A stretch of DNA of 64,000 bases from a virus (IMGVR_UViG_3300044765_000092:30679-94678); one strand, 5' to 3'. Numbered from the stretch's first letter, positions 1-64,000 are shown. Numbers and translations: made by a program. The notes: generated by a model not told the origin, from the letters alone.

Positions 1-501
1 CTCACCACCAATGAACACAGGCAGCCACACGAATGTGACAGTAAACGTCGGACTCAACGCCAACTGCCCTAGCCGCGCTCCGATCTTCGCCAAGAACTTT
101 GTAGGGACACCACGCCATGTCCTGAAGTCAAAGTCCTTGAACTCGATGTCCTCATACTCGTCGGTCCATGTGGTTTCTTGGTCCTCGGGTTCTTCGTCCA
201 AAAGACGGTCTCGGAACTTGGACGGGTCAAGGTACGAGTCACTGTTCTCGCGGTGCTCGTCACCGATAGGCTGAAGTCCAGCTTGCAACGCCAAGTCGTT
301 GAACTTGACACTCTTGTTGCAGGCAAAACACCGGAACCAGCCGAGTGGTATGCTCTTTAGTGGATCTAAGTTGACCGATCCACTTGGATTCTTGTCTGGG
401 TGGAAAGGGCAAACGATCATTGCGGATCGTTCGTTGATACGCTTGGCCGTAGGCATCAAGCTCAATTGTTGAATGATGTGCTGGCGGAGGACTTCGCTCA
501 T
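1..501 (-). CDS. DNA primase (DnaG-type), N-terminal part; runs off window start
   Basis: Not in the ORF track. Manual translation from ATG 501 gives MSEVLRQHIIQQLSLMPTAKRINERSAMIVCPFHPDKNPSGSVNLDPLKSIPLGWFRCFACNK, a CHC2 zinc finger (CPFH..D..PS...FRCFAC). Confidence 0.85.
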   Translation of the reverse strand, partial: MSEVLRQHIIQQLSLMPTAKRINERSAMIVCPFHPDKNPSGSVNLDPLKSIPLGWFRCFACNKSVKFNDLALQAGLQPIGDEHRENSDSYLDPSKFRDRLLDEEPEDQETTWTDEYEDIEFKDFDFRTWRGVPTKFLAKIGARLGQLALSPTFTVTFVWLPVFIGGE

Positions 502-527
502 GATGGCACGTACTCTGGGTGCAGCTA

Positions 528-535
528 CATTTACA
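528..535 (-). promoter_or_regulatory. TGTAAATG promoter-like motif upstream of primase
   Basis: Same motif recurs upstream of many replication genes. Confidence 0.6.
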
Positions 536-575
536 GGCCGACGGTCAAGGTCTGGGCCTAATTTTAGGCTGGCGT

Positions 576-583
576 TGTAAATG
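576..583 (+). promoter_or_regulatory. TGTAAATG promoter-like motif for the plus-strand block
   Basis: Divergent partner of 528-535; about 18 nt before ATG 602. Confidence 0.6.
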
Positions 584-601
584 CGTGTCAAGAGGTTAGA
601 C

Positions 602-931
602 ATGATTACCAGCATTCACATGGCTACCCAGGTTCAAGCGTATCTGAACGGCGACGTACAAACGATTATGAGCCTGATCGCCGAATCCGTTGCCCAATAC
701 TGCAAGACAGTTGTTGAGGCTGAGAAGCCTGTTCAGACAGAGGAGTTCGATCGTACAGTCTCACGTGTCGCGTGCAAGGCTATTGCTACATTTCACCCTG
801 ATCTGGAAGACCGACTTGACATCAAGGTGGCACGAGCCCCGGATTCTTTGAATGGTCGTCTGGAGATCAAATTGCACCGGGAGTTCCGATCGCTGTTGGT
901 CGCCAACCCTGGAGCGTGCTATTTGCAATGA
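602..931 (+). CDS. hypothetical protein
   Basis: ORF; GAGG RBS before ATG 602. Confidence 0.6.
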   Translation: MITSIHMATQVQAYLNGDVQTIMSLIAESVAQYCKTVVEAEKPVQTEEFDRTVSRVACKAIATFHPDLEDRLDIKVARAPDSLNGRLEIKLHREFRSLLVANPGACYLQ

Positions 932-947
932 ACCATAAGGAACGATA

Positions 948-1292
948 ATGGCCTTTATCAAGAAGCTTGGGAATATCATAGCAGGTTTCGTAAGAGCGGT
1001 ACCAATTCTGGTGCTTATGTCCGTACCACTTTCTATAATTGGTGGTCTGTTGTTTGGGCCGCACGGCCATCCACCGCCGATGGTGCCTGCTACCACTGAA
1101 GAAGTTTCTGGGTACACGCTTTCAAACGGTCTGGCAGACTGCAAAGTCTATAGAGTGTCAGAGCCGCATCGCGCAGACGAGGATTATAGAACCTACCTCG
1201 CGGTCAGGTGTCCGCACTCGACAGTCACCACGACATACCACGTCTCAGGTAAATACGCGCACGACGAGGTCTCGATCACTAGTACACCATGA
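948..1292 (+). CDS. hypothetical membrane-anchored protein
   Basis: AAGGA RBS; N-terminal hydrophobic helix; ATGA overlap with next gene. Confidence 0.65.
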   Translation: MAFIKKLGNIIAGFVRAVPILVLMSVPLSIIGGLLFGPHGHPPPMVPATTEEVSGYTLSNGLADCKVYRVSEPHRADEDYRTYLAVRCPHSTVTTTYHVSGKYAHDEVSITSTP

Positions 1293-2269
1293 AAGAACAC
1301 CAGATCACGGCGCTGCTCAAGCGTGTACTCGACAAAGCAACCGAAGAGACAGTGACCGATGGTCGTGTTGACCCCAGGCGTGTGTTCTTTGTTCGCCCTT
1401 CGGCCTTTCCCTATTGCGGATTGAGGACCCTGCTGTCGTTCCAAGATCGACTGCACGAAGTTCCGGCCGTCGACTTCGGAGGCTCTTACTTTACTGGCGT
1501 CGGTACCACTGTCCACTCTGTGATCCAGAACTACATGGGGTTCAGCCCTCACGTAATTGGTGATTGGAAGTGTCGGCGTTGTGGGACTGTCCGCCGCTTC
1601 AGCGAGCGCAAGCCCTGTTCCAAGTGCAAGGGTCACGACCTTCAGTACGAAGAGCTGGAAATCGTCTACAAGAACACGGCGCTTGGCCATATAGACGGGT
1701 TGATTCGCCTTGAGCCCAAGCTCGGCAAGAACAGCCCCCATGTTGTGATCGACTATAAGACGAGCAGCACGTTCAAGATCGACAAGGCGAACAAGTACCC
1801 TGGGACCTTGCCGCTGCGCGAGAACGTGTTTCAGATACGTGCCTACGTGCCGTTGATCGAACAACTGTACCAAGTTCCAGTCGTTGGCTGGTCGCTTATC
1901 TACATCAGTCGTGATCGCCCGTTCAGCAGTGGCCGTCATGTGGTCAGTCGACTGATGGACGAACCTGAGCGGGCCAAGGTGTTGAGGCGTGTCGATCATA
2001 TCGTGCGTGTGCATCGGAAGGTGTTGAAGGCCAAGACTCTTGAAGACTTTGCGATTGTGCGTAAGCACAAGATCTGCAAGGATGCTGAGCACTACAAGGC
2101 AGACTACATGCTGGACAACAATAAGTGCCCGTTTGCACCTATCTGCTTCAACGATAAGAAGCTAGACCAAAAGCTGGAGTCGTTGCACAAGCAACATCGC
2201 AAGGTGTGGCCGCTCATCAGTCAGGCCAGTATCGATATTCAATCCGAGCTAGGGATGCTGCCAAAGTGA
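1289..2269 (+). CDS. Cas4-like / PD-(D/E)XK exonuclease
   Basis: PS..PYC, GTTVH, GHIDGL, IDYKT, FQIRAY motifs, C-terminal C...CPFAPIC cluster, plus a CxxC..CxxC insert. Confidence 0.8.
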   Translation: MKEHQITALLKRVLDKATEETVTDGRVDPRRVFFVRPSAFPYCGLRTLLSFQDRLHEVPAVDFGGSYFTGVGTTVHSVIQNYMGFSPHVIGDWKCRRCGTVRRFSERKPCSKCKGHDLQYEELEIVYKNTALGHIDGLIRLEPKLGKNSPHVVIDYKTSSTFKIDKANKYPGTLPLRENVFQIRAYVPLIEQLYQVPVVGWSLIYISRDRPFSSGRHVVSRLMDEPERAKVLRRVDHIVRVHRKVLKAKTLEDFAIVRKHKICKDAEHYKADYMLDNNKCPFAPICFNDKKLDQKLESLHKQHRKVWPLISQASIDIQSELGMLPK

Positions 2270-3162
2270 GAGTCTTCGTCGTCGACGCTGGCTACTACGT
2301 TCACAAGACGTTCGACGTGGTGGCCGCCAATCGGAATCCAGAGTTCATCGAAAAGAACTGCATGTCCACCCTGTTGTCCAGTGTCTGCAAAGACGCGTTG
2401 GTCAACAATGCGACACACGTATTGGTCTGCTTCGACGGCGGGAACCAATATCGCAGGTCTATCTACAAGGACTACAAGGCAAACCGCCGAAAATCCAATG
2501 AAACACAGATCACCAAGAAAGACGGATCTGTTGTCACTGTGGCAGCATCTCCTCACACTATGGCTCGACCAGCATTCGAAATGCTGCAATTGGCTGGCTT
2601 TGCCTGCTCACGAGTCAAAGGATACGAAGCCGACGACTTGCTCGGAAGCGCAGCCACCTCGTTAGTTCCGCAAGGCGCTCACGTAGTGTTGGGCACGCGT
2701 GACAAAGATATGGCGTCGTGCGTTGGACCAAAATGCTCGTTGTTCTGGCCTACGGAGAAGCGGGTGCTCGGCCCGGACGATGTGTTTGCCCATTGGGGTG
2801 TGTACCCGAACCAGATGCGCGACTTCTTGTGTTTGACCGGCGACGGTGTTGACAACATTCCTGGGTCAGGTTTCTCACCCAAGACGGCTGCCGCACTGTT
2901 GCAGAAGCACGGGTCGATCGCCAACTGCCTGGAGTCCGATAATGTTGATGCACGAAAGCTGAGACAGAAATCCAAATCGCTGCAGATAGCCCGGAAGCTA
3001 GTGACGCTGCGACGAGACATCAATTATAAGCTGGACGATCTGGTGCCCAATGCACCTGATGTTGAGACACTATCGGAACTCGTCTGGAAGGTGCCAGACT
3101 CACTCAAGGAACTAGGTGATGCCCGAAAAGCTGCAAGATTTAAGGGGCTGTTCAGACGCTGA
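2266..3162 (+). CDS. 5'-3' exonuclease / flap endonuclease (PolI N-terminal-like)
   Basis: VVDA, CFDGG, YKANR, EADD, DKD, GDGVDNIPG, PKTA motifs; GTG start overlapping upstream stop. Confidence 0.9.
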   Translation: MRVFVVDAGYYVHKTFDVVAANRNPEFIEKNCMSTLLSSVCKDALVNNATHVLVCFDGGNQYRRSIYKDYKANRRKSNETQITKKDGSVVTVAASPHTMARPAFEMLQLAGFACSRVKGYEADDLLGSAATSLVPQGAHVVLGTRDKDMASCVGPKCSLFWPTEKRVLGPDDVFAHWGVYPNQMRDFLCLTGDGVDNIPGSGFSPKTAAALLQKHGSIANCLESDNVDARKLRQKSKSLQIARKLVTLRRDINYKLDDLVPNAPDVETLSELVWKVPDSLKELGDARKAARFKGLFRR

Positions 3163-3274
3163 TCTAGTAGACGAGCATCACTGGGCCGCTCTCGAAGAGG
3201 CTCTGCGCGACGAAGACGAAGATCATCAGTTCCAGGCCGAAATCGCCTGGTCGATGCGTAACGAAGGACGATAG
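3119..3274 (+). CDS. small acidic hypothetical protein (51 aa)
   Basis: Below ORF-track cutoff; MPEKLQDLRG...MRNEGR fills the gap, AGGTG RBS. Confidence 0.45.
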   Translation: MPEKLQDLRGCSDADLVDEHHWAALEEALRDEDEDHQFQAEIAWSMRNEGR

Positions 3275-3276
3275 TC

Positions 3277-3648
3277 ATGAAAGACAAACAACCACTGTGG
3301 AAACGATGCTGGAACAAGCTCCAGTGGTGTTACTGGTCGATCTTCGGCTGGAACAGCGAGTGTGGTAAATACCGAGTGGTACCCGTGTGGATCGACTGCA
3401 GATTCTGCGGCTACGAGCCCCAGATGAAATACACAATGGGTCTGCGTCCTGGGGAGTTTTGGACACCACTCAACCGAATGGGTTTCTGGGCAGTGCCAGA
3501 CTCGTTCATGTTTGGCTACACTGGTGATGATCGGTATCCACAAGCTACGTTCAAAGAAGCGCTGGACGCGGTGGCACGGTCCGTGATCATCAACACAAAC
3601 AACGTTGTTCGTCCCTTAACAGTCGTGAGCAAAGATGGAAACTATTAA
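3277..3648 (+). CDS. hypothetical protein
   Basis: AAGGA RBS; in-operon ORF. Confidence 0.6.
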   Translation: MKDKQPLWKRCWNKLQWCYWSIFGWNSECGKYRVVPVWIDCRFCGYEPQMKYTMGLRPGEFWTPLNRMGFWAVPDSFMFGYTGDDRYPQATFKEALDAVARSVIINTNNVVRPLTVVSKDGNY

Positions 3649-3739
3649 GCGGCTCTTTCACGTTTTGATCGGTGGAGTGCTCATTGTGCTGAGCACCCAT
3701 CTACTCGTGACCTACATCATCTACCTCAAGCACCTATAA
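3635..3739 (+). CDS. small single-TM protein (34 aa)
   Basis: METIKRLFHVLIGGVLIVLSTHLLVTYIIYLKHL; fills gap. Confidence 0.45.
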   Translation: METIKRLFHVLIGGVLIVLSTHLLVTYIIYLKHL

Positions 3740-3750
3740 GGCAGTAGACA

Positions 3751-4815
3751 ATGCGCGTAAAAGAAGGCGACTACGCCATCTGTAAAGAACGACAAGAGGG
3801 ACGAAAAGACCGCACGTTCCTTATCCGAGTGGATCGCGTTAAGGAACATGCTGTGCTCGGTACGCTCGAACGCGATCCGCACATCAAGCGGGTGCAACTC
3901 GACGTCGAGACCAAGAATATCGTCTGCAATCTGGGACCGGATCCACATCCGGGTCGTGTTCATGGGATTGACACCGGGTTCCTTTACCGTAAAAGTTTCG
4001 ACCACCCGTTCTGGGGTGAGATCCATTTCTTCACTAAGCTTGACAAACTTACGATCAAGGCGTTCCGCTCAGCTTTGGACACCAGTGCGAAGATCGTGCA
4101 GAAAGCCAAGCTCCAGGAATTCACTACCTGCGTGCTGACCGAGATCAGTGCCAAGAACGGTAAGTGGGCTGGCAAGTACATTCACGGCGGTCGAGAAAAG
4201 CCGAATCGTGTGCGCTATGCTCCGGAATTCGCAGCCGGCAACCGGGCAGCAATGGAGTATGTAATCTTGCACGAGTTCGGCCACGTTGTTCGGTTCAACG
4301 GGCTGACTACTCCCAAGTGGAAAGCTCGCTGGGTCAACGCCTATCGTCGTAGTGTCGAGCCCACGGTGGTCACCAAAGACCAGCTTCGTGCGTTCCACAA
4401 GGCAGTGTTTGCCAATCCGGAAGGCAGTGCCTCGTTCACCACTGCGCTCAACGACGCTGTCGAAGACAAGGAAGACAACAAGATCGCAATGAAGGCTATC
4501 CTTCGTTGGATCAAGGATACGCACCGACTGACTGTCAAGGATCTGTCGATCCTGTATCAGTCGAAGAACATAGACGATCTGGAAAGCGTGTGGCCTACCG
4601 GGATCGTCGACACAAGCAAGCTCAAGCCTCTCATCACCGAATACGCAACGAAGAACCCCGAAGAAACGTTTGCTGAGGCGTTTGCATTTCATCTCACGGG
4701 CAAGAAGCTGCCCAAGTCAATCACCGGTCTGATGGAAGAGTCTATCAGGTACGCATCCGTCAAGGGGGTTCAGCATGAAACAGATACGAGTCCAGGAGAC
4801 AGCGGACAAACCTAG
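3751..4815 (+). CDS. zinc metallopeptidase-like protein
   Basis: HEFGH (HExxH) and downstream EYATKNPEETFAEAF. Confidence 0.7.
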   Translation: MRVKEGDYAICKERQEGRKDRTFLIRVDRVKEHAVLGTLERDPHIKRVQLDVETKNIVCNLGPDPHPGRVHGIDTGFLYRKSFDHPFWGEIHFFTKLDKLTIKAFRSALDTSAKIVQKAKLQEFTTCVLTEISAKNGKWAGKYIHGGREKPNRVRYAPEFAAGNRAAMEYVILHEFGHVVRFNGLTTPKWKARWVNAYRRSVEPTVVTKDQLRAFHKAVFANPEGSASFTTALNDAVEDKEDNKIAMKAILRWIKDTHRLTVKDLSILYQSKNIDDLESVWPTGIVDTSKLKPLITEYATKNPEETFAEAFAFHLTGKKLPKSITGLMEESIRYASVKGVQHETDTSPGDSGQT

Positions 4816-5509
4816 AACAAAGATGGTCGGTCTGAGCGACATTAAGGCACGGCGTCAATACTGGGATATGTCGAATCCACGGTGGTCACCGAAGCACACT
4901 TGTCTGAAAGTCACAAAGGGTAATGCGCTCGTCTACACGGAACTCTCGCGCGGTCTAACGGACAACTTTAAGAATTACGTGCTCACTTGGATAGCCGATC
5001 CTAGGATTGTCGACAAGCGGACAGCATTGTCTGTAGCAAAGGAGTACACCTTCGACAACAAAAATCAACAGAGTCCAGTGCGAGCGGTGTTGTCCGGAGA
5101 TTTCGAATCCAAAGGATTAACTCAAGTAGTGTTTGCTTGGGTTGAACAAAAGCTGCGTGGCCGTGGTGTTGGTCGAAAGCTATACACAATTCTGTACCGA
5201 AAGTCTAATCGTGGCCTTTTCAGCACCCCGATCAGCGAGATGAGTCGGAGTGCCTTTCTGCTTTGGTTGTCGTTATACGAAAACAATCCCAAGATGCGGA
5301 TATCTATGGGTACGCGATTCAAGGCCTACGATCCGCTCATTAAGAGTCTGAGTAAGCTCGCAACCTGCACACCGTCACCAACATCTAAGCATGACGTTCT
5401 TATCCCACGCGAGTCCCTGTCTATTTCAGCTGATTCAGCGTGGCTGAGCGACAGCGTTGACTTGTTCAGAAAACAAGGTGTGCGCTTGACTTTCGTTTGG
5501 CTGAAGTAG
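4775..5509 (+). CDS. GNAT-family acetyltransferase-like protein
   Basis: WVEQKLRGRGVGRKLY acetyl-CoA motif A; leader MKQIRVQETA. Confidence 0.6.
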   Translation: MKQIRVQETADKPRTKMVGLSDIKARRQYWDMSNPRWSPKHTCLKVTKGNALVYTELSRGLTDNFKNYVLTWIADPRIVDKRTALSVAKEYTFDNKNQQSPVRAVLSGDFESKGLTQVVFAWVEQKLRGRGVGRKLYTILYRKSNRGLFSTPISEMSRSAFLLWLSLYENNPKMRISMGTRFKAYDPLIKSLSKLATCTPSPTSKHDVLIPRESLSISADSAWLSDSVDLFRKQGVRLTFVWLK

Positions 5510-5519
5510 GAGACAATTT

Positions 5520-5924
5520 ATGACGATGACCATTCGCCAGATCCTGGCGAAAACGCCGAATGATCGTAAGATCAGGGCAAACTATGTAAAGATCACTGAG
5601 CTCAAACGCAAGGCCAACAGGGACGGCAGCACGCTGTTCCTTGCCAAATCGCATTCGTTCAAGGACAACGAAGGCAATACAAAGCGCGTCAAGGGCAACA
5701 CCTATGTGACCCAGATTCGTGCTATGGGCAAGAGCGTGATCGTCGGTTGTACGTGTGATGATTTCTGGGCGACGTGGGAGGTCGCGCTCCACAAACAGGG
5801 CGCCGCACCTATCAAGTACTCGAACGGCGAAGAGCCCAACACACGTAACCCACTCAACATTCCAGGAGCATGCAAGCATGTTTGCGCGATGGCAAACATG
5901 CTGATTCGAAAGGGATACCTGTGA
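5520..5924 (+). CDS. SWIM zinc-finger protein
   Basis: CTCDDF...ACKH; AGGAG RBS. Confidence 0.75.
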   Translation: MTMTIRQILAKTPNDRKIRANYVKITELKRKANRDGSTLFLAKSHSFKDNEGNTKRVKGNTYVTQIRAMGKSVIVGCTCDDFWATWEVALHKQGAAPIKYSNGEEPNTRNPLNIPGACKHVCAMANMLIRKGYL

Positions 5925-6979
5925 GTACCATCGCCTATCAGCACAGTCAGATGTTCGGTACCCTCAAGGGGATTACCGAACAGATTGACGTCAACCTTAC
6001 GTCCTTCCAGTATTTGTCGGTGCTAGATCGACTTGTCTACAACGCTATTGCTCCTCTTATCGAGCATACTCAGTTCTTTGACGTGTACTTGGGTCAAGTA
6101 TTGTCGTGGCAGACACGCAATCCAAAACGCAAGGCCACTGGCGTTGGACGGCAACAGTTCAGCGCCAACGTCGTTCTCTACTACCTACAGGACGATCCAG
6201 CCAAGAAGCTGAAGATCGTGCAAAAGACTAAGCTCGACAGAGGTATTCTGTTTGAGGCTCTGCGGCGTTGGCTCGATCTATGTATCGAGTACGACCAGAT
6301 CAAGGACTTACCAGCAACTCCAGATCGGATCATCCATCTGACGGAGCTGCACTCCAAACTGGCTATGCGACCCAACGGAAGTCTACACTTTGCGTTTAGT
6401 AGCTGTCGGTATTGGAACGAGCAGGCTCAGCAGTTCAAGTCCAAGATCCTCGAGAAGTATGTTCGCAAGTGCCTGATGACAGCACAACGTGACTACAAGG
6501 CGCTGCAACACCGAGTTCCACTCAACGACATCATTCAGACCTATCTGATGGTGGCGAGCAAGGCGATTGATAAGTGCGACACTGACAAGGGCGTGCTGAC
6601 AACCCACATCGAGAACTGGTTGTTGAGCGCTAAGAACGTCGTTGTGTCCACCTATCTGCAGGATGCGGCTGTGGCTGTAGCATCGGCTGCAACATCGTCA
6701 ACGACGTCAACAACGGCCAGTCGGTCTAATACTTCGGTGTCGGGTTCTGTCTCGGGCCTGACGTTGATGGAAACAGTGTCGCTCGACGAAGCCGAAGACG
6801 TGGCTGCGGAACCTGAAACAGACTACCTAGAAGAAGAGCAAGAGTTCGAGCACATGCGCCGTATCGCCAAGATCTTCGATTCTGCTGGTGTGGGTCGTAT
6901 TCTGTTGGGAGTGCAAGAGTCCCTGTCAGTGAGCGACAAGCAAGCTCTTCACGCAGTGGCCGTCATTCCACGACAGTAA
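5921..6979 (+). CDS. phage RNA polymerase sigma factor (sigma70 region 2/3-like)
   Basis: ILEKYVRKCLMTAQR...LNDIIQTYLMVASKAIDKCDTDKGVLTTHIENWL matches sigma region 2.1-2.3; later VSLDE (region 3.2-like); no obvious region 4 HTH. Confidence 0.7.
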   Translation: MSTIAYQHSQMFGTLKGITEQIDVNLTSFQYLSVLDRLVYNAIAPLIEHTQFFDVYLGQVLSWQTRNPKRKATGVGRQQFSANVVLYYLQDDPAKKLKIVQKTKLDRGILFEALRRWLDLCIEYDQIKDLPATPDRIIHLTELHSKLAMRPNGSLHFAFSSCRYWNEQAQQFKSKILEKYVRKCLMTAQRDYKALQHRVPLNDIIQTYLMVASKAIDKCDTDKGVLTTHIENWLLSAKNVVVSTYLQDAAVAVASAATSSTTSTTASRSNTSVSGSVSGLTLMETVSLDEAEDVAAEPETDYLEEEQEFEHMRRIAKIFDSAGVGRILLGVQESLSVSDKQALHAVAVIPRQ

Positions 6980-6983
6980 GGCA

Positions 6984-6991
6984 TGTAAATG
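6984..6991 (+). promoter_or_regulatory. TGTAAATG motif upstream of sliding clamp
   Basis: Exact motif in a 35-nt intergenic gap. Confidence 0.65.
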
Positions 6992-7014
6992 CAGGTTCAG
7001 CGAACAGCAAACCT

Positions 7015-8094
7015 ATGAAAATCAAGATCGACACTGACCTGTTGACATCGACTATCAAGTCGATCCAAAAATTGGCTCGCGCACCTCTGCTAATCGGCGA
7101 GGTACGCGGTAAGTTTCTACGACTCACGGTGACGGGCGGCGGTAACTCGTGTTCGATGACCGTACCGTGTACTGTGATCGACAAAGGTGGTGAGCGCGAG
7201 TTCGCGGTCGATGGCAGCAATTTTGCATCGGCAGTCAACAAGCGCAAGGACCTGGAACTCGAGATCGAAGCGTCGGTCTTGAAAATGCGAGCTAAGGGTG
7301 GATACGTGGCTGAGCTCATGGTCCAACCTACGGAAGAGGTCGTGGTTGTCCCTGAACAAGTCAAAGAGGGTAAGGCCACGATGCTGGGCGATGCATTTCT
7401 CAATCGGCTGCGAACCTACTTGGCCAAGATCGAGCTACGTCCTCTCTTGTCCATCTATTCGCATGTGCCGCTGGCCGTCAGAGCCACGCCCAAGGGTACG
7501 TTTGTCGCCTGCTTTGATCACTATCAAGCAGCATTCACGTTCGATCGCAAACTCAAATCCAAAGACGGCGAGGCCATCGACTTTGTGATCCCCAGCTCGT
7601 TGTTCTCAATGATTGCTGGTGAGATCAAGGGTCAGGACTACAAGCTGGCGATCACCGACACAGCGGTCTATGCCTACAACGACGCGTTTGAACTGGCGAT
7701 CGCCACGTCGCAACCCGACGGTGAGTCGATTACGCTCGACAACGTGATCGAGCTGTACGAGGGGCTAGCCCAACGCAAGCTCGACAAGGTCGTACTCAAG
7801 ACCGATTCGCTAACCAAGTTCTTCGACAATGCCAAGGCTGTGTACGACAAGGAAAGCGTGTTTGAACTCGTTGCCAAGGGCGGCAAGGGCAATATCAAAC
7901 TCACGTCAGCGTTCGGCTCGGTCAAATCGGCGCTCAAGCTGGGCCACGGCTCCTCAGACATCAGTCTCAAGTGCGACTTCAGCTTCTTTCGGGCAATGAT
8001 GGCCAAGGCGCCTGACACGTTGGAACTAGAGGTCGTACCCGAGTTCATCGTCTTCAAGAACAGTCCTGTAACCTACCTCATGAGTTTGGTATGA
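7015..8094 (+). CDS. DNA polymerase sliding clamp, beta-subunit-like
   Basis: 359 aa, three-domain beta-clamp-like periodicity (MKIKIDTDLL..; VACFDHYQAA resembling VATDGHRLA; C-terminal YLMSLV). Confidence 0.6.
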   Translation: MKIKIDTDLLTSTIKSIQKLARAPLLIGEVRGKFLRLTVTGGGNSCSMTVPCTVIDKGGEREFAVDGSNFASAVNKRKDLELEIEASVLKMRAKGGYVAELMVQPTEEVVVVPEQVKEGKATMLGDAFLNRLRTYLAKIELRPLLSIYSHVPLAVRATPKGTFVACFDHYQAAFTFDRKLKSKDGEAIDFVIPSSLFSMIAGEIKGQDYKLAITDTAVYAYNDAFELAIATSQPDGESITLDNVIELYEGLAQRKLDKVVLKTDSLTKFFDNAKAVYDKESVFELVAKGGKGNIKLTSAFGSVKSALKLGHGSSDISLKCDFSFFRAMMAKAPDTLELEVVPEFIVFKNSPVTYLMSLV

Positions 8095-8420
8095 GCAACA
8101 ACAATCGAACCTATACACCTGACCGCTGGGAACTGGTCAAGATCACCAAAGGCACTCACTCGTACTACAGAGTTCTAGCTGGATGGGCCGGTGGATTCAC
8201 CACTGGAGCTAGCTGGAAATTGAGCAGCGGCGTCAACGAGATCGAGAAGGACGACGAGGCCTACCACTTCCACAACGCGTCAGGTAGCGTTTACTCATGC
8301 CGATTCAACTCGCGTGGGCTGACTGGCCTCACAGCGTCTGTTCTCAGTAACTTCCAGGCGGAGCTGGCAGCCGACGACACGACTATCGAGGTTGTAGATC
8401 CGGATGAGGCAACACTGTGA
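8091..8420 (+). CDS. conserved phage hypothetical protein
   Basis: YTPDRW..VLAGWAGGF...WKLSSG motif typical of large-phage proteins. Confidence 0.65.
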   Translation: MSNNNRTYTPDRWELVKITKGTHSYYRVLAGWAGGFTTGASWKLSSGVNEIEKDDEAYHFHNASGSVYSCRFNSRGLTGLTASVLSNFQAELAADDTTIEVVDPDEATL

Positions 8421-8659
8421 ACGACAATCTGGTTAGTGCCAAGGAACTGCGAGACCTTGGGCTTAAGATTCCGGACAACATCCCTGACTGTGCCACGACT
8501 CCGTGGCACAGTATCACCTGGAAAGCTGAGGGTGACCCGACTGTGGATCCTTCCACTAATGTCCTGGTCATGAATCTATCGTTCGTATTCAACGAAGCGT
8601 TTAAGTGGATCGAGGTTCCGATGTTCGTTCAAAAGAAACCGGAGGATCAGTGCTCCTAG
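8417..8659 (+). CDS. hypothetical protein
   Basis: GTGA overlap, GAGG RBS. Confidence 0.55.
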   Translation: MNDNLVSAKELRDLGLKIPDNIPDCATTPWHSITWKAEGDPTVDPSTNVLVMNLSFVFNEAFKWIEVPMFVQKKPEDQCS

Positions 8660-9069
8660 ACGTACAGTTCTCGTACAACGCTCGGATCATCACGCCCATC
8701 AAAGTTCAAGACCGCCAATACTACGTGCTGTTCCGGCGTAGCCAGATCAAGGGCCCGTTCTCGGTTCAGAACTCCGCATTGCAGGTACCAAACACGCTGG
8801 TACACATCGCAGACCTAAAGCCGATTCATCAGGACGAAGTTGTAGGCAACCTGTTCTTCAGCGGAGCCAACACGATGTGCAATGGCGGTATGCTTTTGGC
8901 CTACAGCGGCCTGTTCAAGACAAGCGTGAACTTTAGAACACCGACCGACTTCTCGGTCGATCTAGTGGTAAACACGCCAGATCTACAGGTGTTCAGTCAG
9001 CGGAACAAGGCAACGATGGTGGTGAGCCCGAGCATGAAACGCAAGATCAGAGAAAATCTAGAAGTATGA
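8650..9069 (+). CDS. hypothetical protein
   Basis: GGAGG RBS before GTG 8650. Confidence 0.6.
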   Translation: MLLDVQFSYNARIITPIKVQDRQYYVLFRRSQIKGPFSVQNSALQVPNTLVHIADLKPIHQDEVVGNLFFSGANTMCNGGMLLAYSGLFKTSVNFRTPTDFSVDLVVNTPDLQVFSQRNKATMVVSPSMKRKIRENLEV

Positions 9070-9614
9070 CAGCCAAGACCGCAAAAGCACCAAAGAAGGC
9101 GGAGCTGCGCGACGCGCTGCGTGAAGACAAGACGTTTGCCAAGTACCGACGAATAGTCAAGATGGTGCGCGAAGCACTGGACCTTGAGGCACTTGAACAA
9201 GAGGTGATGCGCCTTCACGTGGGGCGTGAGAGCCGGACTCTTGACGGCACAGTCCCAAGCCCAGACAAAGTGTATGCAGCGAACCAGCAAGACGCTAAGT
9301 ATCGAAGCCGAATGGCCGAGATCCGCGTTCAGTTGTTCAAGCAGTCTGGCGCGTTGGCCAAAGCCACCAAGGAAGTACGTCTCTATCTGGCAGACGAGTA
9401 CGGTTCGTATGTGAGTGGCCGGACCGTGGCTGAGCGCAACACCTACTTCAATCGCTACATGAACACAGCGATTGCACTGACCGAAGACATCGACAACCTG
9501 ATGGAGCGCATCGACTTTTTGATCAAGGACATCGATCAGATGGGGTTTACGCTGCGTCGGTCGATAGATGTGCTCGAACTCATATATGGCAAGAACTCCG
9601 ATAGGCATGTATGA
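9066..9614 (+). CDS. helical protein, possibly UvsY-like recombination mediator
   Basis: Coiled-coil character and position near UvsW-like helicase; function is a guess. Confidence 0.35.
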   Translation: MTAKTAKAPKKAELRDALREDKTFAKYRRIVKMVREALDLEALEQEVMRLHVGRESRTLDGTVPSPDKVYAANQQDAKYRSRMAEIRVQLFKQSGALAKATKEVRLYLADEYGSYVSGRTVAERNTYFNRYMNTAIALTEDIDNLMERIDFLIKDIDQMGFTLRRSIDVLELIYGKNSDRHV

Positions 9615-9877
9615 ACAGTAGCACCACCAAACCAGGACCTAGCTTCTGCTGGCATTGCAATGGCGACTTGTCGCGCAACAGTCAGGGTGGGTGCATCTAC
9701 GCCATAGTCATCGACCGCGACCTCAACGAGCACCGTGTTCATAAGACGTGCGTCGAGGATGCAACAGCAGAACCAGGTGTGACTGAGATCAAAATCCCCA
9801 AGAACATTAGCCAACACACAGTCGAGGAAGCCGCAGACGCCATTACACGTGAGATTTTGCGCTCAGCTGTAAAGTGA
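9611..9877 (+). CDS. small Zn-binding hypothetical protein
   Basis: CWHC...HKTC. Confidence 0.55.
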   Translation: MNSSTTKPGPSFCWHCNGDLSRNSQGGCIYAIVIDRDLNEHRVHKTCVEDATAEPGVTEIKIPKNISQHTVEEAADAITREILRSAVK

Positions 9878-9881
9878 GTCC

Positions 9882-11423
9882 ATGCCGGTCACAAAAGCTA
9901 TTTTGAAGGACGGTCTCTACGTGCCGATCCGATTCGTATCGCCGACGCAACTAGAAAAGGTGCGTCGGCGATATTCGTTTGACTTCTACGACAAAGAACA
10001 GATCTGTGAGAAGTGCGAGTACTTTGAACTCCGTCCTTGCGAGACCTGTGCTAACTGCCCGAACTATCACGGTCGGGTCAATACATGGCGCCGTCACGAG
10101 ACCAAGGAAGGTAAAGAGTTTTTACGCCTCCCATTCGGTGATATTGCGGGCGCTGAACGCATCTTTGGTCGACTGAAGATAGCGGACAAACGCCCCGAAG
10201 TGCCGATGAAGCGGCGCATCAAGTTCACGGGTGGGTTTGACGATGGTCGTGAATTCCAGATCAAGGCCATTCGAGCGATGATCGATCAGCAGTACGGTGG
10301 TGTGCTGAAGTCGGCACCCCGGACTGGCAAGACGGTGATGGCCGCTGCCTACGTGTGCGAGCTCGGCCTCAAGACCGTGATCATGGCTGCTCAGCAGGAA
10401 TGGCTTGATGGGTTCTACGAAACGTTTGCTGGGTCTGAGACGCAAGAAGCGCTGACCAACGTGAGCAAGAAACGAATCGGCTTCCCCAAGACAATGGAGC
10501 AGGTAGACCAGTACGACATTTGCCTGTTCACCTACCAGACGTTCCTGAGTCCAAAGGGCCGCAAGTTTTTCGAGCGCATCAAGAACAAGTTTAGTGTGCT
10601 GATCGTCGACGAGGTGCAGACTGCTGGCGCTGAAGAGCTAGGCCGTATAGTCTCCAACCTGAACGTCAAGTACAAGATCGGCTTGTCGGGCACGCCCGAA
10701 CGCAAGGACTCGAAGGAACGAGTAATCTACAAGCTCTTTGGGCCGATCTTCCATCAGACTAAGGCCAAACGCCTGCAACCGCAGATCCAGTGTCGGTTCA
10801 CGAACATCACCAGCAAGGTCAAGTTGCCGCAAACCTGGCCCTACATCGTTCGCCGCTTTGAAGAAGATCCCGTGCGCCTGAAGCAGATTGCCAAGGAAGC
10901 ACTCAAGGACGTCAAGGCCGGTCACTCGATCTTGATACCGTTCCACCGCACGGCCCCGATCAAGGCGCTGGCTGAGGCCATCAACAAGATGGCCGGTCGT
11001 AGGATTGCCGTGTCGTTTTACGGTGGATCGAAGAAAGCGGACCGTAAGACCTACGTTCAGCAGGCTCGCGAGTACAAGATCAAGGTGGTGGTCGGCCAGT
11101 TCCGTCTGTTGTCCACCGGCCTGAACATTCCACGGGCCTCCATGCTCTACGAGGTGACGTTGAGCAGCAACCCACCAAAGGCTGAACAGCGATTTGCTCG
11201 GGTGCTTACGCCATACGAGGGAAAGCCTCAACCGGTGATCAAGTATTTCCTGGATGATCAGCAGGTCCGTCGGTCGTGTATCAGCGCCGAGTACTGGAAG
11301 GTCATGCATCCGCAGTTCAGGCCAATGTTCGACCCTGCGACCAAGGAACTGTTCTTCAAGTATTTGGGAAAGAAACGCGAGCGGTGGTCAAGTGTAAATG
11401 ACTACACTGGTGGTCGCATATGA
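9882..11423 (+). CDS. superfamily II DNA helicase (UvsW-like)
   Basis: APRTGKT, DEVQ, GLSGTPER, TGLNIP, QRFARVL; N-terminal Cys cluster. Confidence 0.85.
   Translation: MPVTKAILKDGLYVPIRFVSPTQLEKVRRRYSFDFYDKEQICEKCEYFELRPCETCANCPNYHGRVNTWRRHETKEGKEFLRLPFGDIAGAERIFGRLKIADKRPEVPMKRRIKFTGGFDDGREFQIKAIRAMIDQQYGGVLKSAPRTGKTVMAAAYVCELGLKTVIMAAQQEWLDGFYETFAGSETQEALTNVSKKRIGFPKTMEQVDQYDICLFTYQTFLSPKGRKFFERIKNKFSVLIVDEVQTAGAEELGRIVSNLNVKYKIGLSGTPERKDSKERVIYKLFGPIFHQTKAKRLQPQIQCRFTNITSKVKLPQTWPYIVRRFEEDPVRLKQIAKEALKDVKAGHSILIPFHRTAPIKALAEAINKMAGRRIAVSFYGGSKKADRKTYVQQAREYKIKVVVGQFRLLSTGLNIPRASMLYEVTLSSNPPKAEQRFARVLTPYEGKPQPVIKYFLDDQQVRRSCISAEYWKVMHPQFRPMFDPATKELFFKYLGKKRERWSSVNDYTGGRI
11393..11400 (+). 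promoter_or_regulatory. TGTAAATG motif upstream of AAA ATPase
   Basis: Exact motif about 40 nt before ATG 11442. Confidence 0.55.
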
Positions 11424-11441
11424 AGGTAGCGTGAACGAACA

Positions 11442-12737
11442 ATGAGCCAAAAACCTACAACCGATTATACGTGGGAAGAAGACGAACTTGACGAAGCACT
11501 GCATCCAGGACCTGACTGGGACCTAATGGAAGATGCACATAACGAGTCAAGTGCTGACAACGCTCACGAATCACATCGTGCAAGTCGTAGACCATGGAAA
11601 CGCGCTGACGATGGTCAAACACATCTTCAATACGAGATGAATCGACAGCGATCGTACGATGGTCATTCGCGCTATAACGTGCGGGTTGAAACTAACGCTG
11701 AGTACCTATCTGTAGACGCTTACGAAACAACGGACGAACTACGAATGCAAAAACACGAACTGGCCGAAAGTGGCGTGGTCTTTGGTGTCTACGGTGTAGA
11801 CGAATGGGCGACCAACGCGTTCCTGCGTAAACAACTTGAGCTGGGCAAGTCATCGCTATGCGTAGCTGAATCATGGATCGTTCCTTCTACGTTCGATCTG
11901 CAATCTTGGGTGTTTGCCCTATCACCTCAGTTCAACTTTACGAGCCCTCGCCGTGCGCTGGTGTTTGTGCCGTGGGGTCTATTGGAGGTCACGCTGATCC
12001 GCACCAAGCTGGTGATCGAGCTCAACGGTGAGCCTGAACCTGTTCTTGCGTTCCGTGACAAGATGGATGCTCAGTTCGAGCGGGCACGCAACATGATCCA
12101 ATGGATCTACGACCGTGATGGTAGCTCGGTGTCGGTGCCGCTCAACTACCGACCGGCAATCAAGTCTGCGTACCCGTGGCTGTCAAAGCCGTTGGACGAG
12201 TATATCAATGACTACCTGAACAACGACGCTAGTGTTCTGATTCTCATTGGTCCGCCGGGCACGGGCAAGACCACGTTCATCAAGAACGTGATCTACCAGT
12301 CTAAGGGTGACGCACGCATCACCTACGATACAGCGGTGATGGAATCGGATGGTCTTTTCGCCAAGTTTGTGCAGGACAAGGCACAGTTCTTGATTCTGGA
12401 AGATTCTGACAACTTCCTGATCGCACGCGAGGACGGCAATTCGATGATGCACAAGTTCCTCAACGTGTCGGACGGCCTGATCAGCACCCGTGACAAGAAA
12501 CTCATCTTCTCAACGAATCTGCCGTCCGTACGGTCCATTGATTCGGCGCTCATGCGTCCCGGGCGGTGCTTCGACGTAGTGGAATTCAGGTCGTTGACTC
12601 GGAACGAGGCACAAGCCGTGTACGACGAAACTGGCAACAAGGCGGAACTGCCTGACGGTAACGACTTCACGCTGGCCGAGTTGTTCGGTCACACAGCATC
12701 GGGTTCGGTGCCGAATCGCAAGGCAGGCTTTTACTAA
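11442..12737 (+). CDS. AAA+ ATPase
   Basis: GPPGTGKT, ILEDSD, FSTN, IDSALMRPGRCFD. Confidence 0.85.
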   Translation: MSQKPTTDYTWEEDELDEALHPGPDWDLMEDAHNESSADNAHESHRASRRPWKRADDGQTHLQYEMNRQRSYDGHSRYNVRVETNAEYLSVDAYETTDELRMQKHELAESGVVFGVYGVDEWATNAFLRKQLELGKSSLCVAESWIVPSTFDLQSWVFALSPQFNFTSPRRALVFVPWGLLEVTLIRTKLVIELNGEPEPVLAFRDKMDAQFERARNMIQWIYDRDGSSVSVPLNYRPAIKSAYPWLSKPLDEYINDYLNNDASVLILIGPPGTGKTTFIKNVIYQSKGDARITYDTAVMESDGLFAKFVQDKAQFLILEDSDNFLIAREDGNSMMHKFLNVSDGLISTRDKKLIFSTNLPSVRSIDSALMRPGRCFDVVEFRSLTRNEAQAVYDETGNKAELPDGNDFTLAELFGHTASGSVPNRKAGFY

Positions 12738-12760
12738 GTGTGATACACACGCGCGCACAC

Positions 12761-12985
12761 ATGGCAACAGTAACGTTCATGAACGATCACAACGCAGTCG
12801 TGGCCGAGTCCAACATGGAGTTCTTGCCGCGAGTGGGTGACAACATCCAACTCGTCAATCTGGCGACAAAGCGGGCCATTACATACCGAGTGACAAGTAT
12901 CACACACTCGATGGCTCCTCTCGTCGAAGGGGCTACGGCCCACGCATCGACAGCTACACTGGTCGGAGTGTCTTATGTCAGCTAA
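12761..12985 (+). CDS. hypothetical protein
   Basis: LPRVGDNI motif; in-operon. Confidence 0.55.
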   Translation: MATVTFMNDHNAVVAESNMEFLPRVGDNIQLVNLATKRAITYRVTSITHSMAPLVEGATAHASTATLVGVSYVS

Positions 12986-13241
12986 TCAAACAAATGACCT
13001 ACAGGAGTGGACGCCACCAAACGTAGGCAGCATGTGGAAACACGAGAACGGTGTGATCTACACTGTGCTCGACGTACTTAACCTCGACGCAGCACCCGAA
13101 CGCCGGGCCGAGTTCCCGGTTATCATTGCGTACCGCGGACCGGATGGTAAGAGATGGGCATGCACGATTCACAAGTGGAAAGACAGCTACGATCGCAAAC
13201 GCCTTGTGCAGATCCTAGGTCCTGTTGACCATGCAACGTGA
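12975..13241 (+). CDS. DUF1653-like small protein
   Basis: GSMWKHENGVIYTV...IAYRGPDGKRW. Confidence 0.5.
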   Translation: MSANQTNDLQEWTPPNVGSMWKHENGVIYTVLDVLNLDAAPERRAEFPVIIAYRGPDGKRWACTIHKWKDSYDRKRLVQILGPVDHAT

Positions 13242-13824
13242 TTACCGTCTGATCAAGCTCGAACCCACGGCTGTTCCGGCGCTGCGTGTACGCGGCATGA
13301 ACGGATCAGTCCTGGGCCAGCAGCCATATAGGCTAAAGCCCACGACGTTTACCAGCCAAATCGAGGGACTCAAGCCTAAGCTCTTCAGTCAAGCTCAGCA
13401 ACTGCTGTCCCTGGACCAGTTCTTCGACAACCCGTTCGTGGCCCAGAACATCTGCTTGGTGAGTGCTCCAAACGATGGTCAAGCTAAATTGCTTGCTGCC
13501 TACATGATGCAGTATGCGCTGTGCAACACACCTAGCGGCAAGGCCCTTCCGTTGTGGCACGATCTGACCGGAGGGTTCGACAACCCGGTGTTGAAGAACA
13601 GTGTGAGCTGCAGTCTGCTTGTTCTCAACAACGTTGGAGCTGATAGCACGGCACCAAAGATCGAGAAGCTGCGTGATCTGCTGGAGACCTACTCCGACGT
13701 TCCGCGTGTGGTAGTAGCAACTGGAACTGATCCGTTTGCGTTCTTCACCAAGCACCTGTATCTCTCAGTCCACACGGTTGTCTACCTGACTACCGATCTT
13801 GTACGAAAGTCTGTTGACCTATGA
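13231..13824 (+). CDS. DnaC/IstB-like helicase loader with degenerate ATPase motifs
   Basis: LLVLNNVG at the Walker B position, KLRDLL..., PRVVVAT; Walker A degenerate. Confidence 0.5.
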   Translation: MQRDYRLIKLEPTAVPALRVRGMNGSVLGQQPYRLKPTTFTSQIEGLKPKLFSQAQQLLSLDQFFDNPFVAQNICLVSAPNDGQAKLLAAYMMQYALCNTPSGKALPLWHDLTGGFDNPVLKNSVSCSLLVLNNVGADSTAPKIEKLRDLLETYSDVPRVVVATGTDPFAFFTKHLYLSVHTVVYLTTDLVRKSVDL

Positions 13825-14075
13825 CTGCTATCACCATCAACGGAAAGCTGCGACACGTTGGGTCCGACGTGTCGTACACTGAGATCACAAAACTGGCGTA
13901 CATCATCGACATCCCTAGACTGGTTGTTGCCTATCGTCATCCGACAGAAAGTACGACCCGCGATTTGACTCGCGCAGACGGTCGAGTCAAAGTGCAAAAC
14001 GGTACCACGTTCTTTGTCAAGCAGGCCGAAGAGGCTACTGCTACTGTTCAACCCAAGGAGAATACCAATGTTTGA
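13821..14075 (+). CDS. hypothetical (ubiquitin-like fold?) protein
   Basis: ITINGK...VSYTEITKLA...VKVQNGTTFFV. Confidence 0.5.
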   Translation: MTAITINGKLRHVGSDVSYTEITKLAYIIDIPRLVVAYRHPTESTTRDLTRADGRVKVQNGTTFFVKQAEEATATVQPKENTNV

Positions 14076-14637
14076 ACTCCCATTGTTCCTGGACATCGTG
14101 CTCTTCGCATGGTTCATGTCCTTTGCGGTCCTGGCTACACTGCTGGAGTTTGAGCCTGATTCGAGTCTAGGCGGTCAGCTAACCTCGCTGATCATAGGAG
14201 GCTTCCTCTACTGGTTGATCGGTACGCTTGGATACCCTCACGATTGGAAGACTCCGTTCCTGGTCATCCAGTCACAGGCTACATGGACGAATGCCGCGGC
14301 TTACGTCGTGGTGGGCGTGTTGTTTGCCTACTTTGAATGGGCGTGCTTCTGCCGAGCGGGCTATCGGTGGGCGCAAGAAGAACTCAAAAGCATTCGGAAC
14401 GCCAGCTATTTCTATTACAAAGATACTCTGAAGTTCCCGCGCGACAATCAGCCTACAGTAGCGAATTACGGTTCGGCATGTTCGATGTTCACAGCTTGGA
14501 TCGTGTTCTGGCCGTTCTACATCCCAGGGCTGGTCATCGGTGACTTGTTTGGTGCCGTGTGGCGTGCCGTAAAAGTGCCGATGAAAGCCAGCCTACAAGC
14601 AGTCCTCAGTCTAGCTATCAAGGTTCCGCATGAGTGA
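14068..14637 (+). CDS. multi-pass membrane protein
   Basis: AAGGAG RBS; four hydrophobic segments; WIVFWPF. Confidence 0.7.
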   Translation: MFELPLFLDIVLFAWFMSFAVLATLLEFEPDSSLGGQLTSLIIGGFLYWLIGTLGYPHDWKTPFLVIQSQATWTNAAAYVVVGVLFAYFEWACFCRAGYRWAQEELKSIRNASYFYYKDTLKFPRDNQPTVANYGSACSMFTAWIVFWPFYIPGLVIGDLFGAVWRAVKVPMKASLQAVLSLAIKVPHE

Positions 14638-15016
14638 TAATCTGTCTCAAACCTTTGGCCTGTATTTGCTGATCAAAGCCCGGCTCAAGGACGACGACTC
14701 TGACAAGACAGCGCCTATCGGCACCGTAGCCTATGGGATTGGCGACCTGGAAGACAGCGTGTGGCTTGAATGTGATGGGTCACTGGTGCGCAAAGCTGAG
14801 TTCCCTGAGCTCTATTCGGTGCTTGGCGATCAGTACAGCCCTCCAAAGGTCATTCAGTCCAGTATCTCGATCGGATGGGTGGACACGGTCGTTCACTCCT
14901 GGTTGGGTATCCAACGCAAGTCCGTCCCAAACCCGGCCTACAACCCGGATTACTTTGGGCTGCCAAACACGCCGACGGATCCGTCCAAACTGGTCAAGAC
15001 CAAGGTAGGACCATGA
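14630..15016 (+). CDS. stand-alone phage tail collar domain protein
   Basis: PIGTV...WLECDGSLVRKAEFPELYSVLG...FGLPN. Confidence 0.7.
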   Translation: MSDNLSQTFGLYLLIKARLKDDDSDKTAPIGTVAYGIGDLEDSVWLECDGSLVRKAEFPELYSVLGDQYSPPKVIQSSISIGWVDTVVHSWLGIQRKSVPNPAYNPDYFGLPNTPTDPSKLVKTKVGP

Positions 15017-15360
15017 CCACCGACACGTTGCGCAAGCACGTAATCGAGGAATGCGCAGCTCACTTGGAGACAGTAGCTCGTCAGTTTATTGAGCTCGCCA
15101 AGGAACTGCGTGACAACGATTACTTAGGCGCAATGTCTATGTCAGACATCTTCGGTATGGCTGCACGTGAGGTCCGTTTGTTGGACCCGGACAACAAAGA
15201 AACTGAAGAACGAAACCGCCAACGTGTAAAGGAATGGCAGCAGGCTATTCAGCGTCAGACCGACGAGATCGAGCGACGTGATCTCGAAGAACCGGATGTT
15301 GATGAACAGCCAGCCGTAGGCTTTCCAGACATTGAACCACTTGGCCCTCAGAAACACTGA
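15013..15360 (+). CDS. hypothetical protein
   Basis: AGGA RBS, ATGA overlap. Confidence 0.55.
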   Translation: MTTDTLRKHVIEECAAHLETVARQFIELAKELRDNDYLGAMSMSDIFGMAAREVRLLDPDNKETEERNRQRVKEWQQAIQRQTDEIERRDLEEPDVDEQPAVGFPDIEPLGPQKH

Positions 15361-16754
15361 TGAAACTCGTATCTTCCGAGTCAGAAGTCACCGCCCTAGC
15401 CGCTCTCTGTAGTCGCAACGTTGTCGTCGCCGGTACAGTCCTGGCCGGCGTCGACGATTCCTATTTCTACAACAGCTGGACAAGGGAGACATTCAAACGC
15501 ATTGAGCAGATCAACAAGCGGACTGGCAATCTACCACGTTGGCGCGAGCTGCTAGAAGACCCAAAGATAAAGGACACGACGAGGCAGAAACTTCGCAAGA
15601 GCGAAGTGTCGCCCGTCAAGTCTGTACCTGAAGCGCGTCGCCTTCTGGGCGGACTCAACAAGTACCGGCAACTCCGTGGTATGTTTGAGATGGCTGAGAC
15701 TACGGTCAGCAAGCTCAATCAATCGGCGGTTGATCCGGACGAAATGCTGGACGAGATTGCCAAGACGGTTGTGGCGCTTCGGCGGAACAAGTCTGAGTCC
15801 AGCGAGGTCATCACCTTCGGCAAGGGAAACAATAGCACAGAGATTGTCAAGCGCCTCTTGGACCCGGAGCAGGCTAACTACTTGCCGACCGGGTTTAGTG
15901 CTTTTGACGACGAGAACTGTGGTATAGGATTTGGCAATCTCTTCACCATCGGGGGTACATCTGGTGGTGGCAAGTCGACCGTGGCAATGCAGTTGGCAGT
16001 CAACTGGATGAACATGGGCGAGGACGTGACAATGGTCCCTCTGGAAATGTCAGAGGACGAAATGACCGCACGTCTGATGGCCAATGCCGCTGGACTTGAT
16101 GTTCGTAAGATCCTGTTCCGACGACTGTCTAAGGGCGAACGAGTCAAGTACATCAAGGCGTACAAGAAGTTTGTTCGTCGGGCAAAAACAGCCGGCGGTT
16201 CGTTCCGTCTGTTCAAGCCCAAGCAAGACATGACGATCGAGGAAATCATGGCCTCGATCTACCCGTTTGGCAGCCGAGTCGTAATCATCGACTACATTTC
16301 GCTGCTCAAGGGCGTCGACGGTGATGATGCATGGCAGAAGCTAGGGGCCGTGGCCCGTTACTGCAAGGTCTTTGCCGAGAACAACAACATGATCGTCGTG
16401 TTGCTGTGTCAGGTCAACGAAGAAGGTAAGATCCGATACGCTCAGGCCATCAAAGAACATAGCTCCTACTGCTGGGTGTTTGTTGCCAATCAGGCCACTC
16501 GGGAAAACGAGATCCTGAACGTCGAGCAGCTCAAGGCACGTAACGGGCGATTCTTTGACTTTACGCTCAAGACCGAAATGGCGTTCATGCGTGTGCGTGA
16601 CATGGATACTGGTGAGCGTGAGAAATTGCAGTCGAAGATGAATACCAGCAAGAAGGGTAAGTCTTCAGGAGTTCCGTCCGACAAGAGCAAGTCGGAAACT
16701 GCTGCGGCTAATCCAACACCGTCCTATCTAAAGGACTTGGCTGAAGAGGTGTAG
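15360..16754 (+). CDS. dnaB: replicative DNA helicase, DnaB-like
   Basis: LPTGF..FD, GGTSGGGKS, LEMS, IIDYISLL, LCQ, KARNG. Confidence 0.9.
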   Translation: MKLVSSESEVTALAALCSRNVVVAGTVLAGVDDSYFYNSWTRETFKRIEQINKRTGNLPRWRELLEDPKIKDTTRQKLRKSEVSPVKSVPEARRLLGGLNKYRQLRGMFEMAETTVSKLNQSAVDPDEMLDEIAKTVVALRRNKSESSEVITFGKGNNSTEIVKRLLDPEQANYLPTGFSAFDDENCGIGFGNLFTIGGTSGGGKSTVAMQLAVNWMNMGEDVTMVPLEMSEDEMTARLMANAAGLDVRKILFRRLSKGERVKYIKAYKKFVRRAKTAGGSFRLFKPKQDMTIEEIMASIYPFGSRVVIIDYISLLKGVDGDDAWQKLGAVARYCKVFAENNNMIVVLLCQVNEEGKIRYAQAIKEHSSYCWVFVANQATRENEILNVEQLKARNGRFFDFTLKTEMAFMRVRDMDTGEREKLQSKMNTSKKGKSSGVPSDKSKSETAAANPTPSYLKDLAEEV

Positions 16755-16758
16755 TGAC

Positions 16759-17064
16759 ATGGGTATCAATCAAGGTGGGTGTAACCGGCAGTTCAGTCTG
16801 CCAGTAATACGTTCGAGTCTGCTGGCGAAGCTGGAATCGACACTGACGCCATTGCCACAATCGGCCAAGAAAAGTAAGGTTGGGCCTAAGAGAACAGACC
16901 CAGAGTCAAAACGCGGAAAGCTGATCGCTCGAGTACGTGGTGACAAGGATCTGCGAAATATGCGCACCTGCGACATCATTCAAAAGTACTCTCGCCAGCT
17001 TTCGCACAACCAGGTAATCAGCATTGTGAACGGAACAACTGCTGGTCACATCGACCCTGTATGA
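16759..17064 (+). CDS. hypothetical basic protein, possible HTH
   Basis: GAGG RBS; overlap with next gene. Confidence 0.5.
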   Translation: MGINQGGCNRQFSLPVIRSSLLAKLESTLTPLPQSAKKSKVGPKRTDPESKRGKLIARVRGDKDLRNMRTCDIIQKYSRQLSHNQVISIVNGTTAGHIDPV

Positions 17065-17726
17065 AATCACGTACAGACAACGAGTCTCGTCGATCAGCGG
17101 TCTCGGTGCCTAGACACGGTCCTGGGCGCCTGCCTGAAGAAAAGTGGATGTCGGTCACGGCTGAAGACGTTGGGTCCGGGTTCAAAGCTGCGACGTTTGA
17201 CGACCCTTCGGCTGTTGCACGACGAAAGAACACGCGGATTATCCTTGACCCCTTGCAGAAACTGCAACTGGTCAAGGTGCGTGAACAGCCGGGTCCACGG
17301 GACTCGCAGTTCCTGCACGGTGACTCGCGTTTCTTCTGCACGCTGTTCAAGAAACGCAAGCCCCAACAAAAACCAAAGCCCGATCAGCCTCCGGCTAAGA
17401 AACCGTTTGGGTCAGAGAAACCAAATCCGGTTCAGACGCAGAAGTTCAGACAGTCGCTGCGCAACAACATCCACCAAGTATCGAACTTCTTTCTTGACGA
17501 ACTCAGCCCAAAGACATTGGCGCTTGCCACATCGTTGGATCGCGTTCGCAACATAACCAGCCAGTGGATCGACGACCCGATCGATCTACCTACTCAGTTT
17601 ATTCATTCGCGGGCTATGCGTGCCGTCGAAATCCGTCTCGTTCGTTATCTGTGTCAGTATTTTGATCTTACGAAAGAAGAGTGTGCTCTCATGCTCTCTG
17701 AGTTTGATCGAAAGCTGAACTTATGA
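17061..17726 (+). CDS. hypothetical protein upstream of terL
   Basis: ATGA overlaps at both ends. Confidence 0.6.
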   Translation: MKSRTDNESRRSAVSVPRHGPGRLPEEKWMSVTAEDVGSGFKAATFDDPSAVARRKNTRIILDPLQKLQLVKVREQPGPRDSQFLHGDSRFFCTLFKKRKPQQKPKPDQPPAKKPFGSEKPNPVQTQKFRQSLRNNIHQVSNFFLDELSPKTLALATSLDRVRNITSQWIDDPIDLPTQFIHSRAMRAVEIRLVRYLCQYFDLTKEECALMLSEFDRKLNL

Positions 17727-19975
17727 CAAACGGTTTTGACGAACGCACACGAGCTTACGTCGAAGAACTTTTCGGTGTTGCTGACCGGCAGGCAGCAACT
17801 GGATCCATCGAAGACCTACCAGACGACTACAGTCCGGTAGGTCTTATTGCCTCCGAGTCAGACTTTGACTTGTCGAAGCTGGTGGACAACGCGCTGGACC
17901 CCGTGACGGGCGCTCCACGCGACATCAAAATCCCCGAGAACGATTTTCCTGAGGCGAAGAACTACTTTGACTTCTGCCTCAATTTTCAAGGACCAGATTT
18001 CCGTTTCCCGTTCATCCGGCAAATGTGGATCATGCTCATGCTATTCGGCGAAGTGTGTCCGCGTTGCACGCCCACAAAGTGGATGAACATTCACAATGTG
18101 CCAGTCGGTAAGGCTGAAGGGATCAACCAAGGTATCTCGGTCGGCAACAAGATGCAGTTGCTGGACTACGGAACATGTCCACGCTGCAAGGTCACAAAGC
18201 GTGAACTGTTCGCCAATCGTGAGCTCAAGCAGTACCGTGAACTCGCGTTGTGCGTCGGCCAACGGGGTGGTAAGTCTACGACTGTTGCGTCCGGTGCGCA
18301 GTACATGCTGCACAAGTACCTCAAGTATCCGAGGATGAGCAGTCTATGTGTCGGTATTCAGGCCAGCACTCCGCTGATGGCCACATTCGTTGGCTACCGC
18401 TTCGCCGACGCGTTCAACCTGCTTTGGGATCCGATTATCAAGAACATCGATCAGAGTCCGTGGTTCACTGACTACCACGCAATGCTCGATTTCTACGGTA
18501 AGAAGCACGGCATTGAGTTCTACCGTAAGAAGGACGTGTATCTGCGGTATGGTCATAAGAACCTGGAACTCTACCCAGCAGGCCCGTCGAAGCGAGCACT
18601 GCGCGGTCGTACGCGATGGCTTACCGCGATCGACGAACTCGGCTGGTTCCCAGTCAACGAAGGGGCGGTCAAGAAGGGCATGACACCAGAAGACAGTGAA
18701 CGCGAGCGTGCTGATGCTGACGAAGTGTGGAAAGCCCTTGACCGTTCGTTGCTGACGATGCGTGGTGAAGTGTCGAAGCTCTACGACAAGGGGTATAACA
18801 ACTTCCTGCAGGCGTATGCTTTGAACATCAGTTCGCCGTCTAGTCAATTCGACAAGATCACACGCTTGGTCAACGAAAACGAGAACAGCCGACGGACATT
18901 GGCGCTTCGTCTTGCTACGTGGCAGATCACGCCTATGTTCCCACGCGATCACGAAGAAATCGTGGACGCGTATGAGAAGGACGCTGTAGGCGCTGAGCGT
19001 GACTACGGTGCTAATCCTCCGCAGAACGATGCTGCATTCATCGACATCCAGGTGGCTGAACGTTGCTTTACTGGTCTCAATCGGGCGTCCGTCCAATTCG
19101 AGACAAAGATTGTCAAAGACAACATGCGTCGAGCTGGCTATGTCAATGCCACGAATCCAGCTCAACCGTGTCCACCGTGCGTGATGAGCATCGATGCGGG
19201 CTTGTCGAACAATAGCTTTGCCATAACGGTTCTTCATTTGGACCAACTACGAAAGAAACAGTTGGACGGCGAGCATGTGACTACACGGGTCAAAGTCCCC
19301 GTCATGCTCGAGATTCAGCCTCGACCCGGTGCGAAGCTCCATTACACGCGAATCTACGAAGCGGTGCTCAGTCCGTTGATCAAAGCGTTCAACGTGCAGT
19401 ATCTGTTTGCAGATCGTTGGAACTCGGTTGCTCTATTGGATCGCGCGGCTGACGAACATCCGCAACTTCAGAGTCAGCAGTACAGTGTTCGATACGAAGA
19501 TTTTGTGCTCACGCGCTCGTACATCGAAGAGTCCCGAATCGAGTTTCCGAAACTGGAAATGCCGACCGACAAGATCAAACGAGTTGAGGGAAAGTACCCC
19601 GACTACTTCGAAGACAGCCCGGCTGCGCACTTGTTGTTCCAACTGATGACTGTGCGAGACAAGGGCAAGACTGTCCTCAAAGGCCCCGGCTATACTGACG
19701 ACATATTTCGTGCACTGGTATTGGGACTCGGTCGACTGATGTACCCAAAGATCTACGACGATATGGTGGAAAAGGCTGCACGAATGACTCGGGGCTACAC
19801 CCTCGGTGCATTCTCTGCCGGCAGATCTGGGTTAGGTGCAGTCTACAGTTCACAACAAGCAAGCGGAGTTGCGGTCGTCAACGGGTACAGTTCGGGGCCA
19901 ATGAGGACGAATACTGGAGCTACAAACGGACAAGGGAACAGTGTTGTAGTCATCGGTACGCGCGGACCTTGTTGA
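17723..19975 (+). CDS. terL: terminase large subunit
   Basis: GQRGGKS (Walker A), LRGR, IDELG (Walker B), ISSP, RDYGA, SIDAG nuclease motif, DRWNS, TDDIF. Confidence 0.85.
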   Translation: MTNGFDERTRAYVEELFGVADRQAATGSIEDLPDDYSPVGLIASESDFDLSKLVDNALDPVTGAPRDIKIPENDFPEAKNYFDFCLNFQGPDFRFPFIRQMWIMLMLFGEVCPRCTPTKWMNIHNVPVGKAEGINQGISVGNKMQLLDYGTCPRCKVTKRELFANRELKQYRELALCVGQRGGKSTTVASGAQYMLHKYLKYPRMSSLCVGIQASTPLMATFVGYRFADAFNLLWDPIIKNIDQSPWFTDYHAMLDFYGKKHGIEFYRKKDVYLRYGHKNLELYPAGPSKRALRGRTRWLTAIDELGWFPVNEGAVKKGMTPEDSERERADADEVWKALDRSLLTMRGEVSKLYDKGYNNFLQAYALNISSPSSQFDKITRLVNENENSRRTLALRLATWQITPMFPRDHEEIVDAYEKDAVGAERDYGANPPQNDAAFIDIQVAERCFTGLNRASVQFETKIVKDNMRRAGYVNATNPAQPCPPCVMSIDAGLSNNSFAITVLHLDQLRKKQLDGEHVTTRVKVPVMLEIQPRPGAKLHYTRIYEAVLSPLIKAFNVQYLFADRWNSVALLDRAADEHPQLQSQQYSVRYEDFVLTRSYIEESRIEFPKLEMPTDKIKRVEGKYPDYFEDSPAAHLLFQLMTVRDKGKTVLKGPGYTDDIFRALVLGLGRLMYPKIYDDMVEKAARMTRGYTLGAFSAGRSGLGAVYSSQQASGVAVVNGYSSGPMRTNTGATNGQGNSVVVIGTRGPC

Positions 19976-19985
19976 GATCAGCAAG

Positions 19986-19993
19986 TAATTTGA
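19986..19993 (+). promoter_or_regulatory. TAATTTGA late-promoter-like motif upstream of portal operon
   Basis: Recurs at 28883, 32984(-) and as TAATTTAA at 62985(-). Confidence 0.5.
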
Positions 19994-20029
19994 TGGTGTG
20001 TAAGAGATTCCTAGTGGAGAAGTCTAATC

Positions 20030-20269
20030 ATGGCCCGCAGCAGCAGCACCACCAATAACACAGAACGCCGGATCCCTCAATCGATGCAGGAACCTGTGCA
20101 ACCTCAAGGTGAAACCAAGCTGGTGAGCGCTCGCTTCGAGAACACTGAAGAGGGCGTTTGCCCTGTGTGTCACGAGCCAATGAAACCGACGTCGGCCAAC
20201 GGCGTTGATTCTCTTGTCTGTTTGGCTCATCGCATCGTCATGCCTGTTCGGGATAACACCAATGTTTAA
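20030..20269 (+). CDS. small zinc-ribbon protein
   Basis: CPVC...CLAH; GGAG RBS. Confidence 0.65.
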   Translation: MARSSSTTNNTERRIPQSMQEPVQPQGETKLVSARFENTEEGVCPVCHEPMKPTSANGVDSLVCLAHRIVMPVRDNTNV

Positions 20270-22088
20270 GACTGATCGTCGGTTTAACGTCACAAGTTCG
20301 GCTCTCCGAACTACACGAGTCGGAGCCTCGGCCTCGCCAGTAACGGCAAAGGCAGGAGGCGCTGAAGTCGCCAACGTGTTTGGTCTCGGATTCGGCAACA
20401 CGAGCATGAACTTTGCGTTGGCTGGGCCGATGAACAATTGGGGTATCCTCAATCAGTTCGTTCCCGAGCAGGAGCAAGGTCTACGCCGACTGTATCGTGA
20501 TATCTACGATTACGACGCGGTGTGCGGATCGATTGTCGACATGTTGTCGGTCTTCCCGTTTTCTGACTATAGTCTTACGGGACTCGACGCTGACAAGATC
20601 GAGAAGTACGAAGAGAGTTTGCAGCGACTGAATATTCGGGCTTTGATGCCCGAGATCAGTTTGGCCCGTCTAGTTGATGGTGAGTTTGTTGGCAGTCTGA
20701 TCTTCAACGAGAAGGAGAAGGTATTCATCGATGTGATCCTCTACCCATCAGAGGATTGCCGTATCGAGGAACTGCCTCTCTACTCGATGGACCCAAAGAT
20801 CGTTGTGCGGAACAACGAAAAGTTGCGCCGCATCTTGACCAGCAACGACAAGATGGCTGTGGCTATCCGTAGTCGATTGCCTGCCAGTCTGAAGCAAGCA
20901 CTCCAAGCTCCAGCATTCGAACTGGATCCGATCACAACGTTGTACGTCTCTAGGCGCACGTTGCCGGGCCGGCCGCCAACATCGTTCCTCAAGCGTGTGC
21001 TTCCTATCTATCTGATCGAGAAGACGCTGTTCCGAGGCACGTTGACTGAAGCTACTCGTCGTCAGCGCAGTATGCTGCATGTCACAATGGGTGACGATAC
21101 ACACGAGTTCACGCCACAGGAAATGGCGGAGACCGTGAATCAGTTCCAGATGGCTGACGCTGACCCGTTGGGTGCTGTGATCGGTACCCGGGCAAACGTA
21201 CAGGCCACAGAACTCCGCCAAGGTGGTGACTTCTGGAAGTGGACTGACACGATTGACACGCTGACTCCCTACAAGCTGCGTGCTCTCGGTGTGTCGGAAG
21301 CGTTCCTCAGTGCCGATGCGACATACTCGAATGTGGAATCTGGTGTGTCGGTCTTCATGGAGAACATCGACGCGTATCGTCAGCAAATGACGTATGAGGT
21401 GTTCACCAACAAGATCTTCCCGATCATTGGTATTGCCAATGACTTCTGGAAGAAGGGCAAGGAAGTCAGCTCGGACTCGCGGAACAAGATTCTGTACCAG
21501 ATGAGCAACGCAAAGGATCTCGAGATCCCGACCGTGCGCTGGCACAAGCGCCTTGAAGCCAAGTCTGACGACAATCAGATCGACCTACTGAACACGCTGT
21601 CGGAGAAGGGATTCCCTGTGCCGCTCCGTATGTGGGCGGCGGCCGCAAAGGTCGATCTCAACACTCTTTACCACGATCTGGCAGAAGACGAGTCGATCCG
21701 CAAGAAGTTGGCGCAACTCACTGGTAAGAAACCAGAAGACTTCCTACCAAAGGACGCCAACGACGAAGGTGGTGACGAAGGTGGAGGCCAGTTCGCTTCG
21801 CTTCGTGCGCCACGTCGTAAGCCGTTGCTTGCTCGTGACTTTGGCGAGTCTGGTGAGATCAAGGGACAGACCAAGAGTGGTAAAGACAAGTATATCCTGA
21901 ACCAGAAGAAAGCTCAGCAAGAGATCAATCAGACAATCGCGCAGGCTACGGCTGCGCTTCAGGACCCGAATGTCAAGCGCGCGGCGCTCCGTCGGGTGGT
22001 TGGACAGTTGGGGCGTATCCCTGACATCATTGGAGGCTTGAACCGTGACCAGCAGCAAGCAATGCGAAACGGGTACCGGAGTATTTAA
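20262..22088 (+). CDS. portal protein
   Basis: About 608 aa after terL; LYRDIYDYDAVCGSIVD, KLRALGVSEAFLSADATYSN portal-like patterns. Confidence 0.7.
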   Translation: MFKTDRRFNVTSSALRTTRVGASASPVTAKAGGAEVANVFGLGFGNTSMNFALAGPMNNWGILNQFVPEQEQGLRRLYRDIYDYDAVCGSIVDMLSVFPFSDYSLTGLDADKIEKYEESLQRLNIRALMPEISLARLVDGEFVGSLIFNEKEKVFIDVILYPSEDCRIEELPLYSMDPKIVVRNNEKLRRILTSNDKMAVAIRSRLPASLKQALQAPAFELDPITTLYVSRRTLPGRPPTSFLKRVLPIYLIEKTLFRGTLTEATRRQRSMLHVTMGDDTHEFTPQEMAETVNQFQMADADPLGAVIGTRANVQATELRQGGDFWKWTDTIDTLTPYKLRALGVSEAFLSADATYSNVESGVSVFMENIDAYRQQMTYEVFTNKIFPIIGIANDFWKKGKEVSSDSRNKILYQMSNAKDLEIPTVRWHKRLEAKSDDNQIDLLNTLSEKGFPVPLRMWAAAAKVDLNTLYHDLAEDESIRKKLAQLTGKKPEDFLPKDANDEGGDEGGGQFASLRAPRRKPLLARDFGESGEIKGQTKSGKDKYILNQKKAQQEINQTIAQATAALQDPNVKRAALRRVVGQLGRIPDIIGGLNRDQQQAMRNGYRSI

Positions 22089-22530
22089 GCTGGCTGTCCT
22101 GTGGTGCCAGTGGACCCCACAGATAAAGACACGCATCGTTCGTGATGTATTGTCTCTTCAGCGGCTGGCTACCGTCAATCAAACTCAACTGGTCGTCGCG
22201 TGCGACGCGGAGTTGCATCCTCAGCTTGAGGCTCTCCGCGTCGGGGTGTCGTCTGATTTCAACGGGTCTGATATGTGGCGTGTATACGCCGTATCGCAGG
22301 AACTGTTGACTGACGAAACAATGTCACGCATTCCAGACGACGTGACTGATGTAGAAAACATCTTCTTGATTGGTGGTCGGCCACCGCTGCCAACTATCAA
22401 AGATCAGCATCCGTACGACGCGATGGATCTCAAGAAGGATTGGTACTCGATCCCCGATACGATGCCGTTGGACCAGCCTGCGCCTCTCAACCAAGAGCCA
22501 GACTACTACAGCATCAACCCTTTCCTGTAA
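22045..22530 (+). CDS. hypothetical protein
   Basis: In-operon ORF; start uncertain. Confidence 0.5.
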   Translation: MTSSKQCETGTGVFKLAVLWCQWTPQIKTRIVRDVLSLQRLATVNQTQLVVACDAELHPQLEALRVGVSSDFNGSDMWRVYAVSQELLTDETMSRIPDDVTDVENIFLIGGRPPLPTIKDQHPYDAMDLKKDWYSIPDTMPLDQPAPLNQEPDYYSINPFL

Positions 22531-22543
22531 GGAGCAGTTCAAC

Positions 22544-22885
22544 ATGGGACACACTTTTGGCGGCCTGATCTTCAATCTTGGTGCAGGCCCTTGGACGATG
22601 GTGATGATGGGTATTGCGTCGGCACTAGCCGGCATGATCAGTCATTGGGCCAAGGTCTATTTCAAGGACGGCGTCAAGCACTCGATCACCGACTGGTATA
22701 TCTTCAAGAACCCAAAGGGCACTCTGTTGGCCGTGGTCTCTATGCTGGGTGCTCTGTTTGCGGCGTTTGCTCCGCTCGACTATACGACGCTCAGCCTGTA
22801 CCAAGTGATCACGCAAGCGTTTGCCATTGGCTACGCGGCTGACACTCTGAACGGTTTGACGTCAGGTGGTACTTCCACACAGTGA
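22544..22885 (+). CDS. holin-like membrane protein
   Basis: 113 aa, three hydrophobic helices, AAGGAG RBS. Confidence 0.5.
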   Translation: MGHTFGGLIFNLGAGPWTMVMMGIASALAGMISHWAKVYFKDGVKHSITDWYIFKNPKGTLLAVVSMLGALFAAFAPLDYTTLSLYQVITQAFAIGYAADTLNGLTSGGTSTQ

Positions 22886-22893
22886 GCTCAAAC

Positions 22894-22951
22894 TGTAAAT
22901 GAACTACACGTAACCCGGCAGTGCTTTAGACAGCGCGAGCCGGGTTTCGTG
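22894..22951 (+). promoter_or_regulatory. TGTAAATG motif followed by a 45-nt stem-loop leader
   Basis: CACG-AACCCGGC-GTGCT / AGCGC-GCCGGGTT-CGTG inverted repeat at 22907-22951. Confidence 0.55.
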
Positions 22952-22971
22952 CTATGTGGGCCTGACCTAAC

Positions 22972-23697
22972 ATGAAACGCATTGAGTTAGCTACACCAGA
23001 GATTTCGTACGAGATCTACTGTACGGTGCTCGACAATCTGGGGACTGGAGCTGAGCTCGCGTTTGGCCTGCCAACCGAGCTCATCAAGTTCGGGCATGAG
23101 ATCAAAGAGATTCTGGAGCGCATCGGCGAGCGAGTGGCTGTTGGGTTTACGGACCTCATAACTGCGTTCAAGCAACGCGACGTGTTTTCCTTGCTCAAGG
23201 CCGTTCACTTCAATCTGAAGACCGTGCTGCACGCGATGCTTGAAGTATCGTCCATAATCAGCAAGGGATTGATTCATGTCTTTGAGATTCTGGCCAAGAG
23301 CAATGTGGTGCGCGCTCTTCGCGATGGTGCCACTACAGTCGACAAAGTGCTGGACGAACACCCGCTGCTGCGTAAACTCACCGGACCGGTGCTCGCGGGT
23401 TTGTTGCTGTGGATTTGGTTGTCGATGACCTTCGTTGGTGATCCACGGTTCGATATGGATCTGACAACGGCGATCGATGCGTTCAAGGGCAACTTCAGTG
23501 TTGCTGACTTGTTCACCAGCCCGTCGGGCTTGGCGATGATCGCACTGCTAGGCACTGGATTCATGGGTCTGAGCGTACCGTGGCTTGGGAGCTCGGTCTA
23601 CAATTTGATCGTAGCTCTGATCTACACCGGGTACAAAAAGCTACGTGATCGCAGAGCCAAGATCATTCAACAACAGCTTGAACTAAAGAGGTACTGA
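22972..23697 (+). CDS. hypothetical membrane-associated protein with MKRI leader
   Basis: C-terminal hydrophobic helices; starts MKRIELAT. Confidence 0.65.
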   Translation: MKRIELATPEISYEIYCTVLDNLGTGAELAFGLPTELIKFGHEIKEILERIGERVAVGFTDLITAFKQRDVFSLLKAVHFNLKTVLHAMLEVSSIISKGLIHVFEILAKSNVVRALRDGATTVDKVLDEHPLLRKLTGPVLAGLLLWIWLSMTFVGDPRFDMDLTTAIDAFKGNFSVADLFTSPSGLAMIALLGTGFMGLSVPWLGSSVYNLIVALIYTGYKKLRDRRAKIIQQQLELKRY

Positions 23698-23698
23698 C

Positions 23699-23902
23699 AT
23701 GATCGAAGACTTTCAAGACTACCTGACAGCCGCTGAGTGCTTGCCCGCTGACGCAGTGGTCAAACGTGCGTTAGAGATTGCAGTCGAAGATCCGTGGTTG
23801 TCCGGTATGTTGTGGATGATCGCGTCGCGTAAGTGCGTGGTTATGGCTGCGTCGTGTGCCGAGCGCTATGTCGATGACCTCAAGGCCCGAAACAAGCTCT
23901 GA
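23699..23902 (+). CDS. hypothetical protein
   Basis: GAGG RBS. Confidence 0.55.
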   Translation: MIEDFQDYLTAAECLPADAVVKRALEIAVEDPWLSGMLWMIASRKCVVMAASCAERYVDDLKARNKL

Positions 23903-23904
23903 CA

Positions 23905-25800
23905 ATGATGCAGATCGAACACGCCGCAGTCAACTTCAAGAACAAGTCGCTTGATCAACTCAAGCAGTTGTACATCAAGTCGAAAGACCTCTACTACAAT
24001 TCCCCAAACGGCAAGACGCTGATGTCGGACAAGGACTTCGATACGCTCGAAGACTTGATTCGTGAACAGGATCCGCGGTGGAAGGGGTTTGGTGCAGGCA
24101 TCAAGGTCAAGAAGTTCAAGGCACCACTGCCAGTGCCGATCTTTTCCCTTGATAAGATCAAGACCCAGGAAGGCCTGACTCGTTGGTTCGACAGTCTGGA
24201 GTCCGATTCCCTGGTCCTGTCTGATAAGCTGGACGGGGCTGCACTCGAGATCGTGTACACCAAGGGCGTGCCGTCCAAGGCATTTACTCGCGGCAATGGC
24301 AAGATCGGTGGCGACGTTTCGTACATCCTGCCGTATCTGCGCATTCCCCAAAAGGTGGGGACCACGAGCTTCATCATCCGGTGTGAGGGACTGTTCAGCA
24401 AGCAAGCGTTCCAGCGACACGCTCATGAATTTGATGCTGCACGCAACGCTGCATCAGGTGTGCTGAATCGTACGGACATCCACAAGGCGGTACGCGATCT
24501 GACAGTCGCGGTGATCGAAGTGTTGCAGCCACGGATCCAACCGTCCAAGGGTCTCAAGTGGGCGGCAACCAAGGGGTTCTTTGTCGTTCCGTACAAGGTG
24601 GTGCCGAAGTCCAAGCTCGACGTTGACGTGTTGTCCAAGTTGCTGGCCCGGCGTAAGGCCAACAGCAAGTTTGAGATGGATGGTCTGGTCCTGGTCGAAG
24701 ACCGAGTTCATCCAGTACCGACTGGCAACCCAGATTGGGGAATCGCCTTCAAGGAGGATCTGGCTACAGCCGACGCACCGGTCACTACTGTCGAAGAAGT
24801 GGTGTGGGCCATCAGTCCTAAAGGCAAGATCGTTCCGCGTGTTCGTGTATCGCCCGTCAAGTTCGGCGGAGCGACTGTCAAGTACGCGGCGGCATTCAAC
24901 GCCCAATTCGTGGTCAAGCACAAGCTAGGTCCCGGGGCCAAGATCGCGTTGCAGCGCAGTGGCGACATTATCCCCGACATCCTCCAGGTGGTCAAGTCAG
25001 CGAACAAGCCTCAGTTGCCGCCATCGGACATAGGCGAGTACAGCTGGGACAAGACCAAGGTCAACTTTGTACTTGTCAATCCGACGCAGAACGATACGTT
25101 CCGCCGTAAGGTAATGGCACGATTCTTCGCCCACATCGGAGTCGACTTTGTCAAGGGCGGAGCCATCTCCAAGCTATACGACGCCGGGTTTACGAACATT
25201 CGCACCATTGTCCGTGCTACACCCAAGGACTTTCTGAAAATACCTGGGGTGAAGGAAACGACAGCTAACAAGTGGTACGAGGCAATCCACAAGGTACTTG
25301 ATCAGGGAGTAGAGTTGCCACTGTTGATGGACGCGAGCGGTGTGTTTCCGCTCGGTATGGGTGAAACCCGATTCCGTGCAGTGGCCGCTCAATACGACTT
25401 GATGAAGCTGATGCAGTTGGACAAAGTGGGCATGCTGCGTAAGCTCCTTCAAGTGCCTGGCTTCCAAGCCAAGAACGCTGAAGCGTTTGTGATAGGGGCA
25501 CCAAAGTTCCTCAAGTGGCTGTCAATCACGCAGATCAAGATTGGAAAGCCAAAGACCGAGAAGACCAAACAGTCCAGCTCCAAACTATCGGGTCAAGCCG
25601 TAACATGGACTGGGTATCGGGATGCGACCCAAGAACAAACTGTCAAAGAAAATGGTGGTCAGATAGTGCCATTTGGCGGCAAGACGACAGTGCTGCTCTA
25701 CAAGGCGAGCGGCAAATCAAGCACCAAGATTCAAAAGGCACAGGACAAAGGACTCGTGGTCCTGACCTGGGATCAGTTTGTCAAGAGGTTCAAGCTATGA
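23905..25800 (+). CDS. ligA: NAD-dependent DNA ligase
   Basis: YYN..MSDKDFD (domain Ia), KLDG, TRGNG, RNAASG, DGLV, IAFK, RSGDIIP, HhH repeats, C-terminal BRCT (TWTG..). Confidence 0.92.
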   Translation: MMQIEHAAVNFKNKSLDQLKQLYIKSKDLYYNSPNGKTLMSDKDFDTLEDLIREQDPRWKGFGAGIKVKKFKAPLPVPIFSLDKIKTQEGLTRWFDSLESDSLVLSDKLDGAALEIVYTKGVPSKAFTRGNGKIGGDVSYILPYLRIPQKVGTTSFIIRCEGLFSKQAFQRHAHEFDAARNAASGVLNRTDIHKAVRDLTVAVIEVLQPRIQPSKGLKWAATKGFFVVPYKVVPKSKLDVDVLSKLLARRKANSKFEMDGLVLVEDRVHPVPTGNPDWGIAFKEDLATADAPVTTVEEVVWAISPKGKIVPRVRVSPVKFGGATVKYAAAFNAQFVVKHKLGPGAKIALQRSGDIIPDILQVVKSANKPQLPPSDIGEYSWDKTKVNFVLVNPTQNDTFRRKVMARFFAHIGVDFVKGGAISKLYDAGFTNIRTIVRATPKDFLKIPGVKETTANKWYEAIHKVLDQGVELPLLMDASGVFPLGMGETRFRAVAAQYDLMKLMQLDKVGMLRKLLQVPGFQAKNAEAFVIGAPKFLKWLSITQIKIGKPKTEKTKQSSSKLSGQAVTWTGYRDATQEQTVKENGGQIVPFGGKTTVLLYKASGKSSTKIQKAQDKGLVVLTWDQFVKRFKL

Positions 25801-26909
25801 AACGCATTGCAATTACATCGGATTGGTGGGCAGAACTGAGCCCCGAAGGCCAGAAGGAATATCTGGCCGAACACCCAGATAGCAAGAAGGCACAGGAAGT
25901 TCGTCAGGCACAGGCTCAACAACAGCATAAGCCATCGGAGAATAAGCCGGGGACCGGTATTGGACCCGAGTCGCATTCGGAAAAGCCCACGACCGAGAAG
26001 CCAGAGCACAAGGAAGCGCCAGCTCAAAAGCCTGCGGCCGAGAAAAAGGAAGGGCCGGAAAAGCCCGAGAAGCCAGAAGGTGAAAAGAAGGCTTCTCCAC
26101 CGACGGTCGAGCGCAAGGTTCCGAGCGAGATGAAAAAGCCGGAGACCGAAAAGCCAGCTGAACCTGAGACTAAGACTCCGGCTCCCGCTCCGGCCCCTGC
26201 TCCAAAGGCCGAACACAAAGATGAGGGTGAGGACAAGGGTGGTGAAGAAGCACCGTCAACCGAATCGGCACCCGACGCCCCCGCGGCTACTCCGTCTGGT
26301 CCTGTAGATCCTAAGTCGCTGCCAAAATCGGCGATGATCCACAAGCTCAAAGCCAAGATCAAGCGTTTGCACGGTCGCGACAAGGAATTCTTCGAGCAAG
26401 GTGGAGATGTTCCCAATAGTCCGCAACGCAAGAGCATTGCACAGCATGTCCGCGGCAAACACGGACTGATCATCAGCCATTTGAAGCAGCAGGCCCACGA
26501 ATGGAAGTCTGGTGTAAACGCCCTGCACAAGCTGGGTCGAGGTAAACCACTGGATGATCATGACAAGCACGCTCTCAAGTCACTGACCAAGGACTTGATT
26601 GTCACAACGGGCATGGTTGCATTTGGTGGTGGTCTGAGTCACGGTGTGATTCTGGCAGTCAAGCACATGGGTTTGGACATGATCCGTGACTCAGTGCTCA
26701 AGGCCGCGGCTCACGCAGTTGTGACCAAAGCTGCGCTCATGCATCATGTGCTTGCCACTGGTGGTGACCCAGACAAGGGTGACGCTGATTCGATCGACGA
26801 TCGTCTGATGGAAGCGCTGCTCGAAGAAGTCACCAAGTTCATTGAGAGTGGTGATATTCCAGAGGAAGCATGGTCCAAAGCCATGTCAGAGATGGATATG
26901 AAGGACTGA
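25797..26909 (+). CDS. hypothetical protein with K/E/P-rich disordered linker (probable virion internal protein)
   Basis: Start MKRIAITS at ATG 25797; WWAELSPEGQKEYLAEHPDSKKA mini-domain; PAPAPAP repeats. Confidence 0.65.
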   Translation: MKRIAITSDWWAELSPEGQKEYLAEHPDSKKAQEVRQAQAQQQHKPSENKPGTGIGPESHSEKPTTEKPEHKEAPAQKPAAEKKEGPEKPEKPEGEKKASPPTVERKVPSEMKKPETEKPAEPETKTPAPAPAPAPKAEHKDEGEDKGGEEAPSTESAPDAPAATPSGPVDPKSLPKSAMIHKLKAKIKRLHGRDKEFFEQGGDVPNSPQRKSIAQHVRGKHGLIISHLKQQAHEWKSGVNALHKLGRGKPLDDHDKHALKSLTKDLIVTTGMVAFGGGLSHGVILAVKHMGLDMIRDSVLKAAAHAVVTKAALMHHVLATGGDPDKGDADSIDDRLMEALLEEVTKFIESGDIPEEAWSKAMSEMDMKD

Positions 26910-26911
26910 TT

Positions 26912-27298
26912 GTGAAGCGCATCTTGGTCACCGCCAGTATGCCACATCGAGTACTGGAAAAGATGGCCAAGGACTTGCGGACCGACTTTGCAGACCGTAA
27001 GGGACGTAAAGACTGCAAGACCAAGGTCGTCGAGGGTATTCAACATCGACACAATCTGCACGACAAGATCTGGCTGTTCGGCTCACAGAACGAGGTGACG
27101 CACGCTGTACTTACCGATGCGAATAACAACGTGGTGGTCGACAGCCTAGCCAAATCAGGCGGTGAGTTCAAGGCCGACAAGGGATACACATGGTCAAAAG
27201 ACGCCGATGACACGGTGACCGACGAGTGTGTATCGACCATCAGTGTCGGTCATTGGTTCAAGCAGTATCTCGAACCGGAGGGCTTTCAATGGACCTGA
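26912..27298 (+). CDS. hypothetical protein with MKRI leader
   Basis: AAGGA RBS, GTG start giving (M)KRILVTAS. Confidence 0.6.
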   Translation: MKRILVTASMPHRVLEKMAKDLRTDFADRKGRKDCKTKVVEGIQHRHNLHDKIWLFGSQNEVTHAVLTDANNNVVVDSLAKSGGEFKADKGYTWSKDADDTVTDECVSTISVGHWFKQYLEPEGFQWT

Positions 27299-28194
27299 AC
27301 GAACTCCCGTCCATGGTGGCCGATGCCTATTCGAAGCTCAAGCACACAGTAGGACATCCTGCGCCCGATGGGCGGGTCGAGCTGGTCAATCCCCCGAAGT
27401 TCCGCACTGACTTCCGTGTGTGCCGTATCGAAACTGGCAGCATGTTCAAGCTCCGCGTCATGAACGAACGGTACGACTACTTCAATGAACATGCGTTTGG
27501 CAACCAGCTGACCAAGCCCAAGTTTGAAGTGTCGAAGAACATGCCGCATGCCATCAAGTACGGGTTCTACCAGAATGGTGGTCTACACGGTCAATCACGC
27601 ATAGTAATCACCGCCAAACTGCTTCTGCTACCGGACGATACATTGTTCAACTACGTGATGTTGCACGAAATGGCTCACCAGTTCGTGCGTGAAGTGTTGA
27701 ACGTACTGAGCGGTGATCCTCACGGCGAATGGTGGCAAGAAACAATGCGCCGGCTCGGTCTGCCAGACACTGCCAAGTACCACGGTGATGTCGAAACCGT
27801 GATGACCAAACAAGAGAAGCTGGAAAAGCAGAAGACAGTAGAACGTATTGTCGTACACAACATCACTGTCGCAGACATCAAACAGTTTCCGCCTCAAGGC
27901 ACAATCTTGATCTGTCTGTCGAACCACAAGCCAGTGTTGCAGCGCATACTGCCAGTGTTCTTCACGCAGAAAATGGACAAGGTCCTGGGTGCAGACCCGA
28001 AGATCATGAAGCGCGGTAAGCTCAATCTGTTCCAGGCTGACCAGCTATCGTACCCAGATCTCAAGCATCGGCGTAGTAAAGCCTACGCTGCCCTCGAAGA
28101 CCCCGTTGTTGTTCAATACGCAAAGCGTGCGACGGAGCTAGCTACCAGACTCACAGATGGTACTCTTGTCCACCATATCGATGACAAAGCCTGA
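27289..28194 (+). CDS. SprT-like zinc metalloprotease
   Basis: YDYFNEHAFGNQL, LHEMAH, DPHGEWWQ..M. Confidence 0.85.
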   Translation: MDLNELPSMVADAYSKLKHTVGHPAPDGRVELVNPPKFRTDFRVCRIETGSMFKLRVMNERYDYFNEHAFGNQLTKPKFEVSKNMPHAIKYGFYQNGGLHGQSRIVITAKLLLLPDDTLFNYVMLHEMAHQFVREVLNVLSGDPHGEWWQETMRRLGLPDTAKYHGDVETVMTKQEKLEKQKTVERIVVHNITVADIKQFPPQGTILICLSNHKPVLQRILPVFFTQKMDKVLGADPKIMKRGKLNLFQADQLSYPDLKHRRSKAYAALEDPVVVQYAKRATELATRLTDGTLVHHIDDKA

Positions 28195-28546
28195 CTCAAT
28201 GTCTATTCAACAAGCTCACGATCAAGTCCTAACCACAGTCAAGGCCCACGGGTTCAAGACCGAGAATCTATACCCGGCAAGCTGTCGGTTCTTGCGCCAA
28301 CTCCCGTGTGGTTTGCGCCAAGAACTGACGGTCCGTAGCCGAGGACGTGAGAATCCGAACGAATTCAGTATCGAACTCAATCTGTTGAAGAAGAAGCGGT
28401 TGCTGCGCAACAAGCTCTTGGTCGGGACTATCGACGAGTGCTGCGCCTTTGTTATGGAGCACATCAATGAAACGAATTCAGACAACAGTTCCCACCGAGC
28501 CGAGGCAGCTGGGGCTACCACCACTGGTTCAGCCCAAGGTGGGTGA
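28181..28546 (+). CDS. hypothetical protein
   Basis: In-operon ORF. Confidence 0.5.
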   Translation: MTKPDSMSIQQAHDQVLTTVKAHGFKTENLYPASCRFLRQLPCGLRQELTVRSRGRENPNEFSIELNLLKKKRLLRNKLLVGTIDECCAFVMEHINETNSDNSSHRAEAAGATTTGSAQGG

Positions 28547-28970
28547 TACGTTGTTGCTCGATGGTGAGACGTGGCCTTTAGCCATGTGCGAAGGTAAGTG
28601 GGGTCACTGGCTGTACGATGAGTGTGGACATCGATATAGTGGCGAGTTCATCGCCATTCCAGAACACCATATCCTAGTGCAGGATCCACAGCGATCGAGG
28701 CCCGGTCATCCAGTGTGGATCACGGGAATGCCGGCTGCCAAGGAGCGTCGATCACCATTGCGCGTTACAACCGTACAGACGTACAAGGTTAAGATCGGTC
28801 TGGGTGCCGAGCAACTGGAATACGATATCGAGGCTGAGAACGTTGATCAAGCTCGACGTCTGGCTATAGGTCGTCTGTCACGTAATTTGAATGTAGTGAT
28901 CCCGGTGCTCATCACTAGGTTGAAGACACCACCAAACTACATCCGCGTCGAACTACTACATCCACACTGA
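28467..28970 (+). CDS. hypothetical protein with MKRI leader
   Basis: GGAG RBS, starts MKRIQTT. Confidence 0.6.
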   Translation: MKRIQTTVPTEPRQLGLPPLVQPKVGDTLLLDGETWPLAMCEGKWGHWLYDECGHRYSGEFIAIPEHHILVQDPQRSRPGHPVWITGMPAAKERRSPLRVTTVQTYKVKIGLGAEQLEYDIEAENVDQARRLAIGRLSRNLNVVIPVLITRLKTPPNYIRVELLHPH

Positions 28971-28972
28971 TT

Positions 28973-30670
28973 ATGAAGACACTCACGACCGCTGCACCGA
29001 ATCAGAAGCAGTTTGACGACCTCATTCGCCTCATGTACGCGGCCGTGATCTCTGTGTCAGATGGTCAGGCGGCAACAGGCGAGCTCAAGGCACAAACCAT
29101 CGCGTGGTCAGCCAATGCCGCAAAGTTCGAGAAGCAGTACGATCTACCAGAACTCACCAATTCGTTGCGCGAAGTGGTAGCCGATCCGGCAGCTCTCGAC
29201 GATGTGATCGACACGTTTCGGTCTTCCCGTCAGATTCTAAAGCAAATGCAGCTGGACCGTGAGTTCAGCCACGAGGATATTGACATCCTCAAGGCATCGT
29301 TTGCCTATCTGCTTACCAAGAGCGATCGTGCATTGCAGGCCCTGGTGAAGATGGCACCACGGCTACACACACCTCTGTTGTCTGCGCAGCTCAAGTTCGA
29401 TGCGGGCTCCCAAAACACATACAACAAGCCACTGCAGAAGATCGTATGGGCTGTGGCAAAGCGTAAGAACTCCAACAAGCTGACTAAGGACGAAGCAGAA
29501 GCGCTCAGGGAAAAGAACCCGGAGGTATACAAGGAGTACCTCCGTCTGCGTCGTGGAGTCAACGACGTGTGGAAGACCGAGCTGCGTAACTTTGTCTTCG
29601 ACTCGGGCAAACCCATAGTCGACTATCAGGCGGCGCTCAAGTTCCTGCAGAGCCAGGGTCTCGAACACACGCTGCCACCTCAGTATCGCGGCAAGATCGA
29701 CGCTAACGGTGCTCTCTACACGACGACGGGCAAACCCTTGGCCGGCGGTCTACCGAGTCCTGGGTTTACCATCAAAATGAACCCGGATTACGATCCGAAG
29801 ACCGATGATGGCGCTGTGTTCATGACCATCAACGACGAAACGGATGCAGTCAGCAAATATGTCTATACGCAAGACTTCGTCAAGCGTGCGACCAAGAGCA
29901 AACTTGAGAAGGTCAAGAAGCTAGACACAATGATCGACAACGTCCGCAAGAAGTGGATGATGTATGTCAAGCAGGGTGGCAAGTCGCCTCAGGCGGTGTG
30001 TTCGACGGTCCTTGAACTGCTCTACTTGTTCGGTGCTCGAATCGGTGATAAGGGTAACACAGCCAAGGGTAAGACCACGTATGGGCTATCGACCATTCTG
30101 GTCAAGCATGTCAAGGTCTCGGGCGCCAACGTCGTCATCGGTTACAATGGCAAAGACGGTGTGCGTCAGGTTCATAAGCTGGATGGTAGCACACCAGAAG
30201 GCAAGATCCTGGTGAGGAACATCAAGATCCTATTGCACGGCAAACAGCCAAACGATCAGGTGTTCACTTTTGACTACGGCGATCGTACTGACATCCCAGC
30301 CAATCCGAAGATGATCAATGATTGGTTCCACAAGCTAGGTATCCCACAGGGAGTGACGGTTCACAAACTGCGCCACGTTCAGGGTAGCCGTTTGTTCCGC
30401 GAGCTGATGGACCAGAATGCTAAGACCTTGTTTGAGCGTAAGGTCCCGCTGACCCAGACGCAGGGCAACCAAGCATTTGTCAAGTTGGCTGAGAAAGTTG
30501 GTCAGCTGCTAGGTCACATAAAGACCGCAGGTGGTCAAGCTAAAGTCACAGGGATGACCGCTCTTAAAAGCTACATTGACCCAGAGGCCCAGCTCGAGTT
30601 CTGGTCGCGGGCTAATCTACGACCGCCCAAGTACCTCGAAAAGATGGGCAAGAACCAGGGACTGCTGTGA
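28973..30670 (+). CDS. DNA topoisomerase IB with N-terminal extension
   Basis: Catalytic pentad: GARIG (R), YGLST, GKDG (K), HKLR (R), LGH (H), KSYID (Y). Confidence 0.85.
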   Translation: MKTLTTAAPNQKQFDDLIRLMYAAVISVSDGQAATGELKAQTIAWSANAAKFEKQYDLPELTNSLREVVADPAALDDVIDTFRSSRQILKQMQLDREFSHEDIDILKASFAYLLTKSDRALQALVKMAPRLHTPLLSAQLKFDAGSQNTYNKPLQKIVWAVAKRKNSNKLTKDEAEALREKNPEVYKEYLRLRRGVNDVWKTELRNFVFDSGKPIVDYQAALKFLQSQGLEHTLPPQYRGKIDANGALYTTTGKPLAGGLPSPGFTIKMNPDYDPKTDDGAVFMTINDETDAVSKYVYTQDFVKRATKSKLEKVKKLDTMIDNVRKKWMMYVKQGGKSPQAVCSTVLELLYLFGARIGDKGNTAKGKTTYGLSTILVKHVKVSGANVVIGYNGKDGVRQVHKLDGSTPEGKILVRNIKILLHGKQPNDQVFTFDYGDRTDIPANPKMINDWFHKLGIPQGVTVHKLRHVQGSRLFRELMDQNAKTLFERKVPLTQTQGNQAFVKLAEKVGQLLGHIKTAGGQAKVTGMTALKSYIDPEAQLEFWSRANLRPPKYLEKMGKNQGLL

Positions 30671-31083
30671 TGCAACAGATCATTGTACTGAGTGCAGGAA
30701 CCAAGGCCAGTCCTTGGTTCAAGTGTGAGGTAATAGCGCCGATAGGCCCGTTTGAAGCGGGCGACAAAGTGTACGTGAAGAAGAACACTGAGTATCCGCT
30801 ACGCGGGGCTGGTGAAACCTACTGGATCTTCGGATACAACACGGGTCGCGTTGCTCACGTCGGTCGTGATGTAGGTGCCTCGTTCATCCGCAGTGCCCTC
30901 AAGCGTGGCGGTAACGCCGCGATCGCCACACCAGCACAGGCAGAGGCACTGACCCAACGATTCGCACCAATCGTTCAGCAGCTGATCAAGAAGTGGCAAA
31001 CCGACCGCAAGAAGTTTCCGATACAGCCACGCATCCGCGAGATCAAGATTGAAGAACCACAACGCGATTGGTCGCACAAGTAA
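30667..31083 (+). CDS. hypothetical protein with leader MQQIIVLSA
   Basis: GTGA overlap; ends at terminator. Confidence 0.6.
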   Translation: MMQQIIVLSAGTKASPWFKCEVIAPIGPFEAGDKVYVKKNTEYPLRGAGETYWIFGYNTGRVAHVGRDVGASFIRSALKRGGNAAIATPAQAEALTQRFAPIVQQLIKKWQTDRKKFPIQPRIREIKIEEPQRDWSHK

Positions 31084-31110
31084 AAACGGGACCCCTAGGG
31101 GTCCCGTTTT
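31083..31110. terminator. bidirectional intrinsic terminator
   Basis: Perfect 28-bp palindrome AAAACGGGACCCCTAGGGGTCCCGTTTT between convergent gene blocks. Confidence 0.85.
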
Positions 31111-31129
31111 CATTGGCGCGGTCAGATGA

Positions 31130-31984
31130 TCACTTCACTTGTGCATACGTTGTAGACAGCCACTCACGCACTTCAGCTTGAGTTGGATAACGCCCATTCA
31201 GAACAGACGGTGCGCTGTCGATGTACTGAGCAAGGAAGTAGTTGTCTTCCTGCGGATCTTCACCTGCTTCAAACGCCCACATCTTCTTGTAGCGCCGCGG
31301 CTTTTCCGAGTAGCCGTTCTCGACACGAAAGGCATTGAGTGTTGCCTTGCCCATGTATCTGGCATACAGGTGATCGAACGACACACCCATCGAGTCAGCA
31401 AGACACAACACTTCGTAGACTGAACCTTGACCAGAAGCCACTGCGATCATGGTATACCGCAGTTGTTCACGAACAGATCGCTGGTCTTCGTTAGACCGAT
31501 CTTCGTGGGTTAGGACAATGTCCTCGGCCACGGAATCCATCATACATTCCGTGGTTTCTTCGGAGAGCTCTCCAATAGGCTCATCGCCGATGCTACTTTC
31601 CACCACATCGGTGTACGACAGAACCATGCCGACGCGGCTCGGAGGAAGATCCATCTCGTTCGAAACCCACAGCACCATTTCCTGACTCAGAACAAAGTGC
31701 AGTGTGTCCACCAGCTCGGTAATGCAATTACTGCGATCGGTTTCCTTAGCGGTCCACCATTCGTAGCCCAGGCTGCCCATGAATTCGCCGAGTTCACCAA
31801 GAGCAGCCGCCGTGTAGTCGATTGGCTTTTTGCCATCGATCAACTCATCGCTGAGGATCTCTCCGGCCACGCCTCGAAGGATCCATTCGTTTGAGTACGA
31901 ACCCTTGTTCAACGCAGCCTGCACACGTAGCAGGTCAGCAACTCGTTCTTTCGTCAGATTTTGGATCATGTTGGTTTGGTTCAA
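31130..31984 (-). CDS. dimeric (all-alpha) dUTPase
   Basis: ELGEF...YEWW, ELVDTLHFVLS, YMGKATLNAFRVENGY, KMW...EDN. Confidence 0.85.
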   Translation of the reverse strand: MNQTNMIQNLTKERVADLLRVQAALNKGSYSNEWILRGVAGEILSDELIDGKKPIDYTAAALGELGEFMGSLGYEWWTAKETDRSNCITELVDTLHFVLSQEMVLWVSNEMDLPPSRVGMVLSYTDVVESSIGDEPIGELSEETTECMMDSVAEDIVLTHEDRSNEDQRSVREQLRYTMIAVASGQGSVYEVLCLADSMGVSFDHLYARYMGKATLNAFRVENGYSEKPRRYKKMWAFEAGEDPQEDNYFLAQYIDSAPSVLNGRYPTQAEVREWLSTTYAQVK

Positions 31985-32583
31985 TCGTTGATGAAAATGC
32001 GCTTTCTAGCGCGTATTGTTCGACGGGAGAAATCCCCGGCCCGCCACCCGAGTCTAGCTAGGATGGCAATGCGGTTAGCATCGGTCATCCGTGTGTTCTT
32101 CGACGGTCGCACGATTCGTGCGTAGCCAGTGCTGCGCTGTACTATGATGATCCCAACTTGTGGACCTAGTCGGTTCATCAACTCAGCCGTTTGTTTGATC
32201 TTCGACCACGTCTTCTCCGTAAAACAGAAATAGAAGCGGTCGCACAGGTTAAGATACGAATTCCACTTATCGTCGGTACGGAAGTCAGCCACACAGCTCT
32301 TCACTTCGACGATCACCACATCACCGTTTATACGGTTGCCTATCAGATCGGCTCGCCTATTACCCCAGGTCAATACTCCGAGCTCTTCTGTGCAGCTATA
32401 CCCACCCTTTACAAACAGATGAGTGGCAGCCTCTTTGAGAGCAGCCGCCACTTCCTTGCGTGTAAACTTTGGACCTGACAACGCTTGTTCGGATCGCGCA
32501 GCGATCTTAGCTCGTTGTTCTGCCTCGCGTTTCAGTCTGGTGGCCGAACTACGTGCCTTTGGTCTACGTTTACGGCGTGACAT
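31981..32583 (-). CDS. MmcB-family DNA repair endonuclease
   Basis: RRADLI...IVEVKSCVADFRTDDKWNSYLNLCDRFYF. Confidence 0.8.
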   Translation of the reverse strand: MSRRKRRPKARSSATRLKREAEQRAKIAARSEQALSGPKFTRKEVAAALKEAATHLFVKGGYSCTEELGVLTWGNRRADLIGNRINGDVVIVEVKSCVADFRTDDKWNSYLNLCDRFYFCFTEKTWSKIKQTAELMNRLGPQVGIIIVQRSTGYARIVRPSKNTRMTDANRIAILARLGWRAGDFSRRTIRARKRIFIND

Positions 32584-32950
32584 TCCACCCAGACTCGAGA
32601 CCCTGAACGATCACACCGTTTGTGTACTGCAGATAGTTGCCTGGGGCGCCAGACGCCGAGCTCCATTGGACACCAGGAATTGCTTGGTTCACGTCCATGT
32701 ACTCGGCTTGCCCCTTGTAGTCGCCAGACACCGCTTGAGCGTGGCTCAGCAAGCACGCCATCATCGCCGGATTCTGCTTGCCTGTGATAATCTTGTCGGG
32801 CGTCCACAGCTGAACTGGCACAGTGCCGGCTGTCAGCGTGATGGCCGTTTCAGAACCGTTGAACGTGGTCTCGACCGCCAGCGTGTAGTAGCCGAGAACC
32901 TTTTTCGTTTCCACCTCGATGATGGGAACGAACTTTTGCTTGTACGACAT
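32570..32950 (-). CDS. hypothetical, probable virion protein
   Basis: GGAG RBS; preceded by TAATTTGA motif. Confidence 0.6.
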   Translation of the reverse strand: MSYKQKFVPIIEVETKKVLGYYTLAVETTFNGSETAITLTAGTVPVQLWTPDKIITGKQNPAMMACLLSHAQAVSGDYKGQAEYMDVNQAIPGVQWSSASGAPGNYLQYTNGVIVQGLESGWNVTP

Positions 32951-32983
32951 TTGGGTCTCCGTATTTGACCACCAAAGATGGTA

Positions 32984-32991
32984 TCAAATTA
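32984..32991 (-). promoter_or_regulatory. TAATTTGA late-promoter-like motif
   Basis: In a 60-nt intergenic gap. Confidence 0.5.
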
Positions 32992-33010
32992 ACCGGAGAT
33001 GCACCTGATG

Positions 33011-33307
33011 TCACTTAGGAGCGCCATACTTGTCAAACAAGCGCTTCAGCTCAGCACGTTCTTTTGCCTCGATGCTAGCCGACTTTTCTACATGCTCGTA
33101 GTACGGGATCCACGTTGACGGAATCTTTCCTTGGCGTCCTGCGTTCCACGCCCTGACCTGATTTTCGAGATCAGTTGCACCACCGTCTCCAAACGACCCG
33201 TTGTGGGCTGCTGTCTCTCGACGATTGGCTGCTTCCTGCAACACCATGTTGGCTGTTGCTTCGAGCAAGGCAGGATCAAAAAACATTCTCGTCTTGTTCA
33301 TGTTCAT
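33011..33307 (-). CDS. hypothetical protein
   Basis: GGAGG RBS. Confidence 0.6.
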   Translation of the reverse strand: MNMNKTRMFFDPALLEATANMVLQEAANRRETAAHNGSFGDGGATDLENQVRAWNAGRQGKIPSTWIPYYEHVEKSASIEAKERAELKRLFDKYGAPK

Positions 33308-33750
33308 CCCTCCAAGAATCTGTGCTCTGGGTGTTGCAGATAGCACATTGCCATTGGCACCAGATACGACAGGTTGTACATCGTACTAGAAAACGCCATC
33401 CGGGACGGATCGTAGATCTCCAACTGTTCGTCTGTCGTCGATCGCGCTGCATCAAACAGAAAGCCTTGCAGTTTGGCCGCAAAGAAGTATAGACACGTAC
33501 CACTCGGATGGCGTTCGTAATGGAACTGGTACCAGTGATCTGCGATGGTCATCGCTCCGGTTTCTTCGAAGAACTCCCGGATCATGCAACCGATTGGTGA
33601 CTCGCCCAATTCGATCTTGCCACCAATACCATTGAGCCTACCCTTTTGGCTCTCGGGTCTGTTCTTGCGAATGAGAATCACTCGACTCAGATTCTGGTTG
33701 AACGCAAACCCAACGGTGTAGCGCTTGAGATTGGTTAGATCAATGTTCAT
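33304..33750 (-). CDS. Nudix hydrolase
   Basis: GGKIELGESPIGCMIREFFEETG Nudix box. Confidence 0.9.
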   Translation of the reverse strand: MNIDLTNLKRYTVGFAFNQNLSRVILIRKNRPESQKGRLNGIGGKIELGESPIGCMIREFFEETGAMTIADHWYQFHYERHPSGTCLYFFAAKLQGFLFDAARSTTDEQLEIYDPSRMAFSSTMYNLSYLVPMAMCYLQHPEHRFLEG

Positions 33751-34121
33751 TTGACTTTCCTTCGTGCCACCAAGTTGTCGAGTGCTGTTTCAAGTTCACG
33801 TTTCGTTTGCTCTAACTCACTGCTGACGAGTGTATGATTACCTGTCTTCTCGTCGGCCTTCCGTATGGCTTTCTCTTTAGCCACAATCTTGGTGCGTAGT
33901 TCGATAATCCAGCCAACTAGCAGGAGATCTGGTGCGCCAAGCGGCTTGGCCGCAAAGTCAAGTTCTACATATTCAGCACAACACGCGACAGGCACCTTTA
34001 CTTTGAAGGACCCGCAGCGATCAGTTGCCGTTCCGTGATAGTGGCCATCGCGTTCGACTACGTCATGCAGCACGGATCCAACCGCTAACGTCTCAAAGTC
34101 TTGTATGAGCTTAACCTTCAT
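33747..34121 (-). CDS. hypothetical protein
   Basis: GGAG RBS; in-operon. Confidence 0.55.
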   Translation of the reverse strand: MKVKLIQDFETLAVGSVLHDVVERDGHYHGTATDRCGSFKVKVPVACCAEYVELDFAAKPLGAPDLLLVGWIIELRTKIVAKEKAIRKADEKTGNHTLVSSELEQTKRELETALDNLVARRKVK

Positions 34122-34623
34122 TGGATATCAACTCCCGCAGACTCGCAGTTAACCATTTCGGAGGTCCTCGTCGGCCCCAAGACCATAAGTGGGATTTGCT
34201 GTACAGATAGTAGAGTCTATATGATTCGACAGCATCCGGTCGTCTGTAGGGACCGGGCATCGCCTGCGCAAACGGTGTCAACCCAAGATCTGGCAAATCA
34301 GGCACAGGTAATCTGCGCATGATCGCCACCGACTTGTGCTCGTTGTTATGTGACCAGCGGAACCTTCGTTCAGCATCCAGCGCAAACGTCAGATCACGCA
34401 GATAACGCCAGTTTGCAACCGACTCGCGTACCCACTTGGCACACGGGTGATTGACATGAGTTGATCGGTAGATATCTTGTGGGTTGTCGCGTCTACGATT
34501 TGGATGCAGGTGGCACGCCGTGCTCAGCAACTGAACGTGCTCGAGAATCATCTTGACGCAGTGGGCGTTGCAATGATACTCAGCACACAGGTCAATGTCG
34601 AGGTCGAGCACAAAGATGTTCAT
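34111..34623 (-). CDS. pyrimidine-dimer DNA glycosylase-like protein
   Basis: MNIFVLD, KMILEHVQLLST, THVNHPCAKW, TPFAQAMP, YRLYY. Confidence 0.75.
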   Translation of the reverse strand: MNIFVLDLDIDLCAEYHCNAHCVKMILEHVQLLSTACHLHPNRRRDNPQDIYRSTHVNHPCAKWVRESVANWRYLRDLTFALDAERRFRWSHNNEHKSVAIMRRLPVPDLPDLGLTPFAQAMPGPYRRPDAVESYRLYYLYSKSHLWSWGRRGPPKWLTASLRELISNEG

Positions 34624-35060
34624 GCAAGGCGTGTACCGGAGTAGTCACACTTGTGACAGACGATCCTCTTCTTTGGCGGGTTCGACAGCAGAGTGATTCC
34701 CTGTACGTCGTTCAGCTCCGCACCACACGAAGGGCACGCAATCCCATTTCCTACAAATCCAGTTTCGGCCATCCTACGCTGTTCGGCCGCCTCGTAGGCT
34801 GCTCTCCGTTCAGCATCGGCTTGCTCTAGCGTCTTGAGCACCTTGGGCTTGACTTCCAGCTCGACCCCGACATCGTTATTGATATCCGTATGGGTAAACG
34901 GTGCGTGTGTCACCCGTAGAGCAGAACTGGCACCAATCTTGACATACTTCTCCAGACTGTAGAACATATTGCTTTCTTGGTGAGACAACATGCAATCACG
35001 TGAGAAGAACTCCGCCCCAATGGGCAGACTGCCAAAAGTCACAGTAGTGAACTGCTTCAT
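34620..35060 (-). CDS. hypothetical protein with C-terminal zinc ribbon
   Basis: CPSCG...CHKC. Confidence 0.6.
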   Translation of the reverse strand: MKQFTTVTFGSLPIGAEFFSRDCMLSHQESNMFYSLEKYVKIGASSALRVTHAPFTHTDINNDVGVELEVKPKVLKTLEQADAERRAAYEAAEQRRMAETGFVGNGIACPSCGAELNDVQGITLLSNPPKKRIVCHKCDYSGTRLA

Positions 35061-35761
35061 TTAGTTGCTTTCATTACGAATCGTATGTCGAAGGGTGTGA
35101 CCCCATGCGTACGAGCTACTACATCGATCTTGGCTTCGCCCTTGGCTTGTATGATATTTACAGCCAGCTTAAGACGCTTGACCTCACGAGTTGTCATTAG
35201 CACGCAAATCTCCTCACCGCGAGGACCCAGTCGTTGTAGCTTAGATCTAACTCGTTCAGCACTCATTTCAGAGCGTAGCCACTTATAGACTAGACGCCCG
35301 ACTTCTATTTCCGGGTCTACGCGTTTAGCCTTGTGGATCGCTGTCTGTAGCTGTGACATGCAGCTCTGCTTGAACTTGGACAGGACCTCGGCTACCGGAC
35401 TGTATGCTTGCCTGCATATCAACTTCTCATCCCGATGGGTTTGAGCTTTTCGAACCAAGACTCTCAGTGTTTGCAACGTCAGATTGGTATTTGGCACCAG
35501 CTCCAGACCAAGCTCTCGCTGCAGCACCGTCTCTTGATCAACGACCAAGGCTAGGACTCTGCTCTTGAACCGTTTCTGTGTAGTACACAGTAGAGTACCC
35601 GATGCAAAGACGACTGGAGTGACAGCCAACACCTGCTGGTCGGCGTTCTGTTTCACAAGCCCCTGGCGATTGACAATACCGTAGGCGCAGCCTAATTGGC
35701 TTAATAGGTGAGAGAGTTCCAGCACCGACAACCAGGGTATGCCGTATGCTTCTACAATCAT
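35057..35761 (-). CDS. hypothetical protein
   Basis: ATGA overlaps at both ends. Confidence 0.6.
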   Translation of the reverse strand: MIVEAYGIPWLSVLELSHLLSQLGCAYGIVNRQGLVKQNADQQVLAVTPVVFASGTLLCTTQKRFKSRVLALVVDQETVLQRELGLELVPNTNLTLQTLRVLVRKAQTHRDEKLICRQAYSPVAEVLSKFKQSCMSQLQTAIHKAKRVDPEIEVGRLVYKWLRSEMSAERVRSKLQRLGPRGEEICVLMTTREVKRLKLAVNIIQAKGEAKIDVVARTHGVTPFDIRFVMKATK

Positions 35762-37974
35762 TTCGGTCTACCTTCGATTAGTGTGGCCTTTCCTCCACGT
35801 TTCACCACTGTGACTATTCGAGCCCCTGGAACCTCCAGGTCTGGGCGTGGTGTTAGGATTACGATCTTTGGGAACAGCTTGTTGAGCACTGGCAACGCCT
35901 TGATGAACGCGTCGAGTGCCGCTGGACCCAAGTTCGACTCGGGCTCGTCCAAGATCAGGGTATCTATCCGCTTGGTATTCGGCTTGAGTACCACATCGGC
36001 GATGACCAGCAGCAGAGTAAACATGCGTTTTTCGGCACCTGATAGTCGCTTGACGTCTGAAGTTAGTCCCATCTTACGATGGACCAGTATGTCTAGCCTC
36101 TTGTTGTATCTGAATTCAAACGTGTACGGTTCAGCGAAGAACAGACGCCTGAACTTGTTGACTTGTTCTTCCAACAATGCTGCGTACCTCTTGATCATGT
36201 ACTGACGAAGACCTGTTTTGGAATACACGTCGGCAAATGCCTTGAGGATAGGTAGGTCCTCGCATTGGGCACTCAGAGTCTTGACCCGCTGCTTTAGGTT
36301 CTTTATCTGTGACCGTGCTTCGCGCTGGTGGACCAACTTTGATTCTACCTGGGCCAGCTCGCTGCTAATGGCTGTCAGCTTTGGCGCCAAGTCTCTGAAC
36401 TCCTGTGCCTGAGCTTTTTGTTCTTTGGAGAGGGCCAGCACTTCGCGTATCCTGTTGACCAGTGGTTCGCACTGGCGGAAGCGCTCGATCGACGACCTTA
36501 GTTTGTCGCGCTGTTCGTTGAGTTCTTCTTCTGTATGCTTTGGTTGTTCACCCTCAGGCGCATCAGGCTTACTAGGTATTTGTGCCTTTAGCAAAGATGC
36601 CGCTTCTAGATCTTTGATCCGACCTTGTTCGTCCACATCACCTAACGCCGCTAGATCCGAAGACAGTGCGTCGTACAGAGCCTGCCATTCTTCACGCTGT
36701 CTGATGACAGTGTCCGCCCGCTCGGCTTCGATCGCCTTGTCGTGCAGGGTGCGCCACTTTGTTAGTTCCTGCTCGATATCCTCGGGTGGTCTATGCTTGG
36801 CCGGCGCCCCACACGTAGGGCATTTGCCAGTCTTGAACTGCTTGGCGTGGGCTCGTTCTTCAAGCAGCTTCTCGATTTGCACCGAACACTTAACCTTGGA
36901 GTATTTGACCTCTATTGGCTTGACCTTCTCCACAGTCGATAGTTGTGCCGTCAGTTCATCGAGCTTGGCACCAAGCTCTTCATACTTGCGTTTTGTCGCT
37001 TTGGCTGCCGCCAAATGGCGATCCACATGCTTGTAGTCGAGCTGACGCTCGGCACAAAAATCCTTGAACCTCCGTGCCGCTTTCTTCCACACTCGGAGCT
37101 CGGTGGCGTGCTCGCGCCACTCACCAAGCGACGCCAGTTCTGTGTTTACTGACTTGAGAACTTGCCGTTCTTTCCTGTACTGGTCATCGAACTCAAGACC
37201 AAAGGCGGCTACGTGTTTGACATACCACTTGATGAGGTCACTCTGCGCTTCAGCAAACACCAGTAGCTCAGAGATGCGTTGAGACTCCTGAACCTGGGAC
37301 GCCAACTTCTTCTGCTTGGCTTTTAGCTTTGCTGCCCGCTCTTCGAGCTCAGCGTATTCAGTGTCTGACACCACATCGGCGCTTGCCGCATCGTATTGCG
37401 CTTTGACCTCAGCTAACACGGCTGCCGTTCGCTGCATTTCAGCGATCTCGGCCAAAAGCAGCTTACGCACGTGATTGATGTCGTCGAGATTGAACATCCC
37501 GACCAGGAAAGCTTCACGTTGGGCGGCAGTCCCCCGGATCAGCGGGTGTGGGATCGTGCTGTCGATGAAGAAGCGGGTGTAGAACTCCTGCTCGGTCATC
37601 CCGAACAGACGTTGCAGCTTCTCCTTCGAATATGCAATGGTGCGGATGTGCGAGTCACGGTCGTTGCGTTCTATCTTGTACGACTTGCGACTGCCCATCG
37701 TCTTGGACACACGATAGCGATTGCCGTCGTTGACCAATTGTATGCCCAGCACTGACTTGATCTTTGATTTGACCGAGTCTTTACCGCTTGGGCTCTCGTC
37801 CAGCACGATCTCTGGAATAGCGCTGATCAGCGCGCTTTTACCAGCCGCGTTTGTCGATCCAGACGCTGCGTCTTTGTTTAGGCCAAGGATCGTTGTGATC
37901 CCTGGCGTAAATCGAAAGTCGACCTTGTCGAAGACAACATACCGACGAAGGTGCAGGCTTTCTAGTTGTCTCAT
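35758..37974 (-). CDS. sbcC: SbcC/Rad50-like ATPase
   Basis: NAAGKS, coiled coils with CPTC zinc hook, LSGAE signature, LILDEP. Confidence 0.9.
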   Translation of the reverse strand: MRQLESLHLRRYVVFDKVDFRFTPGITTILGLNKDAASGSTNAAGKSALISAIPEIVLDESPSGKDSVKSKIKSVLGIQLVNDGNRYRVSKTMGSRKSYKIERNDRDSHIRTIAYSKEKLQRLFGMTEQEFYTRFFIDSTIPHPLIRGTAAQREAFLVGMFNLDDINHVRKLLLAEIAEMQRTAAVLAEVKAQYDAASADVVSDTEYAELEERAAKLKAKQKKLASQVQESQRISELLVFAEAQSDLIKWYVKHVAAFGLEFDDQYRKERQVLKSVNTELASLGEWREHATELRVWKKAARRFKDFCAERQLDYKHVDRHLAAAKATKRKYEELGAKLDELTAQLSTVEKVKPIEVKYSKVKCSVQIEKLLEERAHAKQFKTGKCPTCGAPAKHRPPEDIEQELTKWRTLHDKAIEAERADTVIRQREEWQALYDALSSDLAALGDVDEQGRIKDLEAASLLKAQIPSKPDAPEGEQPKHTEEELNEQRDKLRSSIERFRQCEPLVNRIREVLALSKEQKAQAQEFRDLAPKLTAISSELAQVESKLVHQREARSQIKNLKQRVKTLSAQCEDLPILKAFADVYSKTGLRQYMIKRYAALLEEQVNKFRRLFFAEPYTFEFRYNKRLDILVHRKMGLTSDVKRLSGAEKRMFTLLLVIADVVLKPNTKRIDTLILDEPESNLGPAALDAFIKALPVLNKLFPKIVILTPRPDLEVPGARIVTVVKRGGKATLIEGRPK

Positions 37975-38129
37975 AGGACACGTTCTTTTGTTCTACCGCA
38001 CTTTAGGCACTTTCGTACCTCGTACTCAGTGCTAAAGCTATAAGGCTTTAACCATTCGAGATGATGCCGTCGTTCCGTGGTTATATGGTCCTGGTGCCAG
38101 CACATCAGTTCACGAAGCCATTTGATCAT
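37971..38129 (-). CDS. small Cys/His protein
   Basis: MIKWLRELMCWH...CLKCG. Confidence 0.5.
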   Translation of the reverse strand: MIKWLRELMCWHQDHITTERRHHLEWLKPYSFSTEYEVRKCLKCGRTKERVL

Positions 38130-38326
38130 GTGTAGTGCTTTATGGCGATGAACACAAAGTCGATCAGGACGCTGAGACCAATGACCACGGCAATACCCAT
38201 GTCTTTGTGCTCCGGGGTCTTGATCTTGCCGGACCACAGCATGATGAACAGGACCACCATGCCAAAGATAGGCAACGCAGGAGCTGGCCAGTCTAGGAAC
38301 CAGACTGCGAAATCATGAGCGTTCAT
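38126..38326 (-). CDS. small two-TM membrane protein
   Basis: Two hydrophobic helices; ATGA overlaps. Confidence 0.6.
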   Translation of the reverse strand: MNAHDFAVWFLDWPAPALPIFGMVVLFIMLWSGKIKTPEHKDMGIAVVIGLSVLIDFVFIAIKHYT

Positions 38327-39387
38327 TTGACAAGCAACCCCAGAACGAACTGCTGAACAAGCGCAATGTCTGGCACGCCGGAAAACGCACCGATCTGTGC
38401 CTTGAGCTGGACTACCCGCTGATGAATCGCGCCGATCTTGTTCAGATCCTGCTTACCTACGGCCGATATCAGGTCTCGGTGTGACTGCGACCACCAGACA
38501 GCAGAGTGCTTCTCACCTTCGAGTACAGCAGTGTTTAGCAAGAACGAATTGAGGGTCAACAACTTGGTGGCAAACCCAAAGCCATTGCTGATGTCGAGCG
38601 CACAGCGAAGTGCGGCCTTGAGCTTGCCAGTATAGACGGCTACTAGCGTACGGACCGCCAATTTCTCGTCTGACATATCCGAGTCGGCAATCGCACCCTC
38701 AACATCATCGACCGTGACCTTCCCTCCATTGGTTGCCGCCATCTGGGCCAAACCTTCGAGGATTGTGGCTGCAGTCCGCATCTCGCCCATCGAGTTTTCG
38801 ACCACTTGAGCAGCAATCTGCTTGGTCAAGAACGTCATTTGTTCGCCCTTGGCCACGCGCTTGACATACTTGAGGATATTGTCTCGTGACGGCGTTGACA
38901 ACGCGAACACCGATGTCCGATTGCGCACCGCCCGATCGATCTTCTCCGGTTCCATCGTGCACAAGATCCACATAGTCTTGGGTGCAGGACGTTCCAATGG
39001 CTTGAGCAGCAATTGCTTGGACGGTCCGGTCAGTTGCTGCGCTTCGTCGATGATGAACACACGACGAGGAGCCATACGTGGTTGCAGTGCCGCCATCTTC
39101 AACAGGTCACGTAGATCGTCGATGCCCCGATTGTCTGCCGCATTGATGATGTGGCAATCCATGTGGCCCTCGATCGACTTGATCGGCTTTTCGCGCCCCT
39201 TGTTGAACAAGTCGGCTACCAGAGCCATTGCCAGCGTGGTCTTGCCCACGCTGGTTGGGCCTGTGAACATCAAGGTCGAGGGAATCTTGCCGGTCTGCAC
39301 AATACCCTTGAGTCGGGCTACCTGTTTTTCGTGGCCGATCACTCGGTCTAGGGTGCGGGGCTGGTACTTGATGTAGAGGTTGCTCAT
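38323..39387 (-). CDS. clamp loader ATPase (DnaX gamma/tau / RFC-like)
   Basis: LYIKYQPRTLDRVIGH, GPTSVGKTT, INAA...GIDDLR, IIDEAQQL, LLKPLERP, GEMR. Confidence 0.9.
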   Translation of the reverse strand: MSNLYIKYQPRTLDRVIGHEKQVARLKGIVQTGKIPSTLMFTGPTSVGKTTLAMALVADLFNKGREKPIKSIEGHMDCHIINAADNRGIDDLRDLLKMAALQPRMAPRRVFIIDEAQQLTGPSKQLLLKPLERPAPKTMWILCTMEPEKIDRAVRNRTSVFALSTPSRDNILKYVKRVAKGEQMTFLTKQIAAQVVENSMGEMRTAATILEGLAQMAATNGGKVTVDDVEGAIADSDMSDEKLAVRTLVAVYTGKLKAALRCALDISNGFGFATKLLTLNSFLLNTAVLEGEKHSAVWWSQSHRDLISAVGKQDLNKIGAIHQRVVQLKAQIGAFSGVPDIALVQQFVLGLLVK

Positions 39388-40148
39388 TTGGACGTTAGTT
39401 GTTTGATGCGCTTGAATCCGCGCTCGATCTGTTCGGGTGTCAGTTTGTGCTTCTGGATCAGCAAGTCTTGGACTACAGCCTGCTGCTCCGACTCATTTAC
39501 ACCAGCCTCGACATCATCGAACTCCCACTCCATGGCAATCAGTTCTTTGAGGTCGTTCTTGTCCTTGAATTTGTTGTGGCGGACCACATTGGTGTGCGTG
39601 GTCAGTATGTCGTTGATGTCCAGGTCTAGTCCATCGATGACAAACAGCTTGTAGAGCTTGCGTGGATCCTCGTCGATACTGTCGAGATCGGACTCACGTT
39701 CGACTGTCAAGTTGATGAGTTCCCACGGCGGCTTGAACGGAATGTTCTGAACCTCTAGGTGTCCGTCTTCCCACTTGCAGTGGTGGAAAAACTTGGGCAT
39801 CGATTCGCCAAAGGTGGTCTGATAAAGTGTACCACTGTACCATGTGTTACGGACCCAATGACAGGTATGGAGATGCCCCATAACTGTATGGTGCTTGGTC
39901 CGGATCTCAGAGTCACGTTCTTCGATCTTACGCCCATTATCTCGAACGGCACCTGCGACTTCAAAGTGTCCGACATTGAGAGCCTCTTTCTTGGTCTTGA
40001 CATGAGGGTACGGCATCAGGTGGAATGGTTCACCTTCCAGCTCGATGTCACAGCGATTGGTATGAATGGACAGCGATGGATGCAGGTGCTTACCCACATG
40101 CTCTAGCACCTGAAGACTATGCGTGCCGTCCTCAGCAAAATCGTGATT
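39384..40148 (-). CDS. sbcD: SbcD/Mre11 nuclease, exon 2
   Basis: Begins AAT CAC GAT (NHD) right after the intron terminal G; GHF, GHLH, YSGT..Q..FGE. Confidence 0.85.
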   Translation of the reverse strand, partial: NHDFAEDGTHSLQVLEHVGKHLHPSLSIHTNRCDIELEGEPFHLMPYPHVKTKKEALNVGHFEVAGAVRDNGRKIEERDSEIRTKHHTVMGHLHTCHWVRNTWYSGTLYQTTFGESMPKFFHHCKWEDGHLEVQNIPFKPPWELINLTVERESDLDSIDEDPRKLYKLFVIDGLDLDINDILTTHTNVVRHNKFKDKNDLKELIAMEWEFDDVEAGVNESEQQAVVQDLLIQKHKLTPEQIERGFKRIKQLTSK

Positions 40149-40965
40149 CGAAATGTTCAGCCCGTTTCGCTACGACGGGCCCGCCTTTCGGCTGCTGCAT
40201 GTCACCATGCAGACCAGACTATATCACCCTCCAAGTTGGAGGCTCTCCATTTCGAGCGCCAATAGCTTGCGCCCTACGTCTTTCGACTAGTCGTTGCACC
40301 TTACTCAACTCGCACGCGGTTTCCACAAATGTTTCCAAGTACGCTCCGTCCATACGTTAATGACAGAGGTCTCGGTCACGTCATGCAGCGCAGCAATCTG
40401 TCTAGCCGCATCTCTGCGTGCAAAATTCCGACTGCCGTCTGTTGTAGAGCCAGGGTCTAGCTTCTTGATCCTGCGTACATCCCTTTCAGTCAGTACTGAA
40501 CGACCATTGCTTTCACCCACAACGTCAAGCAACTTAGTACGATGTGCATGCGCAGCGTTTCCCGCTCGTGTGACGTACTCAAGATTCTTGACCTTGTTAT
40601 TGTGCTTGTTACCATCGATGTGGTTCACATGACGTGAGCGCTGCGGCCCAATGAACAGATTTGCAACTGCTCTATGGATAGCGACACTATACGTCTTAGT
40701 GCCTCGACCAAGACCTCGCCCACCGGCATGAATCTTGACTTTTCGGCACGCTATTAGATAACCGTTATGAACTCTCATGTGCGTGTATCCACGGACACCG
40801 CCCTTATCAGAGAATTCCACACCGGACTTCTTGTGAAGTTTCCACATAATCACCACCTTTCTATCAGGCGGCGAGTCGAGTCTTGGCTCAGGATTGTCTC
40901 TTGCGAGAGTTCCCCTGAATTAGAAGAGTTTGCTTGCCGCATTACTACGACAAGGGGCTAATTCA
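40149..40965 (-). mobile_element. group I self-splicing intron (IA2-like), 817 nt, with HNH ORF
   Basis: Exon ends in U with P1 GGGU/GCCC (U.G); P2 with GUAA loop; P (AAUUCAGGGGAA), Q (AAUCCUGAGC), R (GUGCAACGACUA), S (GAUAUAGUC); P7.1/P7.2; GNRA-capped P5, P9 and P9.1; terminal G; removal restores GNHD in frame. Confidence 0.92.
40305..40847 (-). CDS. intron-encoded HNH homing endonuclease
   Basis: IHRAVANLFI...VNHIDGNKHNNKVKNLEYVT..N; GESNGRSVLTE C-terminal DNA-binding module; AAAGG RBS. Confidence 0.9.
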   Translation of the reverse strand: MWKLHKKSGVEFSDKGGVRGYTHMRVHNGYLIACRKVKIHAGGRGLGRGTKTYSVAIHRAVANLFIGPQRSRHVNHIDGNKHNNKVKNLEYVTRAGNAAHAHRTKLLDVVGESNGRSVLTERDVRRIKKLDPGSTTDGSRNFARRDAARQIAALHDVTETSVINVWTERTWKHLWKPRAS

Positions 40966-41214
40966 ACCCAGTATGAATCGGATGTCTAGCTCGCGGTATT
41001 TCTTTCTCGTCAGTGCTCGGTACAGCGCGATCTGCGCACCGTACGAGAGCCTCGGCTTTTCGGCCACGTCTCCATATTGAATGACAGTCTTGACCCCATG
41101 TTCCAACGCGTAGTCGAAGACCCTGCACATGGACTGTGCGATCAACGTACTGGCCTCCGGGATCAGGCTGTCTAGCTTATCGAAGTGGAGATCTCCAAAC
41201 CCAACAAAGTCCAT
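40966..41214 (-). CDS. sbcD: SbcD/Mre11 nuclease, exon 1
   Basis: GDLH, GDV motifs; ends ILG at the splice site; spliced product 337 aa. Confidence 0.85.
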
Positions 41215-41217
41215 CCA

Positions 41218-41898
41218 TCAACCCTTATCCGTGTATCGGCCAGTCCAATTCTTGTGGTGTGGACGGTGCCCGGAGCACACTATGTGCATACATCCCTGAT
41301 GGAGTCCATGTTCATCGCAGAACTCCTTAAGATTCCTACCTGAATAGGTTTGACCATCTGGTGACTTCACTTTGAACAATCGACTCTGGCGCTCAGCTTT
41401 CTTTGCGATATACTCGTGAGTACGTTTGTTGCGATTGCGATATTCTTCCGCCATTGCTGCCATAGCTGGTCGCGTATCTTTGTTGTAATCTGCACGCTTC
41501 TCAATAGACCGCTCACGACCACCGTTTGAGACCCATTCTTCGTAGTTCTGTTCAAACGTTATGAAGCGACAGTTTCCCACTTCGTAGTCTCCATTATCAC
41601 CTATGCGTCCTAGCTGATACTTCCCGGGGCGGTTTCCTATCTGATTGGGTGAAGTCAAGCCAGCTCTTAACGCCAGCTTTAGGTATTGCTGAAACGACAG
41701 CTTAAGATCGCCACGATCTTCGTGCTTGGAGTTTCGCCTCAACGTGAGGTACTTGCTGTACCATAGCTCGGCTAGTCTGTTTGAAAAGCCCGCAGACTTG
41801 GCAAACTCTATTGCGGCTTCGCGGCGTTTGCGAGCCTTCTTCCTGTCAAAGACGCCCTTTGGCATTTGTATCACCAACGAACTCGATTTTGTCCTCAC
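41218..41898 (-). CDS. free-standing HNH-like homing endonuclease
   Basis: LGRIGDNGDYEVGNCRFIT..N beta-beta-alpha motif; C-terminal NUMOD1/HTH-like LKEFCDEHGL; atypical codon use. Confidence 0.65.
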   Translation of the reverse strand: MRTKSSSLVIQMPKGVFDRKKARKRREAAIEFAKSAGFSNRLAELWYSKYLTLRRNSKHEDRGDLKLSFQQYLKLALRAGLTSPNQIGNRPGKYQLGRIGDNGDYEVGNCRFITFEQNYEEWVSNGGRERSIEKRADYNKDTRPAMAAMAEEYRNRNKRTHEYIAKKAERQSRLFKVKSPDGQTYSGRNLKEFCDEHGLHQGCMHIVCSGHRPHHKNWTGRYTDKG

Positions 41899-42444
41899 TC
41901 AGATGTCGGTACTGACTATCGTACATTCACACCCAACGGACGGTGAGAATGTTCCAGCGGCCATGATCGCGTGCTTCAACGCTTTCACGTACTCATCGGC
42001 GTTACCGTTTTTGAATGCAGTATTGACTGACGTGTGTAGCGAGCCCAACGCATACTCGTAACCAGAGCCACAAGCGTCATAGCCCTTGACTGACCGTAGG
42101 ACCGAGAAGTCGTCTTGCATTTGCCACAGTTGACCACGCACGCCTATCAAGCAAGTTCCGCCCTTTTCATAGTCGGCGTCTTTGAGGGTCTTCTTGATGT
42201 CTCGCACAAAGACTGAGATCAACCACCTATAAACCTCGTCTTCCTCTTTGGGAATAACGGGGTCCGGTAGCCCGTGTTCAAGCAGTTGTCCGAACCTGTA
42301 GCTCGTGGTGTACCCGACCACGAGTCCGTTCTTTTTGAAGACCTTGGGTTGGGTGTGGACTACCTTATTGTTCCAACCCGTACCCTGCAGATCACCTGCA
42401 AGATACACACGTCCACTGTGCTCGATTCCTACGATACAGGTCAT
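41899..42444 (-). CDS. HslV/proteasome-like Ntn-hydrolase
   Basis: N-terminal MTCIVG, LAGD, PKVF, CGSGYEYALGSL. Confidence 0.75.
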   Translation of the reverse strand: MTCIVGIEHSGRVYLAGDLQGTGWNNKVVHTQPKVFKKNGLVVGYTTSYRFGQLLEHGLPDPVIPKEEDEVYRWLISVFVRDIKKTLKDADYEKGGTCLIGVRGQLWQMQDDFSVLRSVKGYDACGSGYEYALGSLHTSVNTAFKNGNADEYVKALKHAIMAAGTFSPSVGCECTIVSTDI

Positions 42445-42454
42445 TACCTGGCCC

Positions 42455-42721
42455 TCAGGCTGTTTGTGTGAGACGAATAACCACCGAAGGTCCGTTTGTG
42501 ACGACAATAGCAACCTTTGAGCTACCCTGCCGATGGATCACATGGACGTGGGCAGACTCCAAAGGATGGACCTCAACAAAGTGCGCCAGTGACTTGACGA
42601 TGTAGGTATCTATTTGCTGTATTTCTACTGACTCAGGTGGGTGAAATCCAGTGTTCAACATGTCTCGCACGTAGAACGTATCGGTCTCGGTCAAATAGCT
42701 GTGAGTGATTCGCATGTTCAT
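42455..42721 (-). CDS. hypothetical protein
   Basis: In-operon ORF. Confidence 0.45.
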   Translation of the reverse strand: MNMRITHSYLTETDTFYVRDMLNTGFHPPESVEIQQIDTYIVKSLAHFVEVHPLESAHVHVIHRQGSSKVAIVVTNGPSVVIRLTQTA

Positions 42722-42897
42722 GCGGCCTTTCTTGCGTCTTCGTCTTGTTCGTCCTGGTAGTGGGCCTGCCCCTCTTCCCAGGCCTCGTATTCAGCGAACT
42801 GCCGCTCGGATTCATACGGGTTATGAGTTCGCCCGAGCTTGGCGTCATTCTTACCCCGGTTGAATGCAATGTCGATCTCAGTAGTTCGCTTGTCCAT
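42718..42897 (-). CDS. Rmf/CrpP-fold microprotein (59 aa)
   Basis: Below track cutoff; AAGGAG RBS; AFNRGKNDAKLGRTHNPY...EAWEEG. Confidence 0.6.
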   Translation of the reverse strand: MDKRTTEIDIAFNRGKNDAKLGRTHNPYESERQFAEYEAWEEGQAHYQDEQDEDARKAA

Positions 42898-42900
42898 GTG

Positions 42901-43146
42901 TTACTCCTTGGCAGGCTTGCTGATCAGATGCTCAAGACCAATTGTGTCGAACTCTGGTGGCGGGCCTAGCGTCGTATCCGAGCCCGCGTCCTTGAGACGC
43001 TTCTGAATCTCAGCGAGCTCTTCTTTGGTAGGTGTGTACGATCGCGACGGCTTTTGTTCACCGCCCTTGATCACCTGGTAGCCAGGACCAGATTCCAACA
43101 CTTCGACCGGTAACCAGCTTTTTCGCGGGAGTTCGGGTTCACTCAT
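42901..43146 (-). CDS. hypothetical protein
   Basis: AAGGAG RBS before ATG 43146. Confidence 0.55.
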   Translation of the reverse strand: MSEPELPRKSWLPVEVLESGPGYQVIKGGEQKPSRSYTPTKEELAEIQKRLKDAGSDTTLGPPPEFDTIGLEHLISKPAKE

Positions 43147-44755
43147 CGCTTTCTCCTTCGCCGTCATCAGACGAATCGCCTTCCGAGTCAACATCTTCCA
43201 CCTTCTTGTCGTTCTGCGCGTGGAACAGCTCCATGCCCCTGCCCTTGGCCATTTGCTTGAAGCAGTGATCACGCAGTACCATTGGCTTGCACCCCATCTT
43301 CAGGCAAATGCCCTTGATGGTCTCGCGATCGCCCAGGATCAAGCGCTTGAAGTCCAACCACTCGATAGGTTTCTTGGCCTCGTTGTTCTCGAACTTGAGC
43401 AACATCTTCTTGCGCTTGCCAACCACTTGACCAGTGGCCTTGAGATACTCGTACACGTCAAACACAGGATCGAAACCGCGAGCGTTACCTCCAGCATCCT
43501 CTTTCCAGAGCCGGATCCAGCCCTTCTTGGCCCCCGTACCTAGCTTGTTCTTGATGCTCTTGAGGAAGATATACGTGTACTCGTCCGACCCGTTCTTCAG
43601 TTCGACGCTCGGTTCCTTCTCAATCGGCTCCTTGAACCCCGACTTGGCGTCCACATACTGCTTAGCCTCAGGGGCACTGCTGATGGCTCGCACCTCGAAT
43701 TGGGTCCGGCAGTCTGAGTAGAACTTGACAGCATTACCTGCTGGCTCGTACAGAGGGCTGCCGTAGCGGACCATCGGCCTTTCCCGTAGCTGATTGATGC
43801 CCTTGATGATGATGCGCTTCTTACGCATCTTGCCCTTGACCCGTGGAATCTGTTCGGAGAACATACGGGCTACCGCACCAAGACCTGCACCCTGACTGTC
43901 ATCGTCCAGGCGTTCTGGCAGCATCGCCGGATACGAGTCCAGTACGATCAGTGCTTGCGCACTACCGTCTTGGGCCTCGACATAGAACTTGTTGTGGGTC
44001 GAGAATTTGGTCTTGTCGTATTCAACACCATCGTCTGCCAGTGCCTTACGATTGGCCTTGGTGTTCTCGTACACATACCACCATTTACCACCCTCGTAGA
44101 TCTTGTCTGGCAGATGTCGTTCGAGCATGGCCACGAAATCGAAGAACGTCTCGGCCACCGCTTCAGGGTAGTATCGAATACGTGGCTTGATCAGATACTT
44201 GCCCTTGCTATCGCGCTTGCCAAATACCTCATCGATGCTGGCCTTGATGTTGAGTGTGCGCAGAATGTTTTCCATGTACTGCGCGCTAGACCCAGTCGAA
44301 CCTTCGTAATCGAATAGTGCGATGATTGGAACGCCCTGCGAGACCGCGCTACCGATCGTAGTCATGGCGTCGGTGGTCTTACACGACTGCTCCATACCGC
44401 GATTCGTGTACCAGCCGGGGCTCAGACCACCACCCAAAAGCAGGTCGTGCGCCAAGTTTCCGGTGCTAAGGCGCACCTCGTTCTTGTTCATGCCGACAGA
44501 GTTACTGCCAACCTTGCGCTCGATGTCGCCGAGTACCGTGTCTACATCCAGGCCGTAGATCTTGAGCGGTACTTTGAGTCCCTTGCCGAACATGTCGCCC
44601 GGTGTCACCTTGTCTTCCTTGGTGACTCGGTGCTTCGAGTTTTCCTTCTCTTTGGCAGCACGACGCTTAGCCCGTGCTTCTACTCGCGCTTCCAACCCCT
44701 TGGCCTTGGTGGCTGTCTGCTTCGCAGTTTTGGTTGCTGCTACCTTACGTGGCAT
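43139..44755 (-). CDS. recA: RecA/UvsX-like recombinase
   Basis: LSTGNLAHDLLLGGGL, GMEQSCKTT, DYEG, VLDS, ARMFS, INQLR, PAGNAVKFYSDCR, KNK. Confidence 0.85.
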   Translation of the reverse strand: MPRKVAATKTAKQTATKAKGLEARVEARAKRRAAKEKENSKHRVTKEDKVTPGDMFGKGLKVPLKIYGLDVDTVLGDIERKVGSNSVGMNKNEVRLSTGNLAHDLLLGGGLSPGWYTNRGMEQSCKTTDAMTTIGSAVSQGVPIIALFDYEGSTGSSAQYMENILRTLNIKASIDEVFGKRDSKGKYLIKPRIRYYPEAVAETFFDFVAMLERHLPDKIYEGGKWWYVYENTKANRKALADDGVEYDKTKFSTHNKFYVEAQDGSAQALIVLDSYPAMLPERLDDDSQGAGLGAVARMFSEQIPRVKGKMRKKRIIIKGINQLRERPMVRYGSPLYEPAGNAVKFYSDCRTQFEVRAISSAPEAKQYVDAKSGFKEPIEKEPSVELKNGSDEYTYIFLKSIKNKLGTGAKKGWIRLWKEDAGGNARGFDPVFDVYEYLKATGQVVGKRKKMLLKFENNEAKKPIEWLDFKRLILGDRETIKGICLKMGCKPMVLRDHCFKQMAKGRGMELFHAQNDKKVEDVDSEGDSSDDGEGESDE

Positions 44756-44775
44756 TGAAGATCTCCAAATAACAC

Positions 44776-44808
44776 AAAAAGGCTGGTGAACTCGTGGTCC
44801 ACCAGCCT
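44776..44808 (-). terminator. intrinsic terminator after SSB gene
   Basis: Minus strand AGGCTGGTG...CACCAGCC followed by TTTTT. Confidence 0.75.
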
Positions 44809-44830
44809 AGTCAGTCCGATGGTCTAACGA

Positions 44831-46300
44831 TTAGAACGGAACATCGTCGTCATCATCGTCATCATCGTCGTCGGAGCGCTTCTTTCCGCCCTTCTTGGCC
44901 GACTTTGCGACAGGCTTGGAACCCTTCTTGCCACTCTTGGCAGGCGGTTCATCCTCGTCGTCGTCCTCGTCGTCATCCTCATCGAGGTCGTCATCGTCCT
45001 CGTCATCGACGGGTTTGGATTTGCCTTTCTTCGCCGTGGGCTGCTGCTTGGCCTTTCCTTTGTTGCCCTTTTTCGGTGGAGGATCGTCGTCTTCCTCGTC
45101 ATCGTCTTCGTCGAGATCGTCGTCATCCTCATCTTCGTCCTCGTCGTCCTCGTCTACGACGCGTGAACTCTTCTTGGCTGGAGGTTTTGCCTTACCCTTC
45201 TTGACACCCTTAACTGGAGGCTCGTCCTCGTCATCGTCGTCCTCATCGAGATCATCGTCATCGAGATCGTCGTCCTCATCCTCATCCTCGTCTTCGTCGA
45301 CGGGCTTTTTCTTTCCGCCCTTCTTTGGTGCTGGCTCGTCATCCTCGTCTTCGTCGAGGTCGTCGTCATCGAGGTCGTCATCGTCCTCGTCATCGTCGTC
45401 GACTGGTTTCTTACCCTTCTTGGCGGTAGTCGCGGCCTTGCCCTTCTTACCCTTGGGTGCCGCCTCATCGTCCTCGTCATCGTCGAGGTCGTCGTCTTCA
45501 TCCTCGTCTTTGCGGCCCTTGCCTTTCTTCTTGTTGGAGCCGCTTTCGTCGCCGTCCTCGTTACGCTTGGCCCACGATTCGAACTCGCGTTGTGCGTCCT
45601 TGAGCTTCAGCGGGGTCAGCAGCTTTTCGATATTCCACAGCAGGTAGTCCTGCTCTTCTTCAGTCAGCGGGCTCTTGTCTGCCTTCTGCACCGTGTACTT
45701 CTTGGACGCCACCTTTTCGTTCGGGTCGTACATGATGTTCACGTCACAACCAAAACGCTCGTCCGACAACGGGTAAGCCTTTTGCTCACCAGTCTTCTTG
45801 CTCTTGTGGCGGTTCAGGCTACCGAGCTTCTTCAGCTCACGAACCAGACTCTGAGTCAAACGGACAACACGCACAGGTGTCCACGCCTTGCTGCCCTTTT
45901 TCTTGAAGCCAGACTCTTCTTCGTCTGGAGTTGGCTTACCCTTCTTGGCTGGTTCGTCTTCTTGAACCGAGCGAATGATGGCATTGACGTAGAAGTCCTT
46001 GCTGGAACGGATCTTCTCGGACTCGGCCTCGCACCACGGACATTCCTTGGTGCTGTCAATCTCTTCGGTTTCCTGATCAAAGGCCAAGCACGTGACCGGG
46101 AATTGGGTTGTGCCCCCGGCCTTTTTCTTGGTCGTCACCCAATGGCGACCGTAGGCCACGATCGGGCCAACAAATCGCATCTGCACCCATTCGTTGGCTG
46201 GGAACGTTGCCATGTCCACGATGTCTTCGACTCGTGGCTCTTTGTCCGCAGATACCTTTGCATCCTCAAAGGTACGGTTGCTCTTAAATTTTGCTTTCAC
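44831..46300 (-). CDS. single-stranded DNA-binding protein (gp32-like) with long acidic/basic tail
   Basis: H..C...CPWC, FYVNAIIR, GCDVNI.Y core; about 240-aa D/E-K tail; ends DDDVPF; next to recA. Confidence 0.7.
   Translation of the reverse strand: MKAKFKSNRTFEDAKVSADKEPRVEDIVDMATFPANEWVQMRFVGPIVAYGRHWVTTKKKAGGTTQFPVTCLAFDQETEEIDSTKECPWCEAESEKIRSSKDFYVNAIIRSVQEDEPAKKGKPTPDEEESGFKKKGSKAWTPVRVVRLTQSLVRELKKLGSLNRHKSKKTGEQKAYPLSDERFGCDVNIMYDPNEKVASKKYTVQKADKSPLTEEEQDYLLWNIEKLLTPLKLKDAQREFESWAKRNEDGDESGSNKKKGKGRKDEDEDDDLDDDEDDEAAPKGKKGKAATTAKKGKKPVDDDDEDDDDLDDDDLDEDEDDEPAPKKGGKKKPVDEDEDEDEDDDLDDDDLDEDDDDEDEPPVKGVKKGKAKPPAKKSSRVVDEDDEDEDEDDDDLDEDDDEEDDDPPPKKGNKGKAKQQPTAKKGKSKPVDDEDDDDLDEDDDEDDDEDEPPAKSGKKGSKPVAKSAKKGGKKRSDDDDDDDDDDVPF
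44840..45530 (-). repeat. degenerate coding repeat of GAC/GAT/GAG blocks alternating with Lys-rich blocks
   Basis: About six units of (D/E)n-DLD-(D/E)n-P-KKG..K. Confidence 0.85.
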
Positions 46301-46328
46301 TGTGTTGAAACTCCGTTGTTTGCCCTAG

Positions 46329-46685
46329 CTAGGAACGGGCTTTAGTATTTACAAGGGTGCCGTGTTCGTGGCCTTGGTGCTCGACACGCTTGCGAAACTG
46401 AATGACGTTGGGTTCTATACGCGAGGCTGATACTGCTACCAGCGGTGTGCAGAACAACACCGGGCCGTTGTCAGTCTGTTGTACAGCCGACTTGACTTCC
46501 GAATCGGTTGTCAGCAACGAGTTCAGTGTTGTGTCATCGATTAGCATGCACAAACTCGGTACCTTCTCTTCAGCCAGCAGATCGAACATCGTCTGCTTGA
46601 TAGTCGGAATCAACTCCACTTCTGGACTGATTCGCACTTCAGCCAGCACTGGTTCATCGATCAACATTGCAGTCAAATCAATCAT
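46329..46685 (-). CDS. hypothetical protein
   Basis: GGAG RBS before ATG 46685. Confidence 0.55.
   Translation of the reverse strand: MIDLTAMLIDEPVLAEVRISPEVELIPTIKQTMFDLLAEEKVPSLCMLIDDTTLNSLLTTDSEVKSAVQQTDNGPVLFCTPLVAVSASRIEPNVIQFRKRVEHQGHEHGTLVNTKARS
46347..46353 (-). promoter_or_regulatory. TGTAAAT motif upstream of SSB
   Basis: About 46 nt before start 46300. Confidence 0.55.
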
Positions 46686-47391
46686 GGGTATTACGCGCTC
46701 CACCAGTATGTAGGGTTTTACGTTGAAGCCAGGACTCCAACGCATTCATCAACTTCAGTTTATCGTGGCGATCGGCTGTCCACCGCCTAATCGACGACCG
46801 AAGAAATCTAGTCTGAATCAACAGTGTGCCGTTCAGCAGTGTGGGCATACGATAGTAGTAGAGTCGAGTGCCATTCTGTTCACGCATTCGGTCTATCAAC
46901 CCAGGATCGTTGGACCATGTTATGCCCAACACTTCTTGCGAACTAAAACCACAAAGGTAGATCGGCATGTCAGATGACAGCAGCGCCAACTTAGGCTGAC
47001 TACTGGTCACGCTGATCGACGTACAGAATCGACCTACAGGACTAAAGATCTTTGAGTGTAGAACCTGCAGATAGGTAGCACCTTCGCTATCGATGCTATC
47101 GTTGATGTTGAGCAGTGAGTGGACTAGCTGTGTGCTAGTCATGCTCGGATCCCCCACCTGGAACACGCTTATGGTCGTGCCACGATTCGGCACATAGACC
47201 TTGTGAAAGTCGGTGGAATGGGCTCCGTGCAGGAAGTCCAGATTGTTTAGCGTACCTCCTGAGGGTAGCATCTGATGGTTGCCGATTTCCATCCGGTCAG
47301 ACGGGAACATCGGAAAGTTGAACGGGTGAGCCTGATGTGCGTCCAACACTAGATAACCGTACAGCCCACCTGTCACACTATTGGAGTCCAT
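46678..47391 (-). CDS. hypothetical protein
   Basis: In-operon downstream of polymerase. Confidence 0.65.
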   Translation of the reverse strand: MDSNSVTGGLYGYLVLDAHQAHPFNFPMFPSDRMEIGNHQMLPSGGTLNNLDFLHGAHSTDFHKVYVPNRGTTISVFQVGDPSMTSTQLVHSLLNINDSIDSEGATYLQVLHSKIFSPVGRFCTSISVTSSQPKLALLSSDMPIYLCGFSSQEVLGITWSNDPGLIDRMREQNGTRLYYYRMPTLLNGTLLIQTRFLRSSIRRWTADRHDKLKLMNALESWLQRKTLHTGGARNTHD

Positions 47392-50300
47392 CGAGTGTCA
47401 CCTTATCCCCAGGTTTCACACCCAGGATCGGATACTTGGTATCGAGATACTTCTTGAGTTTCTTATTCCGATACGGGGCCCAGATCTTGTCGAGTGCGCG
47501 CTTCACCTCCTTATCGTTCTTCAACTGACCGATCTCCTTTTGCTTGTCAACGACCTTGGTTATGATCTGCTCTAGCTGCGGGTGCGAGAAGTCCCACTTG
47601 AGCGCGTCAGCTTCGGTGGCACCGAACTCCATCTCGATTTCAGGCTCGATCGTGAACTCGAATCCATAGACCTTCTTATAGTGGTCTGTCACGCCATAGG
47701 TCGCGATCCACTGAAGCACGTGAACGTAGATGAGCACTATATCATACGGGACCTCGGCGTATAGCGCATCATGCACCATCTTCATAATGGCCGTTGGCAA
47801 CTCCTTGGTCTTGTTATCGATATAATGCCATTCGGTTAGCACATCATATAGTGCGAGCTCGACTAGTCGAGCGGCTGTCACCCCGATCTGGCTTGCTAGA
47901 CCCTGGATTGGACTGTTCTTGGCCTTGCGGTCCATGCTGCTGATGATGCTGCCGATACCAGTGAGCATGGCGAACAGATTACGCCGCATACCAATCGGGC
48001 TGTAGGTATAGCAGTGCTCACGAGCGTGGTTGACCGACCACTCCAGCCATTTGGAGGCTTTGGGAAACGCCTTGTACAGACGGGCCATAAGATCCTTGGC
48101 AAACTCGACAGTGTTCTTGACGTCGCGTGCCAGGGTCTGCGCGCCCTTGCCGTAAATCACACCGAAGATCACCTTCTTCACCGCGTCGCGCAGCGGATCA
48201 GACTTGTCCACCACCTTGTTGAAGAAGAACTTGACGTTGATGATGTGCACGTCACCATCGGTCTTGATCTTCTTAGCGTACTCCTCCGTTGGATTGAGCC
48301 GGAATATTTGTCTCAAGCGTTGGCCAACTCTGAACACGTTGGCGAGCTTGGTGTCGTTACCCACGTAAGACCAGACGCGTACCTCGTGCGCCGAGTAGTC
48401 GAACTTGACGTGGATTGTGCCGCGTGGGCTAACGAACATCCGCTTGATGTACTTGGCCTCGTCTCCGTGAGCCGGCACCTGATGCAGCGACGGATTGCTA
48501 GAATTCAAGCGACCGGTTACGACGTCAAAGAATCCATAGTCAGGTCGCAGCCGAAAGTCCTCGCGACTATCCGGATTCTTGACCATCTTGGCATACCAGC
48601 CCTTGACATAGGTTCCCCAGAGCTTCTGCAGCTTAGAGTACCGTGTGAACAGGGCTACCACTGGATTCTCTTTGTACGCAGCGAGGAAGTGCTTGTCCAA
48701 CATAGGACGCTGCGTCTTCTTGCTGTGCATCAACGGTTTGAGCTGTAGGACGCCCAGGAACAGAATGGCCTTGTGTTCCCACTTGCCGAGGTTCAGGACT
48801 GTCGGCACCTTGCTGAACAGACCTTTCTTCATAGTCTGATTCGCAGACTGCTTGAGCACTGTCCTGTTTGCACGCTGAGCTTCAGGCGTAGCCAAGATCT
48901 GCTTCTTGGTCTCATCCATCAGCTTTAGAAGTGGGCTCTTTTCACCCTTTAGGTACTTGAGGTACTCAATGTCGATGTGCATGCCACGCTGGCGCGTGTG
49001 CGACAAGACGTGACACGTATCAGAGAACTGCGTGAGAACCAATCGCTTGAAGTACGGAGCATAGGGCTTGCCACCAATTTCCAGGTCACCAGCCTGCTTG
49101 ATCTGCATCAAGTGGATGCCGACAATCGACTGCACGTCCATTGCACCGTAGGCCAAGAAATCCTTGTTGTCGATCTTTGTGAGCGCCGCGTTAGCTCGAT
49201 CGTCCTTGCCAAACACTGCCCGCATGTAATGGTCATTGCCATAGCTCAGGAAGATTTGGTTCAAACCCCCGTGCGGCGTGTTGTACGGAGCACTGGACAG
49301 GAATCTCATGTTCTCATCCAGGCAGTATAGCCCCGCCATGATCTCCCACACAGGCAAGAAGATCAATGCCAGACCGAATTCTTTACGCAGGATCCGCAGG
49401 TCGAACAGCGAATACTGGATGATCAGGTATTTGACCTTTGTGTCGCCCAGTCGCTGGCCGAAGAACTTGCGCATTCTCTTACGCATGTGCTTAAGGTCTT
49501 CCTGTGTCCACACAGGATACGGTGGATCACCCTTACCCGTCCACGGTTCTGCTCCTGTTGCCTGAGGATGTCTGTATGGCAGAACATAACCGACCTTGGT
49601 ACTGGTCGCAAACTGAATGGTGTGGATTGCGTTGTGGTTGACCGAGGTATTGCGGGTCTCTGTGTCGACCGCAACGTACTCACTGGACTCCAGGTGGTCC
49701 ATCATCTTGTCGAACATCGCGATCGACGTGATGAGCTTAGGATTAGCCTTGATGTACGACAGATCGTACAACTGCTTCTGCGCCAACGCATTGGCCAGAT
49801 TACGAACTACATAGAAGAGGAGGTTGGCCTTGCTAAAGACGTCCGAGTTATCATCGTCGTCATCATCAGCTTTCTTGGCCAGTTCTGCCTTGCGCGCCGA
49901 GTACATCGGGAAGATGTCGAGCGTGCTAACGACATTGCGCGTGTGCCCACCGAGCTTTGCTTGGTGTACCCATCCACGCTTCATTGGCACGTCCGAGACC
50001 TCGGGCAGGAGAGTAGACGCGGCGTAATCGCCAAAGACGATCACGTCGGTAGGATTGAACTGACGAGCTATCACATGGATGCGCTTTGCAAAGCGCTTGC
50101 GATAACCCGGCCACGTCTCCATGGGTTGATCCATGAATTTGTGGTTGTTGAAGTTCACAGCCATGAATGCCACTCCCTTTGGACTGTATCCAAACTTGGC
50201 GGCGGCCCATTCCTGGGCCTTGTTCATGACGTTCACAAAAACAGTGCGAGACCGATTGAACAGAAGAGCTTGTTCGGCAAGATCCTCTGAGTCAATGGTC

Positions 50301-50419
50301 TCGACAATCAGCATGATACGGCGCTTGGCCTTATCCCAATTGCTGCTGATAGGCAATGCCAGATTGTAGTCGCCCTCAATGCGCTTGACTTGAGGACGGA
50401 TTCGTTTATCCAACTGCAC
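47378..50419 (-). CDS. polA: family A DNA polymerase with 3'-5' exonuclease and N-terminal UDG-like domain
   Basis: Exo I DTET, FDLR, YGAMD; TGRLNSSNPSLHQVP; motif A DYSAHEVR; motif B RDAVKKVIFGVIYG; NSPIQG; motif C VHDA. Confidence 0.92.
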   Translation of the reverse strand: MQLDKRIRPQVKRIEGDYNLALPISSNWDKAKRRIMLIVETIDSEDLAEQALLFNRSRTVFVNVMNKAQEWAAAKFGYSPKGVAFMAVNFNNHKFMDQPMETWPGYRKRFAKRIHVIARQFNPTDVIVFGDYAASTLLPEVSDVPMKRGWVHQAKLGGHTRNVVSTLDIFPMYSARKAELAKKADDDDDDNSDVFSKANLLFYVVRNLANALAQKQLYDLSYIKANPKLITSIAMFDKMMDHLESSEYVAVDTETRNTSVNHNAIHTIQFATSTKVGYVLPYRHPQATGAEPWTGKGDPPYPVWTQEDLKHMRKRMRKFFGQRLGDTKVKYLIIQYSLFDLRILRKEFGLALIFLPVWEIMAGLYCLDENMRFLSSAPYNTPHGGLNQIFLSYGNDHYMRAVFGKDDRANAALTKIDNKDFLAYGAMDVQSIVGIHLMQIKQAGDLEIGGKPYAPYFKRLVLTQFSDTCHVLSHTRQRGMHIDIEYLKYLKGEKSPLLKLMDETKKQILATPEAQRANRTVLKQSANQTMKKGLFSKVPTVLNLGKWEHKAILFLGVLQLKPLMHSKKTQRPMLDKHFLAAYKENPVVALFTRYSKLQKLWGTYVKGWYAKMVKNPDSREDFRLRPDYGFFDVVTGRLNSSNPSLHQVPAHGDEAKYIKRMFVSPRGTIHVKFDYSAHEVRVWSYVGNDTKLANVFRVGQRLRQIFRLNPTEEYAKKIKTDGDVHIINVKFFFNKVVDKSDPLRDAVKKVIFGVIYGKGAQTLARDVKNTVEFAKDLMARLYKAFPKASKWLEWSVNHAREHCYTYSPIGMRRNLFAMLTGIGSIISSMDRKAKNSPIQGLASQIGVTAARLVELALYDVLTEWHYIDNKTKELPTAIMKMVHDALYAEVPYDIVLIYVHVLQWIATYGVTDHYKKVYGFEFTIEPEIEMEFGATEADALKWDFSHPQLEQIITKVVDKQKEIGQLKNDKEVKRALDKIWAPYRNKKLKKYLDTKYPILGVKPGDKVTLDGLQ

Positions 50420-50456
50420 GAGCGGCTACCCCGTAATTCTTTGAGCTCATGTTTGG

Positions 50457-50464
50457 CATTTACA
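50457..50464 (-). promoter_or_regulatory. TGTAAATG motif upstream of DNA polymerase
   Basis: About 37 nt before start. Confidence 0.6.
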
Positions 50465-50798
50465 AGGCAGGTGGCACCCACAAGCACCCTGCGTTTCGTT
50501 TCACAGCTATCGCACGGTCGTCGACGAAGAACTTGAATTTTCTGTGCTTGATGTTGGTGACTTCTAGTGCAGTACCCAGATGTTTGATACACCACGCTTG
50601 GATGGCCAACACCGCTTCCGGGTACGCGGCTCGTGTGGTGAAGATCGCAACACCGAATCCACGGGACAACCATGTGAGAACTGCGTCACGCATTGCTGGG
50701 ATAGGATCACCCAGAACTGTAGGACCCTTCCACCCATCGTAGTAGGCGAGGGTCCCATCAAAGTCTACAGCGATCCAGACGTCGTTATTGTTGGTCAT
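50460..50798 (-). CDS. HAD-superfamily phosphatase
   Basis: VDFDGTL, FTTR, K...FVDDRA. Confidence 0.8.
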   Translation of the reverse strand: MTNNNDVWIAVDFDGTLAYYDGWKGPTVLGDPIPAMRDAVLTWLSRGFGVAIFTTRAAYPEAVLAIQAWCIKHLGTALEVTNIKHRKFKFFVDDRAIAVKRNAGCLWVPPAL

Positions 50799-50803
50799 CG
50801 CAG

Positions 50804-51274
50804 TTAGTTGGACAGGACCACAGCGCTACCAGGAGTGTTGGCTGCAAACACGATGCGCATCAACGAGTAGACTGCCTGACCAGTGCTGACAACATCTCCC
50901 GCGGCTACCGCAGTACCAATCTGTTTCCATCGAGTAGACATGTACGTGACTTGGGCCGCAGTAGGACCGTTGTTCGCCCATTCCCGTGGACCATTCGATA
51001 CGTAGATGTCGAGTGTTGTAGTTCCCATATTCTGAACGGTGAGGCCCAGATTGGTGCCTTCTTGCAGCAGGTTCGAGATGTCGATCCAGCACTCGTTAGC
51101 TGGAACTGTGGTTGGCAACCCCTGCTGTCCGGCTGTGCCATCATAGATGGCTTCGAAGTAATGGGCCGAACTTGTGATCCGACCCTTCATGCGGAATCCA
51201 CCTTTCGGTGTCCGGTCGGCACTATCACCGACCGGAACGAGGTGGGCCGCGTCAGTGAAAACGCGAACACCCAT
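50804..51274 (-). CDS. hypothetical beta-rich protein, probable virion component
   Basis: AAAGG RBS; composition. Confidence 0.6.
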   Translation of the reverse strand: MGVRVFTDAAHLVPVGDSADRTPKGGFRMKGRITSSAHYFEAIYDGTAGQQGLPTTVPANECWIDISNLLQEGTNLGLTVQNMGTTTLDIYVSNGPREWANNGPTAAQVTYMSTRWKQIGTAVAAGDVVSTGQAVYSLMRIVFAANTPGSAVVLSN

Positions 51275-51276
51275 GA

Positions 51277-51882
51277 TTAACCTTTGGTGGCAGTAGTATC
51301 AGGCGCAGCAGCAGCGGCGGGCGTCTGAGCCGGAGCCGGAGCCGCCGCTTGAGCAGCATCCGCCGTCGCAGCTGGTGCAGGGGCAGGAGCAGCCGGAGCT
51401 GGTGCCTGAACTGCAGGAGCAGGAGCAGGGACTGGGGCAGGCGGTGTGACCGTCACTTCCTTCACTGGTGCTGGAGCCGGAGCCGGTGCTGCTTGCTGCG
51501 GCGGCTGTACCGTCGGAGCAGTTTGGCCGCTCGGAATCTTGGCCAAAGCCGCAGCCTTGAGTGCCGCAGCTTCGGCACTGGCCTTGGCAGCGAGCGCCTT
51601 GGCCTCGGCTTCCGCTTCGAGAGCCAATTGAGCAGCAGTCTTCTCGCCCTTTTGCACAAGAGACCATGCTTCGTCCTTAAGAATTGCAGAATGAACTTGC
51701 TCGAGCGAGGTTGGAACTTCAGCGTTGACAACGCCATGCACTTCGTACATATAGTCCCGATATGCAGCATGCACTGCACGCGACCAGACACCTTCGCCAG
51801 CCTGTTCCACACGGTGGACCAGATTCTTGGCCTTGAGAAAGGCGGCGAGCGCCGAGTGAATTACGTCTTGAGTCATACTCAT
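51277..51882 (-). CDS. Ala/Pro-rich hypothetical protein
   Basis: AGGA RBS; APAPAP low-complexity tail. Confidence 0.65.
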   Translation of the reverse strand: MSMTQDVIHSALAAFLKAKNLVHRVEQAGEGVWSRAVHAAYRDYMYEVHGVVNAEVPTSLEQVHSAILKDEAWSLVQKGEKTAAQLALEAEAEAKALAAKASAEAAALKAAALAKIPSGQTAPTVQPPQQAAPAPAPAPVKEVTVTPPAPVPAPAPAVQAPAPAAPAPAPAATADAAQAAAPAPAQTPAAAAAPDTTATKG

Positions 51883-51898
51883 TTGGGTTCCTATCAAA

Positions 51899-54800
51899 TC
51901 AATGGTTGTTGTTCATGCGGAGAGACTTGTACTGTTTCTCCAGCTCCTTGATGTTGGACAACGTGATACCGCCATCGCGCATCGTCTTGAGCAATTGAAC
52001 TGCTTCAGCCTTAGTGCTGAAGAAGCGAACTACTTCGTCCTGCCCACCGCCATCGTGCCATTGCACCTTGAACGATTGAACACGGGCTGCCTTTTGGTTT
52101 GCCGATTGCCCCTTGGTTGGCAGAATGATGTAGAACACACCGTTCTCCATCAGTGGGTACACTTTGATCTTATGCGGATCGGCCGATGGTTTGATCTGTT
52201 CGCGGTAGAACAGGTTCATCTGCATCTTGGTCGCAAACCCGAATTCACGCATCTGGTTCTTCTTAGCCTTGATCGCAGTGTAGATGAACTTGAACATCTC
52301 GTTCGTCTTGCTATCGATCTCGAACCCCTTCTTTTTCCAGGTGCGGAACAGCTCGATCAGTGCAATCGGGCCTGGGATCTTGGTGTATCGGTACTCAGGG
52401 CTGGTACGGAAGCCAAAGTTTTGCAGTGCGGCCAGCACATCGTCACGACCATCAGCACGATAACGCAGGGCCAGCATGTCGTTGATGATCGCAAAGTCAA
52501 ATTCAGCCGTTAACGTGTTTTCTTCCAGCACCTCAGGCTGTTCTTTGGCTGCTTTACCCTTAGCCTGCCGCTTCTTGTCCTGAGCTCCAGATTCGACCGG
52601 CACATCCAACGGCTTGTCGATCGGAATATCACCAACCATCTTCAGCAGTTGATTCCGCATGTCCTTGCTGCTGGTGGTGCTGCGTGTAATCACATAGGCT
52701 TGTAGCTTACGCACTAGCACACGCTGACCATCACCGAGCAGAACACGAATACGCTTTGGCCCCATCACCTGAATGATTGTGCCATCGCCAAACTCAGTGT
52801 GAACAGCACGGTTGACCATCAAGGCGCGCTCGCGTTCGAGCTTGACCTTGAGTTCCTTCTGCTTATCGGTCAACGTATCATCGTCATCCGTATCGTCATC
52901 GTTATCAGCGTCGTCATCGTCAGACTCAAGCGCAGCCAAGTCCTGATGAATGTATTCGTCGTAACGGATGAGGCCCAATTGCGACGCGCCATACAGATCC
53001 ATTTCTGGAACGTAGGGTACACGACTCATCAACTTCGAACCTTGGAGCATCCCACCCTGCGGCACGGCCACAGGCTGGAGCTTATCTCCGTGTTCTTCAC
53101 GGTATGCAGCATAGTCGGCGTGCAGTACCTCGTGGTACTCGCGATAACCCTGCAGATAGGGCATCAGCTCGTCGTTGAAGTCGTTGTTTGCCTGGATGCT
53201 TTCCAGACTCATGCCCACTTGTGGCAGATCCGGGAGTGTTTGGTACTGTGGATTGTCGTGCTCGTCGAACTTAGCCTTGCTGATCAGCTTGCTGACCAAT
53301 CGGGCAGCCTTGGTGATGTCGACACTCCGATTCACCAGAATCCAGTCCAAGTACACGTTGGTCCGTGTTTCCTTGCTCTTTAGCTGGGGGCGGTAGATTC
53401 GGCTGTTACCTTGTTCCAACACGCCTGGGGTCCACACCGTTTCCATACGGATAAGACGACTCACGTGCTGGAAGTTCAGGCCTGTATCCATCGATGAACT
53501 AACGCCCACCATGATTCGCTTGGTGTCGTCAGTCTCAAACTGAACACGCGCTTCGATCTTCTCGTCGGCCGTGTAGTGAACCATCAACGGTTTGAGATCG
53601 GGTGGCGCCAGATTGTAGACCGCCTCAGCGCTAGGAATGTACTGCGTGAAGATCAGAATCTTGCCCGGCAGATTTTGCTTCAGGTGTTCGCGGCAGAGCT
53701 CAAATACCTTGGCAACCTTTGGTGACACTGCATCTTCAGTGTTCTTCAGGAACTTGGACGCATACGGGTCTTCAGCCGGCGCCGACAAGAACCGCTCCAT
53801 GCGGATCATGTAAGGCTTGAGCAACTGCTCAAGCTGTTCGGCTGTAGCTTCGTCGTCACTATCCTCCATCGCCTGTTTGAGCTCTGGCTTCTTGGCCAAC
53901 GCCGCCTTGATCAGCTCAGTAGTCTCTTCCAGGATGGTCTGGTACAGGATCTGTTGGTTCTCAGTCAGGTCAACCGCATAGAACTTCTCGATCGGGTCTG
54001 GCAGTAGCGCAGCCCATTCCTTGCGTTTCGCAACTGCAAACACGCAATGCTCTTTCAAGCGTTGCATGACCATGCGTTCGGTTCCTGGCTTCCAGGCGAT
54101 GACCTTAGACCCGCGCATCTCGTCTGCATATTCACGCTTGAAGTTCTCGACAGTACCAAACACCGTCGGGTCAAGCAGTGCTACCTGGGACACGATGTCA
54201 ACGATGGTATCGGCAATCAGAGTACCTGAGCCAACCCGCTTCATCGGAATGTCCTGCATGAACCGTGCAGCGGCGTTACGACGTGCCGACTTGAGGTTCT
54301 TGAGGTAGTGAACTTCGTCCACGGCCACCAGATCGAACATGAACTGGCGCATGAACTCGGCGTTCTTGTAGACGATTACCGACTTGTTGCCGTAGGCCAC
54401 AGGCTTGCCCCGCGCCTTGATGAAGTTAAAGTCGGATACCACCACCGTGTTGGGTGGCGCCATCTCGATCATCTTGGCGATCTTTTCTTCGCCATGCATC
54501 TTCATCGTCACGTTCGTGATCGGCAGAACGTTGAGTCGGCCTTCGGTCACAAACACCACTTCCTTGACATACTGATGCACCAGATGGCTAGGGCACAGAA
54601 CGATCGGACGTTTGCAATTGCCGTTCTTGAGTTCACGCAGAATGTTCGTCAAGAAGATGATGGTCTTACCACCGCCAGCCTGAACTGCGTACATTGCAAA
54701 CTTAGGACCACGACCCATCTTCTTGTCGACACGCGCTTGGTGTGGCAAGAACGACAGATCCTTCTTGATCAGCGGAATCGGCTTGATCGGTTCATCCTGG

Positions 54801-56479
54801 TCGATCTCGTCCTGCTTGAGGTAAGCACTGCGCTCAGTCTCGTCCTGGATCTTCAGAACGTGGTAGCTAGGACCATGATCGAGGAACACCTTTAGCGAGG
54901 CCATGCGCGCCAGTGTGTTAACCACACTGTAACTCTTGTAGATCGCTTCGATATTCGTGTTGTAGACTTCAAGCGCACGTTGGACCATGCGGCCAATGAA
55001 TCTAAAGGCCGGGAGACCGGTCCTCGGATGCATCTGCCACAGACGAGGACCAAAGTACCCGTTGTACTCGAACAAGTCTTCACGCTGACCTTTGAAACCA
55101 TGAAACGCGGTCAGTGCAAACTTCATGATCTCGTCGGGTGACACAATCTTGGTCGTCCCGTTCAAGAATTTGTGCTGCTGGTCGGTCAGCACACTGTTGC
55201 CACCGATCGTGCCGTCTGACGTTTCGAACAATTCTTCGGCCGTCGGGCGTTCGTTCAGCACTTCCGGATTTGCGGCTGCCGCTGCCGCGATTGCAGCCAA
55301 GAGGGTCGAGAACTCAGGGCTCTGTACCGCCGTATTAGCTGCGGCGATAGCCGTTCCTTCGAGGAAGGAACGAATGTGGAACGCACGAACTGGAGTAGTA
55401 TCCCCAAGGTCGTAGATTGACAGGTTGCCCACGCTATTGCTGTAGACGAACTTGTCGTTCAGCCAGTCTGTGAAGATAGGCAGATTGGACGGCAGCTTCT
55501 TCTGCAGCGGTATGGTCTTGATGTCGATACCCCCATCAGCCGACGCTTGTGGCAATGGTGCCTGGAACGTGTACGAGCCGTCGTCCTGCAGACCGTAGTC
55601 CATCAGTTGCTGTTCGTACATCTGCGACTGATCAACTTCCGGTAGGAGCAGGAAGTTCTTGTCGATGTCGATGATCATACCATCGATGCCAGTTCGAGGC
55701 ACGATCGGCTTCGCCTGCAGAGTGGCCTTGACTTCACCGGCAATACGCGCGATCGGTGCAATGGTCTCCGGCACATTACCGAACTCACCAAACATCGTGC
55801 CGATCCACTGGAGCAGTGTCGGGTAGAAGTTGCCCAGCTTGATTTCGGCAAACGGCGTGTTGTTCAGGTACTCGGCTTCTTTCTGGCTGATGACAAACGT
55901 TGCCCAGATCTGGACGTAGTCGTCGCCCTTGACTTCGAGTCGCAGCTCCTTGATCGCATTGCTGATCACCGTGCCGGTACGCATTGGCACTGGAATACGG
56001 GTGGCGATTGCCTTGCCTGTTTGTGGACCAGTGGCGAACAGAGACTGTTCAACCGTCTTGACCTGCTCGACCAAGGCGTTGAACATACCCGGATTTGTTG
56101 GGTCGTTCGGGAACATGCCCTTGAGCACATTGTACAAGAAGCCCGAGATCGCTAGCGGTGAACCGCTGAGACCCTGCATCGAATAGATCGGGGCATCGAA
56201 CTCAAATCGCTTGCCAAGCATATCCTTACGCAGGACACACGAACGAAGGAACACACCAAGGCGGTCCTTCTGATTCCTCATAAAGGCGGCAGCTTCTTTC
56301 TTGTCGATGTCTTTGCCGATGTTGGCCCACGGATAAATGGAGCCAGCGATCAAGCGCGTGTAGAACTCAGGCATCGGCATACCGACCCGCCCGTTGTAGA
56401 GAGCGACGAATCCTTCTTGTGCCTTTGCCTTCTCGAGCTTGAACTGAGTGTTCGGTTTGAGATTGGAAAGAGGACGCAC
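51899..56479 (-). CDS. large SNF2-family helicase
   Basis: PHQ, QAGGGKT, LCPSHL, DEVH.LKN, GSGT, KILIF, TGLNFQ, WTPG..EQ..SRIYR. Confidence 0.85.
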   Translation of the reverse strand: MRPLSNLKPNTQFKLEKAKAQEGFVALYNGRVGMPMPEFYTRLIAGSIYPWANIGKDIDKKEAAAFMRNQKDRLGVFLRSCVLRKDMLGKRFEFDAPIYSMQGLSGSPLAISGFLYNVLKGMFPNDPTNPGMFNALVEQVKTVEQSLFATGPQTGKAIATRIPVPMRTGTVISNAIKELRLEVKGDDYVQIWATFVISQKEAEYLNNTPFAEIKLGNFYPTLLQWIGTMFGEFGNVPETIAPIARIAGEVKATLQAKPIVPRTGIDGMIIDIDKNFLLLPEVDQSQMYEQQLMDYGLQDDGSYTFQAPLPQASADGGIDIKTIPLQKKLPSNLPIFTDWLNDKFVYSNSVGNLSIYDLGDTTPVRAFHIRSFLEGTAIAAANTAVQSPEFSTLLAAIAAAAAANPEVLNERPTAEELFETSDGTIGGNSVLTDQQHKFLNGTTKIVSPDEIMKFALTAFHGFKGQREDLFEYNGYFGPRLWQMHPRTGLPAFRFIGRMVQRALEVYNTNIEAIYKSYSVVNTLARMASLKVFLDHGPSYHVLKIQDETERSAYLKQDEIDQDEPIKPIPLIKKDLSFLPHQARVDKKMGRGPKFAMYAVQAGGGKTIIFLTNILRELKNGNCKRPIVLCPSHLVHQYVKEVVFVTEGRLNVLPITNVTMKMHGEEKIAKMIEMAPPNTVVVSDFNFIKARGKPVAYGNKSVIVYKNAEFMRQFMFDLVAVDEVHYLKNLKSARRNAAARFMQDIPMKRVGSGTLIADTIVDIVSQVALLDPTVFGTVENFKREYADEMRGSKVIAWKPGTERMVMQRLKEHCVFAVAKRKEWAALLPDPIEKFYAVDLTENQQILYQTILEETTELIKAALAKKPELKQAMEDSDDEATAEQLEQLLKPYMIRMERFLSAPAEDPYASKFLKNTEDAVSPKVAKVFELCREHLKQNLPGKILIFTQYIPSAEAVYNLAPPDLKPLMVHYTADEKIEARVQFETDDTKRIMVGVSSSMDTGLNFQHVSRLIRMETVWTPGVLEQGNSRIYRPQLKSKETRTNVYLDWILVNRSVDITKAARLVSKLISKAKFDEHDNPQYQTLPDLPQVGMSLESIQANNDFNDELMPYLQGYREYHEVLHADYAAYREEHGDKLQPVAVPQGGMLQGSKLMSRVPYVPEMDLYGASQLGLIRYDEYIHQDLAALESDDDDADNDDDTDDDDTLTDKQKELKVKLERERALMVNRAVHTEFGDGTIIQVMGPKRIRVLLGDGQRVLVRKLQAYVITRSTTSSKDMRNQLLKMVGDIPIDKPLDVPVESGAQDKKRQAKGKAAKEQPEVLEENTLTAEFDFAIINDMLALRYRADGRDDVLAALQNFGFRTSPEYRYTKIPGPIALIELFRTWKKKGFEIDSKTNEMFKFIYTAIKAKKNQMREFGFATKMQMNLFYREQIKPSADPHKIKVYPLMENGVFYIILPTKGQSANQKAARVQSFKVQWHDGGGQDEVVRFFSTKAEAVQLLKTMRDGGITLSNIKELEKQYKSLRMNNNH

Positions 56480-56506
56480 GTCCTTACTCCTAGGGTTTAA
56501 CTAGCT

Positions 56507-56514
56507 CATTTACA
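56507..56514 (-). promoter_or_regulatory. TGTAAATG motif upstream of SNF2 helicase
   Basis: Intergenic, followed by GGAG/AAGGA RBS. Confidence 0.6.
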
Positions 56515-56577
56515 TTTCCGATGCAGTTCAACATCAGAACAGACGGTTCGTCACGTCGCGGAGACGTGCAGCACGGA

Positions 56578-57387
56578 TCATATTCTTCCTTGTAGCTTGG
56601 CAATCCGTTTCTTGTTGGCTTTTGATTTTGCCATACCCTCACGAATTCTCTGTCGATGCTCGTCACTAAGTGTTCTCCCAGAAAGTGCTTTAGAGATCGC
56701 TTCACGGTGTGAGTCCGAAGCTTTTCTACCCTTCAGTGCCGCAGCAATTCGCTTGCCTGTTTCTGGTGGCCGCTTCATTCCACGGTGTTTCGCAGCGCGC
56801 TTAGCTTTTGTTTCTTCGGATTGCTTGTGCCCCATATGCGATAGAGAAAGCAACACCCTAGTATCGATTGAGGCTTTTCTGCCTTTCATCCGCTCCGATA
56901 TAGCTTCACACTGTTCTGGTGTGCGTTTCTTACCACGCAGTTTAGCTACACGTTTAGCTACAACCCCAGGATCTTGTTTCTTGCCTATCTTCTGCTGTCG
57001 AAGGCGCTCTACAACTTCACGATCAAACTTGTAGCCACTAACGCCGTCTCCACCATCTGTCAAATTTGCTAGAGGTCCTTTGTCGAGGTTTCGCCGTCCT
57101 ATCTTAGCAATCCATTTGCGTTCTAATTCGAAGGCGTCAGCTTCAGTCAAGTTAGTGCGAACGAAGCGACCACGTACCTTCAAGCCAAGAGCGTGTATCT
57201 TGGCGATGATACGGGCCTTAATGGTGTTACCATCGCTATATTTTGTGGTGAATCTACGAGCACCTCGACCTTTACCTATATAGAATGGTTCGAAGTCAAA
57301 GACCTCCGAACCATACTTATAAGTACCAGGTTTTCTAGTGTCCATCAGAACGTATACGTAGAATTCAGAAGAGTCGATTGGAGACAT
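56578..57387 (-). CDS. free-standing GIY-YIG homing endonuclease with NUMOD3 repeats
   Basis: FYVYVL...FYIGKG...R, E..WI, NLTDGGDG; repeats such as QSEETKAK, SDSHREAIS; lower GC. Confidence 0.85.
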   Translation of the reverse strand: MSPIDSSEFYVYVLMDTRKPGTYKYGSEVFDFEPFYIGKGRGARRFTTKYSDGNTIKARIIAKIHALGLKVRGRFVRTNLTEADAFELERKWIAKIGRRNLDKGPLANLTDGGDGVSGYKFDREVVERLRQQKIGKKQDPGVVAKRVAKLRGKKRTPEQCEAISERMKGRKASIDTRVLLSLSHMGHKQSEETKAKRAAKHRGMKRPPETGKRIAAALKGRKASDSHREAISKALSGRTLSDEHRQRIREGMAKSKANKKRIAKLQGRI

Positions 57388-58150
57388 CACGAAGTCTGGC
57401 TGCACGAATGACAGGTAACACCAATTGTTGATCGAGCCAGCGATCCACTTCCTTGCGCTTCGGTGTCCGTTTGCCCGGCACAACAATAGTGCCTGGAACC
57501 TTGATCGAATAGCCGACGACCGCGTGGTTTTCGTTCACGTAGCGGACCCACACTGTGATGTTTGGTGCCAGCACCTTGGACCAGCGATTGTCGACCCCTC
57601 GCAGGAATCGTGGGCTCGGTACTTGATTCAACCACTTTTCAAACGTGGGGTCCTTCACCCTGTAGAGTTCGGCCCACGATTCAAAGGTCAGCCCGGTGTC
57701 ACCACGCTTGTATTCACGGAACGCCTTGCGCACACGCACACGCTGAAAGAACCCGGTCTCGTCGAAGAATTTGACGATCGTGAGTCGGGCGCTGCGCAGA
57801 TACTCACGCACATAGTCGTTCTTGGCGCTGTCGGTGTCGTCCTTAAAGGGCGAAACACCTTCGGCTTCGCAACGACGCAGGAACTCAATGATCGCGTTGT
57901 GCCACGCCAAATCCAAAGAACCCCAGGCACGAAGCTGCTTCTTGAACTCCGGGTCCGAGACCATGGAGATCCACACCTTCTGTGACTGGGGACTGAATCG
58001 TTGAGGAAAGCCAGCAACACCGGGCCACCGGCTAAACTGCGAGCTCGGCACCCCGATGATCGATAGGTCTGTCAAGCTTTCGCTACCGCTGGATCCAGCG
58101 GCAGTGATCACCAGCACTCCGGTGTCGACCGCAATCTGGTTCATACTCAT
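57365..58150 (-). CDS. hypothetical protein
   Basis: GGAG RBS; ATGA overlap. Confidence 0.65.
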   Translation of the reverse strand: MSMNQIAVDTGVLVITAAGSSGSESLTDLSIIGVPSSQFSRWPGVAGFPQRFSPQSQKVWISMVSDPEFKKQLRAWGSLDLAWHNAIIEFLRRCEAEGVSPFKDDTDSAKNDYVREYLRSARLTIVKFFDETGFFQRVRVRKAFREYKRGDTGLTFESWAELYRVKDPTFEKWLNQVPSPRFLRGVDNRWSKVLAPNITVWVRYVNENHAVVGYSIKVPGTIVVPGKRTPKRKEVDRWLDQQLVLPVIRAARLRDVSNRLF

Positions 58151-58608
58151 AGGTTGCTCCATTCCTTCATAGACTCGCGAATGGTTTCCTCGGTGTGTGG
58201 GTCGGCCAGCAGCATCTTCACCTTTGGGTGCAGTGGTTTAGGCCAATGCCCATAGTCGACCCAACGACTGGCTGTCGACTCCCAGCTGATCTTTGGCTTG
58301 TACTGAGTTGGGACCACAACCAAGTGATTGTGGTAGTGGACATCCGGGCTCTTACTGATCCAAAGGGGCTTGACACCCAAGATCCGACCACGATATCCAG
58401 TCTCTTCCCACAATTCACGATGTAGTGCCTGCGTCAGAGTCTCGCCCTCGTCGACGCCACCACCGAACGTGCCCCAAACAGCCGGCTCTTCGACCGCGTA
58501 ACTTCGCAGGTCAAACAGGAATCGATGCGTGTCTGACGACATGAGCAACGCACCTACTGCCACATGAACGCTGCCTGTACGTGCTTGCTCGATCAAAATT
58601 CGTTTCAT
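58147..58608 (-). CDS. Nudix hydrolase with MKRI leader
   Basis: GGGVDEGETLTQALHRELWEETG; PLHP; starts MKRILIEQA. Confidence 0.9.
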   Translation of the reverse strand: MKRILIEQARTGSVHVAVGALLMSSDTHRFLFDLRSYAVEEPAVWGTFGGGVDEGETLTQALHRELWEETGYRGRILGVKPLWISKSPDVHYHNHLVVVPTQYKPKISWESTASRWVDYGHWPKPLHPKVKMLLADPHTEETIRESMKEWSNL

Positions 58609-58617
58609 GGTCTCCCT

Positions 58618-58824
58618 TTAGACATGAGCCAGAATCCATGTAGCCATGTCCCACAGACCAATCATCATACCTACAGCGGCAATCGCTGCACCCAATGGTA
58701 CAAGGGTCGCGTATTTACCGCCACGACCCTCAGGGTCAGCACAGGCGATGACGCCAAAGCCGAAGACAACAATGCCAACGGCGATCATAATTGGGGACAG
58801 AAGCCACATCAGGTTGGTTCTCAC
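58618..58824 (-). CDS. small two-TM membrane protein
   Basis: Two hydrophobic helices. Confidence 0.55.
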   Translation of the reverse strand: MRTNLMWLLSPIMIAVGIVVFGFGVIACADPEGRGGKYATLVPLGAAIAAVGMMIGLWDMATWILAHV

Positions 58825-59552
58825 TTCAGAGCGTTAAACACTTTGGTCTCGACCTCCAAATACTTGGTGGTCATATCTTGCGCAAGACTCTTGGCCAGCT
58901 CTCGAAGCTCGTTGCTGTATGGCTGCAATTGATCGGGCTTGAGCATATGCTCGGTGCTCTTACGCAGACCGTGGTGCTGCGTAATCAGGTTCTGCGCTAT
59001 GTCCATGAACGCGGGTCTCAGTACTTCTTCGCAGATGTTGCGAGCAATGTGCCTGCGATCGTGGTCAGATTGAATGTCAGTTATCAGCTCTCGAATCTGG
59101 CTGATCAGCGTGACAAACGCATAGGTGCCTTTGGCACCACCGCTATCGCGCAGGAACTTCTCTGCGTCGGGCAGTACGTCGATCACAGTCTGAAGCAGTC
59201 GCTTCTTCAAGAGAGTGAGCGCACCATCATTGTCGTTGGACTCCAACATGTCAATGATGACCTGCGCATTGGCCCCAAAATTGGCAACGATCGATCGTTG
59301 TTCGCGCACGCTCAATGTGGTCGCGTTCTGGCCCGCGGCGGCTGGCAACACCGCCACAGCCCTGGATTTTACCACAGGCGCGGGTTGCTTGGTAGATTCC
59401 CTATCAGTTTGTAGGGGTTTCTGCTTCTTGGTCTTGGAGGTGACCTCGAACTCGCTGTCCTTAGACCGCTTCTTCTTGTTCAGTTTGGACCTGGGTGTCG
59501 AACTATCCACGAACGACACTTTGGGACCTGGACGAGGTTTCTTGTTCAGCAT
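58821..59552 (-). CDS. hypothetical helical protein (basic N-terminus)
   Basis: Long ORF with phage codon usage. Confidence 0.65.
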   Translation of the reverse strand: MLNKKPRPGPKVSFVDSSTPRSKLNKKKRSKDSEFEVTSKTKKQKPLQTDRESTKQPAPVVKSRAVAVLPAAAGQNATTLSVREQRSIVANFGANAQVIIDMLESNDNDGALTLLKKRLLQTVIDVLPDAEKFLRDSGGAKGTYAFVTLISQIRELITDIQSDHDRRHIARNICEEVLRPAFMDIAQNLITQHHGLRKSTEHMLKPDQLQPYSNELRELAKSLAQDMTTKYLEVETKVFNALK

Positions 59553-59565
59553 GCTGGTTAGCTGG

Positions 59566-59997
59566 TCAGTCGTTGTTTAGTACGATGGTGACGAATCCAC
59601 CCGGTCCCTGGTAACAGAGAGCAGTTTCATAGTCACCCATCGGCCGCATTTTCCCGGAGCCCCCAACGTGGCTGAAGATCGCAGGTGCAGCGGCCAGTAA
59701 GCCCCGCATACTGTCAAACTTTTTGATCAGCTTTGGAACTTCGTCCACCCAGACGAACACGCCGCTATCACCTTTCACGTTGTATCCACGGGCTATAGCC
59801 AGTGCCGGCTTTCCGTTGAACGTGTACGGATCTTCGCCACGCTTTTTCTTGAGTTCAACAAAGTCATCAAACCCCGTTTCGCTGTACGCGAGCGGCTCCT
59901 CGCGTCCAAAATAGGCGCCGTACTCTAGTTCAATCACCTTACTAGGGTTTGCAGCACTGACTTTTAGTCGCGCTAGAGCTTGAGTTTTGGTCTTCAT
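59566..59997 (-). CDS. hypothetical protein with TQALARL leader
   Basis: Starts MKTKTQALARLKVSA. Confidence 0.65.
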   Translation of the reverse strand: MKTKTQALARLKVSAANPSKVIELEYGAYFGREEPLAYSETGFDDFVELKKKRGEDPYTFNGKPALAIARGYNVKGDSGVFVWVDEVPKLIKKFDSMRGLLAAAPAIFSHVGGSGKMRPMGDYETALCYQGPGGFVTIVLNND

Positions 59998-60001
59998 CAG
60001 A

Positions 60002-60283
60002 TCACCATTCCTTGAGAAGGACACGGACGTTCAACATTCCACCGCCACTGCGGAGAAACAGGATCAATTTGTGCTGAGCTAGTGCCTGATACTGAGCTAC
60101 ATTGAGTTGCAGCGAGTCGCACTCAAACTGCAAAGACTCAGATGTCGCGGTCAGATATTCGTAGCCAGAGGCGCGAGGCTTGAGGATCGTCAGCGCCTGT
60201 TGATGCCAGGGCAGTAGTTCAACCTTTCGTGCTGGCGGTCTAGCCGTTTCGCTGCTCAGTCGAGCTAGAGCCTGTGTCCTCAT
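60002..60283 (-). CDS. hypothetical protein with TQALARL leader
   Basis: Starts MRTQALARLSSETA; AAAGG RBS. Confidence 0.65.
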   Translation of the reverse strand: MRTQALARLSSETARPPARKVELLPWHQQALTILKPRASGYEYLTATSESLQFECDSLQLNVAQYQALAQHKLILFLRSGGGMLNVRVLLKEW

Positions 60284-60287
60284 CAGG

Positions 60288-60527
60288 TCAACCTTTCTTC
60301 CACTTACGTGCGTTGAGCGCGTAGTTGAGCATCTTGCGCACATGCGCGTTCTTGCTGGTCTTGAGCTTTTCCTTGATCAAGCTGACCGGAATTTTCTGTC
60401 CTTCCGGAACGCCCAGATACTTGTGCAACCGACCTTTATGCGACGGAGCGATCGATACGTCGGCCTGCTCCGTTTTTGGGTAGTCGCGCACTTCGAGGCG
60501 CAACCTCGCTAATGCTTGGGTCTTCAT
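60288..60527 (-). CDS. small basic protein with TQALARL leader
   Basis: Starts MKTQALARLRLEV; KGRLHKYLGVPEGQKIP motif. Confidence 0.65.
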   Translation of the reverse strand: MKTQALARLRLEVRDYPKTEQADVSIAPSHKGRLHKYLGVPEGQKIPVSLIKEKLKTSKNAHVRKMLNYALNARKWKKG

Positions 60528-60982
60528 CGGAGATCCCACTCTAGAGTTAAATGAACTACAACCATTGGTTTGCCCTTGCTCCACGCTGGGAGTAAAAGCA
60601 AACGAGTGGATGCACGATCAGTTATGTGAATCTTCCAGCTGGGAGCAATCATCGGCATAACCCACGAGTTGTACCCGGTCGCCACTCCGTAGATCACATC
60701 GACATGTTGATAGTGAGCAAGATACGCAGCGTACAAGCTGTTCTTGCGCACTGAGTTGCGGTATGCACCGACTACGTAGTCGTTGTCAACTATAGCATAC
60801 GCACCTGGGTTGAAATCGTTGAAGTGATGCGGTGGTACATGGATACTACCCACGTGGACACCCACCTCAGTGACTTCTGCACCAGTAAGATCGACGTTGG
60901 CTCGTGCTGGAACGGAGAACATGAGGCCAATGGCTAACGTCGCGCCTAAGATCAAAGCACGGGAAACCTTTGCCAGATTCAT
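60524..60982 (-). CDS. PagP-like outer-membrane beta-barrel protein
   Basis: Sec signal (ARA|N); SIH..FNDFNPG, GAYRNS..S.Y, GVATGY, amphipathic C-terminal strand. Confidence 0.6.
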   Translation of the reverse strand: MNLAKVSRALILGATLAIGLMFSVPARANVDLTGAEVTEVGVHVGSIHVPPHHFNDFNPGAYAIVDNDYVVGAYRNSVRKNSLYAAYLAHYQHVDVIYGVATGYNSWVMPMIAPSWKIHITDRASTRLLLLPAWSKGKPMVVVHLTLEWDLR

Positions 60983-61308
60983 GATTCAGTCCGATCATGA
61001 CACTTATCCAGCGCTTTGTCCAGTTCCTGGATGTGCTGGCGCATTCCCTCACTGATTTGGATCAAACTTTCGAGCCCCACCTTTGGCAGAATCACGACCT
61101 TACCTTTGACCAGGACCGGAACCTTTGTTCCGTCAGGCAAAGTGAAGAAGCCGACGGTAGTCGGCTCCTCCGCATCTAGCTTCTGTTGATCAGTCTGTGT
61201 CGACTGGGAATCGTTGTCGGGACTGGCGGTCGTAGCGTTACGCGAACAAGAGACTAGGGCACAGCAAACCACCAAGGCCAATGCCAGTCTCGACAGAACG
61301 ATTCTCAT
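60979..61308 (-). CDS. lipoprotein
   Basis: Signal peptide with lipobox LVSC. Confidence 0.65.
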   Translation of the reverse strand: MRIVLSRLALALVVCCALVSCSRNATTASPDNDSQSTQTDQQKLDAEEPTTVGFFTLPDGTKVPVLVKGKVVILPKVGLESLIQISEGMRQHIQELDKALDKCHDRTES

Positions 61309-61326
61309 ACAACAGCCTTACTCAGT

Positions 61327-61605
61327 TCAGGCTGGAACGCTAGCGACCAGATCACTGATCACTGCGGTTTCGAGCACATTGGTCAGGACAATGGCTTGAA
61401 TGCCATTGTCCTCACGTTCGTGCGTCATGTAATACTGCAGATTGCCAGAGCTATCGTAGTCCCCTTGGGAGATGAAACGCAGAGTATGCGTGTGGATCCC
61501 AACGGTGACACGCGGCCACACTTGCGTGGCGACCACTTGGCTAACAGTGCGCGAGTCACTGTTGTTGACTGCAGGCTTGGTGTTGTCAACGTATTGAACA
61601 GGCAT
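61327..61605 (-). CDS. hypothetical, probable virion protein
   Basis: GAGGAG RBS before ATG 61605. Confidence 0.6.
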   Translation of the reverse strand: MPVQYVDNTKPAVNNSDSRTVSQVVATQVWPRVTVGIHTHTLRFISQGDYDSSGNLQYYMTHEREDNGIQAIVLTNVLETAVISDLVASVPA

Positions 61606-61621
61606 CTTGGTACTCCTCTGA

Positions 61622-62431
61622 TTAGGCGAACGACATCGAGTTGATGATATCGATGACCTTTTGCAGATAGTCCGGAGCGTAGCTGCCATAGAGCTTGGTG
61701 TAATACTCGACGAGAGCTTCACGACCCATGCCCGGAACGGCGGCCACTTCGGCACCCATGGCCTTGACATCATCACCGTCAAAGTTCATGACGTGCACGA
61801 CTTGATCGGGGGTAACGTCCACAGGTGTATCAGCGCCCATAGCCAGAACGGAGAACGTTTCGCCATTGTCGGTTTGACCAGCGACCACGTAACCGAATTC
61901 AACTTCCTCGCTATCCTTGCCGACAAAGGCAGCGAACTCGCGTTCGAGCACACGCTCAGACGCCACTTGCGCCAACTGTGGATCACCAGCGCGACGGGCC
62001 GACGCCAGATGCACCAGCTGCGACAGGTCTTCATTGCCGTGCTTGACCAGATACTTGGCACCAGCGTTTTCACGCACATCCCACATGGACTTGTCGGTGT
62101 CGTCCATCAGGAGATTGCTGGCCATCACACGCTTACCCTTGAGGGCTTCCTCCGAGTACTCCACCACTTCAGCGTTGGCACGCACGAAACCGATGGCTGA
62201 GCTGATCTCGCCGTTGCGGAACAGGGTGCGGAACGAGTCGGCAACCGGACTACCCAAGCTCTTCAGACGCTTGCTGATAGCCGCACGCGCTTCTTCCTTG
62301 GACTTGGGTTGGCCGCTATAGGTGACAACCACCCGAGCCAGAGTCGGGGTCACCATCTTGTAGTCGGCAATGGACACAGCAAACGTGCTGATGCTGTTGA
62401 GGCTAGAAAGGTCGAAATTGCGAATCTGCAT
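61622..62431 (-). CDS. probable virion (head) protein
   Basis: Highly biased codon usage; downstream of TAATTT motif; VMA|S and HLA|S sites. Confidence 0.55.
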   Translation of the reverse strand: MQIRNFDLSSLNSISTFAVSIADYKMVTPTLARVVVTYSGQPKSKEEARAAISKRLKSLGSPVADSFRTLFRNGEISSAIGFVRANAEVVEYSEEALKGKRVMASNLLMDDTDKSMWDVRENAGAKYLVKHGNEDLSQLVHLASARRAGDPQLAQVASERVLEREFAAFVGKDSEEVEFGYVVAGQTDNGETFSVLAMGADTPVDVTPDQVVHVMNFDGDDVKAMGAEVAAVPGMGREALVEYYTKLYGSYAPDYLQKVIDIINSMSFA

Positions 62432-62441
62432 GATCGTGCTC

Positions 62442-62939
62442 TTACAGGTAGATGTCCTCGGGGTCGATCTCTTTTTCGACCTCCTCGACAGATGGATAGT
62501 CAGCGACAGTCGCTTCGTCTTGAAGCTCGGCCATCATACGATAGACGCGCTCTTCAAACTGTTGCGGCGATTCACCAACCACGGCCGCAAGCATGTGAAC
62601 TTGCGCTTCGGTAGGTTGTGGGCAGTAGAGGAAGAAAGCGAGAACGAAGTCGTCGATCGGGTCTTGCGGTTCTAGGTCTTGAACATCGCTCAGCGTTTCG
62701 CCGTCGTACAGTTGGATCTCGGGATCTTCTTCAACTGCTTGATCGACATCAGAGCCGAACATGCGGAACACGATTTCCTCGAGTTGAGGAACAGTCATGT
62801 TCATCGACTGTGCAAGCATGTGGACTTGTTCGTCGGATGGCGTATCAAACGCTTCCAGGAACTTGTCGATCACTTGCTCAACCACAAACTCCGGATCAAC
62901 GACATCTGCGAGAGCAGGAGTCGGATTGGAGGTAGACAT
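62442..62939 (-). CDS. acidic protein with duplicated helical domain
   Basis: Two copies of P(S/T)..QVHMLA......Q.EE.V.RM. Confidence 0.65.
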   Translation of the reverse strand: MSTSNPTPALADVVDPEFVVEQVIDKFLEAFDTPSDEQVHMLAQSMNMTVPQLEEIVFRMFGSDVDQAVEEDPEIQLYDGETLSDVQDLEPQDPIDDFVLAFFLYCPQPTEAQVHMLAAVVGESPQQFEERVYRMMAELQDEATVADYPSVEEVEKEIDPEDIYL

Positions 62940-62984
62940 ATCAGTCTTTCAGGGATTAGGGAAAGCGGCCTCAGATGGGCGAGA

Positions 62985-62992
62985 TTAAATTA
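62985..62992 (-). promoter_or_regulatory. TAATTTAA late-promoter-like motif
   Basis: About 45 nt upstream of start 62939. Confidence 0.45.
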
Positions 62993-63292
62993 GCTGCTTC
63001 GGCTACGTCCAGAAAGATGCGGATGGCGCCGATCATGGCAGGCTTTGCAGAGCGTTATGAGGTTTGCTTTTGTCGTGGTACCACCGCGAGACAAGGGTTT
63101 GATATGATGCACTTCGTGGTAAACACCGAGCTTCGGTTTCTCCGGTGTCTTGCACGACACACAGCAATACATGTCGCGGACCTTGACGGCCTTACTAATC
63201 TCGTACCACGATGTTCCAGCATTCTTGTTCGAATAGGAGTCACGGACAATACGCGTGACCCCACTCTTATTTCGTCGGAAGATCGGTTTCAC
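62990..63292 (-). CDS. small HNH endonuclease (HK97 gp74-like)
   Basis: VKVRDMYCCVSC...EVHHIKPLSRGG....NLITLCKACHDRRH. Confidence 0.88.
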   Translation of the reverse strand: MKPIFRRNKSGVTRIVRDSYSNKNAGTSWYEISKAVKVRDMYCCVSCKTPEKPKLGVYHEVHHIKPLSRGGTTTKANLITLCKACHDRRHPHLSGRSRSS

Positions 63293-63783
63293 TGCATCGA
63301 CCTCAGATATCGTCCAATAGTGTCCAGTGCATTTTCGTATGTTGCGACAGATACCCCATCAAGTTCCTTTATGGCCAAGTAGTGAGCTTCACCACCTAGA
63401 TCTTCGTCTTTCTCCGCCATCACGAAAGGATTCTTGTCTGGGTACTTCTTCCTAGCTAGATTGATCGATAATCTAGCTTCAACGTACTCGTGTTGCAAGG
63501 TGTGAACAATTTCCCATTCTAAGCCAGCCTTGATCAACTTATCCCAGTACGACTGTTGAAAGTAGATTGTGATAGCTCCAGTGAAATCGATCGTCCAAGT
63601 TGCTACCCAATCACCGACTGAATTGTTCTCAGTTCTATCCTTGGGGTGTCTTTCAGTTAACGAAAGACTAGTCCGCGGAAATGGCACAGTTCTAGATTTT
63701 ATGAATGGTGCGTACTTAGGTACTTGCGCTAACGAGCGCTTAAGCCACGGCGGGTAAGGTGACAGTATTTGAATACGTTTCAT
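63289..63783 (-). CDS. metallopeptidase-like protein with MKRI leader
   Basis: HEYVE...AH zinc-site-like pattern; starts MKRIQILS; lower GC. Confidence 0.5.
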   Translation of the reverse strand: MKRIQILSPYPPWLKRSLAQVPKYAPFIKSRTVPFPRTSLSLTERHPKDRTENNSVGDWVATWTIDFTGAITIYFQQSYWDKLIKAGLEWEIVHTLQHEYVEARLSINLARKKYPDKNPFVMAEKDEDLGGEAHYLAIKELDGVSVATYENALDTIGRYLRSMQ

Positions 63784-64000
63784 TGCTCTGGGTCTTTCGG
63801 CATGATCTCAGACATGGGCATATCACGTGTCATGAACGGATACTCATCGCCGTCTAGCCCTTGATGTTGATGCGATTCGGCTTGCTGTTCGTGACGGTTC
63901 TTACGTTCGAGCATCACTGTTTGACCAGCCCGCTTCTGTTGTTGAGCCTGCTGCATCACCTGTTCAGCAGGCTTGGACCACGGGATGCGAATCAACCGCG
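63780..64000 (-). CDS. hypothetical protein, C-terminal part (start outside window)
   Basis: ATGA overlap with next gene. Confidence 0.5.
   Translation of the reverse strand, partial: RLIRIPWSKPAEQVMQQAQQQKRAGQTVMLERKNRHEQQAESHQHQGLDGDEYPFMTRDMPMSEIMPKDPEQ

Follow-up and report, generated by a model that had tools for sequence, protein, structure and literature searches.

In RSL1-like phages, dozens of otherwise unrelated proteins begin with a common short peptide, most likely an address tag for loading into the head

Tagged genes in the window

The window is a 64-kb stretch from a phage genome of 238 kb and about 340 genes (G000). The same kind of N-terminal peptide occurs in Ralstonia phage RSL1, Burkholderia phage BCSR5, Achromobacter phage Motura and many uncultured phages, so that in RSL1-like phages one short peptide is found on dozens of otherwise unrelated proteins. 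Six genomes were compared: this phage, RSL1, BCSR5, Motura and two uncultured relatives. A preliminary description of the window had proposed a leader shared by about 13 proteins, and all the N-termini it quoted were present in the sequence where it had placed them. The tag proved to be real and wider than first described, but the membership list required correction. The tagged genes, with their relevant neighbours, were as follows.

4775-5509 (+), 244 aa, MKQIRVQETA; doubtful member in the early/replication block
17723-19975, terminase large subunit
20262-22088 (+), portal protein, 41% identical to the Motura portal; the first tag cluster lies just downstream
22972-23697 (+), 241 aa, short tag MKRIELAT; TM-like hydrophobic stretches in the body
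23905-25800 (+), NAD-dependent DNA ligase, MMQIEHAA; not a member
25797-26909 (+), 370-aa 'DWW' protein, MKRIAITS; PEK-rich disordered middle, hydrophobic C-terminal part
26912-27298 (+), 128 aa, (GTG)KRILVTAS
27289-28194 (+), SprT-like zinc metalloprotease within the first cluster (Pfam PF10263, 38 bits)
28467-28970 (+), 167 aa, MKRIQTTV
28973-30670 (+), type IB topoisomerase (TopIB; Pfam PF01028), MKTLTTAA; partial member
30670-31083 (+), 137 aa, MQQIIVLSAG; doubtful member
58147-58608 (-), Nudix hydrolase, 12-residue tag MKRILIEQARTG; strong RBS
58821-59519 (-), scaffold-like protein inside the second tag cluster; K-rich N-terminus and helical domain
59566-59997 (-), 143 aa, long tag MKTKTQALARLKVSAA
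60002-60283 (-), 93 aa, long tag MRTQALARLSSE
60288-60527 (-), 79 aa, long tag MKTQALARLRLE; body matches phrog_25798
63289-63783 (-), 164 aa, short tag MKRIQILS; in overlap with the stop codon of the preceding gene

The bodies of the proteins encoded at 22972 and 59566-59997 gave no family match. The 'DWW' gene starts in an ATGA overlap with the ligase stop, and its homologues lie directly 3' of the portal gene in the relatives L061 and L062, where they begin ..KRAAARVTAF.. and ..VRDRLVAV..; in BCSR5 the 'DWW' protein is fused behind a Nudix domain through the linker ..RAAITAALKVTAKE.. For the 26912 gene an alternative ATG at 26870 is possible, which would place KRILVTAS at residues 16 to 23. 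The orthologue of the 28467 gene in the relative L058 starts MPIKQFHT.

Three of the genes first listed did not hold as members. The ligase peptide was kept in none of the six closer orthologues and is a chance resemblance; besides, the operon starting at 22972 is preceded by the replication-type motif TGTAAATG and not by the late-type one. The product of 4775-5509, which had been called a GNAT, gave no such Pfam call, nor any Pfam or PHROG match or homologue, and TGTAAATG sites flank its gene on all sides. Membership of the 4775 and 30670 genes was not confirmed, because their similarity is too weak to score and they have no homologues. For its part, TopIB was retained in part: the one piece common to seven orthologues was h-T-A-(A/S), which precedes the first conserved helix at a varying distance from the Met, and the rest of the leader was not conserved. 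The second Nudix gene and the replisome genes were without the tag, as had been claimed.

Long and short forms of the leader

The three TQALARL leaders described earlier were confirmed as part of a longer leader, M-x-I-(E/Q/K)-A-A-x-R-L-x-(A/V)-(S/T)-A, and three more were found in G000 beyond the window (at 96385, 217016 and 217594). At its widest, the long tag is best described by the putative consensus M-x-I-(E/Q/K)-A-(A/L)-x-R-L-x-(A/V/L)-(S/T)-A. In RSL1, BCSR5, Motura and the two uncultured relatives, each genome had 5 to 17 genes headed by the leader. Over the six genomes, the corresponding regular expression gave 48 matches that fell within the first 13 residues, where internal protein positions led to an expectation of 6.4 (p = 6e-26), and an HMM of the leader scored at least 10 bits in 44 of 1,834 N-termini compared with 7 of 12,217 internal windows. 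In six-frame scans, the matches exceeding the reversed-sequence decoy began at the Met of an ORF. A degenerate DNA pattern of the tag yielded 57 sites in IMG/VR, mostly on contigs related through the portal, with at most 8 per contig.

The short form in this phage is best explained as M-K-R-I-x-h-(T/S)-(A/S), which looks like a short version of the tag built on a core R-(L/I)-x-h-(T/S)-(A/S). Once start codons had been adjusted on the evidence of RBS, translational coupling or domains, M-K-R-I headed 9 of the ~340 genes, against 0.35 expected. The shuffles kept the composition of each position, including the excess of Lys at position 2 due to ATGA overlaps, and in none of 20,000 did any 4-mer whatever reach a count of 9. 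When only conservative gene calls were used, five MKRI starts remained (P = 0.0027). Counting both strands, the 238-kb genome has 12 instances of (ATG/GTG/TTG)-K-R-I, about 10 of them at ORF starts.

A possible objection is that only the long A-A-x-R-L leader is functional and that MKRI reflects the usual bias of N-termini (position-2 Lys arising from ATGA overlaps, basic-hydrophobic residues at the start, a first beta-strand), made larger by which start codons were chosen. Two of the nine MKRI genes are indeed plain signal peptides, four of the nine rest on start codons other than those of the gene caller, and the failure of the ligase, 4775 and 30670 as members points the same way. In addition, the long-form HMM gave the short form no score, MKRI N-termini not rising above decoys. 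Against this, the Lys-preserving shuffles still left 5 to 9 starts observed for 0.35 expected; all the non-signal MKRI genes lie within the two tag clusters; and the MKRI peptide of the Nudix protein falls outside the fold in the AlphaFold2 model. The nearest relatives also have short classes of their own in the same places, such as M-(A/S)-I-(K/Q) about 17 times in G001, and L058 contains MAIRKLELAQ and MGIKQLKVTAA, intermediates that link the two forms. We consider the bias explanation unlikely. The putative link from short to long form draws on these bridging variants and on resemblance. The MKRIELA of the 22972 gene recurs at 65666 (-), shortly beyond the window, and is similar to a long-form tag, MKTEAQARLELA, at 96385 of G000.

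Conservation of the peptide and its separateness from the fold

Across the tag codons, third positions carried 0.04 to 0.3 bit, compared with 1.2 to 2.0 bit at the first and second; since third positions are nearly free, selection acts at the level of the peptide. Thus, the Arg of the tag is coded by CGN or AGR and the Leu by CTN or TTR, and MKRI itself varies synonymously (AAA/AAG, CGC/CGA/CGT and ATT/ATC/ATA). Some phage repressors of translation are known to bind at initiation regions, and the start codon is always part of the motif, as would be expected if an RNA element (a translational operator or ribosome-loading site) spanned the first codons and the peptide similarity were its by-product. 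The codon data largely refute this explanation, which is extremely improbable; moreover, the upstream sequences share no feature except an ordinary RBS, and among orthologues the motif moves 3 to 25 residues from the Met, as in TopIB and the 'DWW' protein.

The bodies behind the tag are unrelated. Twenty tagged proteins of BCSR5 and Motura showed no mutual BLASTP similarity beyond residue 18. The recognizable cargo domains, each of which begins at residue 15 to 24, were Nudix, GNAT, DEDD exonuclease, a saccharopine-dehydrogenase/homospermidine-synthase-like enzyme and DUF3175, and many of the remaining tagged proteins are small unknowns. The NUDIX domain of the 58147-58608 protein (PF00293, 55.8 bits against a gathering cut-off of 21.1) starts at residue 15. 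Its AlphaFold2 model showed a Nudix fold (mean pLDDT of 84) with the first strand at residues 15 to 24, whereas pLDDT was below 50 over residues 1 to 12, as it was over residues 1 to 16 of the 420-aa protein encoded at 105822 of G000. As modeled, the tag is a flexible extension ahead of the folded cargo and not part of the fold. Orthologues of this Nudix protein carry lineage-specific tags or N-terminal fusions. The earlier proposal of a portable N-terminal tag was thus borne out by clade-wide conservation of the peptide and by its position outside the fold according to both AlphaFold2 and Pfam boundaries.

Genomic setting, predicted processing and likely function

In all six genomes the tagged genes were interleaved with portal, connector-like (phrog_17327), capsid-operon and sheath genes: they adjoin the portal gene, fringe the capsid operon and come just 3' of the tail sheath gene. 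A small tagged gene lies immediately 3' of the portal gene in RSL1, BCSR5, Motura, L089 and L106, and a homologue of the K-rich scaffold-like gene (58821-59519) adjoins the portal gene in RSL1, BCSR5 and Motura.

The preliminary description had most leaders ending in Ala or Ser. That rule arose from its own parsing of the peptides, but the relatives do back the core R-(L/I)-x-h-(T/S)-(A/S). The major capsid proteins of nine relatives differ in their first 9 to 18 residues, after which all have a conserved P-(V/M)-x-A-(A)|(S/T)-E-(Y/F), and a 560-aa capsid-operon protein starts ..RVTAA| or ..KVAAA|. The tag endings, h-x-A|(S/T/A), resemble the capsid protein site, the proposed cleavage motif being short and low in information; h-T-A alone was scarcely enriched at N-termini.

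The suggested assemblin-type protease was not supported. A Pfam search covering the entire genome detected no gp21-like (S77) or HK97-like (S78) prohead protease, even with E <= 1 allowed, although a divergent one may exist, and the two HslV-like peptidases encoded by this phage had no homologues in RSL1, BCSR5 or Motura. A 268-aa gene after the capsid gene was rejected as a prohead protease, lacking the catalytic His/Ser. Likewise, no radical-SAM/SPASM-type maturase turned up near the tagged genes when the clusters were compared with Pfam and PHROG. The sole conserved enzyme near the tag clusters was the SprT-like protease, with homologues in BCSR5, Motura, G001 and G002, a candidate either for cleaving the tag or for repairing TopIB crosslinks.

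AAA+ proteases are known to recognize N-terminal signals, and the tag might be a site for cytoplasmic proteolysis or processing (a degron that shortens the life of the tagged proteins, or a site for the SprT-like or a host protease) and not a packaging signal. The SprT-like zincin, conserved in or near the clusters in five of the six genomes, and the presence of two HslV-like peptidases in this phage would fit. However, SprT was not detected in RSL1 by BLASTP, its place beside TopIB is explained at least as well by repair of TopIB-DNA crosslinks, the HslV homologues are not conserved, and a degron leaves the embedding of tagged genes in head and neck operons unexplained. We regard a proteolysis signal as very unlikely.

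The closest precedent is the capsid-targeting sequence (CTS) of T4, the sole conserved part of otherwise diverse internal proteins (PMC3012670); the proteins named as carrying it in the accounts cited are IPI, IPII, IPIII and Alt (PMC3012670; Mullaney and Black 1996, via PMC10052503). Here too, the same short peptide of about 10 residues stands at the extreme N-terminus as the only part common to diverse proteins, the cargo is fast-evolving and partly enzymatic, and the genes lie near, not only in, head operons. In contrast, the T4 sequence (MKTYQEFIAE) is unlike the tag, its trimming site is (L/I)-x-E where h-x-A|(S/T/A) is predicted here, and T4 has the gp21 protease (Pfam S77), with none detectable in this phage. 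The 5 to 17 putative cargos per genome are far more than in T4. In phiKZ and SPN3US, N-terminal propeptides of head and ejection proteins are cut by the prohead protease at A-x-E (PMC10052503, PMC5694885). These are likewise jumbo myoviruses with T=27 heads, in which one short motif, also found in the capsid protein, serves for the processing of many proteins inside the head, processing being only predicted here. Nevertheless, their clade is unrelated to the RSL1-like one, the protease is known there and was not found here, and their propeptides are long and dissimilar with only the cut motif in common, whereas here the whole 8- to 14-residue leader is shared.

Two more distant likenesses concern the tag as an address and its ending. 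Encapsulin and bacterial microcompartment cargo peptides are short, probably helical, uncleaved sequences that direct unrelated enzymes to a protein shell, and encapsulin shells have the HK97 fold, as do phage capsids. Encapsulin family-1 peptides are C-terminal, with another consensus; here the tag is N-terminal and there is no sign of a non-viral compartment. Herpesvirus assemblin cuts maturation and release sites of the type (V/L)-x-A|S. Similar endings, V-T-A|S, L-K-A|S or V-L-A|T, are seen in many tags and at the capsid N-terminus; the likeness is one of three residues only, and Pfam recognized no assemblin- or HK97-type protease gene here.

Taken by analogy with T4, the most likely function of the peptide in RSL1-like phages is that of a head-loading address. 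Under this explanation, which we hold tentatively and at a little under even probability, a clade-specific portable tag would dock proteins on the inner face of the assembling procapsid, via scaffold, portal or shell, and the docked cargo would be packaged along with the DNA, as T4 internal proteins are through their CTS; the tag might then be trimmed at its small-residue end, h-x-A|(S/T/A). The synteny with head genes, the K-rich scaffold-like gene and the small-residue site in the capsid protein are consistent with head loading; docking, cleavage and ejection into the host are inferred.

More doubtful, although possible, is the wider proposal that the tag, long or short, marks a sequence-readable library of head-packaged, co-injected effectors. 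Were it true, every gene that opens with the clade tag would specify a protein co-delivered with the DNA; those of the Nudix, GNAT, exonuclease and TopIB-associated kinds, and the many small fast-evolving ones, would be immediate anti-defence or takeover factors; and both a head-assembly partner and a protease, of a kind so far unrecognized in these phages, would recognize the tag.

In G000, G001 and BCSR5, part of the tagged set falls in the tail module, between the genes for sheath and tube. Together with the tagged genes directly 3' of the portal gene, they would suit a general docking peptide that brings accessory proteins onto the portal, neck or tail, with no head loading or ejection. 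Many cargos, however, are soluble enzymes (Nudix, GNAT and exonuclease) whose structural role is not obvious, and each genome has 5 to 17 different ones, which makes simple virion docking quite unlikely.

As separate observations, the homospermidine-synthase-like cargo is odd for a capsid and counts against head loading, as do the tail-module tagged genes and the replication-type motif before the 22972 operon. A TAATTTGA site was located at 28883, 90 nt upstream of TopIB. A candidate late motif, GTAATTTGA, precedes the portal, capsid and TopIB operons, with a count in the window of only 3 against 1.0 expected.

Conserved leader on unrelated proteins

The source genome (238,018 bp, ∼99% complete; coordinates prefixed G000 are those of the whole genome, bare ones those of the window) is that of an uncultured phage, and the window covers bases 30,679 to 94,678 of it. 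The DNA polymerase of this phage shares 35 to 38% identity with the polymerases of three cultured phages, Motura (Achromobacter), RSL1 (Ralstonia) and BCSR5 (Burkholderia). Megablast of the tag cluster matched no cultured phage at the nucleotide level. Genes were called for this analysis by codon-usage and RBS scoring with interval scheduling, which yielded 339 genes in G000. The identical caller was applied to RSL1, BCSR5 and Motura and to two uncultured relatives that stand closer, G001 (222 kb) and G002 (249 kb); the capsid proteins of these two are 68 to 70% identical to that of the studied phage. With G000, this makes six genomes. IMG/VR relatives were recovered via portal alignment, after single-protein scans with the 25797 protein and the type IB topoisomerase (TopIB) had given no matches.

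A conserved tag of 8 to 14 residues heads 5 to 17 unrelated proteins per genome. At least nine BCSR5 genes begin MKIEAAARLKAS or near variants, about 17 Motura genes begin M-x-I-Q-A-A-x-R-L-x-A, about nine RSL1 genes begin M-Y-x-I-x-A-A-V-x-R-L-x-A-T, and the leader of G001 reads M-(A/S)-I-K-x-L-A-x-A-R-L-Q-S-L-A-A. The tagged RSL1 genes comprise ORF109, ORF111 (from its internal Met at 60211), ORF210 and those with starts at 66626, 67803, 68122, 69428, 69735 and 77367. The three TQALARL genes in the window are the studied phage's version of this long leader. Three further genes of this type lie beyond the window:

G000 96385, GNAT by Pfam
G000 217016 and G000 217594, flanked by the tail sheath and tube genes

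In six-frame ORFs, a leader HMM scored true members at 9 to 25 bits, versus 7.7 bits or less for reversed decoys, and its matches started at the Met of an ORF. The expression (A/S)-x-x-R-L-x(2,3)-(A/S/T) occurred 48 times within the first 13 residues, where internal positions of these proteins give an expectation of 6.4 (p = 6e-26). Scanning IMG/VR with a degenerate DNA pattern of the tag yielded 57 sites, most of them being the MKIEAA-x-RL start of a genuine ORF preceded by an RBS; the sites were concentrated on contigs also bearing a related portal, with up to eight per contig.

Beyond residue 18, 20 tagged proteins of BCSR5 and Motura showed no mutual BLASTP similarity, except for one cross-genome orthologue pair; since the bodies are dissimilar, paralogy was rejected. 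The recognisable cargos are Nudix, GNAT, a DEDD exonuclease, a saccharopine-dehydrogenase/homospermidine-synthase-like enzyme and DUF3175, and in each the Pfam domain starts at residue 15 to 24, right behind the tag. The MKIEAA-x-RL form heads three such enzymes in uncultured relatives, and the homospermidine synthase of RSL1 itself carries no tag:

L171 361-1800 (+), homospermidine-synthase-like enzyme
L165 3236-3859 (-), DEDD exonuclease
L188 799-1266 (+), Nudix

Third codon positions of the tag carried 0.04 to 0.3 bit, versus 1.2 to 2.0 bit at first and second positions, and Arg (CGN and AGR) and Leu (CTN and TTR) were each encoded by both codon families. Thus, with third positions nearly free and both families in use, an explanation at the RNA level (an RNA operator) was ruled out. 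In AlphaFold2 models, residues 1 to 12 of the window Nudix formed no secondary structure and stayed below a pLDDT of 50, the fold beginning at residue 15 (mean pLDDT, 84). Residues 1 to 16 of a tagged 420-aa protein (G000 105822) were likewise below 50 and unstructured; a fold search with this protein gave no PDB match, and an ESM Atlas look-up for G000 102873 gave nothing informative.

MKRI starts and their relation to the long leader

The preliminary description had proposed a shared leader on about 13 window proteins, and every N terminus that it quoted was found in the sequence. Across both strands of G000, (ATG/GTG/TTG)-K-R-I occurs 12 times, about 10 of them at ORF starts. Once starts were corrected, only where RBS, translational coupling or domain boundaries support it, nine genes began MKRI, versus 0.35 expected when positions 3 and 4 were shuffled among genes with the Lys excess from ATGA overlaps retained; no tetrapeptide attained a count of nine in 20,000 shuffles. 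Conservative calls alone gave five (P = 0.0027). Because the excess persists in a null that keeps the ATGA-derived Lys, it exceeds the start/stop-overlap bias to which the preliminary description had allowed that the motif might be due. The MKRI codons vary synonymously. Two of the nine genes encode ordinary signal peptides, and the other seven are confined to two loci, 22972-28970 (+) and 58147-65693 (-).

As the MKRI genes receive no score from the long-form HMM, the link between the two forms is one of resemblance. They share the core R-(L/I)-x-h-(T/S)-(A/S), as in RILVTA and RIAITS (short form, studied phage), RLRVTA and RLLVTS (RSL1) and RLKVSA (long form, studied phage), and MKRIELA is comparable to MKTEAQARLELA. 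The nearest relatives have short classes of their own within the corresponding clusters, M-(A/S)-I-(K/Q) occurring about 17 times in G001, and the starts MAIRKLELAQ, MAIKHLEVHAS and MGIKQLKVTAA of one relative (L058) bridge short and long forms. The "DWW" protein (25797-26909, +) starts MKRIAITS here, and its L061 homologue starts ..KRAAARVTAF..; in BCSR5 QRE00245.1 (L009 6560-8104), a Nudix domain is fused ahead of the homologue via ..RAAITAALKVTAKE... From these sequence likenesses, the MKRI set probably belongs to the same system as the long tag. For the MKRI subset, the reading that the long form alone is real appears unlikely, an estimate that overlaps with those for other readings.

Some proposed members fared less well. 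The start of the ligase (23905-25800, +) is kept in none of six closer orthologues, and the 4775 and 30670 proteins, without homologues, resemble the leader merely loosely. For TopIB (28973-30670, +), h-T-A-(A/S) precedes the first conserved helix in seven orthologues, 3 to 25 residues from the Met; the rest of the leader is not kept.

Two further observations concern N termini. A gene just beyond the window (G000 96144-96371, -; window coordinates 65666-65693) encodes a coiled-coil-like protein of 66 to 75 aa, and its frame contains MKRIHGECE and then MKRIELAD, two MKRI starts nine codons apart. The Motura Nudix (L008) begins with a domain of 140 residues in which KGKGS..LEKQW occurs. This motif, the second to recur at N termini, is also present in RSL1 ORF112 and at BCSR5 120734.

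Genomic setting and upstream motifs

The tagged genes lie close to structural genes, the first cluster being immediately preceded by terminase and portal:

17723-19975, terminase
20262-22088, portal
58821-59519, K-rich, helical scaffold-like protein, lying within the tag cluster in both the studied phage and G001 and adjoining the portal in RSL1, BCSR5 and Motura
G000 211550-212608, major capsid protein (phrog_2522, E = 4e-83), without a delta domain

The second cluster (57365-65693) contains no internal TGTAAATG site and along the same strand runs on into a connector-like gene (phrog_17327), the gene of a virion structural protein (phrog_3758) and those of two core proteins, which have TAATTTGA sites in front. 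In all six genomes, tagged genes cluster with the connector-like gene; they also adjoin the portal, border the capsid operon and follow directly on the tail sheath. A general virion docking plug was weighed as the role of the tag and is considered distinctly unlikely. In nine relatives, the major capsid protein has a variable start of 9 to 18 residues, then a conserved P-(V/M)-x-A-(A), followed by (S/T)-E-(Y/F), a putative site that resembles the tag ends.

Replication and early genes are preceded by CTGTAAATGA, which is present about 36 times, and one copy lies at 22894; the window holds 8 sites versus 1.35 expected, a significant excess. GTAATTTGA occurs 12 times, 30 to 170 nt upstream of portal, capsid-operon, tail-fibre, TopIB and two core genes, with window sites at 19986, 28883 and 32984-32991. 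Its count in the window alone is not significant (3 versus 1.03 expected); GTAATTTGA is therefore no more than a candidate late promoter, set apart from the CTGTAAATGA motif of replication genes.

The product of G000 107141-108406 (L050 13141-14406, -; RSL1 ORF115 family) was rejected as the capsid protein in favor of G000 211550-212608; it is a zinc-finger core protein of the clade in which four Cys are invariant, among them those of CxxCxGxG, and its gene has a TAATTTGA site of its own. Both the 22972-23697 and the 25797-26909 tagged proteins have TM-like hydrophobic stretches, which are frequent in ejection or channel-forming virion proteins.

Proposed function and candidate peptidases

The best fit is an address tag like the capsid targeting sequence (CTS) of phage T4, and head loading is a credible function, if somewhat short of probable. 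In this model, the procapsid interior would receive diverse proteins, docked there by a flexible N-terminal peptide that may be trimmed between A and (S/T/A) in h-x-A-(S/T/A). Diverse internal proteins are directed by CTS logic in T4 (PMC3012670), and SPN3US and similar giant phages pack many head proteins that are processed at a common motif (PMC10052503). The kind, that of the T4 CTS, is thus already known, and the tag is a new family of it. The tag, which was described nowhere in the literature searched, is directly testable because the clade has three cultured members (RSL1, BCSR5 and Motura); the searches turned up neither a virion proteome nor cleavage data.

Should the tag load heads, sequence alone could suffice to list the proteins that an entire clade of soil and plant-pathogen jumbo phages injects, and such a list would point to candidate anti-defence factors active before phage gene expression. 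It would also offer a short portable peptide for packing foreign proteins into large capsids, a use to which the T4 CTS is presently put, and would require a maturation protease or docking partner that is so far unrecognised. Should the function prove different, the conserved tag is still an undescribed sorting or recognition system, testable in culturable phages.

No prohead protease of Pfam family S77 or S78 was detectable in the genome. The candidates found were as follows:

41899-42444 (-) and G000 98293-98712 (-), HslV-family (proteasome-like) peptidase homologues (phrog_1040)
27289-28194 (+), SprT-like zinc metalloprotease within the first cluster, one gene from TopIB, conserved in BCSR5, Motura, G001 and G002

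One of the two HslV-like genes adjoins the connector-like gene; as RSL1, BCSR5 and Motura have no homologue, these peptidases were rejected as the conserved tag protease. A 268-aa gene behind the capsid and scaffold-like genes showed no conserved His/Ser pair in a six-genome alignment, and other candidates lacked catalytic residues. The SprT-like zincin could be the tag peptidase; partnership with TopIB explains it equally well, and the two may form a repair pair for TopIB-DNA crosslinks. A cytoplasmic processing or degron signal, as the role of the tag, is also distinctly unlikely.

At 40149-40965, where the preliminary description had placed a group I intron in sbcD, the gene calls are two fragments (39384-40097 and 40963-41214) around an ORF of HNH size.
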